Shown here: positions 1 through 26,865 of the stretch, piece after piece | Layout of the letters: the number at the start of each line of letters is the position of its first letter | Position numbering within the stretch: the first letter of the stretch is position 1 | Assembly (NCBI GenBank): GCA_027047735.1 | Contig: JALTUD010000013.1 | Span: 1 to 26,865 of the forward strand | DNA from: Flavobacteriales bacterium | Lineage (GTDB): Bacteria; Bacteroidota; Bacteroidia; Flavobacteriales_D; Parvicellaceae | Direction of reading: 5' to 3' | DNA length: 26,865 nucleotides | Program-made: the position numbers and the translations under genes | Notes under the pieces: generated by a model | What the model was told of the DNA's origin: nothing | Seen by the model: the letters and a program-made list of their open reading frames with translations, nothing else | Databases searched by the model: none

Positions 1-1704
1 GGAATAGCAATTAATGGAAATAATGAAATAATTAATACAGGAGATACAGATGCATCAGATGATTTTAGTGGTGATTATGCAGACTTAAATGGTGCACCTA
101 CTACGGTTAGTTCTTTTACGAATGATGCAGGATATATATCTTCAGAGGTGGATGCAGATACAACGAACGAGATTCAAACTTTATCTATTAGTGGAAATGT
201 AATCAGCATTTCTAATGGAAATAATATCACTCTACCTAACCAAACAGATGTAGATTTTCTAGAGGTTGGAACAGGTATGACTCCTAATAATATTCTAGAT
301 AATATTTACCATACAGGAAATATATCAATAGGTAAGATTACAACTCCTAATGCAAAGTTAGATATAGAAAATTCTGGTTCTGCTACTAGTTCTACTGCTA
401 ATACCGGGTTATTTATTACAAATAATAATACAAGTTCTACAGGTAAGGTTGGTGTTAAAACTTTAATTACGGGTACTTCAACAGGTGATAAATATTCTAT
501 TGTAAATACAATAGACGGAGGAGCTGACGGGAATATTTATGGTGTTGAAAATAATATTTCGAATACTAATAATTTTCCGCAATATGGTGTAGTCAATAGA
601 ATGTCAGGTTCAGGAAGCGGTAATCACTTTGCTACATCAAATATAATAACCGGTAGTGGTACAGGTAAACAATATGGGGTTAGAAATTATAATAGTAACT
701 CTGGAAATAATACGCAATATGGTGTTTATTCTGATATAAATGGTAGTGGTTCCGGAGTACATTATGGAAATTATACAACATTATCAGGAAGTGGTACAGG
801 TAAACAGGTAGGTACAAATAATGAGATTTCTAATACAGGAAATAATTATCAATATGGGACAATAAACATGTTAACCGGAACAGGTTCAGGTCAACATGTG
901 GGGATGTTCAGTTCTGTCAGTGGTTCCGGTACAGGGGTGCAATATGGAACTAGAGTGCTGGTAAATAATACAAGTGCTTCTTTACATTATGGAAATTATA
1001 CAGAAGTAAAAGATGGATCTGGATTACAATATGGTAATTATGTGAAAGTAAGAACAACCGGTAACTCTAGTGATAATTATGGTAATTACACCTATATTAA
1101 TGGAAGTGGCACAGGTAAGCAGTATTTAAATTATAATTTGATTAATACCAATACCGGGACAGGGACTAAATACGGTAACTATACCAAAATATTAAATAGT
1201 AAAGGAGAACAATACGGAACGTATAATTATATTTCTGGTACTACGAACTATAATAAATATGGAGTATATTCTGAAATAACGTCTGCATCGGGAGGGATTC
1301 ATTATGCAGTTTTTGGTAAAGCATTAAAGGCAGGAAGTTATGCCGGGTATTTTGATGGAGATGTTAAAGTTACGAAAGAATTACATGGGACTGAATCAGG
1401 TGACGCTGATATGAAGGCATATATTTATGGAGATATTAGTGGTACAAGTGGTACATTAGTTAGTTCTTGTAGTTCAGATGGTTATACACTTACAAAAGTA
1501 GGAACAGGACAGTATAAAATAACTTTCGATGTTCCCTTTAATTCTTTTTTTGAATATATAGTGGTGGTATCTTCACCAATGAATGGGACAGAATATGCTT
1601 ACTATGCATCTACTTTGCCTCAAAGTTTTAAGATAATAACTAAAAAACGTAGTAATGATAGTTATGAAGATAGTAGAGTAACATTCGTTGTATATAAAAA
1701 ATAA
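1..1704 (+). CDS. Gly/Ser/Asn/Thr-rich repeat protein (predicted beta-solenoid or fibre-like surface protein), 5'-truncated by the window edge
   Basis: Frame 1 is open from base 1 (GIAINGNNEII...VSSFTNDAGYISSEVDADTTNEIQTLSISGN), so the track's GTG at 148 is internal. It carries 15-aa repeats GSGTGKQYGxxNxxS and no T9SS CTD at the C-terminus. Confidence 0.75.
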   Translation, partial: GIAINGNNEIINTGDTDASDDFSGDYADLNGAPTTVSSFTNDAGYISSEVDADTTNEIQTLSISGNVISISNGNNITLPNQTDVDFLEVGTGMTPNNILDNIYHTGNISIGKITTPNAKLDIENSGSATSSTANTGLFITNNNTSSTGKVGVKTLITGTSTGDKYSIVNTIDGGADGNIYGVENNISNTNNFPQYGVVNRMSGSGSGNHFATSNIITGSGTGKQYGVRNYNSNSGNNTQYGVYSDINGSGSGVHYGNYTTLSGSGTGKQVGTNNEISNTGNNYQYGTINMLTGTGSGQHVGMFSSVSGSGTGVQYGTRVLVNNTSASLHYGNYTEVKDGSGLQYGNYVKVRTTGNSSDNYGNYTYINGSGTGKQYLNYNLINTNTGTGTKYGNYTKILNSKGEQYGTYNYISGTTNYNKYGVYSEITSASGGIHYAVFGKALKAGSYAGYFDGDVKVTKELHGTESGDADMKAYIYGDISGTSGTLVSSCSSDGYTLTKVGTGQYKITFDVPFNSFFEYIVVVSSPMNGTEYAYYASTLPQSFKIITKKRSNDSYEDSRVTFVVYKK

Positions 1705-1709
1705 GTACT

Positions 1710-2180
1710 ATGAAAAGAGCAAGTATATTAATCGCTTTGTTTATTGTTTATAGTGGTGTTTCGCAAACTACCCTTGTGAAAAGTTCTATAGATAATGGGG
1801 GAGCAACGGAAAAAGCAGGTACTACACAAATACTTTATACGATAGGGGAAAGTGTAGTTCAGGAACAGAGCAACGGAAATGGTCATTTATCCGAAGGATT
1901 TATTTCACCAAAACTGTTACGGAGCGTTGGTGTAAAAGAATTTTATCCACTAGAGGGAGTTTCTGTTTATCCCAATCCAACTATTGATTTTATAAATATA
2001 AGTTCAACAGAAGATGTTGTTATTCAAATTTATGATTACAAAGCTAAATTATTAATAACTAAATCGAGTCAAGGAAAAAATAGAACAACCATTGATTTGT
2101 CAAAGTATAGAAGAGGAATTTATATCGTTACTGTCAAAAATAAAGAAAAGGCGGAGGTGTTTAAAATCGTTAAAAATTAG
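1710..2180 (+). CDS. Small T9SS type-A CTD (sorting domain) protein
   Basis: Signal peptide MKRASILIALFIVYSGVSQ; short N-domain (ILYTIGE...LSEGF); CTD motifs VSVYPNPT...IYDYKAK...IDLSKYRRGIYIV...KIVKN. Confidence 0.85.
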   Translation: MKRASILIALFIVYSGVSQTTLVKSSIDNGGATEKAGTTQILYTIGESVVQEQSNGNGHLSEGFISPKLLRSVGVKEFYPLEGVSVYPNPTIDFINISSTEDVVIQIYDYKAKLLITKSSQGKNRTTIDLSKYRRGIYIVTVKNKEKAEVFKIVKN

Positions 2181-2335
2181 TAATTCTCGATGATTTGATT
2201 ACCCTATCAATCATAAAATACCGGTTTTAAAGTAATGAATGAAGTGAATATAGTCACTTTCTTAGGAGAGTATGTAAAGAGATGTATGTTAACTTTTGAT
2301 TTATTCTTAAAGCCGGTTCTTAAAACTCAATAATC

Positions 2336-3889
2336 ATGAAATACACACTACTATTAATAACATTTTTTGTAGCTTCAATTGTTGTGTATGCACAACCTAG
2401 TGATGCGTCTGTAAAAGCTTTGGTTAGAAAACAATTTCCTAATGCTAAGGCTATAAAACTAGGTGGTTCTCACCAAGAAAAAAAGTATGAATATGGAGCT
2501 TGGGTGTTTTACTATACTCGAACTTTTAATGTAACGATACCAACCGAGTACCCGGGAATAACGATAGCTCATGATGGTGGAGCTGTTTTTACGAAAAGTG
2601 GAGGAAATTATAGCTTTCAAACGTATTCTGTTGGAGAAACTAAATTTTTAGGTGTACCTAAACCCGATTCAAAAGAAATTATTGCGTTTTTATCGGAAGA
2701 TAAGGAAAAGTTTTTAGGGAACTATCATTACAATAATATAGTGGGGGAAGTTTCTGAAATAACCATTCCTAATGATGTTAGGTATAATTGGCCAAATCTA
2801 CAAACAGTAGAACTGATAGTAAATGTTACTTATGCCGAAAAAATTTCTAATACAGAATTGCAAACAGCCAAACACACTTATGAAGTTGTACTTTATTCAG
2901 ATGGTTATAAAAAACCGTGGAACAAATTTGTTTCATTTGAGCAAAACAATATGCAACAAATTATTTCTACAAAAGAATACTCTCCTTATGAATTGGATAA
3001 AATGAAAACGTTGGCTGAAATTGACGAAATAAAGCAAGCAAAGAAAGCTCTTGGAGATTTGCCTAAAATTGAGGATGTACCAATATTTGAATCGGAGAAA
3101 CAACTGTTTTATTTTATTCATAATATAGCGATGACAAAAGATGCTAACACATTGAAATCGTATTTATATAAAACAATTGCTTCTTCAAATAAAGAAAGCG
3201 AGTACATCTTAAAACAATATGCTGATACTTGGGTTAAGTCGGTTGTAGATAATTTAGAGGTTTATAAAAAAACATATTGTAAATACCCAATTATAAAAGA
3301 AGAACAATATGGTCAGGTAGTTTTTTATGATAAGGAAAGAAGAAGAACATTGACCTATGTAGGAGAGAAAGAAGGAGATACATGGAAACTTAATTTTATT
3401 CGTTATTATCCTGCGAAAGAAGAGGATGTAGAAAGGTTGGAGTCAAATGCAGGACAATGTGGAGAGAAACCAAATTTAGAGGTAAGAAAGGAAAAAAAAT
3501 ACGATATAGGAGATGTTGTAAATGTAACTTTTTCAAACGGTGTATATCTAGGTGAAATTAACAGAAAAGACCCTAATTTTAGTAATCGTTATTATGTTAA
3601 ATTACTAGATGATGGTAGGGGATATTGGATGACAGAAGATAATTTATCGCCAGGAGAAAGGAAAACAGAAACAAAGAAAATAGGTAGCGTGTCAAACAAC
3701 AGTAAAACGTTATCAGAAAAAGCAAAATCAACAGAGTTTAAATCGGGTGATGCGGTAGAAATAGAAACTGCTAGTGGAAAAATGAAGGGAAAAGTAATTC
3801 GAAAAGTGGGTAATCGCTATCTTGTGAAATTTGATAATACTAGGTATCGAGATATGTGGGTGATGAAAGAACATTTATTAAAGCTATAG
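2336..3889 (+). CDS. Secreted hypothetical protein with two C-terminal SH3/Tudor/KOW-like small beta-barrels
   Basis: 517-aa ORF with signal peptide (MKYTLLLITFFVASIVVYAQ). Two related modules: YDIGDVVNV...GEI...RYYVKL...W..EDNL and FKSGDAVEI...GKV...RYLVKF...W..KEHL. Confidence 0.7.
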   Translation: MKYTLLLITFFVASIVVYAQPSDASVKALVRKQFPNAKAIKLGGSHQEKKYEYGAWVFYYTRTFNVTIPTEYPGITIAHDGGAVFTKSGGNYSFQTYSVGETKFLGVPKPDSKEIIAFLSEDKEKFLGNYHYNNIVGEVSEITIPNDVRYNWPNLQTVELIVNVTYAEKISNTELQTAKHTYEVVLYSDGYKKPWNKFVSFEQNNMQQIISTKEYSPYELDKMKTLAEIDEIKQAKKALGDLPKIEDVPIFESEKQLFYFIHNIAMTKDANTLKSYLYKTIASSNKESEYILKQYADTWVKSVVDNLEVYKKTYCKYPIIKEEQYGQVVFYDKERRRTLTYVGEKEGDTWKLNFIRYYPAKEEDVERLESNAGQCGEKPNLEVRKEKKYDIGDVVNVTFSNGVYLGEINRKDPNFSNRYYVKLLDDGRGYWMTEDNLSPGERKTETKKIGSVSNNSKTLSEKAKSTEFKSGDAVEIETASGKMKGKVIRKVGNRYLVKFDNTRYRDMWVMKEHLLKL

Positions 3890-3921
3890 TAAATGATCTT
3901 ATTCAAGTTAGTAAATCAAAG

Positions 3922-3960
3922 AAAAAAGGAGAGCAGTATTTGTTCTCCTTTTTTGTTTTT
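3922..3960 (+). terminator. Rho-independent terminator
   Basis: AAAAAAGGAGAGCA-gtatt-TGTTCTCCTTTTTT stem followed by a T tract, about 30 bp after the 2336..3889 stop. Confidence 0.75.
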
Positions 3961-4439
3961 CCTATCGTCTCTAAAGAAACTAAAATTCATTTTCTTAGCA
4001 CTTTTTTTACAAACGTTAGGGATTATTAAGCGACTGTGAAAAAACAGTTGAGTTTTTGAGCTAACGTAAAAATTTCGACTATTTTGTAATTGATTGATTA
4101 TCAATATTCTATTTTTAAGTTAGTTGGAGTATCCCTGACATGAATAAAATAGAAATCATAAAGCGTTTTTATTTTCCTTATCCTTCTTCAAAATTCTTTT
4201 CCATAGCTGGAGCTATGCAAAAGAATTTTTCATCGTCTAAGAAAACTAAAATTCACTTTCTTTCTTCCAATTTTATCCACGTTAGGGATAGAACGGCGTG
4301 TTTGAACTCCTTTTGTGTTGTTGCGTATATGCAACACAAAAGAGTGAGTAGTGATAGCCCGACCATTACGGCGTTAAAAAGTAGTGTAGTGGGGGTAGTG
4401 CGAACGAAACTGCTTTTTTATGTCGTAATGGAAACGCCC
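3957..4439 (-). repeat. Composite structured repeat, copy A (core 4279-4439; 161-bp hairpin 4130-4290; ~105-bp insert 4025-4129; half-arm ~3957-4024)
   Basis: Direct alignment by eye to copies B, C and D, e.g. shared GTTAGGGATAGAACGGCGTGTTTGAACTCC and GAGTGAGTAGTGATAGCCCGACCATTACGGC. Confidence 0.92.
4279..4439 (-). ncRNA. Flavo-1-like structured motif (core of copy A)
   Basis: GGGCG...hairpin...GGTCGGGCTATC...CTTTT-hairpin-AAAAG...CTATCCCTAACG. Matches my recollection of the Flavobacterial Flavo-1 motif; covariance model not run. Confidence 0.45.
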
Positions 4440-4450
4440 AAATTACATAT

Positions 4451-5710
4451 TTATAAAAACCAAGCTTCTCTTACTTTACTGAAAAACGATTCCCACGTCC
4501 AGTAATCGCCATCCCACGGAGGAAAGTAGATAAACGTAAGCCGAAGATTCATATAGATAAATAAGACAATAACCACTTTACTAAAAGTAATGATGTGTTT
4601 GTTTTGTACAGAAAAGAGAAGATTTAAAGTATAGGCAAGAGGCAAGGATAAAAAACTGTAATATTCGATAAAGGCTCGATGACCAAAGGCACTTCCAAAC
4701 CACCAACACCACCACGACGCAAAAACATAATAAGCCAACAATAAAATAACGGATATTTTTAGTGCTTCTTTGTTACCTTTTTTAAGCTGTAATATGATAC
4801 CAACCAAACTTAAAGTAAGTAGAGGGGAGTAGATTAACCAACCGTTCTGATGGCTGAAAAGGACCTTTATCAGTTTCGGATGCGACCAATTAAAACTTTC
4901 GCCCATAGCTCCGTATGAAAACATTAAATAATTGCCCGATACCTCGTGCCAATAGCTAATTTGTAATATCAAAAACAAGCCAAGAATCATAAGTCCGCCA
5001 AAGACATAAACATAATTTTTTTTGATATTTTCCCCTACTGTTTTCCATTCTTCTCTTGAGGTAGGGATAAGAAAAAGAAGACCAAAAGCATTGTAAGGCT
5101 TAATAACCAAAATCAATCCGGAAATCAATCCGATAAGTAGTGTGTATTTACGGAAATTGCTAGGTCTGACCTGCGTATAAGCATAAATTAAAAGAGCAAA
5201 AACAAAGAAATTATACACATGCGACATTCCGTCCTCAAAAACAGAGTAATAAAATAAATTTGTACCGATATAAATAATTGAAATAGTCCAAAAAGCAATG
5301 TTTTTATCGGGAAATCTTCGTTTTATTTCATTATACAAAATCACCAAAGCAACGGAAAGGTAAAAAGACGATGCTCCTAAAACGGCCACCGCATACGGTA
5401 GTGTGTAACCATCGGTTGCATAACCCAATAACCACGCAAAAAGATGAGCAACAAGAAAAAACGGAGCAATCAAAACAGCAATTCCAAAACTAAAAACACT
5501 CAATGGATTACCATTTTCCAACGTATGCACATATCTGCTTGGAGTAAACGAACCATCTACAAAAAAAGTAGGCAACCATTGGTAGTATCCCAAAGAATCG
5601 GTATTGTGATTCAGAGCAAGAACAAAATTTTCTTGATGAATGATTAATCCTAAAATAAGGTTAAACATGAAGAACACAAGAAACAAATAATTACTTTTTA
5701 TTTTAAACAT
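4451..5710 (-). CDS. Multi-pass membrane protein, GT-C-superfamily glycosyltransferase-like
   Basis: 419 aa with many hydrophobic segments. DSLGYYQWLP luminal motif after the first TM, then YYSVFEDGMSHVYNFF, LFSHQNGWLIYSPL and WWCWWFGSAFGHRAFIE, a pattern typical of Bacteroidota polyprenyl-sugar-dependent transferases. Confidence 0.65.
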   Translation of the reverse strand: MFKIKSNYLFLVFFMFNLILGLIIHQENFVLALNHNTDSLGYYQWLPTFFVDGSFTPSRYVHTLENGNPLSVFSFGIAVLIAPFFLVAHLFAWLLGYATDGYTLPYAVAVLGASSFYLSVALVILYNEIKRRFPDKNIAFWTISIIYIGTNLFYYSVFEDGMSHVYNFFVFALLIYAYTQVRPSNFRKYTLLIGLISGLILVIKPYNAFGLLFLIPTSREEWKTVGENIKKNYVYVFGGLMILGLFLILQISYWHEVSGNYLMFSYGAMGESFNWSHPKLIKVLFSHQNGWLIYSPLLTLSLVGIILQLKKGNKEALKISVILLLAYYVFASWWCWWFGSAFGHRAFIEYYSFLSLPLAYTLNLLFSVQNKHIITFSKVVIVLFIYMNLRLTFIYFPPWDGDYWTWESFFSKVREAWFL

Positions 5711-5817
5711 AGCATTAGTATAAAACTTTAAACCCTCAAACTTATCTATCGCATATTATCGATAATGCACATTTTGACTTTTCATAACGAAATCTTTTGC
5801 AGGTTTAAGCCTAAAAA

Positions 5818-5825
5818 CAAAGATA
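5818..5825 (-). promoter_or_regulatory. Candidate Bacteroidota sigma-70 -7 element for the GT-C-like gene
   Basis: Reverse complement TATCTTTG fits TAnnTTTG, about 110 bp upstream of the start. No clear -33 TTTG. Confidence 0.4.
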
Positions 5826-5867
5826 AAAGAAAATAGTTGTTAACTAACTTTTTAAAGATATTGCTTA

Positions 5868-6007
5868 GGGCGTTCCCATTACGGCATAAAAAAGCAATTC
5901 CGTTTTACTACACTACTTTTCAACGCCGTAAAGGTCGGGCTATCCACTATATCTTTTGCCCTCCAAAAGGAGGGAGGGCAAAAGGATGCCGTTCCTATCC
6001 CTAACGC
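5868..6007 (+). ncRNA. Flavo-1-like structured motif (core of copy B)
   Basis: Closest to the recalled consensus: GGTCGGGCTATCCACTATATCTTTT...AAAAGGATGCCGTTCCTATCCCTAACGC. Not model-verified. Confidence 0.5.
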
Positions 6008-6096
6008 GAGTCTGTCTAAAAACCTAATTTACAATAAAATTACACGTTGATTATCAGTGTTTAAGAGTTATGTTTCTTTGTTTTTTAGACTGTCTG
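6008..6096. mobile_element. Possible MITE-like insert with imperfect 15-bp terminal inverted repeats
   Basis: Left end GAGTCTGTCTAAAAA vs reverse complement of right end CAGACAGTCTAAAAA (12/15). It interrupts the repeat where copy D is contiguous. Confidence 0.4.
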
Positions 6097-6485
6097 AAGC
6101 AGGTCAGTGCAAAGAAAACGGATTTTTTCTTTAGACGATGAAAAATTCCTTTGTATATACTCATAATAATAAATTTATGAATCTTTCTTTTTTCCAAATA
6201 GTTCATTGCATTGAGCAAATCCCTAGCTAAGGAAATAAAAAATAAATAAGAATACTAAAAACATTTTATATCGTTTTTTTAGAAGATAAAACATATTAAT
6301 TATCAATGAAGTATTTAGATGTAATTAAAATTGTGCTAGACTAACACAAATACACATTTTGTCTATTCATAGCGAAAATGTTTACGGATTCAATGTAATA
6401 ACAGATTGGAAAAGCATATAACTACTCAAAAATAAAGACAAATGGATAAAAAAATATACTTTTACTTTTTTGTAAAATTGATATT

Positions 6486-8660
6486 GTGAGAGATGTAAAA
6501 ATTAACCTACTGTTACTTGTTTTATTCCTTGTCCTAATGAATATATGTAAGGGGTATGCAAATAATATTGATAGTTTACAACTACAACTAACAAAACAAT
6601 ACGATAGAAGCAAACTATATAATGAGTTAGCGGAAGAATATAAATCAAACTCTCAGCTGGACAGCTTGAAACTTTATGCGGATAGTGCAAGGATTGAAGC
6701 AATAGCAAAAGGCAACCAACTAGAGGAGGGAAATGCATATATAAATATAGGAGATTATCATTATTATGTTAGTCAATACGATTCTTCTATCTATCATTAT
6801 AATAAAGCGGTTTCATTATTCCAAGCTATAAATCAAAGTGAAGAAATAGCCAGTGCATATTCAAATATTGGTGCAATTTATTATACGATAAGTGATTTTG
6901 ATAAAGCTATTTACTTTTTTAGAAAAGCTGCAGAATATCAAAAGATTAATAATGATTTACAGGAGTTAGCAATTATTTACAATAATATTGCAACGGTGTA
7001 TTATCAAATAAGTGATTATGCTAATTCCATAGAATATTTCACTAAATCACTAGATTTAAAAATTGATAATAATAGCATAGCCAAAGGACTTAATAATATT
7101 GCCAGTGTTTATGAAAAAATAGGAAGCTACGATAAGGCAATTGATTACTATTACAAATCAATTCGTTATAGTGACCAATCTAATGACGAGCCTCTAAAAG
7201 CGACTACGCTTAATAATATAGCAGGTGCGTATAAAGATTGGGGGCAATATAAAAAAGCATTAGAATTGTATAATGAAGCATTACACATAAAAACAAAATT
7301 AAAAGATTTAGATGGTAAAGCTAATCTGCTAAATAATATTGGCTTAGTATATAAATTAAAGCGAGATAATTCGAAAGCGATAATGTATTTTAACGAAGCT
7401 AAAACTATTTTTGAGCAAGTAGGAAATCTTAAAAGGTTAGCAATTACATTTAGTAATATTGGAGCAATAAAAGAACAAGATAAAGAATACAACAGAGCAC
7501 TAAATGATTATACCAAATCATTAGAAATAAGTAAACAAATAAAGTCCCCTTATAATTCTGCATTGGGGTATTTAAATGTTAGTAGGATATATTTAAAAAT
7601 GAATAATCTACAGAAAGCCGAACTATTCCTAAATAAATGTATTATTGAAAGTAGAGAACATGAATTGAACTCTATTGAAATAGATGTTTTTAAAATGTTA
7701 TCAGAATTATACCAAGCTAAAAAAGAGTATAAAAAAGCATTGGACTATTACAAGCAGTATGAAATTATAAAAGATTCTATTTTTACAATAGAAAAACATA
7801 AGCAATTAAACAAACTGAATACCCAATACGAAACGGATAAAAAAAATAAAGCAATAGAATTCTTAAATATTCAAACAAAACAACAAGAACTTGAAATTAA
7901 AGCCAAACAGCAAGAAAGAAATCTTTGGTTGGGAATTAGTATATTAGCCTTTTTTATTGGGGTTATTTCACTATATTTTTACATTAATAAGAAAAAACTA
8001 TCCGATAAACTCAAAAAGAAGAATGATTTCATAGAGAAAATGTTGAACGAAAAAGATATCCTGTTGAGAGAAATTCATCACAGGGTAAAAAATAATTTAC
8101 AAATTATTTCCTCCTTATTAAATATGCAATCAAAATATTTAAGTGATGAAAAAACAAAAGCCATTGTTACAGATAGTCAAAATCGTATTAAATCAATGTC
8201 TTTGATTCATCAAAAATTATATCAGGAAGAAAATTTAACGGGTATAGATACTAATTTGTATTTTACAGAATTGATTGATAGTTTAAGTTTATCTTATGGA
8301 CTAGATAAAAAAGCTTTATCTTTTGTCATTGAGATAGAACCTCTTTTTTTAGATGTAGATACTTTGATCCCTCTGGGGTTAATAGTGAATGAGGTGATTA
8401 CCAATGCTTTTAAATACGGAGTTGATAAAAATAATGGAGCTTTTACTTTTATTTTTAGAAAAGTAAATGAAGAATTAGATTTGTTCGTAAAAGACAACGG
8501 ACAAGGTATTCACAAAGATTTTGAACCTAAAAAATCAAAGTCATATGGAATGAAGTTAATACATTCATTAGGTAAAAAATTAAAGGCAGATATTCATTTT
8601 AAGAATAATCAAGGACTTGAAATATCAATGATTATTCATAAATTTAAAATAGCATCATGA
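6486..8660 (+). CDS. TPR-containing membrane sensor histidine kinase (HisKA_2 type)
   Basis: N-terminal hydrophobic segment; about 8-9 TPR-like repeats (AxxYxNIGxxY); [23 protein letters not shown]; H-box [11 protein letters not shown]; N-box [10 protein letters not shown]; DNGQG and YGMKLI ATPase motifs. Confidence 0.92.
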
Positions 8661-9373
8661 AAAAAAGTAAAGTTAAAATATTAATTATTGAAGACGAGCC
8701 GATTATAGCTTCTGATATAGAGATGACTTTAGAAGATTTGGGTTATGATGTATTAGGAGTAGAAGATAATGCTTTTGATGCTTTATTATTTTTAGAAGAA
8801 AATATAGTGGATTTAGTTCTGTTAGATATAAACATAGAAGGAGATATAGATGGCGTAATGTTGGCAGAGGATATTAAAAAAAAATATCAAATTCCTTTTG
8901 TTTTTCTCACTTCAAACACTGATAAGCTGACTATTAACCGTGTTAAAAGAACTTCACCTTCAGGTTTTATTGTGAAACCGTTTACTGAGCATGATTTATC
9001 TTCAAATATTGAGATTGCTTTGTTTAAGAATAAGGAAAGGAGTCCACAAAAAAGAGAAATAATTAAAAATTTCTACATAAAAGAAAGAGGGGGATTAGTG
9101 AAGGTTAGTGTAAATGATATAAAGTTTATAAAAGCGGATGATAATTATTCAAAAATATTTACAATAGAAAAAAATCATTTTATTAGCTCTACACTTAAAA
9201 AAGTTGAAGAACGGCTGGATGCGTTAAGTTTTATTCGAATTCATCGTTCCTATATTGTGAATTTACATTTCATTGATAGGATAAAAGATGGTTATATTTT
9301 TATAGAAAACAATCAACTTCCGATAGGAAGAAGCTATTATGATAATTTGTTTAAAAGGATAGAAAAGTTATAA
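8657..9373 (+). CDS. LytTR-family response regulator (REC + LytTR)
   Basis: ATGA overlap with the kinase. [21 protein letters not shown] and VKPF receiver motifs; [11 protein letters not shown]...LPIGRSY LytTR domain. Confidence 0.95.
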
Positions 9374-9480
9374 GTTTGCTAGTATAATTTTTGCTTGATA
9401 TTTCCCAAATAATTACTGTAATTCTAATGTCTCAGATCTGATTTTGTAAATCAGATTCCTTGTTTTCAAATAAAAGGAAG

Positions 9481-9510
9481 TTGTTTTTTTCATATAAAGT
9501 TGTATCTTTA
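9481..9510 (+). promoter_or_regulatory. Candidate Bacteroidota promoter for the stand-alone PorP gene
   Basis: TTG-N19-TATCTTTA, one mismatch to TAnnTTTG. Confidence 0.4.
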
Positions 9511-9633
9511 TTCTCGTGGCAACTATTACGTAAAGAAAACGTTGTACTATTTGAACATTGTAAAGAGACGAAAAAAACTTTATAAAGTTCGTTTCAATAT
9601 TTAAGTGGTATATCCATAAAAGCGGTTATAATT

Positions 9634-10656
9634 ATGAAGAAAATACTATTAATATTAAGCCTGTTTTTGAGTTTGGGATATTGGGCTCAAGATATTCATT
9701 TTTCTCAATTTGACGTGAATGTACTAGCCTTAAATCCGGCTTATGCAGGTGTAATGAAACGAGATTTCAGGGTGGCTAACAATTATAGAAATCAATGGGG
9801 TAGTGTTAGTTTTCCGTATTCCACTTTCGCTTTTGCGTATGATATGAATACGCTAAAACAAAAAGCTTTCAAAAGAGGGTTAACCGACTTGGGAGTTGGT
9901 TTAAGTTTTTCACAAGATAAAGCAGGAACCTCCAATTGGTCGCAAAATCAATTCGGATTATCGTTGTCAGCCATACAAGAAGTAGCAAAAAACACAACGA
10001 TGTCATTGGGATTGCAAGCAAATTATGCTCAAAACAGCGTAATCGTAGATAAATTGACGTGGGATAATCAATTTGCGAATCACCAGTTTGACGAGTCTTT
10101 GCCAACGAGAGAACAGTTTGCCAATTCAAAAAAATCGTATTTGGATATATCTTCGGGATTGCTTTTACAAAGTAGACCAACCGAACAAGAAACTTTTACA
10201 ATGGGTGTTTCTTATTACCATGTAAACAAACCTGTTTACACTATTTTTTCCGGGGATAAATTACCGTCAAAATTGGTGGTGCATGCAGCTTATGAGATGC
10301 CGGTAGGAGGAAAACTTTCCGGAAGAAGATTAATTCCAAAGTTTATGTTTGTTCAACAAGGAAAGCACAAAGAAGTAGTATTGGGTGCATTATATAGAAG
10401 TGTAATGAAACAAGCTTCGGAATATACGTCGTTTGCTAATGAAACTTACATTGATTTTGGTGCTTATTTTCGAGTTAGAGATGCATTGGTATTGGTTACG
10501 CGTATCGACTTTAAAAACTTTAGGTTGGGGTTGAGTTACGATACAAATATTTCTAAATTGGCAACGGCCTCAAAATCAAAAGGAGGATTTGAGGTGTCTT
10601 TGGCTTATAAAGGATTCTTCAATGATAATCGTACCAAGTTGAGAAAACCGGGCTAA
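9634..10656 (+). CDS. PorP/SprF-family T9SS outer-membrane beta-barrel
   Basis: Signal peptide, then QDIHFSQF...LNPAYAG...NYRNQW; C-terminal LGLSYDTN...GGFEVSL. Confidence 0.9.
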   Translation: MKKILLILSLFLSLGYWAQDIHFSQFDVNVLALNPAYAGVMKRDFRVANNYRNQWGSVSFPYSTFAFAYDMNTLKQKAFKRGLTDLGVGLSFSQDKAGTSNWSQNQFGLSLSAIQEVAKNTTMSLGLQANYAQNSVIVDKLTWDNQFANHQFDESLPTREQFANSKKSYLDISSGLLLQSRPTEQETFTMGVSYYHVNKPVYTIFSGDKLPSKLVVHAAYEMPVGGKLSGRRLIPKFMFVQQGKHKEVVLGALYRSVMKQASEYTSFANETYIDFGAYFRVRDALVLVTRIDFKNFRLGLSYDTNISKLATASKSKGGFEVSLAYKGFFNDNRTKLRKPG

Positions 10657-10678
10657 TACCAATTAAATGTAAATCAAT

Positions 10679-10712
10679 AAAAAAGCCTTTAACATCTGTT
10701 AAAGGCTTTTTT
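10679..10712. terminator. Bidirectional Rho-independent terminator between the convergent PorP gene and ppa
   Basis: Perfect inverted repeat AAAAAAGCCTTTAACA-tc-TGTTAAAGGCTTTTTT. Confidence 0.9.
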
Positions 10713-10789
10713 GTTTTTAGTAGATTATCCTTAATTCCGCAAGTGATTTCGTTGTGAAAAGTCAAACTGCATATTATTATATTTAGAGC

Positions 10790-11458
10790 TTATACCAGTG
10801 AATCTTCTAATACTCCGAATTTTTCTCTATAATCGTTGTAACTTCTTCTGATTACTTCCAGTGCTTCTTCTTTTCCGTAAGTATGTGTAATTTCTACCTC
10901 AACTTTTTTGCCGTCTCCCGGTACGTTTTTATAGGTTAAGAAATAGTGCTTTAGTCGTTGGATAAGTGCTTCAGGGCATTTGCTGATGTCGTCCCATTCG
11001 CCGTACACTTTATCGCCTTTAAGTATGGCAACGATTTTGTCGTCTGCTTCTCCACCATCAATCATTCTAAATCCGCCGATAGGAATTGCAGGCACAATAA
11101 TATTTCCTTGTGCAATATCTCTTTCGGAAAGTACACAAATATCCAAAGGATCGGCATCTCCAACGATGTTGGTTCTTCCTGTTTTCTCCATACAATATTC
11201 TGCTACTTCTTTGTCGCAGTAAGTTTGTGGAACAAACCCATAGAGAGCAGGCATTATGTTTGAGAATTTTTGAGGTCTGTCCACCATGATGAATCCTGAT
11301 TCTTTGTGCACTTCATATTTTACCGTGTCGTGCGGAGTCATTTCAATAAAGGTCATGATTTCCTCCGGAGCTTTTTCTCCTATATTGATACCATGCCAAG
11401 GGTGAGCCATAAAACGTAAGGATAGTTTATCCCAAATTTCTTTTGTTGATTCGTTCAT
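10790..11458 (-). CDS. ppa: Family I soluble inorganic pyrophosphatase
   Basis: AHPWHG, KYEVHK, YGFVPQT, DADPLDICVL, DGGEADDKIVA and HYFLTYK motifs. Confidence 0.95.
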   Translation of the reverse strand: MNESTKEIWDKLSLRFMAHPWHGINIGEKAPEEIMTFIEMTPHDTVKYEVHKESGFIMVDRPQKFSNIMPALYGFVPQTYCDKEVAEYCMEKTGRTNIVGDADPLDICVLSERDIAQGNIIVPAIPIGGFRMIDGGEADDKIVAILKGDKVYGEWDDISKCPEALIQRLKHYFLTYKNVPGDGKKVEVEITHTYGKEEALEVIRRSYNDYREKFGVLEDSLV

Positions 11459-11552
11459 TATTCAAATTATTAAGATGAAATTATTTTTTATCCCTTTTTG
11501 GAAGTAATGATGCGTAAGGAAATCTTAAGCAAATTCAATAAAAAAGGGAAAG

Positions 11553-11583
11553 CAAAAGTACTACTTTTTGTGAAACTTACAAA
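11553..11583 (-). promoter_or_regulatory. Bacteroidota sigma-70 promoter for ppa
   Basis: On the minus strand, TTTG-N19-TACTTTTG: exact -33/-7 consensus. Confidence 0.7.
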
Positions 11584-11618
11584 TTGCAACAAAAACAAAG
11601 CAACGAAATCAGATTTTG

Positions 11619-11649
11619 TTTGTTATTGTAATAGAAATATGTAACTTTA
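11619..11649 (+). promoter_or_regulatory. Candidate promoter for the 11680 operon (divergent from ppa)
   Basis: TTTG-N19-TAACTTTA. Confidence 0.5.
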
Positions 11650-11679
11650 AAAATATTACATATAAATAATAATAAATTT

Positions 11680-12735
11680 ATGAAAAGAATTTTACTTTGG
11701 ATGATTTTAGTGCCTATGGTATTGGATGCTCAAATTACCGTCACAAAAAACAACTTTCCTTCGAGTGGGGATGAATATATTTATAGTCTGGCAAGTACAA
11801 ACGGAGTAGATGTTTCTACTACGGGAGCAAATGTGATTTGGGATTACTCGTCGTTGTCGCCTAATGTGTTTGATACTGCAAAATATGTAAGTGTAACTTC
11901 TACACCTTTTGCTTATCAATTTTATTTTAACAATCAGTTTTTATATCCGGATTATAAAGCAAACTACGCGATTAAAGGACGTGATTTGAATGCGTTTAAT
12001 CAAGTGAATATTACCGATGTTTTTCAATTTCATAAAAAGAAAAACAATGCTTTGCAGATGGTGGGATTCGGGGCGAATATAAATGGCGTTCCTGCTTCAA
12101 TTAAGTATGATACTATTGACCAATTATATCCGCTTCCGTTGACTTTTGGAGTGAGTGATTCTACTTCGGCTTATTACTTATTGGATGTACCTAATATGGG
12201 AACGTATGGACAATGGTTGAGGAGAAAAGTTGAGGTGGATGGTTGGGGAGATTTAACGACTCCGTATCAAAATTATCCGCAAGCTCTTCGTGTGAAAACG
12301 ACACTTTATCAAAGGGATACATTAAAAACGGAACAACCTGTTTCTTTGCCGGGAATTGCTTTTGATCGTCCGATTCAATATACGTATGAGTGGTTTGTTT
12401 TGGGGGTTGGTGTTCCTGTTTTAAGTGTTACCGAACAAGCCGGGCAGATTACCAATGTTAAATATATTGATGTAAACACGTCCGGAATTGCATCTGAATT
12501 TACTGATTTGAAACTTCGTGTTTTTCCTAATCCTTCGAGTGATTTTGTGAGGATTGATACTGAAATTAAAAATGGTATGATGAAGGTTTTTTCGTTAAAT
12601 GGTAAAGTTGTTTATCGGGGAAAAGTAAAATCTTACTTGGATGTTTCGGAGTGGAGAGCAGGGAATTATGTAATTACTGTTGAAGAAGAACAACTAGGAA
12701 AGAAAGGATTTGTTTATTTTCAAAAGATAGATTAA
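11680..12735 (+). CDS. T9SS type-A CTD secreted protein
   Basis: Signal peptide ending LDAQ; C-terminal LRVFPNPSSD...KVFSLNGK...DVSEWRAGNYVI. Confidence 0.85.
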   Translation: MKRILLWMILVPMVLDAQITVTKNNFPSSGDEYIYSLASTNGVDVSTTGANVIWDYSSLSPNVFDTAKYVSVTSTPFAYQFYFNNQFLYPDYKANYAIKGRDLNAFNQVNITDVFQFHKKKNNALQMVGFGANINGVPASIKYDTIDQLYPLPLTFGVSDSTSAYYLLDVPNMGTYGQWLRRKVEVDGWGDLTTPYQNYPQALRVKTTLYQRDTLKTEQPVSLPGIAFDRPIQYTYEWFVLGVGVPVLSVTEQAGQITNVKYIDVNTSGIASEFTDLKLRVFPNPSSDFVRIDTEIKNGMMKVFSLNGKVVYRGKVKSYLDVSEWRAGNYVITVEEEQLGKKGFVYFQKID

Positions 12736-13061
12736 TGACGATAGCAGAAGCTCAAAAGATTGTTGATGATTGGATAAAGACGTATGGTGTTCGTTATTTT
12801 TCGGAACTGACGAATATGGCGATGTTGACAGAGGAAGTGGGAGAGGTTGCTCGGATTATTGCCAGGCGGTATGGTGAGCAATCGGAAAAGGAGTCGGATA
12901 AAGGAAAGGACTTGGGTGATGAATTGGCGGATGTGCTTTTTGTGTTGATTTGTTTGGCAAATCAAACGGGAGTGGATTTGGAACTAGCGATGAAAAAGAA
13001 TTTGGATAAGAAAACAAAACGTGATGCCGTAAGGCATTTGCAAAATGATAAATTGAAATAA
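12735..13061 (+). CDS. MazG-like nucleotide pyrophosphohydrolase
   Basis: LTEEVGEVAR...ELADVLFVL acidic motif pair; TAATG stop/start overlap with the upstream gene. Confidence 0.9.
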   Translation: MTIAEAQKIVDDWIKTYGVRYFSELTNMAMLTEEVGEVARIIARRYGEQSEKESDKGKDLGDELADVLFVLICLANQTGVDLELAMKKNLDKKTKRDAVRHLQNDKLK

Positions 13062-13118
13062 GAGATTTGATGATTTAAGTTTGGATAAATGAAGGTTCTT
13101 TTAAGTTTTGTTTGGTTG

Positions 13119-13486
13119 TTTTTTTATCGTCTAAGAATACTAAAACTCGCTTTTTTAGTTCTCATTCCGTCCGCGTTAGGGATTGGTATCCCTAACGTGT
13201 ATAAAAAGAGCACCATAAAATGTTTTTATTTCCTTTATCCATCTTCAAAAAATCTTTCCATAGCGGGTGCTATGCAAAGATTTTTTTCATCGTCTAAAGA
13301 AACTAAAACTCATTTTCTTACCGCTATTTTTACACACGTTAGGGATAGAACGGCGTGTTTGAACTCCTTTTGTGTTGTTGCACTTATGCAATACAAAAGA
13401 GTGAGTAGTGATAGCCCGACCATTACGGCGTTAAAAAGTAATGTAGTGCAACGAAATTGCTTTTTTATGCCGTAATGGGAACGCCC
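13119..13486 (-). repeat. Composite structured repeat, copy C (core 13336-13486; 161-bp hairpin 13187-13347; junction palindrome 13174-13197; half-arm ~13119-13184)
   Basis: Aligns to copies A and D over the whole length. 21-bp terminal arms match 20/21. Confidence 0.93.
13336..13486 (-). ncRNA. Flavo-1-like structured motif (core of copy C)
   Basis: Same two-hairpin core as copies A, B and D. Family assignment from memory only. Confidence 0.45.
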
Positions 13487-13512
13487 AAAATAATATTAAA
13501 AACGAGAAGAAT

Positions 13513-14037
13513 ATGTTTGATTTTTTTAAGCGAAAAAAACGAAAAACTCAAGTAGATTTAACCCTTGAAACATTGACGGTGGGGGCTACTTTTGAGTATG
13601 ATTTGAAAACGTGGGTAGTAAAGGAAGTGTATGTCTATTTGTGGGAAGATGGTTTGAAGACGAGGGAGTATAAGGCTAGTGACGGGGCTTCTTATTTCTT
13701 TTTGGTAGTGAATAATGATGGAGTGGTAATGGTGAGTAAACCGGTGTCGTTGAAGTTGGTGGCTCCTGATTTTAAACCGGATGTATTGAGAGATGAAACG
13801 GTGCCGGAGGTGGTTGTGTTTGAGGGTAGAGAGTACGAATTAAAAAAGGAAAATTTTGGTTCTTATCAACGAATTGGAACGGATAATTGGTCGGAATTAA
13901 CGGCGTGGATGTATTGGGATAAGGAAGAACATTTTATTTGTTTTGAGCGTTGGAGTAAGTTTGAGTTTGAGGCTCATAAAGGGAGAAAGATTAATCCGTT
14001 TGAGATTGATAATTTAATGCCCGGTGATGAAGATTAG
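13513..14037 (+). CDS. DUF4178-like protein
   Basis: 174 aa. LTLETLTVGA...W.VKEVY.Y.W...TREY and P.VV.FEG.EY.L.E pattern recalled for DUF4178. Confidence 0.6.
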   Translation: MFDFFKRKKRKTQVDLTLETLTVGATFEYDLKTWVVKEVYVYLWEDGLKTREYKASDGASYFFLVVNNDGVVMVSKPVSLKLVAPDFKPDVLRDETVPEVVVFEGREYELKKENFGSYQRIGTDNWSELTAWMYWDKEEHFICFERWSKFEFEAHKGRKINPFEIDNLMPGDED

Positions 14038-14119
14038 GTGTTGGGGTGCTAAACTCTCATACTTTTGGAAGAAATGATACGAACGACAGTAAAAATGTTG
14101 CAAACGGAGATACTTGTCA

Positions 14120-14150
14120 TTGATTTAGGAAGGCTTTCTTTGTAATTTTG
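14120..14150 (+). promoter_or_regulatory. Promoter for the type-B CTD/PorP/OmpA cluster
   Basis: TTG-N20-TAATTTTG, about 50 bp upstream of the start. Confidence 0.55.
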
Positions 14151-14202
14151 TGAGTTATACCATTTAAACATTGAAATGGTATTATAGATAAATTCATTGA
14201 TT

Positions 14203-17200
14203 ATGAAAAAAATAAATTTCTACCTCTTGTTAACGACCTTGTTTTTAGGGGTTGGAGTAAATGCTCAAGGGATATACTTTGTTACGGATTCTACCGATAG
14301 TGGTAGCGGAAAGACTTTACGAAATGCCTTGGCGTCTAATGCTGATACGATTGTAATTGATGTGAAGGGTACTTTGGAATTAACCAGCTCATTGGTTTTG
14401 ACTAAAGATGTGGTTATATTAGGTCCTTCGGCTAAGCACTTTACGATAAATCCTTGGCAAATAACTGATGTTGATGGTCTTTTTAAATTTAATGGTCATA
14501 AATTGACGTTATCGGGGGTTCGGATTTCGGGAGGTGGTTATAATTCTTCGGTTCCTATTCTTCATATACATAACGCAAATAATGCTGATACTGTTCGTGT
14601 GATAGATTGTTTGTTTGAAAATACTGTTTTGCAAAACGGAAGTGGTTCGGTTCTTAATTATAATGTTGCTTTATTAAGTAAGCCAATTATTTTTTCTAGG
14701 TGTTCTTTTATTTCTGTTCGGGCTGATAATAATGGTGGGGCCTTTTATATAGCACAAGGAAAAGGAGCAGAGGTGTATAATTGTACGTTTAATGCTTGTA
14801 CCACGACATGGGGACAGGGCGGGAGAGCCGGTGCAATTTATATGTCAGGAGGAGATTTAACTTTGATTAATAATACCTTTTATATGAATAGCGATGATAG
14901 TGATGCTCATCATTTATATTTAGCAGGAAATTCGGTAAATTTGATTAATAATATTTTTGAAGAGGGTTCTACTCAAAACCTTATTAAAACCGGGACGATA
15001 GTTGCGGATTATTATCATAATAATTTTATTAGTAGTTATCTAACGGGGGCGGGTATTTCTTATGGTTTTACAGAAAACACTGCATCGGGAATATCAACTC
15101 CTTTAATTGAAGATGGTTTGGGACTTAAATATTTTTCACTTCCTGCCGGTAGTCCATGTATAGATACGTATTTGGGTTCTAATCCAAAAGTTTTAAGTCA
15201 AAAATATGACCAAAGACGAAGTTGGAGGAAGATGAAATCGGACATTGCCAATAGTTCTTATAGCATCGATGCCGGGGCAGTTGAATACTCGCCTTTTACC
15301 GTTACCAGTGCAGACCCTAACAATTCACCAGGAGGAATAAAGTCTGTTTTTTCAAGGTTAAACTCTTCACCCGTTTTTGGAAACAAAGCTATCGTTTTTG
15401 AAATTCCGACAAGTGATTTGCCTGCAGATATGAATATTGGACAGGATACTTTGGTAATTGATTATTCTGTTGCCGACCTAATTATTAATGGTTTTTCTCA
15501 GTCCGGTAGTGTTGTGGCGGGACCGGGTATAGATAGTACAAGTGTAACTTCTGCAACTATTCCAATTGTTATTAATGGAAATAATACTCATGGAAGTATT
15601 ATAGAAAATAGAGGGGCTAATGTTTTTATAGCAGGTGTAGATGTTATAAACGCTATTTCTTCTGGAGGAATTAAAGGGGTAGGTATTAATTTTACTGGTT
15701 ACAATTGTAGTATTGAAGGTTGTCACATTGGGGTGAATAGTATAGGAGAGTACGGAAGTAATACAAAAAACACCTACGGAATAACAGTTCCTCCGGGTAC
15801 TCAAGGGCTTTCAATAGGAGTAAATAATTATTATAATAATTTTTTAATGCATGTTTCTAGGAATATTATTTCGGGGAATGATTCTGCACAGGTGGAAAGT
15901 CTAACAGGAGGTGTAATAAAAAGAAATTTTATCGGGTTAAATGGTACAGGTACATCGGTAATAAACACCCCTTTTGCTAAAGGGGTTGTATTAGGTTCAG
16001 TTGATGCATATGTTGGTCTTTTTGGAGGAAAAAAACACGAAGGTAATTATGTAGCAGGGCAGGATAGTGCGTGCAAACTATATAATATGCAGGAAGTTCG
16101 TTCAAATGTTGTTGGATTTTTGTATGATAAAGTAGGTATAGCATCAAATAATACAGGGATTAAAATTGAGAATGGTTACGATGCAAAAATTATAAATAAT
16201 AGAATTGGAAATGTAACGAACGGAAATGCTTTATATTTATTAAATATAAAAGGTAATAATTCATTTCTTTATCCTGAACAAAATTCCGTAATTGCATTTA
16301 ATAAAATTGGGATAACTCTTAATAGACAATCTGCTGCAATAAATGGTTCCGGAATAAAAATATTATCGAATAGAGGTTCTGATGGAAATGGAGGTCATAT
16401 TTCTGATGCAAGGTTTCGAAAAATTCACCACAATGTTATTGCAAATTGTAACAGAGGGTTGGATTTTGATTTGTCATTGTTTCATCTTTATGATCCTAAT
16501 TCAGGTAATTACATTCCTGTCCCCTCTCTTTCTGTACCTTTTTCTGATTCAGTATATCGTAATGTTATAGGTTTTGACACTATTAACAATAATTCCTTTT
16601 CCAACGGCACGGGAATCTACATTGATTCAGGTGTACAAGCAATAACATTTTCTAGAAATATTATAGCAAACAATACAACAGCAGGTGTTCAAATTGCCGG
16701 AGTTGATAGTACGGAATATATCCATTTTTATAGAAATAAAATATTTAACAATGGTGGAGCAACGGGGCTAGGGATAGATTTGGATGATAATGGCACTACA
16801 AATTTAATTGGAAATAAACCTTATAGTAATGATAGTGTAGTACCACCTACACTAAGTTCTTCGATATATTGTCAAGGAGATTCTAAAGTTAAATTGGGTG
16901 TGAAGTTGTTTATTGAGGATTCGACTAGGTTTTACCGCATGGACTTTTATAAAACAGATTCTGACGGACAAGAAGGAAAAATCTTTTTAAAAGATACAAT
17001 GTTTGCTCCAAATACTCTTTCTCTAGGAAATAATATAGATACTTTATCTTTTATGGCAACATTTATTGCTATTAATGATTCGATAGTAGCAACGTTAACT
17101 CAATTGGATACAGCAACAATTGAGAATTATGGGTATTTAGATACGTTACTGGTGGCTTCAACTTCAGAATTTAGTAATTATTCAGTGATAAGGAATTACA

Positions 17201-19629
17201 GCCCTTCGATTGTAACTCCTTCGGGAGTTTGTGATGGGCAACAAATAATAATTCAAATTGCTGATGCGGGAACGATTACAAATTTTATGATAGATAATGT
17301 TTCTCAATTAAATAACCCGGCTCATTATACATTAACAACTGGACAAACATCTATAACTGTTAGTGTTGTTTCAGATTCGTTAGGATGCTCAGATAGTTTT
17401 ACTACTTCTTTATCCGTAAATCCACTACCAAATGTTACAGCAAATATTTTTAATAACAGAGATACAATTTGTCAGGGAGATAGTGCTGTTCTAATTGGGG
17501 TTCCGTATAATTCGACAAATGGTCAATGGAAGGTTGATTCTACATCATTTACAGATACGGTTGTATTTCCCGGAAACACTACAAAATATATATATATATT
17601 TACTGATGGAAACGGGTGTTCAAATAAGGATTCCGTTGTTGTAACGGTTAATCCATTACCGAATGCAATATTAGTTTCAGATTCAGTAGTTTGTTATGGT
17701 AATACTATTGATTTATCAGGTTTAGTTTCGTCAGTAATTCAAGTAGGAGAAACTTCTTATTGGTATAATGAGAGTGATGCTACAAGTACCCCACTAATAG
17801 CACAAACTATAATTATGTCGCAAGATAGTTCTTTTGTATATCAAGTAACAGACGTTAGTTCGGGTTGTATTAATCAAGATACGATTAATATTTTGGTTAA
17901 TTCATTACCGAATGTATCTGCTGGTATGGATTCTTCAATTTGTGGATCGGGAGATATTTATTTAAGTGGTTTGAATGGAATTACGCCGACTACAGGAATT
18001 TGGTACGATATAACGATGACTAATTTTATCAATAGCACTAATGTAGTTTCTGTTATATCAGATACAAGTTTTATATATCGAGTAACAGACGGAAATGGAT
18101 GTACTAACCAAGACACGGTAGATATTTTTGTAAACTCATTGCCTAATGTTTCAGCCGGACAAGATTCAATAATATGTGGATTAGGGACGATAAACCTAAT
18201 GGGGTTAATAGGAGTAAATCCATTAAATGGTACATGGTATGATAATACAATGAGTAATACAATACCTAACCCTGTTTCAGTTTCTTTAAATACAAGTTAT
18301 ATCTATAAGGTAATAGGTGTGGATGGTTGCATGAATCAAGATACTGTAGATATTTTTGTAAATCCATTGCCCAATGTTTCAGCTGGACAAGATTCGTCAA
18401 TATGCGGAATGGGAACTATAAATTTAAATGGGTTAATAGGAGTTACCCCATCAAATGGCACATGGTATGATACTACAATGATAAGTATTGCAAATAATAA
18501 TATTAATGTAGTTTCAGACACAAGTTTTATATATCAAGTAACAGCAGGAAACGGTTGTACTAATCAAGATACAGTAGATATTTTTGTAAATCCAAAGCCG
18601 ATATTAACGGTTAATTCAACCACTCCTGATAATTGTTCGGATGGAAGTGGAGAAGTAGTATTATTAACCACTTCGGGGACACCATCATACAGTTATAGCA
18701 TAGATGGAGCAACTTATAATCTCAATAATGTTTTTAGTGGACTTCAAGGGGGACAGAGCTATACATTTTATACTATAGATGATAATAATTGTTCAGACAC
18801 ATTAGCAATATATGTTCCTGTCGGTACATCAACTCCACCCTTGTCACCATCTTTAATCACACCTATCAAAATTTGTCAAGGATACAAAGAAACAATAACA
18901 GATACAATTAGTACAAATGCAAATTATGCACATACTTTTATTTTTTATGACTTTCCTGATGAAATAAATGTTAATTCAACAAATAACGCTGTTTTAATAC
19001 CGGAATCATTAAACGGAGTAGATTCAATTGTTGTTGTAGCTACCAATACAGACGGATGTACAAATAGCACTACAATAACAGATATTGATTTTACAGAAAA
19101 TAATCTACAAACTTCGCCAATCAATAACATTTGCCAAGGAGATAATCACACATTTGATGTTTGGGCTACGGGAGTTCCAGATAGTTTGTTGTGGAGTACA
19201 AACGGAACAGGTAGTGGAGAACAGGAAGACCAAGGTTCATTTACCATAAACAATTTAACGGATAACGAGGTTTATATAGCTGTAAAAGAGAATGATTGTT
19301 GGTTTTATGATACGATAAGTGTTACCTTTGCTATCGACTGTGAAGAAACCGTAACTAATGCTTTTCAACCAGATGGAGATATAGAAGAAAATTCTTTTTT
19401 CTATTTGGATGATGAACATGTTAACCCCGACCTATGGGAAAATACAGTTACTATTTACAATCGTTGGGGAGATATCGTGTTTAAAGAACAAAACTACGAT
19501 AACAAAACCATCGTTTGGAAAGGTAAAGGTCTTACCCGGGTAGATTTACCTGAAGGAACATACTACTATGTGTTGGATGTTCCGGAAATTTCGTACTCAA
19601 AAAAAGGTTGGGTATATTTAGATAGATGA
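14203..19629 (+). CDS. Large T9SS type-B CTD (gliding-motility-associated C-terminal domain) surface protein: CSLREA-like N-terminus, parallel beta-helix repeats, Ig/PKD-like repeats
   Basis: ATG 14203 (MKKINFYLLL signal peptide) preferred over TTG 14197. VTDSTDSGSGKTLRNAL; LPAGSPCID...DQRR...DAGAVE (choice-of-anchor-Q-like); FNNGGATGLGIDL; C-terminal IYNRWGDIVF...LPEGTYYYVL...GWVYLDR. Confidence 0.9.
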   Translation: MKKINFYLLLTTLFLGVGVNAQGIYFVTDSTDSGSGKTLRNALASNADTIVIDVKGTLELTSSLVLTKDVVILGPSAKHFTINPWQITDVDGLFKFNGHKLTLSGVRISGGGYNSSVPILHIHNANNADTVRVIDCLFENTVLQNGSGSVLNYNVALLSKPIIFSRCSFISVRADNNGGAFYIAQGKGAEVYNCTFNACTTTWGQGGRAGAIYMSGGDLTLINNTFYMNSDDSDAHHLYLAGNSVNLINNIFEEGSTQNLIKTGTIVADYYHNNFISSYLTGAGISYGFTENTASGISTPLIEDGLGLKYFSLPAGSPCIDTYLGSNPKVLSQKYDQRRSWRKMKSDIANSSYSIDAGAVEYSPFTVTSADPNNSPGGIKSVFSRLNSSPVFGNKAIVFEIPTSDLPADMNIGQDTLVIDYSVADLIINGFSQSGSVVAGPGIDSTSVTSATIPIVINGNNTHGSIIENRGANVFIAGVDVINAISSGGIKGVGINFTGYNCSIEGCHIGVNSIGEYGSNTKNTYGITVPPGTQGLSIGVNNYYNNFLMHVSRNIISGNDSAQVESLTGGVIKRNFIGLNGTGTSVINTPFAKGVVLGSVDAYVGLFGGKKHEGNYVAGQDSACKLYNMQEVRSNVVGFLYDKVGIASNNTGIKIENGYDAKIINNRIGNVTNGNALYLLNIKGNNSFLYPEQNSVIAFNKIGITLNRQSAAINGSGIKILSNRGSDGNGGHISDARFRKIHHNVIANCNRGLDFDLSLFHLYDPNSGNYIPVPSLSVPFSDSVYRNVIGFDTINNNSFSNGTGIYIDSGVQAITFSRNIIANNTTAGVQIAGVDSTEYIHFYRNKIFNNGGATGLGIDLDDNGTTNLIGNKPYSNDSVVPPTLSSSIYCQGDSKVKLGVKLFIEDSTRFYRMDFYKTDSDGQEGKIFLKDTMFAPNTLSLGNNIDTLSFMATFIAINDSIVATLTQLDTATIENYGYLDTLLVASTSEFSNYSVIRNYSPSIVTPSGVCDGQQIIIQIADAGTITNFMIDNVSQLNNPAHYTLTTGQTSITVSVVSDSLGCSDSFTTSLSVNPLPNVTANIFNNRDTICQGDSAVLIGVPYNSTNGQWKVDSTSFTDTVVFPGNTTKYIYIFTDGNGCSNKDSVVVTVNPLPNAILVSDSVVCYGNTIDLSGLVSSVIQVGETSYWYNESDATSTPLIAQTIIMSQDSSFVYQVTDVSSGCINQDTINILVNSLPNVSAGMDSSICGSGDIYLSGLNGITPTTGIWYDITMTNFINSTNVVSVISDTSFIYRVTDGNGCTNQDTVDIFVNSLPNVSAGQDSIICGLGTINLMGLIGVNPLNGTWYDNTMSNTIPNPVSVSLNTSYIYKVIGVDGCMNQDTVDIFVNPLPNVSAGQDSSICGMGTINLNGLIGVTPSNGTWYDTTMISIANNNINVVSDTSFIYQVTAGNGCTNQDTVDIFVNPKPILTVNSTTPDNCSDGSGEVVLLTTSGTPSYSYSIDGATYNLNNVFSGLQGGQSYTFYTIDDNNCSDTLAIYVPVGTSTPPLSPSLITPIKICQGYKETITDTISTNANYAHTFIFYDFPDEINVNSTNNAVLIPESLNGVDSIVVVATNTDGCTNSTTITDIDFTENNLQTSPINNICQGDNHTFDVWATGVPDSLLWSTNGTGSGEQEDQGSFTINNLTDNEVYIAVKENDCWFYDTISVTFAIDCEETVTNAFQPDGDIEENSFFYLDDEHVNPDLWENTVTIYNRWGDIVFKEQNYDNKTIVWKGKGLTRVDLPEGTYYYVLDVPEISYSKKGWVYLDR
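17896..18585 (+). repeat. Three tandem intragenic 76-78-aa Ig/PKD-like repeats
   Basis: VN(S/P)LPNVSAGxDSxICG...WYD...NQDTVDIF starts at 17896, 18130 and 18358, with the next VNPKP at 18586 (periods 234, 228, 228 nt). Confidence 0.9.
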
Positions 19630-21101
19630 TTATGAAAAAGATTTATATTAAATACATAAGTTTATTATTGGTGCTCTTTTTTATAAAGAAAATAGGTGCT
19701 CAGGGTTTTAGTGCTTTACCAGATACTATTTGTTCTAGAGGGATGGTGACGCTAACATACACCCCTACCGGACAAGTATCTTCGGAAATAAAATTATATA
19801 GAGATAATATTCTTATTAATAATACGAGTAATATTTTTTCGATGTACTCATATTCAGATTATCCATTAAACAATACAGGAGGGACAATAACGATAACGTA
19901 TAGTATCGAAGTAACTATGACGGATGGTACAGTTATAACAGATAATGCTTCTGTTGTTGTATATCCCGCACCACAATTATCCGTAGCTGATTTTATAGTT
20001 TCGGATGTTAGTTGTAATGGTAATCAAAATGGTTCTATTACCCCAAATATTGATTATTTTACAGGAAATAATAGCGGAGCTCCTTTTTTGTATTATTCAA
20101 ATACTTTTTCAAATACATCTTACACTCTCGTAACAACAACGAACTTTAATCTAAGCGGACTCGCAGGGGGCGATTATTATTTTTTTATAAGGGAAAACAA
20201 TCAACTAACTTGCAATAGTGATACGATTACAATCACCGTAAATGAACCCCAGAGTATAAGTTATGATTCCGTGAATATTATAGACGATAACTGTGGACAA
20301 CATTCAGGAATGGTTATTTTTCATGGGTTAACGGGAGGTGTTTCACCTTATGTCTTTACTGATGGTTCAACAACAACATATGATAATATAAACGATAGCG
20401 TGATAATAAACCTAACTAATAATTTTTATCAATTCACAATAATAGATGCCAATAATTGTAGCTATAATCTATTTCCTCCCAACAATCAAAATGCTTTTAT
20501 TGTAAGCGACTCAGGAAACGGAGATGAACCTGAAACACCAAATCTACCTCAGGAACAAATAGTTTGTGAAAACCAATCCTTGCAATTAAACGATAATAGC
20601 GGATTGCCACATTTTTATTATTTTTCAGGATCTGACAGTACATTGTTTTATTCGCCCAATTCTACCATTAATATTCAAAACCAGACTTTATTACAAAATG
20701 ACTCTCTCTATGTTTATGTTATAGAAACAACAGGAACGTCAGCGGGATGTATTAGCGATGTTGTAGCCATAGACTTAATACAAAAAGATTGTTCTTTTAA
20801 CCCCGATAGCGTAGATGTAACCTATAATGCTTTTAGTCCAAATGACCAACAAAATCCCGAAAACAATACTTTTGTAATTGACTTAGAGTATATTGATGAC
20901 CCAAACGTTACAGATGTAAATGTAACCATTTATAACCGATGGGGAGACATCGTCTATCAAACAGAAAATTATGATAATAAGAACGGGTGGAACGGGGGTA
21001 CGTTTAATGAAAGTGCACTTCCGGAAGGAACGTATTACTACATCATCAATGTAAATTCAAAAAAATACGTCAAATCAGGATGGGTCTATTTAGATCGATA
21101 A
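19626..21101 (+). CDS. Second T9SS type-B CTD protein with SprB-like repeats
   Basis: ATGA overlap with the upstream gene; signal peptide; VSCNGNQNGSI...GLAGGDY and DDNCGQHSG SprB-type repeats; IYNRWGDIVY...LPEGTYYYII...GWVYLDR. Confidence 0.9.
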   Translation: MIMKKIYIKYISLLLVLFFIKKIGAQGFSALPDTICSRGMVTLTYTPTGQVSSEIKLYRDNILINNTSNIFSMYSYSDYPLNNTGGTITITYSIEVTMTDGTVITDNASVVVYPAPQLSVADFIVSDVSCNGNQNGSITPNIDYFTGNNSGAPFLYYSNTFSNTSYTLVTTTNFNLSGLAGGDYYFFIRENNQLTCNSDTITITVNEPQSISYDSVNIIDDNCGQHSGMVIFHGLTGGVSPYVFTDGSTTTYDNINDSVIINLTNNFYQFTIIDANNCSYNLFPPNNQNAFIVSDSGNGDEPETPNLPQEQIVCENQSLQLNDNSGLPHFYYFSGSDSTLFYSPNSTINIQNQTLLQNDSLYVYVIETTGTSAGCISDVVAIDLIQKDCSFNPDSVDVTYNAFSPNDQQNPENNTFVIDLEYIDDPNVTDVNVTIYNRWGDIVYQTENYDNKNGWNGGTFNESALPEGTYYYIINVNSKKYVKSGWVYLDR

Positions 21102-21112
21102 AAACGAATAAA

Positions 21113-22045
21113 ATGAAATATCTTAGCTCAATAATGATTCTTGTTTCTTTGTGTTTTTTCTTCAAAAAAGGCTGGGCACAACAAGACGCACTTTATAGTC
21201 AATATATGTTTAATCCCTTGGCGTTAAACCCTGCTTATGCAGGAACTAGAAATACACTTAGTGGTGTTATGTTGTACCGAAACCAATGGGTAGGAATGAG
21301 CGGAGCTCCGCAAACAGCAAGTTTGGCGGTTCATAGTCCCATAAAAGGTAAAAAATTTGCTTTAGGATTAAACCTAATGAGCGAATCCATCGGTCCAACA
21401 CAAAACAATGTCTTTTTAGGTACCTATGCCTATCACGTAAACGCAGGCAAAGGTAAACTTTCTTTTGGGCTTCGTGGCGGATTTTATTCCACAAGTATAG
21501 ATTACAATAAATTGCATTATGTAAATGAGCAAGGAAAAGTAAGAGGAAGGTATCAAAAATCTTCCGCGAATTTTGATTTTGGAATGTACTATCACACTGA
21601 TAAGTTTTATGGAGGTATTGCCATTTCACATATAGGAAATCCAAAAGTAAAGTTTAATGGTAGTGATGCTTTATTGCCTTTACAAGCACATTACGTGGCG
21701 TTTGTCGGTAACGCCTTTGTGATTAATGAAAATCTGGTAGTAAAACCTTCCGCAGTTGTAAGATATACAAATGGAGCACCTTTCAATTACGATATAAATA
21801 CGAGTATTTTATTCCAAAAAGTACTATGGTTGGGAGTGTCTTATCGCTCTAATACCTCAAAAATTAACGAAGCAAGTTTGGTTTTTGTAACGGAGTACAA
21901 CATAACAGAATCATTTAGATTAGGGTACAGCTATGACTTTAATTTAGGAGCGATAAAACGTTACAATTCCGGTTCGCATGAAATCTTTTTGGGTGCAGAT
22001 TTATACATCAAAAGAAAAACATCGGTGTCACCAAGATTTTTATAA
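21113..22045 (+). CDS. PorP/SprF-family T9SS membrane protein
   Basis: ATG 21113 (MKYLSSIMILV signal peptide) preferred over 21080. QQDALYSQYMFNPLALNPAYAG, YRNQWVG, LGYSYD and SGSHEI motifs. Confidence 0.93.
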   Translation: MKYLSSIMILVSLCFFFKKGWAQQDALYSQYMFNPLALNPAYAGTRNTLSGVMLYRNQWVGMSGAPQTASLAVHSPIKGKKFALGLNLMSESIGPTQNNVFLGTYAYHVNAGKGKLSFGLRGGFYSTSIDYNKLHYVNEQGKVRGRYQKSSANFDFGMYYHTDKFYGGIAISHIGNPKVKFNGSDALLPLQAHYVAFVGNAFVINENLVVKPSAVVRYTNGAPFNYDINTSILFQKVLWLGVSYRSNTSKINEASLVFVTEYNITESFRLGYSYDFNLGAIKRYNSGSHEIFLGADLYIKRKTSVSPRFL

Positions 22046-22067
22046 ATTACTTTAGAAAACAAGGAAA

Positions 22068-24407
22068 ATGAAGTTAATAAAAAAACTAAATAAAATAGTG
22101 TTGCCAATGCTATTGTCTTTATGGGTAACACAATTTATTGCTCAATCAAATGAGCAAAAAAAATATACAAAAATTACAGAATATGAAGTGTTACCGGTTT
22201 TAGGAGTCAACACAAGTTACAGTGAGTTTAGTCCGGTCTTATTGGGGCAAGAATTTATCTTTACCTCAGACAGAGAATACGATATTAAAACATTGGGAGA
22301 AGGAAATTGGAAAAAAACAAATCATTTTAATCTATTTAAGGCAACGTTTAAAGATATTTTTGCTGACACCATACAATTAGTTCGGATACGGATTTTTGAT
22401 AACAATCTATTAATGGATGACCACGTCGGGCCTATAGCTTTCAACAAATCGGGAGATGAAGCAATAATTACCATTGTCAGCCACAAAGAAGACAAACCCT
22501 TTGCTAAATCCACCGCCTATCCGCAATTATACAAAACACAAAAAATAAAAGGGCGTTGGAAAAATATCGAAAAACTTCCCTTCAATCAAAAAGGAGTATC
22601 AATGGGACAAGCCTGTTGGTCGCCGGATGGGAAGAAACTTTATTTTGTTCAAAATACAAGTCCCGGAACAGGAAAACATGGAAACGGAAATATTGTTTAC
22701 ATAGAACGTAACGGCGACTCTTGGGGTAAAATAACCAAGGTAAAGGAATTAAACACCAAAGAAAATGAAGCCTTTCCCTATCTTATTGATGATAAAATTT
22801 ATTTCGCTTCAAATCGAAGCGGAGGACTCGGAGGTTGGGATTTATACGTTAGCCAATGGAAAAACGGAAAGTGGTCAGAACCTCAAAACCTTGGCAAAAC
22901 AATCAATACAGAAGCAGATGAATTTGCTATGATATTTAACGTTAATAAAGAAAGTGGCTATTTTTGTTCAAACAGACCGGGAGGTAAAGGACAAGATGAT
23001 ATTTATAAATTCCATAAAATCGAAAAAACACTTGTCGAAAATCAAGCGATTTCAGGAGTCTTAACATTTATGTATTTAGATGGAAAATCAACAGAAGGTT
23101 TGGAAGTAGGTGTATTTGACGATCAAGGAAATTTAATTACCAAAGCAACAGCTGATGCCAATGGAAAATTTGTATTCAAAAAATTACCGCAAGACAAAAA
23201 ATATATCTTTAAAATGTTAAACACCGATGAAGAGGTAGAAATGAACCTCAACGATGGTGAACTGATATTAATATCGAATAACAAAGGAGAGTTTGTCTTC
23301 AGAAAATTAAGTAGCAAAAGTGTCGGAACATTAGCCCTTATCGACGAAGAAGACTACGACCTTATCACGGGCGAAGGTGAACTAGGAGGACAATTTGTCT
23401 TTAAAAAATTAAAACATAAAAACCCCGAAGGTCTGGAAGTGTACTTAATAGACGAAGACGGAAACATTATACAAAAAACAACCACAGATAAATACGGAAA
23501 TTTTATTTTCAAAAAAATACCGCGAGGAGCAAATTATCTTATCAAATCACCCGAGGGAGAAGAATTTGATATTCTTATCTTCAATAAAAAAGAAGAACTC
23601 ATCGCCACCCTAACCAAGGGCAAAGACGGTAAGTTTGTGTACCGAAAACTAAAATCTCAAACAGGAAATTACAACTTGGACGTAGAGGAAGAAGATTTAG
23701 TATTCATCGAAAAAAGAATTGCCATAACCGGACAATTCGTTTACCAAAAATTAAAGACCGAGCAAGTAGGCGTATTAGGAGTTGAGGTGCACGATGAAAA
23801 CCAACTGATGCAAAAAACAACATCAACCCCGGAGGGTGATTTTATGGCACTCAACCTAAAACCACGTGATTTATACAAATTTCGAATCGAAGACGAAAGC
23901 AAATTAAAAGAAGAACCACAACTAAACATCACCAATCGCCATCACCAAACCGTAGCTGTTATTAACAGAGAAGACGACGGATTTTACATTTACTCAAAAA
24001 CTAAAGGACTAACCGTTGGAGATTCAGTAATTAATGTTGAGGTCATTCAAATCGAACAAACCGATATACAAGACACCCAAATCATCTATTACGAAAATAA
24101 TGAATACACACTAACCCCCGACGACAAAGAAATATTAGACCAACGCATAAAAGAGCTAAAAGAAAACCCAAAATTACTAATCCGTGTAGAATCCTATGCC
24201 TCAACCAAAGGGTCAGAAGAATACAACAGAAAATTAACCCAAAAACGAAAATCCGAAGTCATAAAATACCTCACTCAAAAAGGAGTACATCAATCACGCA
24301 TAAAAGCACTCGCCTACGGAGAAGAGCGAACACAAGAAGAACAAGACGAAGAACAACAACGACTAAGCCGAAAAACCGAACTAACACTATTTACACTAAA
24401 AAAATAA
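22068..24407 (+). CDS. PD40-propeller + prealbumin/CnaB-like repeats + OmpA-like C-terminal domain protein (PorE-like)
   Basis: EFSPV...FTSDR, YFASNRSGGLGGWDLY and YFCSNRPGGKGQDDIY PD40 repeats; repeated EGLEV.L.D..GN.I....TD..G.F.FKK.P; C-terminal KGSEEYNRKLTQKR...V..YL...G.....I.A.AYGE. Confidence 0.85.
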   Translation: MKLIKKLNKIVLPMLLSLWVTQFIAQSNEQKKYTKITEYEVLPVLGVNTSYSEFSPVLLGQEFIFTSDREYDIKTLGEGNWKKTNHFNLFKATFKDIFADTIQLVRIRIFDNNLLMDDHVGPIAFNKSGDEAIITIVSHKEDKPFAKSTAYPQLYKTQKIKGRWKNIEKLPFNQKGVSMGQACWSPDGKKLYFVQNTSPGTGKHGNGNIVYIERNGDSWGKITKVKELNTKENEAFPYLIDDKIYFASNRSGGLGGWDLYVSQWKNGKWSEPQNLGKTINTEADEFAMIFNVNKESGYFCSNRPGGKGQDDIYKFHKIEKTLVENQAISGVLTFMYLDGKSTEGLEVGVFDDQGNLITKATADANGKFVFKKLPQDKKYIFKMLNTDEEVEMNLNDGELILISNNKGEFVFRKLSSKSVGTLALIDEEDYDLITGEGELGGQFVFKKLKHKNPEGLEVYLIDEDGNIIQKTTTDKYGNFIFKKIPRGANYLIKSPEGEEFDILIFNKKEELIATLTKGKDGKFVYRKLKSQTGNYNLDVEEEDLVFIEKRIAITGQFVYQKLKTEQVGVLGVEVHDENQLMQKTTSTPEGDFMALNLKPRDLYKFRIEDESKLKEEPQLNITNRHHQTVAVINREDDGFYIYSKTKGLTVGDSVINVEVIQIEQTDIQDTQIIYYENNEYTLTPDDKEILDQRIKELKENPKLLIRVESYASTKGSEEYNRKLTQKRKSEVIKYLTQKGVHQSRIKALAYGEERTQEEQDEEQQRLSRKTELTLFTLKK

Positions 24408-24410
24408 TTT

Positions 24411-24560
24411 GGGCGTTCCCATTACAGCATAAAAAAGCGGTTTCGTTGCACTACACCACTTTTTAATGCCGTAATGGTCGGGCTATCACTACTCACTCTT
24501 TTTGCCCTCAAAAGGAGGAGGGCAAAAAGGAGTTCAAACACGCCGTTCTATCCCTAACGT
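24411..24560 (+). ncRNA. Flavo-1-like structured motif (core of copy D)
   Basis: Same core as copies A, B and C. Family assignment from memory only. Confidence 0.45.
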
Positions 24561-24776
24561 GGGGCATGTGAGTGCAAAGAAAACGGAGTTTAGTTTTCTT
24601 AGACGATGAAAAATTCTTTTGCATAGCACCAGCTATGGAAAATAATTTTGAAGAAGGATAAGGAAAATAAAACCGTTTTGTTGTGCTCAGATGTTCCATG
24701 TTAGGGATACAATCCCTAACGCGTGTAAAAAGAGCGGTAAGAAAATGAGTTTTAGTTTCTTTAGACAATGAAAAAA
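24411..24776 (+). repeat. Composite structured repeat, copy D (core 24411-24560; 161-bp hairpin 24549-24709; junction palindrome 24700-24720; half-arm 24711-24776)
   Basis: Reverse-complement counterpart of copies A and C. Begins 4 nt after the OmpA-domain gene stop. Confidence 0.93.
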
Positions 24777-24815
24777 GTCCTCTGATAAATCAAGAAAAAA
24801 ATAAACATCTAAACC

Positions 24816-25214
24816 ATGAATAAAATAGAACATATAGGCATAGCCGTCAAAGATTTAGAACAATCTATAAAACTATTTAGTAATTTACTGAATACCCAAC
24901 CTTACAAAAGAGAAAAAGTAGAAAGCGAAGGAGTAGAGACGGTCTTTTTCCAAATAGGAGAAACCAAAATAGAACTCTTAGGAGCAACAAACGAAGAAAG
25001 CCCCATAGCCAAATTCATACAAAAAAAAGGAGAAGGAATACACCATATAGCTTTTGACGTAACCGATATAAATAATGAAATAAAACGTCTGCAAGAACAA
25101 AATTTCACGGTACTGAACACAACGCCAAAACAAGGAGCAGACAACAAAAAAATAGCCTTTTTACACCCTAAATCTACAAATGGAGTGCTAACTGAACTCT
25201 GTCAAGAAGAGTAA
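24816..25214 (+). CDS. mce: Methylmalonyl-CoA epimerase (VOC family)
   Basis: KIEHIGIAV, KIELL, IAKFIQKKGEGIHHIAF and GADNKKIAFLHPKSTNGVLTELCQE motifs. Confidence 0.95.
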   Translation: MNKIEHIGIAVKDLEQSIKLFSNLLNTQPYKREKVESEGVETVFFQIGETKIELLGATNEESPIAKFIQKKGEGIHHIAFDVTDINNEIKRLQEQNFTVLNTTPKQGADNKKIAFLHPKSTNGVLTELCQEE

Positions 25215-25242
25215 TAACCAGGTTTAAATCCGTAAGTAATAT

Positions 25243-25273
25243 TTTGAGGTTCAAATATATCGACTTACCTTTG
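25243..25273 (+). promoter_or_regulatory. Bacteroidota sigma-70 promoter for the 25296 gene
   Basis: Exact TTTG-N19-TACCTTTG. Confidence 0.72.
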
Positions 25274-25295
25274 CAAAAATCATTAAACAAACATT

Positions 25296-26865
25296 ATGAA
25301 AAAAATTAATACGCTCCTGTTAGGGCTTATGTCCTTAAGTTCTGTTCTCGCACAAGAACAGCAGATATTTCCAATCAATAAGACATTGGAAACACCGACA
25401 ACGTTACAAAATTATGTTCCGGCTCAGGCTACTAATGTGTATAACAAAACCATATCCAGTCAATGGGTAAATTATGTAGACGCCTATTCCAATTATTATG
25501 GTTCAGGACCTCAATTGTCCACCAATTACTTATTTCCGGATTCAACAATTCTAGTGAATTATGGACAAGCAGGTTACTTAGGAGCTTGGATACATTCCAT
25601 TGCCCAAACATTTGACATGAACGCCCCTGTTTACGCTAATGCAGGAATCACCATAACCGGCGATTATGCCATTGAGTTAGACTCGATAGAAGTAAAAGGA
25701 ACTTACGAACGTCCGGATAATAGCGTTGTAGATACCTTAGAAGTTTTAGTTGTACCTGCCGGAGCGAATCTTAATGATCAATACTACTTTGCAGGTAGTT
25801 CAATCAATGCGAACTTGAATTCAGATACTGTATTCTTTAGAAAACTTTATTACGATTCTATCAACCATATTGTTAGAGATTACGTCTCATCTTACAAAGT
25901 GCCTTTAGATGACGCCTTTTTTAATACCGCCGTTAACGGTGTTCACACGGTAAAAATCAACGCTAATGATGTTATCCCGGATACATCACAAGGTATTTTT
26001 GCTATCGTAGTTAACTTTATACCGGGCTACACTTGGACTCCAAATGTAGATACATTAGGAACACAAAAGAACGTGTGGCGTTTCCATTCGTATGAATTAA
26101 ATGGATCTAATCAATATCCTACTTACTCTAAACAAGACTTAAACGTTTCTCATCTTGTTCCGGATGCTGTCCGCTATAACCAGTTGGTAGGAAGTTGGAA
26201 CGGTAGTTATATTCCAAGTTATGCTTATATGGGGTCAAATCCGGGGTTTTCTTATGAGTCTATGGCTATTTCCGTCAAGTTAACTCAACATGCACCGGTT
26301 GTTTTAGCCGATTGTTCAGAACCATTCTTTTCTGAATATGTAGAAGGAACTTCAAATAACAAGGCTCTTGAAATTTATAACCCTACTGGAAGTGCAATAG
26401 ACTTATCAAATTACCAAATAAGAAAATACGGTAACGGTTCATCTACGCCAACTACGCTTACACTTTCGGGTACAGTGGCATCAAACGATGTTTTTGTTAT
26501 TGCTAACCCTAACGCTACTTTTGCAAACGATATGACGAATGGTATTATTTCATTTAACGGAGATGATGCCGTAGAATTATACAATATTCAAACTTCTACG
26601 GTAGTTGATGTTATCGGCGAAGTTGGAAATGACCCGGGGTCTTCTTGGCCTGTTGGGACTGGAAGTACAGCAAACCATACCTTAGTAAGAAAAGCAATTA
26701 TAAAAATAGGTACAGATGTATGGACAGGAGTTGTTGATCAACAATGGGATGTTTACCCACAAGATGATTTTACACATTTAGGAAGCCATACTAATATAGG
26801 TTGTTTTACCCCTTTAACAGCAGTACCAACGATTAATGATGATACGATTTGTGTACAAGAAAGCA
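25296..26865 (+). CDS. Secreted lamin-tail-domain (LTD) protein, 3'-truncated; absent from the supplied ORF track
   Basis: Translated by hand and open from ATG 25296 to the window end. Signal peptide MKKINTLLLGLMSLSSVLAQ; LTD motifs FFSEYVEGTSNNKALEIYNPT, FNGDDAVEL and VDVIGEVG.DPG..W...NHTLVRK from ~26320. Confidence 0.88.
   Translation, partial: MKKINTLLLGLMSLSSVLAQEQQIFPINKTLETPTTLQNYVPAQATNVYNKTISSQWVNYVDAYSNYYGSGPQLSTNYLFPDSTILVNYGQAGYLGAWIHSIAQTFDMNAPVYANAGITITGDYAIELDSIEVKGTYERPDNSVVDTLEVLVVPAGANLNDQYYFAGSSINANLNSDTVFFRKLYYDSINHIVRDYVSSYKVPLDDAFFNTAVNGVHTVKINANDVIPDTSQGIFAIVVNFIPGYTWTPNVDTLGTQKNVWRFHSYELNGSNQYPTYSKQDLNVSHLVPDAVRYNQLVGSWNGSYIPSYAYMGSNPGFSYESMAISVKLTQHAPVVLADCSEPFFSEYVEGTSNNKALEIYNPTGSAIDLSNYQIRKYGNGSSTPTTLTLSGTVASNDVFVIANPNATFANDMTNGIISFNGDDAVELYNIQTSTVVDVIGEVGNDPGSSWPVGTGSTANHTLVRKAIIKIGTDVWTGVVDQQWDVYPQDDFTHLGSHTNIGCFTPLTAVPTINDDTICVQES

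Follow-up and report, generated by a model that had tools for sequence, protein, structure and literature searches.

Introduction

Since its description in 2010, Flavo-1 has remained an "RNA motif" of the orphan kind. As modeled in Rfam (RF01705; Weinberg et al. 2010, PMC2864571) it covers about 76 nt, and in F. psychrophilum it is present in numerous copies that lie in either orientation relative to genes (PMC9723704). High-copy intergenic palindromes are also formed by the BIMEs and REPs of Enterobacteria and by the REPIN-RAYT system, in which alternating units joined by fixed short and long linkers occur as inverted doublets, fold into long hairpins and show long vertical persistence (PMC3116915, PMC3337134). 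Repeat-targeting IS110/IS1111 elements (IS621, and ISPpu9/ISPpu10 in REPs; bridge/seek RNAs) carry a DEDD/Transposase_20 recombinase gene preceded by a long noncoding region and insert at one fixed position of a repeated palindrome (PMC11208160, PMC12288879, PMC11187229). Short IS-related noncoding modules are found elsewhere in the genome. Integron attC sites are imperfect palindromes that fold on one strand and form units arranged head to tail at terminal motifs. Their core sites follow the consensus RYYYAAC/GTTRRRY. Finally, on the vertebrate mitochondrial H strand and in transcription gradients, A→G and C→T changes build up on one strand and vary smoothly with distance, which in mitochondria reflects the time spent single-stranded.

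Here we describe a repeat family that resembles each of these systems in part. The window, a 26,865-nt stretch of DNA, belongs to a hydrothermal-vent Flavobacteriales metagenome-assembled genome (GCA_027047735.1, hereafter G000; 91% complete, 4.2% contamination), whose assembly is fragmented into 718 contigs. We compared it with its nearest relative (G005, ~92% identity) and with three further relatives (G001, G003, and G006). Module families were counted genome-wide in G000 by nhmmer-type searches for hairpin 1 (M1), the Flavo-1 module (M2), and the arm (ARM), and long open reading frames served as proxies for gene models in the context and codon analyses. Taking the observed anatomy, copy number, grammar, and junction positions together with the IS110 association and the composition gradient, we consider it rather probable that the repeats are a three-layer mosaic of a Flavo-1 core, site-specifically joined hairpin units, and IS110-family elements, with the core marking a polar, strand-specific event.

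Four composites share one order of modules

The original prediction described a four-copy composite of fixed order, and all four copies are real and keep the same order: A at 3957-4445 (−), B at 5865-6157 (+), C at 13119-13497 (−), and D at 24400-24787 (+). Read on the GGGCG-first strand, every core runs through TTTGGGCGTTCCC, hairpin 1, GGTCGGGCTATC, hairpin 2, and TATCCCTAACG, so that the predicted order of GGGCG, hairpin 1, and hairpin 2 is borne out by sequence reading of all four copies. A 161-nt hairpin follows the core in A, C, and D, and then come a short palindrome, GTTAGGGAT-A(C)CA-ATCCCTAAC, and an arm of ~65 nt. The first arm of this hairpin is the core's own TATCCCTAACG, as had been claimed for the element as a whole; the claim stands for A, C, and D and falls for B, which has no long hairpin. 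The fixed order needs a second amendment in A, where an extra 104-nt module lies between hairpin and half-arm. Likewise, the ~65-nt arm predicted for A, C, and D is present, while the end said to be shared had to be corrected to AGAGACGATAGG in A, AGACGATAAAAA in C, and AGACAATGAAAAA in D.

Copy D comprises the left closing strand (TTTGGGCGTT) with hairpin 1, an M1 variant (24408-24477, (+); sequence reading and M1 nhmmer family), the Flavo-1 module with hairpin 2 and the 3' end ATCCCTAACG (24478-24559, (+), Rfam-sense strand (−); RF01705 match at 24472-24570 (−)), the 161-nt palindromic hairpin unit with termini TATCCCTAAC and GTTAGGGATA (24549-24709, (+); repeat list and sequence reading), the strandless junction palindrome GTTAGGGAT-ACA-ATCCCTAAC (24700-24720), and the terminal half-arm (24712-24776, (+); ARM family). 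On the minus strand, copy C has its closing strand and hairpin 1 at 13420-13489 (repeat list and sequence reading), the Flavo-1 module at 13337-13419 (Rfam-sense (+); RF01705 match at 13328-13425 (+)), the 161-nt unit at 13187-13347, thus 13347-13187 on the GGGCG-first strand (inverted repeat I17 and sequence reading), and, after the junction GTTAGGGAT-ACCA-ATCCCTAAC, the half-arm at 13119-13183 (repeat list and sequence reading). Copy A, also on the minus strand, has its closing strand and hairpin 1 at 4363-4442 (sequence reading), the Flavo-1 module at 4280-4362 (Rfam-sense (+); RF01705 match at 4271-4368 (+)), and a 161-nt unit with a degenerate right terminus (GTCAGGGAT) at 4130-4290, read as 4290-4130 (repeat list and sequence reading). 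Its additional module, M4 (4025-4128), sits between GTTAGGGAT and ATCCCTAAC, ahead of the half-arm at 3960-4023 (repeat list and sequence reading). In copy B, a complete core with closing strand, hairpin 1, Flavo-1 module, and ATCCCTAACG (5865-6006, (+); RF01705 match at 5929-6021 (−)) is followed by ~92 nt of unrelated sequence (6007-6098) and then by the distal part of the arm only (6099-6145, (+); direct repeats D10 and D12 and sequence reading).

The same modules recur throughout the genome, which places the pattern of four composites far beyond chance: at least 532 cores are present in G000, in 653 clusters that take up ~4.6% of the assembly, and the family counts are 189 loci for M1, 532 for the Flavo-1 module, and 747 for the arm. 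The four elements of the window are thus copies of a very high-copy, lineage-specific mosaic repeat. Within one genus, the number of Flavo-1 copies per species ranges from 1-3 up to at least 107 (107 of 107 scored candidates), and in an exact-pattern scan of genome contigs for the junction palindrome the matches listed came mostly from one Flavobacteriales genome. A repeat load of about 5% explains both the assembly of such metagenome-assembled genomes as hundreds of short contigs and the annotation of repeats as hypothetical proteins.

The core is a Flavo-1 element with a second hairpin

The Flavo-1 label was put to the Rfam model. Copy B passes with 62.7 bits (gathering score, 42), while A (32.8), D (27.4), and C (26.6), which have an 8-nt insertion and a variant internal loop, for that reason stay below it; by alignment, their modules are nonetheless homologous to the family. 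Where it matches, RF01705 covers only the hairpin-2 half of the core and does so on the strand opposite to GGGCG-first, aligning GGGAUAG...hairpin...GAUAGCCCGA, and both the alignments and the fold contain a hairpin with internal loops closed by GGGAUA/UAGCCC. At least 150 further copies in G000 score 55-68 bits. Judged from these alignments, and in line with the shared host phylum, the core belongs to the Flavo-1 family. It differs from the family as described in its copy number, which is far higher, in the insertion that leaves three of the four window copies below threshold, in a closing helix and a second hairpin that add up to a three-way junction, and in the appended hairpin arrays and the flanking composition shadow, neither of which is part of the Flavo-1 description.

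In 92-95% of cores a sharp left boundary precedes the Flavo-1 module by ~80 nt, and all left modules start with TTTGGGCGTTCCC. Folded as single-stranded DNA, the core of copy B is predicted to form a three-way junction closed by GCGTT/AACGC (z = −4.4), and the predicted core folds are three-way junctions with z from −4.4 to −5. Covariation of the closing helix is seen across the genus (GCGTT/AACGC, GCGTG/CACGC, GCGTA/TACGC, GCAAG/CTTGC, GCATG/CATGC, GCATT/AATGC). The full Flavo-1 element would be a three-way junction of 110-170 nt, closed by pairing of TTTGGGCGTT with the AACGC of ATCCCTAACGC, and with hairpin 1 and the Flavo-1 hairpin inside.

Does such an element act as RNA? A possible but doubtful explanation is that the core, as its Rfam entry has it, is a true RNA, small or cis-acting, and is transcribed in the Rfam-sense direction, with read-through that exposes the nontemplate strand and so generates the composition shadow described below. 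The above-threshold matches fit this view, as do the RNA folding parameters, under which the Rfam-sense strand is favored for hairpin 1 (−30.5 versus −20.7 kcal/mol) and for the Flavo-1 module (−25.5 versus −22.4 kcal/mol); with DNA parameters, however, the Flavo-1 module shows no strand preference, and the appended hairpin folds on the opposite strand. On F. psychrophilum arrays, all six Flavo-1 sense probes examined covary, being low in broth and reaching 11-13.6 on agar, even antisense to coding sequences (PMC9723704, Table S3). Against this, probes for a 128-copy repeat may cross-hybridize, and the signal tracks that of tRNAs; moreover, Flavo-1 there lies sense or antisense to transcribed regions, with many copies untranscribed and no general transcription start (PMC9723704). 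Orientation to genes is near-random in G000 as well (++ 87, −− 57, convergent 38, divergent 60), which puts 25% of copies between divergent genes. The original prediction had drawn this independence from the contexts of four copies (A and D sense and 3' of genes, C antisense between codirectional genes, B between divergent genes), all of them correct, and the genome-wide counts confirm it. The core probably behaves as an old, vertically stable, REP-like DNA repeat rather than as an ordinary small RNA gene.

Hairpin units are appended at the end of the core

The repeats follow a grammar that begins with the core: closing strand and hairpin 1, Flavo-1 module, ATCCCTAAC, n iterations of (160-nt hairpin-ACA-ATCCCTAAC), and an optional arm. 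With F denoting the forward ATCCCTAAC, the motif chains after the core are F (130 cases), FRF (141), and FRFRF (25); they nearly always finish in forward ATCCCTAAC, and R-terminated chains are rare. Two types of linker hold the F(RF)n chains together, a loop linker of ~30 nt and a 3- to 4-nt A(C)CA linker, and the junction GTTAGGGAT-ACA-ATCCCTAAC is the commonest in the genome (87 exact copies; spacer variants ACCA, ACG, and AAG). The 747 arms are high-copy intergenic palindromes that occur as inverted doublets. Among 205 arm-loop-arm hairpins with an F-to-R spacing of 135-165 nt, read on the GGGCG-first strand, which is (+) in copy D, G:T pairs number 1015 versus 176 A:C pairs, and the unit of copy D folds with −65 kcal/mol on (+) versus −46 kcal/mol on the other strand, so that the hairpin unit favors the strand opposite to Rfam-sense.

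Comparison with G005 revealed that the number of hairpin units differs at orthologous sites while the cores stay put. Of 19 orthologous sites, 12 differ in length by at least ~60 bp, and the cores are kept at all of them. Contig C295 of G000 versus C422 of G005 shows an insertion of two hairpin units that lies directly behind ATCCCTAAC and terminates with ATCCCTAAC; at site D, G005 has one arm versus three in G000 and lacks the 161-nt unit of copy D. As to the expected mobility, only the appended units vary: presence/absence polymorphism of cores was not seen at the 19 sites, and it is the copy-number differences among species, and only these, that point to core mobility. The sequences indicate that the hairpin units form a palindromic family of their own, with ATCCCTAAC as the exact point of joining and the units behind it. 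A palindromic element of ~160 nt, REPIN-, attC-, or MITE-like, would be joined site-specifically just after the terminal ATCCCTAAC of the core, and since each unit brings a new ATCCCTAAC, units could stack as F(RF)n arrays that are quickly gained and lost.

The searches tied no enzyme to the movement of the core or of the hairpin units. The original prediction named a RAYT or an IS200/IS605 TnpA. Its view of an interspersed, REP/BIME-like DNA repeat agrees well with the alternating arms joined by fixed linkers, and the window indeed contains no mobilizing gene; the proposed mobilizer was not upheld. That a REPIN/REP family is here copied in trans by a RAYT or by an HUH Y1 TnpA is extremely unlikely, even though hairpin-rich, strand-asymmetric, high-copy intergenic repeats in inverted doublets would suit it and a TnpA-REP subclass specific to Bacteroidetes, with atypical secondary structures at its flanks, is known (PMC6006769). 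PF01797 has no match in G000 (for which the 91% completeness applies) or G005, the two copy-richest genomes; the Y1 genes of G001, G003, and G006 (DHVH...YLEHH motifs) have no Flavo-1 or other module within ~1.5 kb; and TnpB was found once only, in G006. In addition, neighboring copies alternate in orientation and therefore, unlike IS200/IS605 insertions, do not follow the direction of replication. The elements also differ from BIMEs, REPs, and REPINs in having no sequence relation to them, no GTAG/CGTC head, and no cognate RAYT that we could find, in their much longer units, and in arrays that extend from one side of another structured element.

A second candidate, ordinary terminal-inverted-repeat MITEs moved by a DDE transposase (e.g., IS630/mariner with TA duplication), for which adjacency to Flavo-1 would be a mere target preference, appears unlikely. 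Units of ~160 nt with terminal inverted repeats of 10-11 nt speak for it, as does a stand-alone homologue with different termini in G001 and G006, and TCCCTAACG...CGTTAGGGA has TA at both sides in first-position units. Second and later units, however, are preceded by CAA instead of TA, what is duplicated at the unit boundary is the 9-nt ATCCCTAAC, G000 lacks DDE_3 and G005 has it once, rve has no match in G000, and the assembly has no multicopy transposase frame. IS630 (DDE_3) and rve transposases showed no pattern matching the repeats. As for integrons, the units share with attC sites the imperfect palindrome that folds on one strand and the head-to-tail joining at terminal motifs, here CCCTAAC/GTTAGGG, which matches the consensus of the attC core sites at 6 of 7 positions. 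This is a resemblance and nothing further: copies here are dispersed over hundreds of loci in mixed orientation, which argues against attC membership, and they come without cassettes or a known integron integrase.

IS110-family elements meet the same junction

What the original prediction had taken for a single composite is indeed modular, yet it consists of three things joined at ATCCCTAAC, namely the Flavo-1 core, the separate hairpin family, and the 104-nt module of copy A, which resembles the left end of an IS110-family element. Two such elements are associated with the repeat junction. IS-A (G006:C52) encodes a 335-aa protein with PF01548 (1.2e-17) and PF02371 (3.1e-22). Its right end lies directly against ...|CGTTAGGGAT at two different loci, G006:C52 and G000:C84, in the latter of which the C-terminal 39 aa are 100% identical, and an inverted arm flanks its left end in G006:C52 and G005:C399. 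IS-B carries a DEDD_Tnp_IS110 domain (PF01548, 3e-15). The first ~40 nt of M4 match the start of its noncoding left end (BLAST of the 286-nt left end hit 8-9 G000 copies over the first 40 nt only), and in G005:C184 the opening sequence of M4 (~45 nt by eye) follows CGTTAGGGAC, ~120 nt upstream of the DEDD_Tnp_IS110 open frame; this frame is listed from position 974, and its start ATG was taken ~280 nt downstream of that. M4 itself is present in ten full-length copies in G000 and in 17 in 342 kb of G005.

These observations suggest that bridge-RNA-type IS110-family elements home to the same junction, one of them with a left-end start matched by the M4 of copy A. As in the described IS110/IS1111 systems, a recombinase gene follows a long noncoding region, insertion occurs at one position of a repeated palindrome, and a short IS-related module, here M4, is found elsewhere in the genome. 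The difference lies in the target, which here is the Flavo-1/arm junction (…ATCCCTAACG|) in Flavobacteriales, and in guide-target matches at chance level: the 224-nt noncoding region of IS-A shares twelve 6- to 7-nt matches with flanks and ends, about the chance expectation, and it matched no Rfam family. Other IS110 copies in the genus do not adjoin these modules. The conserved end of Flavo-1 would be a docking site at which a second palindromic element joins and putatively RNA-guided IS110 recombinases insert, offering a natural, multicopy target system for bridge-type recombinases in Bacteroidota.

A composition shadow lies on one side of the cores

Nearly every core has, on its GGGCG side, a shift of third codon positions from T to C and from G to A on the top strand of the element, with T/(T+C) falling from 0.71 to 0.46-0.50 and A/(A+G) rising from 0.69 to 0.76-0.81, in either gene orientation. 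The excess of C/(T+C) has an amplitude of 0.30 and decays exponentially from the core boundary with a length of 1.08 kb. Over 376 cores, T/(T+C) is unimodal (0.533 ± 0.106 versus a background of 0.716 ± 0.089). The shadow is tied to the core and not to the arms, is independent of M1 variant and HMM score, and is reproduced at nonorthologous sites in G001 and G006. It is also apparent in the window. GC skew reaches +0.41 at 13501-14500, within the strandless shadow of copy C (13500-15500), and −0.14 at the far end of the same run of plus-strand genes, by copy D, whose shadow (22400-24400) shows AT skew up to +0.34 and GC skew down to −0.14.

A one-sided, strand-specific skew that is independent of gene orientation implies a polar, strand-specific process of DNA or transcription. 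Each core would mark a recurrent event of this kind that starts at the GGGCG end, candidates being a nick followed by gap or repair synthesis, exposure of a single strand, or transcription in the Rfam-sense direction, and that would turn A into G and C into T in the flanking DNA, on its Rfam-sense strand. What was measured is a pattern of composition; we infer a mutational gradient that the core brings about. We hold, as a tentative proposal that is nearly as probable as its negation, that a programmed DNA transaction, polar and strand-specific, takes place at Flavo-1 cores as its cis-acting sites (nick, priming/gap, or element-driven transcript) and imposes a kilobase-scale A→G/C→T gradient on GGGCG-side genes, with hairpin arrays and IS110 elements as secondary parasites. 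Compared with mitochondrial and transcription gradients, this one is local (~1 kb), anchored at chromosomal repeats, repeated hundreds of times per genome, and indifferent to the orientation of host genes.

Nontemplate strands are well established to accumulate asymmetry of the A→G and C→T type. The polarity and type of the shadow (sense-strand A→G and C→T, downstream) therefore also fit the reading of the core as a transcribed RNA. A further alternative, very unlikely in our view, is that the elements do not cause the shadow, the cores inserting or surviving in regions already skewed, or selection acting on flanking RNA such as C-rich, G-poor Rho-loading tracts. The top strand left of the core is indeed C-rich and G-poor, and composition alone was measured, not mutation. 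Yet the exponential decay of the gradient is anchored to the core boundary, third codon positions show the same gradient whichever way the genes run, and the gradient recurs at nonorthologous sites in G001 and G006; furthermore, T/(T+C) is below 0.5 in fewer than 2% of 800-bp windows far from cores versus ~39% of core flanks, so that skewed regions without cores are scarce. A gene-orientation artifact was excluded by stratifying third codon positions. Lagging-strand or Okazaki-priming models predict a shadow at half of the cores and were rejected because the distribution is unimodal and neighboring cores alternate in orientation. Unpolarized T<->C differences between G000 and G005 show a modest excess near cores, at 0.167-0.174 per pyrimidine site versus 0.13 far away.

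The proposal that cores direct a polar transaction would, if true, mean that about a fifth to a third of synonymous sites are shaped by a repeat-anchored local mutator (estimated from ~524 cores and a 1-2 kb shadow), an architecture of which we found no description for bacteria in the literature searched. In G000, a DNA repeat system of the REP/BIME-like kind, able to fill ~5% of a genome, is built around Flavo-1 as its core, and the one-sided, strand-specific change in base composition gives a first handle on what the element does; should this change be mutational, the evolution of ordinary genes can be steered locally by a family of repeats.

Two minor observations concern open frames. Genes bracketed by ATCCCTAACG...CGTTAGGGAT turned out to be ordinary genes between two neighboring elements, none of which recurs. 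The only multicopy open reading frames in the assembly are spurious frames of 90-130 aa inside the repeats, such as those at 4140-4505 and 13089-13475 of the window.

Four composite repeats with a constant module order

The four composite repeats lie at 3957-4445 (A, minus strand), 5865-6157 (B, plus), 13119-13497 (C, minus) and 24400-24787 (D, plus) and, when read on the GGGCG-first strand (the top strand), show the same order of modules: TTTGGGCGTTCCC, hairpin 1 (M1), GGTCGGGCTATC, hairpin 2 and TATCCCTAACG. The original prediction of four composites with a constant order was thus borne out by their sequences, and it had described their gene contexts correctly; the flanking genes are ordinary ones (TPR histidine kinase, T9SS cargo, MazG, DUF4178, OmpA-family protein and glyoxalase). 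The long hairpin that it placed in every copy is present in A, C and D, where a 161-nt hairpin re-using TATCCCTAACG lies downstream of the core and is followed by the palindrome GTTAGGGAT-A(C)CA-ATCCCTAAC and an arm of ~65 nt, but it is absent from B, where ~92 nt of other sequence precede a partial arm. This stretch (6007-6098) is unrelated to the family and splits the arm of copy B between ATCCCTAACG of the core and the distal arm. Copy A holds an additional 104-nt module (M4, 4025-4128) between GTTAGGGAT and ATCCCTAAC.

Two open reading frames, 121 and 128 aa long (4140-4505 and 13089-13475, both on the plus strand), fall entirely within repeats and have 8-22 paralogues in the genome. They are almost certainly spurious, and gene callers would list them as a hypothetical protein family. 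Elsewhere in the window, an ORF of 1810 aa (14197-19629) contains tandem 228-nt repeats at 17.6-18.6 kb and probably encodes a repetitive secreted or adhesin protein; genes with T9SS sorting domains (CHU_C) lie downstream of it. A 53-nt inverted repeat pair (5762-5814 and 10725-10777, 77% complementary, both intergenic) is unrelated to the Flavo-1 modules and may belong to another small repeat family.

Flavo-1 forms one half of the core

Running the Rfam model on the four copies confirmed Flavo-1 as the family of the core, but not the extent or the strand that had been assigned to it. RF01705 matches only the hairpin-2 half, on the bottom (Rfam-sense) strand, and therefore the label is right, while the core as first drawn is larger and was read on the other strand. 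Copy B scored 62.7 bits, whereas A, C and D (32.8, 26.6 and 27.4 bits) fall below the gathering score of 42 because of an 8-nt insertion. In two congeners (G001 and G006), the element is simple and without arms, taking the form TTTGGGC-NNN-(hairpin 1)-GGTCGGGCTATCC-(hairpin 2)-CTATCCCT-NNN-GCAAAA. Its terminal NNN segments covary (GCGTT/AACGC, GCGTG/CACGC, GCGTA/TACGC, GCAAG/CTTGC, GCATG/CATGC and GCATT/AATGC), and the single-strand folds predicted for these elements are three-way junctions (z -4.4 to -5). Since the end segments covary and pair, the ATCCCTAACG “key” is in part the 3' strand of the helix that closes the core; the GTT(C)/TAACG version of this closure occurs in 365 of the 442 parsed cores of the window's genome.

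The modules differ in the strand on which they fold best. With RNA parameters, the long hairpin is more stable on the top strand (-65 against -46 kcal/mol on the bottom strand; 1015 G:T versus 176 A:C pairs in 205 copies), whereas hairpin 1 (-20.7 top, -30.5 bottom) and the Flavo-1 module (-22.4 top, -25.5 bottom) favor the bottom strand, the preference of the Flavo-1 module being absent with DNA parameters. As the copies of a module share descent, these preferences are family properties and not independent tests.

A modular repeat family throughout the genome

The window's genome (G000) is a 2.87-Mb MAG of 718 contigs obtained from hydrothermal-vent metagenomes. BLASTN and iterated nhmmer models recovered 189 M1 hairpins, 532 Flavo-1 modules and 747 arms, grouped into 653 clusters that occupy at least 132 kb (4.6% of the assembly), and these counts are lower bounds since 242 of 1436 contig ends lie inside a repeat; with the Rfam model by itself, at least 150 copies score above threshold. 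The left boundary is well defined: ~80 nt upstream are common to 92-95% of cores before similarity stops sharply, and every left module starts with TTTGGGCGTTCCC, with at least two variants of hairpin 1. The right side varies in length (peaks at ~55, 175, 220 and >300 nt). If ATCCCTAAC is written as F and GTTAGGGAT as R, the motif chains that follow the core are F (130), FRF (141) and FRFRF (25), and chains terminating in R are rare; F-to-R spacing is 140-160 nt, and the R-to-F junction is GTTAGGGATACAATCCCTAAC in 87 copies, with a few spacer variants. Hairpin 2 is itself a mosaic in which two frames and two or three apical stems occur in all combinations (158, 94, 88, 48 and 23 copies). Paralogues share a median identity of 80% (Flavo-1 module) or 73% (arm), which makes this an old family. 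Taken together, the fixed module order and the arm chains seen genome-wide uphold the reading of the composites as a modular, REP/BIME-like DNA repeat.

Core orientation with respect to flanking genes is close to random (++ 87, -- 57, convergent 38, divergent 60), with divergent spacers over-represented against background. Relative to each other, adjacent cores on the same contig are mostly in opposite orientation (106 versus 28 in the same orientation), all the more so at distances of 0.5-3 kb (58 versus 1), and the window follows this alternation (A-, B+, C-, D+). Pairs with facing GGGCG ends (68) outnumber those with facing arms (38). One possibility is that recombination purges close direct repeats; alternatively, assembly bias may lie behind the pattern.

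Cores are stable while appended units turn over

Within the genus, with the best 107 candidates scored, Flavo-1 matches numbered one in G004, three in G002, and 11, 18, 76 and 90 in others, while in G000 and its nearest relative, G005, all candidates scored were matches and the counts are thus lower bounds. No Flavo-1 match was found in most other genera of the family. G005 is syntenic with G000 (84-97% identity in aligned blocks), and at the ~20 sites testable in each direction all core-containing sites are filled in both genomes. Yet the length differs by ~60 bp or more at 12 of 19 orthologous sites, and the alignments show entire hairpin units gained or lost precisely at ATCCCTAAC. Cores are therefore stable at this depth, whereas the appended units turn over.

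Sequence of the hairpin and arm is abundant in G000 and G005 only. G001 and G006 carry a homologous palindrome (~165 nt) that stands alone and ends differently (ATACCAAAT...), 94% identical between the two; the hairpin/arm palindrome is an element family separate from the core. Among the matches listed for the 21-nt junction palindrome was one exact copy on a 3-kb contig binned to an uncultured Ruminococcus MAG, probably a mis-binned Flavobacteriales contig.

IS110 elements at the junction of core and arms

A RAYT had been proposed to spread the repeats. Profile searches found no Y1_Tnp in G000 or G005, and the Y1 genes of G001, G003 and G006, which encode small DHVH-type proteins, have no Flavo-1 or modules near them, which argues against this mechanism. 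The original interpretation is thus partly supported, in its Flavo-1 label and its REP/BIME-like reading. TnpB occurs once, in G006; DDE_3 and rve searches gave no pattern relevant to the repeats, and the G000 assembly has no multi-copy transposase ORF.

IS110-family genes are present in G005 (three), G006 (three), G001 and G003, and there are none in the low-copy genomes G002 and G004. One such element, IS-A, codes for a protein of 335 aa that contains PF01548 and PF02371. Its right end adjoins CGTTAGGGAT and an inverted core in G006 (contig C52), and the same junction recurs at a different locus in G000 (C84), where the assembly breaks inside the IS at the contig end; its left end adjoins an inverted arm body in both G006:C52 and G005:C399. 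These junctions place IS-A at the bond joining the arms to ATCCCTAACG. The G006:C52 and G005:C399 copies are 92.7% identical, although the two species carrying them share only ~66-80% identity with the window's genome in their genes, and horizontal movement of IS-A is therefore probable. A second IS110-family gene (IS-B, G005:C184, PF01548) follows CGTTAGGGAC, and the first ~40 nt of its non-coding left end match the start of M4 in copy A; G000 has 10 copies of M4, and 342 kb of G005 contain 17. Complementarity between guide and target of IS-A was not above chance. That IS110 elements home to repeats of the REP type is well known (PMC11208160, PMC12288879, PMC11187229), and the Flavo-1/arm junction is a new target for them. 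Three kinds of element, not one, are nested within the composite.

A one-sided composition shadow beside the cores

The part of these findings that could be new biology is a strand-specific gradient in base composition on the GGGCG side of Flavo-1 cores (the shadow), tested on 524 cores of G000. On this side, the top strand is enriched in C (0.219 compared with 0.175) and depleted in T (0.281 compared with 0.325). Third codon positions show a drop in T/(T+C) from 0.71 to 0.46-0.50 together with an increase in A/(A+G) from 0.69 to 0.76-0.81, and both shifts are the same in genes co-oriented with the element and in genes opposed to it. On the opposite side, the rise in A/(A+G) is present, but the drop in T/(T+C) is only weak. 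The C/(T+C) excess, with an amplitude of 0.30, decays over a length of 1.08 kb. The shadow tracks the core irrespective of M1, the arms and the model score, and solo arms show little of it; nearly all core copies are shadowed, and regions with such a skew are seldom found away from a core. Over 376 cores, T/(T+C) is unimodal (0.533 ± 0.106 versus a background of 0.716 ± 0.089). The shadow also appears at loci other than those of G000 in G001 (0.78 to 0.65, 10 cores) and G006 (0.76 to 0.60, nine cores). Within the window, T→C and G→A shifts on the element top strand mark 13500-15500 and 22400-24400, and along one run of plus-strand genes the GC skew changes from +0.41 near copy C to -0.14 near copy D. 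When G000 and G005 are compared, T↔C differences are modestly in excess near cores, suggestive of an ongoing process.

Expressed on the Rfam-sense strand, A→G has an odds ratio of 2.1-3.7 where the 5' neighbor is a pyrimidine; where it is a purine, values are mostly 1.4-1.75, or 2.6-2.9 if a G comes next, and C→T is weaker (1.0-1.7). A combination of A→G and C→T confined to a single strand is classically seen when that strand is exposed as single-stranded DNA, and G·T mispairs during resynthesis of that strand would yield the same pattern. The polarity is compatible with a nick, a gap or a tract of repair synthesis that begins at the GGGCG end, and also with Rfam-sense transcription that continues beyond the element. 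Models that depend on fork direction are disfavored because the distribution is unimodal and neighboring cores alternate in orientation. On transcription, published data from F. psychrophilum are divided: the authors found Flavo-1 to have no consistent relation to transcripts (PMC9723704), while all six Flavo-1 sense probes examined on their arrays (five in cluster C143, one in C133; Table S3) vary together, being low in broth and up on agar alongside tRNAs, even when antisense to CDS (PMC9723704). This signal could reflect real small RNAs or cross-hybridization among 128 copies. Between the two candidates, processing at the DNA level seems somewhat more likely than transcription to cause the shadow.

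Follow-up and report, generated by a model that had tools for sequence, protein, structure and literature searches.

Repeat units in the window and across the genome

The window, i.e., the whole 26,865-nt stretch of DNA analyzed, carries three full copies of a repeat unit, a set of partial units and several modules resembling the Flavo-1 RNA motif, Rfam RF01705 (Weinberg et al. 2010; PMC2864571). Only spurious, repeat-borne reading frames lie over the units. In window coordinates, the features are:

3956..4023, minus strand: half unit covering model positions of about 97-160 (copy A orientation), ending in GTTAGGGAT; family D3
4130..4290, minus strand: unit copy A, full 161 bp, matching our model R1; the minus strand folds well
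4277..4445, plus strand: Flavo-1-type module that starts with copy A's own GTTAGGGATA end; RF01705 32.8 bits, below threshold
5858..6021, minus strand: Flavo-1-type module; RF01705 62.7 bits at 5929-6021, E 1.1e-11
6099..6157, plus strand: partial unit, 5' arm to central hairpin, in a fourth repeat cluster
13120..13183, minus strand: half unit abutting copy C, junction GTTAGGGAT-TGG-TATCCCTAAC
13187..13347, minus strand: unit copy C, full 161 bp, R1 166.8 bits; the minus strand folds well
13334..13497, plus strand: Flavo-1-type module after copy C
24397..24562, minus strand: Flavo-1-type module adjoining copy D
24549..24709, plus strand: unit copy D, full 161 bp, R1 165.7 bits; the plus strand folds well
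24712..24779, plus strand: half unit abutting copy D, junction GGGATA-CA-ATCCC

An earlier note on this DNA had described the three full units as each exactly 161 bp long and folded about a central hairpin with compensatory changes and a kept mismatch; its observation is confirmed in every detail, here and genome-wide. The half unit at 24712..24779 shares 94% identity with the corresponding half of copy C rather than with that of copy D, and the partial unit at 6099..6157 is separated by ~85 nt of other sequence from a TATCCCTAACGCG end at 5996-6010. Copy C lies antisense to both of its neighbor genes. The module at 5858..6021 is the only one in the window above the RF01705 gathering score, the scores beside the three full units being 26.6-32.8 bits, below the 42-bit threshold. 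RF01705 gave no match to the unit at gathering score, its matches being confined to the neighboring module and the unit's final ~20 nt, and no Rfam family was found to match the unit itself.

The source genome (G000) is a 2.87-Mb Flavobacteriales MAG from hydrothermal-vent metagenomes, 90.9% complete and in 718 contigs. An nhmmer search over it returned 626 non-redundant unit matches, 249 full-length and 377 partial, on hundreds of contigs. When all genomic copies were collected and their lengths tabulated, the distribution was narrow, as the earlier note had expected from three copies: the full copies measured 161 bp (n = 167), 162 bp (38), 160 bp (27), 159 bp (8) or another length (9), so that 240 of 249 (96%) fell within 159-162 bp. 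The Flavo-1-type repeat is present in 514 copies. Each of the two repeats takes up about 75 kb, and jointly they make up roughly 5% of the genome.

One strand of the unit must fold

At its core the unit carries, on one strand, a loop (GACGAUGAA / UGAAGAAG(U)) followed by the apical stem GCAUAGC-N4-GCUAUGG with a G.G mismatch. All three window copies, and 222 of the 232 distinct copies in the genome, have the DNA form of this motif, CATAGC-N4-GCTATG with the flanking G.G (C.C on the other strand). The unit ends, TATCCCTAAC / GTTAGGGATA, are invariant in >97% of copies and continue into a covarying stem. In copies A, C and D the outer 21-bp arms pair at 18/21, 20/21 and 17/21 positions; of the 8 positions that depart from Watson-Crick pairing, 6 are G:T on the strand reading TATCCCTAACG(C/T)G..., which is the window's plus strand at D and its minus strand at A and C. 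The inner stem covaries as previously described.

To put these features on a quantitative footing, we compared fold energies on both strands and against shuffled controls; one strand was far better, and the shuffles were beaten. The mean minimum free energy of the unit was -66.6 kcal/mol on the better strand and -45.9 kcal/mol on the other, a gap of about 20 kcal/mol (Wilcoxon p 8.5e-40). For 150-nt pieces of the unit, the better strand gave fold z-scores of -5.8 to -7.3, with 0 of 200 shuffles equally good. DNA energy parameters preserved the asymmetry (-31.8, -26.1 and -29.4 versus -21.4, -16.5 and -23.7 kcal/mol).

We then turned to how the stem changes between copies. Because the consensus that RNAalifold computed from all 232 copies was poor, we derived the structure by folding each copy separately. 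Across 11 subfamilies, the consensus sequences hold 58-61 Watson-Crick, 4-7 G:U and 0-1 A:C pairs per 73 pairs, i.e., 59 G:U versus 1 A:C when summed, and compensatory changes on both sides occur at 29 stem pairs. Pair counting found 32 pairs changed on both sides, whereas shuffles gave 19.4 ± 1.8. In the source-genome alignment, paired cells made up 86.5%, compared to 37-52% when partners were slid; unit covariation exceeded all 500 shuffles and all slid controls. Single copies, too, bear signs of selection: 105 of their private changes produced G:U and 61 produced A:C (p 8e-4). Divergence from the subfamily consensus was 2.7% in stems and 6.9% at unpaired positions, and the G·G mismatch, the purine-rich internal loops and the non-canonical G.A/A.G positions are conserved. 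The single-strand, strand-specific fold proposed from three copies, with its compensatory changes, G:U bias and kept mismatch, thus holds over many. Since the G:U bias is coherent, pairing is kept despite sequence change and length is fixed, one specific strand of the unit must fold, either as RNA or as single-stranded DNA. The conserved core probably binds a protein.

Relatives, mobility and landing sites

Full-length R1 matches of 158-164 nt were found in two further congeners and another genus of the family and, beyond the family, in Aquimarina, Chitinophagales, Saprospiraceae, Lentimicrobiaceae, a Bacteroidales MAG and a Chryseobacterium MAG. These homologues keep the length and the core, while their termini are quite different between species yet complementary. 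In the cross-lineage alignment (A3), which is fitted to the model and holds many near-identical Aquimarina rows, 88.4% of cells pair (63% when shuffled), two-sided change is seen at 59 of 68 pairs, and G:T outnumbers A:C by 217 to 53. In other genomes the unit occurs alone, without the Flavo-1-type module. In Aquimarina muelleri, no fewer than 36-40 copies, 160-161 bp long, are 97-100% identical, and identical TTA or TAA flanks border 17 of 20 near-identical copies. On a Chitinophagales chromosome, identical T-N-A flanks (read from the printed ends) border 15 of 18. Two extra A. muelleri matches to the 12-nt terminus, by peptidase M28 and DUF885 genes, are further copies of the element.

Evidence of movement also came from a sister genome with hundreds of copies (G005). 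Its orthologue of the cluster around copy D has flanks 92-94% identical to ours and lacks exactly one unit (window 24549-24711, 163 nt). Adjacent units in arrays are less alike (0.69) than random pairs (0.73), and none of 101 adjacent pairs reached 95% identity; the arrays are therefore not tandem duplications. An origin as 5'-truncated retro-copies was likewise ruled out, the module boundaries being discrete and no reverse transcriptase having been found.

The arrays follow one grammar, [uR]?[U]*[FP], i.e., a remnant or half unit, any number of units and a Flavo-1-type module, always co-oriented; the source genome has about 670 of them. Here and in the sister genome, the unit termini TATCCCTAAC...GTTAGGGATA have exactly the sequence with which the Flavo-1-type repeat starts at its 5' end, GCGTTAGGGATAG...; solo modules also start there. 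In most arrays the unit's GTTAGGGATA end doubles as the first stem strand of the module. Most units (87%) are preceded by ...AGGGAT plus TG, TGG or CG. In the source genome units abut GCGTTAGGGAT plus 2-3 nt, and target duplication was not seen. Matches to the Flavo-1 motif lie sense, antisense or outside transcripts (PMC9723704). Both repeats are high-copy, intergenic Bacteroidota sequences with no assigned function; in contrast to the module, the unit is AT-rich, forms a single rod and folds on the opposite strand, as at 4277..4445, where the module's better-folding strand is the opposite of the unit's.

Taken together, the unit is short and non-coding, with many dispersed copies, terminal inverted repeats and presence/absence polymorphism. 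We think it probable, with some reserve, that it is a miniature inverted-repeat transposable element (MITE) of a Bacteroidota-wide family, one strand of which must fold and which lands here beside the Flavo-1-type motif. Such a family would be defined by its fixed length of ~161 nt, the invariant core on one strand and its rod-like hairpin, the stem being free to change if pairing is kept. Its normal movement, as seen in the relatives, would be insertion at T-N-A with duplication of those 3 bp, a mode that speaks for a double-strand transposase of the DDE type, supplied in trans. As no target duplication is seen in the source genome, this mechanism is carried over from the relatives. In the lineage of the source and sister genomes, new copies would instead land beside the Flavo-1-type motif, or beside the same motif where it ends another unit, invariably in head-to-tail order, spaced by 2-3 nt and without duplicating the target, which would build BIME-like arrays.

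This landing may resemble the inverted repeat (IR) targeting of copy-out-paste-in insertion sequences (ISs), or a 163-nt circle may recombine at the common 11-13-bp motif. IR-targeting produces oriented IRL-IRR junctions, with 2-bp staggering in IS30 (PMC9333248). As in IS30 and IS911 (PMC9333248), insertion is beside the element's own end sequence, in strict orientation and without target duplication, and right-end/left-end junctions abut with a 2-3-nt spacer; the likeness concerns anatomy, from which the mechanism is inferred. Unlike those elements, no IS30/IS3-type (rve) transposase was found in the source genome, and the motif also belongs to the Flavo-1-type repeat.

Known bacterial MITEs with whole-length hairpin potential include Correia/NEMIS of Neisseria, whose target duplication is TA, ERIC/IRU and RUP. 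Like the unit, they are short and non-coding, have terminal inverted repeats and tens to hundreds of intergenic copies, fold as a long hairpin in transcript or strand, and show a short target duplication (T-N-A in the unit's relatives). The unit differs in that its center rather than its termini is conserved, its ~161-nt length is fixed, its G:U bias lies on one strand, no parent IS was found for it, and insertion in the source genome is aimed at another repeat's end. Duplication of 3 bp, TNA/TWA, is typical of IS5-family / PIF-Harbinger transposition (ISfinder groupings), which matches the T-N-A duplications of the Aquimarina and Chitinophagales copies; however, the search turned up no IS5-like element whose ends match. 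The Cardinium MITE (PMC9769881), at 240 bp and IS982-derived, is unrelated.

We next looked for an enzyme partner. No autonomous element with the unit's ends was detected in the source genome, A. muelleri or the Chitinophagales genome, all searched as draft assemblies and for some transposase families. RVT_1, TnpB (PF07282) and rve had no match in the source genome, and neither A. muelleri nor the Chitinophagales genome had DDE_Tnp_4 or DDE_Tnp_1_2 (PF13359, PF13586). Several candidates were rejected. The four DDE_Tnp_1 genes of the source genome have unrelated ends (ISAs1-like CAGGG... and TAGTTAACC...), and its multi-copy ORFs encode secreted proteins and peptidases, not transposases. A 419-aa gene at 4451-5710, between inverted Flavo-1 modules, encodes a multi-pass membrane, glycosyltransferase-like protein. 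The PF01609 elements inspected in A. muelleri and the Chitinophagales genome are IS982-like, with AACCTGAGTTCG ends, and a weak rve-like ORF beside one A. muelleri copy is without matching ends.

Two observations sit uneasily with an ordinary MITE. Conservation runs opposite to the usual pattern, with a center conserved across orders and termini that are species-specific and keep only their complementarity; and double-strand cut-and-paste gives no reason for a strand-specific G:U bias.

Alternative readings and significance

In a tentative idea that we rate as unlikely, the essential part of a phylum-wide element would be the apical motif rather than the ends, bound in the folded strand (DNA or RNA) by an as yet unknown protein. 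Were it true, a protein holding the apical motif and acting at the stem foot, at a fixed distance, would account for the invariant ~161-nt length and the freely changing paired termini, and retargeting, here to the end of the Flavo-1 repeat, would require a mere change of terminal stem sequence.

That the unit moves as a folded single strand, its apical motif read by an enzyme that cuts at the stem foot, at a set distance, and rejoins the strand at the target, appears doubtful to us. Its analogues would be attC with integron integrase, the CTX phage attP with XerCD, and HUH enzymes with IS200/IS605 ends. In such a scheme the fixed length would serve as a molecular ruler and pairing would be all that is asked of the termini, which fits variable but paired termini, an invariant center and a length constant over several orders, as well as a strand-coherent G:T bias in every lineage and an asymmetry that persists under DNA energy parameters. 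Insertion in the source genome next to a constant 11-13-nt motif, which is re-formed at the opposite end with no duplication, would also be in line with it. The ends of attC sites are RYYYAAC/GTTRRRY, and CCCTAAC/GTTAGGG in the unit is similar. However, integron arrays consist of ORF cassettes in one orientation next to intI, whereas the units carry no ORFs and stand back to back without cassettes, in both orientations and on hundreds of contigs. GC skew, a proxy for the lagging-strand template, was uncorrelated, and a link to the replication strand was rejected on this ground. To our knowledge, neither HUH single-strand nor tyrosine-recombinase insertion makes target duplications, but in two other genomes most copies lie between 3-bp T-N-A direct repeats; these duplications argue for a MITE rather than a single-strand HUH element. 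Nor was a Y1 gene found in the source or sister genome.

We are equally doubtful that the unit is above all a structured RNA on a mobile chassis, a 161-nt rod that would bind a protein or be processed and would affect neighboring messages. The G.G mismatch and the internal loops, purine-rich and K-turn- or loop-E-like with tandem G.A, would mediate binding or processing, read-through or own transcripts of the well-folding strand would affect stability or termination, and selection on the RNA would keep the fold. That G:U is tolerated and A:C is not, and that the non-canonical G.A/A.G and G.G positions are conserved, is what an RNA would show, although a fixed total length including the termini is not explained by RNA function alone, and the unit matches no Rfam family. 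Where flanking genes are co-directional, the well-folding strand is their sense strand in 81 of 130 cases, but this bias is weak (81 versus 49) and copies occur in all intergenic contexts, including antisense to both neighbors. Short metatranscriptome contigs cover the Aquimarina-type element; such RNA-library contigs reveal neither strand nor ends, and DNA carry-over is possible.

Kinship with IS200/IS605 ends or REP/RAYT substrates, as suggested in the earlier note, found no support, given the absence of Y1_Tnp (PF01797) from the source and sister genomes, the terminal inverted repeats and the T-N-A duplications in relatives; we regard a host-maintained REP/BIME-type repeat or an IS200/IS605-derived element, served by RAYT or TnpA, as very improbable. 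The unit does share an imperfect, strand-asymmetric hairpin and mosaic clusters with a second repeat family with REP/BIME mosaics, and Y1_Tnp genes are present in three congeners (G001, G003, G006) and many relatives, but no copy of the unit or the Flavo-1-type module flanks the Y1 loci of those three congeners. REPs are defined as 20-40-bp palindromes, one end of which bears an unpaired GTAG (or CGTC) tag (PMC3733652). The unit, at 161 bp, ends in TATCCC.../...GGGATA with neither tag, and its only CGTC sits within the conserved internal loop; size and architecture thus rule out CGTC-tagged REPs (PMC3733652). Palindrome-associated IS200/IS605 elements have subterminal hairpins, neither terminal inverted repeats nor target duplications, and insertion 3' of a fixed short motif. 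The unit, in contrast, is one whole-length hairpin with terminal inverted repeats, alike only in the fixed neighboring motif of the source genome.

As a MITE, the reading we prefer, the family unites traits rarely joined in a bacterial element of this kind: a core kept across Bacteroidota orders, covarying species-specific termini, a fixed length and a strand-coherent G:U bias. For the orphan Flavo-1 repeat, it provides a first concrete interaction, as the landing site for another element. There is also a practical side, since the unit and the Flavo-1-type repeats split the source assembly into its 718 contigs, which spells trouble for MAGs of the group. A. muelleri DSM 19832 is cultured and carries about 40 near-identical copies, so that the mechanism and any RNA are open to bench study.

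One strand of the unit folds by itself

Re-inspection confirmed the three window units reported in the earlier note, each 161 bp long. Directly after each of them we found another repeat, FP (about 145 nt), whose first half matches the Rfam family Flavo-1 (RF01705).

4130-4290, minus strand: unit A
4277-4445: FP module
5858-6021: FP module
13187-13347, minus strand: unit C
13334-13497: FP module
24397-24562: FP module
24549-24709, plus strand: unit D

On the strand reading TATCCCTAACG(C/T)G..., the outer 21-bp arms pair at 18/21, 20/21 and 17/21 positions, six of the eight exceptions being G:T, and all three units carry a G.G mismatch (C.C in the complement) beside the CATAGC-N4-GCTATG hairpin, all as first described. 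When folded as 150-nt single-stranded DNA, the well-folding strand of the three copies reached -31.8, -26.1 and -29.4 kcal/mol (z -7.3, -5.8 and -7.3), compared to -21.4, -16.5 and -23.7 kcal/mol for the complementary strand of the same pieces.

We then analyzed the whole genome (2.87 Mb, 35.5% GC, 718 contigs, 90.9% complete), whose window DNA was also found in hydrothermal-vent metagenome runs. A profile of the unit gave 626 non-redundant matches, 249 of them full length; 167 of these were exactly 161 bp and 240 were 159-162 bp. Median pairwise identity was only 75%, ranging by region from 53% for outer-stem positions (11-29 and 133-151) to 97% in the terminal 10+10 bp; thus, unit length is held despite much sequence change. 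Eleven subfamilies had at least four members, and some singletons joined parts of two subfamilies into chimeras whose arms do not pair.

Among 232 distinct units, one strand folded at a mean of -66.6 kcal/mol and its complement at -45.9 kcal/mol (Wilcoxon p 8.5e-40), an asymmetry present with both parameter sets. Each subfamily consensus held 58-61 Watson-Crick, 4-7 G:U and 0-1 A:C among its 73 pairs (G:U 59 and A:C 1, summed over the 11 consensi), and 29 pairs showed two-sided compensatory changes between subfamilies. In a 23-row representative alignment, 32 pairs had changed on both sides, compared to 19.4 ± 1.8 after shuffling (0/500 shuffles as high), and 86.5% of cells were paired, compared to 37-52% with slid partners. 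Private changes at Watson-Crick pairs within subfamilies produced G:U in 105 cases and A:C in 61 (p 8e-4), and divergence from the subfamily consensus was 6.9% at unpaired positions and 2.7% in stems. Conserved non-canonical positions (G.G 73:90, G.A 54:110, tandem G.A/A.G 60:103 and 61:102) sit within an invariant loop, GACGATGAA / TGAAGAAG.

A transition difference between arms reads as G:T or as A:C depending on the strand, and a cruciform is indifferent to which strand has which. Since all subfamilies and lineages place G:T on one and the same strand, these results show that one particular strand of the unit folds by itself, in line with the strand-specific fold proposed in the earlier note. 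That note had named a lack of covariation, a lack of strand bias and a broad length range as signs against its observation; genome-wide we found covariation, strand bias and a narrow length range, and the observation is confirmed. The data fit a folded molecule of either RNA or single-stranded DNA. The Aquimarina-type element is covered by metatranscriptome contigs, which carry no strand or end information and may reflect DNA carry-over.

Between co-directional genes, the well-folding strand was sense in 81 cases and antisense in 49 (41 and 27 for arrays with a full unit), and array orientation showed no link to the GC skew of the flanks (53% positive, p 0.29). Unit orientation is therefore not strictly dictated by the direction of transcription or replication. 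On the Chitinophagales chromosome OZ244113.1, 14/18 full copies lie on the same strand over the whole chromosome length, with no obvious replichore switch.

Arrays with a Flavo-1-type repeat

The Flavo-1 match reached 62.7 bits at 5929-6021, while beside the three window units scores were 26.6-32.8 bits, below threshold. The genome holds 514 FP copies, whose fold favours the strand opposite to that of the unit (-64.8 vs -54.8 kcal/mol; G:U pairs 1551 vs 506); unit and FP are thus co-oriented yet opposite in preferred folding strand. The FP module also contains an extra hairpin, GCCCGACCATTACGGCG...CGTAATGGGAACGCCC.

Arrays are strictly ordered and all co-oriented, with an optional half unit, zero to three full units and then FP. 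We counted 124 solo FP, 83 unit-FP, about 81 half-FP, 45 half-unit-FP and 14 unit-unit-FP arrays, and only 12 units standing alone. Solo FP starts sharply at GCGTTAGGGATAG, and in 87% of units the preceding sequence is ...AGGGAT plus TG (commonest), TGG or CG, a spacer independent of the unit's subfamily. Neighbouring units were less alike than random pairs (identity 0.69 vs 0.73), with at least 95% identity in 0/101 neighbour pairs; arrays therefore arose from separate insertions rather than by local duplication. In the syntenic contig of the repeat-rich sister genome G005, cluster D lacks exactly one unit (163 nt), and the half unit that remains has a different variable arm.

Some units contain a further palindromic element, W (TCAATGCAATAAAC...GTTTGTTGTTTTGAGCA; about 155 nt), at one fixed site immediately following GCTATGC. 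W was found in 29 places, and the units that carry it belong to different subfamilies, suggesting a nested, site-specific insertion hierarchy. Examples outside the window lie on contigs C6, C39, C190, C207, C253 and others:

C6, reverse strand: W, about 120 nt upstream and 40 nt downstream of the motif AGATTCAAAAATTC

In a fourth window cluster (6000-6099), short inverted repeats (AGTCTGTCTAAAAA / TTTTTAGACTGTCT) enclose about 85 nt that split the unit's variable arm and may be another small insertion.

Two inverted Flavo-1-type modules tightly bracket a gene (4451-5710, minus strand) for a 419-aa multi-pass membrane protein that lacks a Pfam family and weakly matches the LA_3751/LA_3752 putative glycosyltransferases. 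Elsewhere in the window, an 1810-aa ORF (14197-19629) contains five tandem coding repeats of 228-249 bp (17614-18601; 67-83% identical), and because its neighbourhood encodes PorP/SprF and Por_Secre_tail proteins, it probably encodes an adhesin with repeat domains that is secreted through the T9SS. Convergent genes are separated at 10676-10715 by a perfect hairpin resembling a bidirectional terminator (AAAAAAGCCTTTAAC...GTTAAAGGCTTTTTT), which accounts for spurious sub-threshold Thr_leader matches on both strands.

Relatives and mobility across Bacteroidota

BLAST matched the unit in congeners only. A covariance model (R1) gave full-length matches of 159-163 nt in the congeners G006 and G001 and in G073, from another genus; these copies have termini TACCAATT...AATTGGTA and are solitary, not adjoining FP. 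With each species represented by one genome, the core pattern ATGAA-N11-13-ATAGC-N4-GCTAT-N11-13-TGAAGA matched at least 67 stretches, those listed including Aquimarina muelleri DSM 19832, Aquimarina sp. RZ0, an uncultured Aquimarina, OZ244113.1, and MAGs of Saprospiraceae, Lentimicrobiaceae, Bacteroidales and Chryseobacterium. Most copies align end to end with R1 at 158-164 nt, a minority being 145-153 nt or truncated. The loop and apical hairpin are kept, and the termini are lineage-specific and still complementary (TACGATTTACGG..., TACCAGTTCTAC..., AGACATTATTACG..., TAACCGTCATGGG...). In the relatives' alignment, which was fitted to R1 and so leans toward that model, 88.4% of cells are paired, compared to 63% after shuffling and 42-46% with slid partners, and 59/68 pairs changed on both sides; G:T outnumbers A:C (217 vs 53), a bias seen in every lineage. 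The exact core pattern also occurs in two viral-collection contigs, IMGVR GVMAG-S-1093511-40 and IMGVR_UViG_3300046044_000387.

In A. muelleri the copies number at least 36-40, measure 160-161 bp and are 97-100% identical, and 17/20 copies inspected had the same TTA or TAA triplet on both flanks. Among 18 full copies inspected on OZ244113.1 (91-100% identical), 15 had identical flanking T-N-A (TAA, TTA, TGA, TCA), read from printed ends, as did 5/7 solo copies of G006, G001 and G073. A 3-bp T-N-A duplication is the trace of staggered double-strand insertion by a DDE-type transposase and is typical for part of the IS5 / PIF-Harbinger superfamily; neither HUH single-strand transposition nor integron recombination is known to make one. 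Given these duplications, and with Y1_Tnp not matched in the window's genome, the kinship with IS200/IS605 or REP/RAYT proposed in the earlier note is unsupported.

No T-N-A duplication was seen around units in the window's genome or G005, where unit termini equal the FP 5' end and units sit against the motif in a single orientation, separated from it by 2-3 nt. The same anatomy is known from end-targeted insertion by copy-out-paste-in elements, IS30 and IS911 among them (PMC9333248), and units may have inserted by end-targeting at the FP motif. Equally possible, a 163-nt circle would recombine at the shared 11-13-bp motif.

In the search for an enzyme partner, the window's genome gave no match to Y1_Tnp, RVT_1, TnpB or rve, and its four DDE_Tnp_1 genes have ends unrelated to the unit. 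Y1 genes of the congeners G001, G003 and G006 are not beside repeats. PF13359 and PF13586 were not found in A. muelleri or the Chitinophagales genome, and the PF01609 elements inspected there have the ends AACCTGAGTTCG. Since the search covered some transposase families, in assemblies that were all drafts but one, the missing partner is a gap rather than an absence.

Overall, the best classification for these units is a Bacteroidota family of MITEs whose structured core is unusual and which has here been retargeted to Flavo-1-type repeats. With a centre that is conserved, termini that vary freely yet pair, and a fixed length, the family reverses the ordinary MITE pattern, and it is this reversal that known mechanisms leave unexplained.

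Follow-up and report, generated by a model that had tools for sequence, protein, structure and literature searches.

Copies of a Flavo-1-bearing hairpin repeat lie in kilobase-scale zones of strand-asymmetric silent-site composition in a hydrothermal-vent flavobacterium

The window analyzed here, a stretch of 26,865 nucleotides (contig JALTUD010000013.1) from the genome of a hydrothermal-vent flavobacterium (G000), contains four copies (A to D) of a dispersed repeat. From 11.7 to 26.9 kb its genes are all on a single strand. Genes were taken as simple ORF calls (1964 in the genome), and the labels of those in the window were checked with Pfam. An earlier note on this DNA had marked a "core" in each copy and had proposed that the codon third positions of the flanking genes are skewed according to the orientation of this core. 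The features are listed below; the folding strand is the strand that gives the more stable hairpin of the repeat, "halo" denotes a flanking zone of skewed third positions, upstream and downstream refer to the folding strand, and G3/C3 gives the numbers of G- and C-ending codons.

3290..3889, + strand: halo upstream of copy A, comprising the final 200 codons of the gene at 2336-3889 (G3/C3 34/9)
3960..4453, folding (functional) strand +: repeat copy A, core of the earlier note on the - strand at 4347-4445
4271-4368, + strand: Flavo-1-like module of copy A (32.8 bits, below the gathering score)
5858..6157, folding strand -: repeat copy B, core on the + strand at 5865-5949
5929-6021, - strand: Flavo-1 match of copy B (62.7 bits, above the gathering score)
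11680..13061, + strand: halo upstream of copy C, a T9SS-tail protein gene and a MazG gene
13119..13497, folding strand +: repeat copy C, core on the - strand at 13404-13492
13328-13425, + strand: Flavo-1-like module of copy C (26.6 bits, below the gathering score)
13513..15100, + strand: halo downstream of copy C, a DUF4178 gene and the first ~900 bp of a CHU_C protein gene
22500..24407, + strand: halo downstream of copy D, inside an OmpA-family gene (GC3 skew -0.18 to -0.88, AT3 skew +0.13 to +0.52)
24397..24787, folding strand -: repeat copy D, core on the + strand at 24405-24493
24472-24570, - strand: Flavo-1-like module of copy D (27.4 bits, below the gathering score)
24816..25214, + strand: halo upstream of copy D, a Glyoxalase_4 (mce-like) gene (G3/C3 10/25, AT3 skew +0.51)

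Copies C and D are mutually inverted, and hand counts had indicated opposite biases around them. Recounting the third positions on the + strand gave the same picture. G3/C3 was 43/3 in the MazG gene (12735-13061), exactly as before, and 64/6 in the DUF4178 gene (13513-14037; ~63/6 by hand), while the last 136 codons of the OmpA-family gene (22068-24407) and the mce-like gene (24816-25214) again gave 4/35 and 10/25, respectively. For GC3 skew, the MazG and DUF4178 genes rank in the top 0.3% of the 1964 ORF calls, and the OmpA and mce-like genes in the bottom 5-7%; the latter two are in the top 0.4-4% for AT3 skew. The 5' part of the OmpA gene was indeed balanced (23/17 in its first 136 codons, 74/169 over the whole gene), and the fading of the bias with distance appeared within this gene as a smooth change towards copy D, from -0.04 to -0.88 for GC3 skew and from +0.18 to +0.52 for AT3 skew. 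In the T9SS-tail protein gene, GC3 skew climbed from +0.38 to +0.72 towards copy C, and it was +0.87 in the MazG gene; the first ~900 bp of the CHU_C protein gene (1810 aa) showed values of +0.42 to +0.60, which fell to about +0.1 by 15.1 kb. The 100 codons ending left of copy A gave 21/4 (~22/4 by hand). The count for the 100 codons beginning to the right of copy B was reproduced as well (14/11 on the + strand), but it had been read as consistent in direction, whereas the rule predicts more C than G there, and we consider this flank as null.

The repeat family comprises 485 copies in 2.87 Mb, about one per 6 kb, dispersed among housekeeping genes in both orientations. Its copies each lie in a 1-2 kb zone in which silent sites of the folding strand favor G and T and those of the core strand, equivalently, C and A. 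A profile of third-position skew averaged over all copies oriented by the core, as the note had suggested, was strongly non-flat and dependent on orientation, with 187 and then with 485 copies. The core-oriented GC3 skew on the stronger side weakened from -0.38 in the immediate flank to about -0.19 at 1.1-1.25 kb, with -0.05 left past 3 kb; on the weaker side, it started at about -0.2 and decayed to ~0 by 1.5-2 kb. The decay noticed in the window thus holds genome-wide, over ~1-2 kb, and in the sense of the folding strand the halo is greater downstream of the hairpin than upstream. Genome-wide, the pattern far exceeded chance, the skew within 500 bp having the predicted sign for 92% of 148 elements in the first core set and for 85-86% of ~350 elements in the full family. 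It tracked the orientation of the element rather than the gene strand, since the core-oriented sign was equal on both gene strands (-0.35 and -0.49), also at 4-fold sites (-0.42 and -0.57). Codon positions 1 and 2 were scarcely shifted. The base pair that moved most was T/C of the core strand, with a shift in ln(C/T) of +1.06, versus +0.26 for ln(A/G). This shift was uniform over all 5' and 3' neighbor bases (0.88-1.19), with no neighbor-base motif, and GC4 rose from 0.30 to 0.41 on one side of the element. Better-preserved cores were associated with stronger halos.

We considered whether the opposite biases reflect an event between 14 and 22 kb, either an inversion or an ordinary switch of replichore (ter), as the note had offered as its alternative, or else repeat-to-repeat inversions that form a patchwork over the whole genome. 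Relatives do show a strong replication skew (~±0.3 GC3 in the element-free congener G002), and the mutual inversion of copies C and D is also in line with this explanation. Yet, the skew peaks at copies C and D instead of switching there, it forms smooth gradients within intact genes, and no gene flips with it, all genes from 11.7 to 26.9 kb being on one strand. Furthermore, no single sign change between long plateaus of opposite skew was found, and the pattern recurs at hundreds of elements whatever the baseline. In 46 long genes, the skew weakened from -0.386 proximally to -0.115 distally, with a gradient in 89% of them (p = 2e-8). The halo added to the replication baseline, amounting to -0.53, -0.42 and -0.24 at baselines of -0.26, 0 and +0.24. 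Skew autocorrelation fell to ~0 by 8-10 kb; neighboring genes on opposite strands were anticorrelated (r = -0.61), and same-strand neighbors changed sign. In G002, by comparison, the skew is uniform across 100 kb. The intra-gene gradients, the baseline independence and this uniformity refute the switch or inversion, which we regard as scarcely credible. A generic effect of gene ends on composition was likewise excluded, as none was seen away from elements.

Another possibility was that the elements insert preferentially into pre-existing skew, or that the flanks are under selection to be skewed, for instance as C-rich RNA that would serve Rho or as GT-rich DNA that would serve RecA. Rates that go up and down at a constant total resemble a fixation bias, and the rise of GC4 on one side would fit. 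However, G002 shows no kilobase-scale stretches in which the skew is inverted, and the halo is absent from its orthologues (-0.405 vs -0.126, p = 0.0018; -0.437 vs +0.036, p = 0.039). The relatives' orthologues of the genes in the halo upstream of copy C, including that of the MazG gene, are also without skew. Moreover, the halo overrides a baseline of either sign, and a selection of S~1 per silent site over ~1 kb, at ~500 sites and in any gene orientation, would be implausible. This makes the explanation very improbable. The halo is also present in the sister genome G005 and in the more distant congeners G001 and G006, whose hairpins and insertion sites differ. Taken together, the oriented meta-profile, the intra-gene gradients, the baseline independence, the recurrence in congeners and the element-free orthologues show that the elements themselves cause the halos.

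The core turned out to be one cassette of the repeat family, made of GGGCGTTCCC, a variable hairpin and GGTCGGGCTATC. On the folding strand, a copy consists of a Flavo-1 motif, GATAGCCCGACC, the variable hairpin and GGGAACGCCCAAAT. The core as oriented in the note sits opposite the folding, Flavo-1-bearing strand. In 99.4% of the 485 copies, the G/T-rich strand formed the more stable hairpin, and its fold contained 811 G·U pairs, versus 35 in the fold of the opposite strand. As this ratio of 23:1 far exceeds the mutational asymmetry of ~3:1, the structure is selected on the folding strand. The stems vary with compensatory changes while the sequence of the hairpin foot is invariant, and the constraint on core and hairpin structure persists. 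The Flavo-1 RNA motif (Rfam RF01705) has been catalogued as a candidate sRNA without known function (Weinberg 2010, PMC2864571). It is modelled on the folding (G/T-rich) strand at all four window copies, in the same relative position, and copy B belongs to the family with 62.7 bits, as against a gathering score of 42. In the genome, at least 87 matches had E <= 0.001, the best scoring 60-68 bits, over the gathering cut-off. The GTTAGGG/CCCTAAC modules of the element resemble attC core sites, though the consensus GTTRRRY/RYYYAAC is broken at one position. Element orientation was not tied to the direction of replication, 60 elements lying with the replication baseline and 52 against it.

The G·U asymmetry is a classical mark of a folded RNA of Flavo-1 sense, although it reveals the folding strand of RNA and ssDNA alike. 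One explanation of the halos is outward transcription with R-loop formation. An RNA of Flavo-1 sense would run through the hairpin into the flank and leave the folding strand as the exposed non-template strand, which would gain C>T and A>G changes while the template is protected by transcription-coupled repair; the G+T excess would decay as transcripts terminate. This agrees with the strand on which Rfam models Flavo-1, with the greater halo downstream of the Flavo-1 sense and with balanced rises and falls in rate at a constant total, as expected of transcription-associated damage and coupled repair. Other systems are known to have a G+T excess on non-template strands and R-loops linked to GC skew (PMC3787257). 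Yet, a promoter within the element does not explain an upstream halo of equal sign, and a search by eye for Bacteroidetes-type promoters (TAnnTTTG/TTTG boxes) found no convincing or conserved one in the element. Two-thirds of the genes downstream would converge with such a transcript, and the amplitude equals or exceeds the entire replication skew, at ~500 sites. In F. psychrophilum, Flavo-1 matches occur in either orientation relative to transcribed regions, and many of them are not transcribed (PMC9723704). On balance, we find transcription a rather unlikely, though serious, candidate.

The note itself had suggested that the elements are oriented sites of strand-specific nicking, resection or unwinding, which expose one strand to deamination as ssDNA. 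An element-anchored, strand-specific process remains the best explanation, but the extra deamination was not supported as proposed. The direction of the bias, its kilobase scale and its dependence on orientation all fit additional C>U and A>Hx damage, and exposure would affect the strand able to fold into the hairpin. At equilibrium, this would predict a ~1.9-2.1-fold excess of T<->C differences near elements. The near/far divergence ratio between G000 and G005 was only 1.25 (CI 1.03-1.54) for T<->C, with 1.09 for A<->G and 1.04 for transversions, these estimates coming from a single genome pair under assumed compositional equilibrium and a fossil halo fitting the divergence about equally well. 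Total silent divergence was flat with distance from elements. In addition, the shift that cytosine deamination should lead is the weaker one (ln(A/G) rather than ln(C/T)). Damage to exposed ssDNA thus seems improbable as the source of the halos, and the flat silent divergence, together with the lack of a neighbor-base motif, argues against ongoing deaminase-like hypermutation.

A footprint of the past would also be compatible with the flat divergence. Intense strand-biased mutagenesis may have accompanied the spread of the elements before the split of G000 and G005, the halos slowly relaxing since then. All 8 element sites resolvable in both genomes are shared, so that none is informative as a presence/absence polymorphism to time halo formation, and at aligned sites both genomes show an equal halo. 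A relaxing halo should give divergence ratios of 1.33 and 0.89, both of which fall within the observed intervals. In contrast, G001 and G006 have halos at sites specific to their species, and halos also occur in G084, which belongs to another family, so that such an episode would need to have recurred in several lineages; cores and hairpins are still constrained, and better-preserved cores have the stronger halos. We therefore hold a fossil footprint to be quite improbable. The genome assemblies of the genus are all fragmented and of MAG type (G000 91% and G005 83% complete), in which repeats assemble poorly.

We tentatively favor, as a possibility short of an even chance, an element-anchored strand-asymmetric process that combines nicking or unwinding at the hairpin foot with repair tracts on one strand. 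The conserved foot would be the site of recurrent strand-specific nicking or unwinding, from which repair tracts of ~1 kb would extend along one strand in both directions. The strand excised and resynthesized in these tracts would be the complement of the folding strand, so that premutagenic changes of the A>G and C>T types on the folding strand would be fixed while those on the other strand would be erased. Transitions would be redistributed between the strands roughly 70:30, with a modest AT>GC gain and little increase in the total substitution rate. The equal sign of the halo on both sides of the element fits such excision tracts along one strand. Chi/RecBCD-type processing and double-strand-break resection were set aside by reasoning, as they predict the wrong strand or opposite signs on each side; Okazaki-priming and fork-barrier models were rejected because the halo appears whichever sign the replication baseline has. 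A search of G000 (91% complete) for multi-copy transposase ORFs and for a nickase found none; the sole multi-copy ORF family in this genome encodes ~92 aa and presumably lies inside the repeat. The element alone may not be sufficient to produce a halo, as G195 has Flavo-1 copies without one and G084 has only a moderate halo, at Flavo-1 copies. The contrast between G084 and G195, which are congeners, allows phylogenetic profiling for the responsible enzyme. More broadly, and with somewhat greater reserve, Flavo-1-type hairpins might be programmed sites of a strand-specific DNA transaction (a nick, unwinding or an R-loop) that redirects which strand's lesions become mutations over ~1-2 kb.

Bacterial strand skew is usually attributed to replication and, less so, to transcription. 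The halos represent a third source of skew, anchored on a repeat and locally strong enough to override the replication skew. At about one copy per 6 kb, the elements turn the genome into a skew patchwork, and origin/terminus prediction and codon-usage analyses are open to distortion by them. The widespread Flavo-1 motif gains a measurable footprint and an identified functional strand, and the elements offer a natural system for studies of strand-asymmetric repair or exposure directed from fixed sites over kilobases. If Flavo-1-type hairpins are indeed such programmed sites, dispersed repeats rather than replication set the silent-site composition of much of the genome, the elements form a new class of local "mutation-polarizing" element, and a first DNA-level phenotype can be assigned to an RNA motif without known function since 2010. 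In the open-access papers searched, we found no precedent for a local skew around bacterial repeats and no description of a repeat-anchored local mutation or repair footprint.

Several known systems share part of these properties. AID somatic hypermutation, APOBEC kataegis and diversity-generating retroelements (DGR) also produce kilobase-scale, strand-coordinated base changes from a defined site. Unlike these, the halo has no context motif and no raised divergence and combines A>G-type with C>T-type shifts; a reverse transcriptase (PF00078) was not found in G000, and one was found in G005. The transcription-linked asymmetry and R-loop GC skew near promoters (PMC3787257) resemble the halo in their one-strand G+T excess, their decay over ~1-2 kb and a little-changed total rate, but the halo ignores the orientation of flanking genes and occurs on both sides of the element. 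REP/BIME sequences with their RAYT, IS200/IS605-derived PATEs and integron attC sites are comparable to the element in their hundreds of intergenic copies, their invariant foot, their stems with compensatory changes and the functionality of one folded strand. The element differs from the REP/RAYT and IS200/IS605-derived families in that its orientation is not tied to replication and that no Y1/HUH transposase (PF01797) was found in G000 or G005 at their 91% and 83% completeness (it is present in G001, G003 and G006), and from attC in that its copies do not form cassette arrays. No compositional halo was found for the REP/BIME, PATE or attC families in the open-access literature searched, and we know of none elsewhere. 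The Flavo-1 RNA motif is contained in the elements, but as a single module within a composite DNA repeat that has another hairpin, and it is tied to a flanking mutational footprint that is not universal, G195 being without it. Replication skew is similar to the halo in that keto bases are enriched on one strand, most strongly at silent sites and independently of the gene strand, with a comparable magnitude (±0.3 GC3 skew in G002). The halo is distinguished from it by a scale of ~1 kb rather than that of a replichore, by its anchoring on a dispersed repeat instead of ori or ter, and by a sign that is equal on both sides of the anchor and adds to the baseline whatever the sign of the latter.

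The earlier note had claimed that the third-codon-position skew of four plus-strand genes flips with the orientation of the repeat copies beside them (copies A and C have their folding strand on +, copies B and D on -). All of its hand counts of G- versus C-ending codons could be reproduced, and its four gene names were upheld by Pfam:

12735-13061, + strand, MazG gene
13513-14037, + strand, DUF4178 gene
22068-24407, + strand, gene for a 779-aa protein with a C-terminal OmpA domain
24816-25214, + strand, gene for a Glyoxalase_4 (mce-like) protein

Among 1964 ORFs of the genome (G000; simple ORF calls from ATG to stop, at least 90 aa, taken greedily by length), the MazG and DUF4178 genes had a GC3 skew in the top 0.3%, and the OmpA and mce-like genes had a GC3 skew in the bottom 5-7% with an AT3 skew near the top. 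Along the OmpA gene, GC3 skew changed smoothly from -0.04 at the 5' end, reaching -0.88 over the 150 codons that adjoin copy D. Copies A and B, which point in opposite directions, both have the strong side of their halo (the zone of about 1-2 kb with silent sites enriched in G and T on the folding strand) over the gene that separates them (4451-5710), and the GC3 skew of this gene was nearly cancelled (+0.07). The count to the right of copy B (14 vs 11), which had been taken as weak support, was a null result, since the rule predicts more C than G there.

The gene-strand skews of adjacent genes were correlated with r = +0.60 on the same strand and r = -0.61 on opposite strands; the skew is a property of the DNA strand, not of the gene. 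Despite this correlation between neighbours, many contigs flip the sign of their skew within a few kb among same-strand genes. A stretch of uniform skew was observed at G000:C664:1-11094, where 19 small genes on one strand, in a layout that looks like a ribosomal-protein operon, had strand GC3 skews between +0.15 and +0.82; the stretch contains no element. It may exemplify skew linked to transcription or replication, for comparison with the halos.

The window is an entire contig of a 2.87-Mb assembly (718 contigs, 91% complete, GC about 35%), the DNA of which is present in hydrothermal-vent metagenomes. The genes that lie between the four named ones encode type IX secretion cargo and PorP/SprF. 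Five tandem units of 228-249 bp, 67-83% alike, were seen at 17614-18601 within an 1810-aa CHU_C (type IX secretion) gene, and downstream of it a second CHU_C protein, PorP/SprF and the OmpA-family gene form a typical gliding/T9SS adhesin cluster. At 10597-10788, weak Thr_leader-like Rfam matches under the gathering score, on both strands, overlap a 53-nt inverted match to 5762-5814; this may represent a further small repeat, or a terminator that works in both directions between convergent genes. The sole above-threshold Rfam match in the window was Flavo-1, a motif of Flavobacteria.

The 89-nt core by which the copies had been oriented occurs at 196 loci in G000 with unambiguous orientation, and the other repeats at skew peaks were the same element with a different hairpin. 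Read along the core strand, it generally consists of GGGCGTTCCC, some 55 nt of hairpin and GGTCGGGCTATC. With at most 2 substitutions accepted per foot, we counted 485 copies, one per ~6 kb, and a Flavo-1-like module follows 441 of the cores. The hairpin feet are invariant; the stems between them vary widely with compensatory changes, comprising many unrelated sequences with pairing kept, and many have a common loop type, CATATCGCTnnnGCGAAACG. The exact pattern had 407 occurrences in G000, 351 in its sister genome G005 and one in the congener G006, and was absent from 58 other genomes of the family. Given that neutral sites of G000 and G005 differ by about 26%, the likeness of the cores among paralogues and orthologues (93-100%) indicates that they are constrained or homogenised. 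The true copy number is probably above 485, because contigs tend to break at repeats. Many G000 contigs start or end with a 127-bp stretch that is also present in others, pointing to an assembly-graph overlap (k = 127). ORFs of 121 aa (4140-4505) and 128 aa (13089-13475; no Pfam match) lie wholly inside copies A and C, and a 16-member family of ~92-aa ORFs elsewhere in G000 is presumably inside the repeat too; such ORFs would be annotated by gene callers but are likely spurious.

Both strands of all 485 hairpins were folded, and the one opposite the core was the more stable in 99.4% of them (-35.9 vs -28.5 kcal/mol), with 811 G·U pairs compared with 35 on the core strand. This ratio (23:1) greatly exceeds the ~3:1 asymmetry of mutation, so the structure is selected on the strand opposite the core. 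It is also the strand on which Flavo-1 is modelled at each of the four copies in the window. Read in its functional direction, the element consists of Flavo-1, GATAGCCCGACC, the hairpin and GGGAACGCCCAAAT, in this order; in the flanks its own folding strand is rich in G and T, above all on the downstream side.

The dependence of skew on element orientation held genome-wide. With copies oriented by the core and all repeats masked (15.5% of the genome), the skew at third codon positions was not flat and decayed with distance on both sides. GC3 skew 5' of the core was -0.38 (0-250 bp), -0.27 (500-750 bp), -0.20 (1-1.25 kb), -0.10 (2-2.5 kb) and -0.05 (>3 kb); on the 3' side it dropped from -0.20 to about 0 by 2 kb, starting at -0.19 when counted from the end of the repeat block. 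AT3 skew mirrored this profile. The predicted sign was present within 500 bp of 85-92% of elements, all hairpin classes gave the halo, as did the 44 copies without the Flavo-1 module, and better-preserved cores had stronger halos.

In the control for gene strand, core-oriented skew was -0.35 in co-oriented and -0.49 in opposed genes (-0.42 and -0.57 at 4-fold sites), and no gene-end effect was observed in genes distant from elements. In the control for inversion, 89% of 46 genes of at least 1.8 kb abutting the 5' side had a within-gene gradient (-0.386 proximal vs -0.115 distal, p = 2e-8), whichever gene end was proximal. To control for replication, elements were grouped by the skew of their far flanks: at baselines of -0.26, 0 and +0.24, the halo was -0.53, -0.42 and -0.24, and negative in 100%, 92% and 87% of elements. 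Element orientation showed no tie to this baseline (60 vs 52).

The congener G002 has one core only in 229 kb, and all 5-kb bins of two of its 100-kb stretches share one sign (means -0.31 and -0.24). In contrast, the autocorrelation of strand skew in G000 was 0.73 at 0.5 kb and had dropped close to 0 by 8-10 kb. In 33 reciprocal-best orthologue pairs, the element-proximal part of the G000 gene had a skew of -0.405 on the 5' side vs -0.126 in the same part of the G002 orthologue (p = 0.0018), and of -0.437 vs +0.036 on the 3' side (p = 0.039). The MazG locus, which has an element in G000, showed no skew in the congeners G001 and G006, and its G3/C3 count was about 14/15 in orthologues of ten relatives vs 43/3 in G000.

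At 4-fold sites beside the element, C on the core strand rose from 0.14 to 0.31 and A somewhat, T fell from 0.35 to 0.21 and G from 0.17 to 0.11, and GC4 increased from 0.30 to 0.41. The shift in ln(C/T) was +1.06, uniform over all neighbouring bases (0.88-1.19), that in ln(A/G) was +0.26, and codon positions 1 and 2 hardly shifted. Divergence between G000 and G005 did not rise near elements over 38,017 aligned third positions, the near/far ratios being 1.25 for T<->C (CI 1.03-1.54), 1.09 for A<->G (0.87-1.39), 1.04 for transversions and 1.13 overall. The halo was equal in both genomes at aligned sites, and element sites were common to the two in 8 of 8 resolvable cases. At equilibrium, additional mutation of a single strand would require a ~2-fold T<->C excess, and a between-strand shift of C>T mutations alone predicts a ratio of ~0.55; the data reject both. 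A split of both transitions of about 70:30 between the strands, with ~1.4-fold more AT>GC changes, fits them, as does a fossil halo now relaxing. Against a single fossil episode, halos occur at species-specific sites in several lineages, cores are still constrained and the better-preserved ones have the stronger halos.

Our preferred mechanism, inferred like its polarity from base composition alone, is a nick or unwinding that recurs at the foot of the hairpin. Repair tracts of ~1 kb on one strand would start from this foot, fixing changes of the folding strand and erasing those of its complement. This model explains why both sides share one sign, why the skew decays with distance, why the total rate stays flat, why there is no neighbour-base motif and why the halo is independent of genes and replication. 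The main rival, outward transcription or R-loops from the element, accounts for the G·U signature and for the bias towards the downstream side. Yet it leaves the upstream halo unexplained, no promoter or transcript supports it, and many Flavo-1 hits of F. psychrophilum are untranscribed (PMC9723704). A check of G000 for Y1/HUH transposases, reverse transcriptases and multi-copy transposase ORFs gave no candidate enzyme for the favoured nick or unwinding. In the open-access literature searched, no account of bacterial skew halos anchored on repeats was found.

Every genome of the genus is a fragmented assembly. G005 is ~91-93% identical to G000 in DNA, and its 25 sampled cores gave the same profile. 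G001 and G006, only ~68-70% identical to G000, have Flavo-1 elements with different, shorter hairpins ending in GCCCAAA. Downstream of these, skew on the Flavo-1-sense strand was +0.34 (0-500 bp), +0.26 (500-1000 bp) and +0.17 (1-2 kb); the halo was weaker upstream, and 92% of elements were positive. In another family, G084 had a moderate halo (+0.22 to +0.26), and its congener G195, which also has many canonical Flavo-1 copies, had none. The footprint thus recurs among genomes but does not accompany Flavo-1 everywhere, and the contrast between these two genomes could serve to find the responsible factor.
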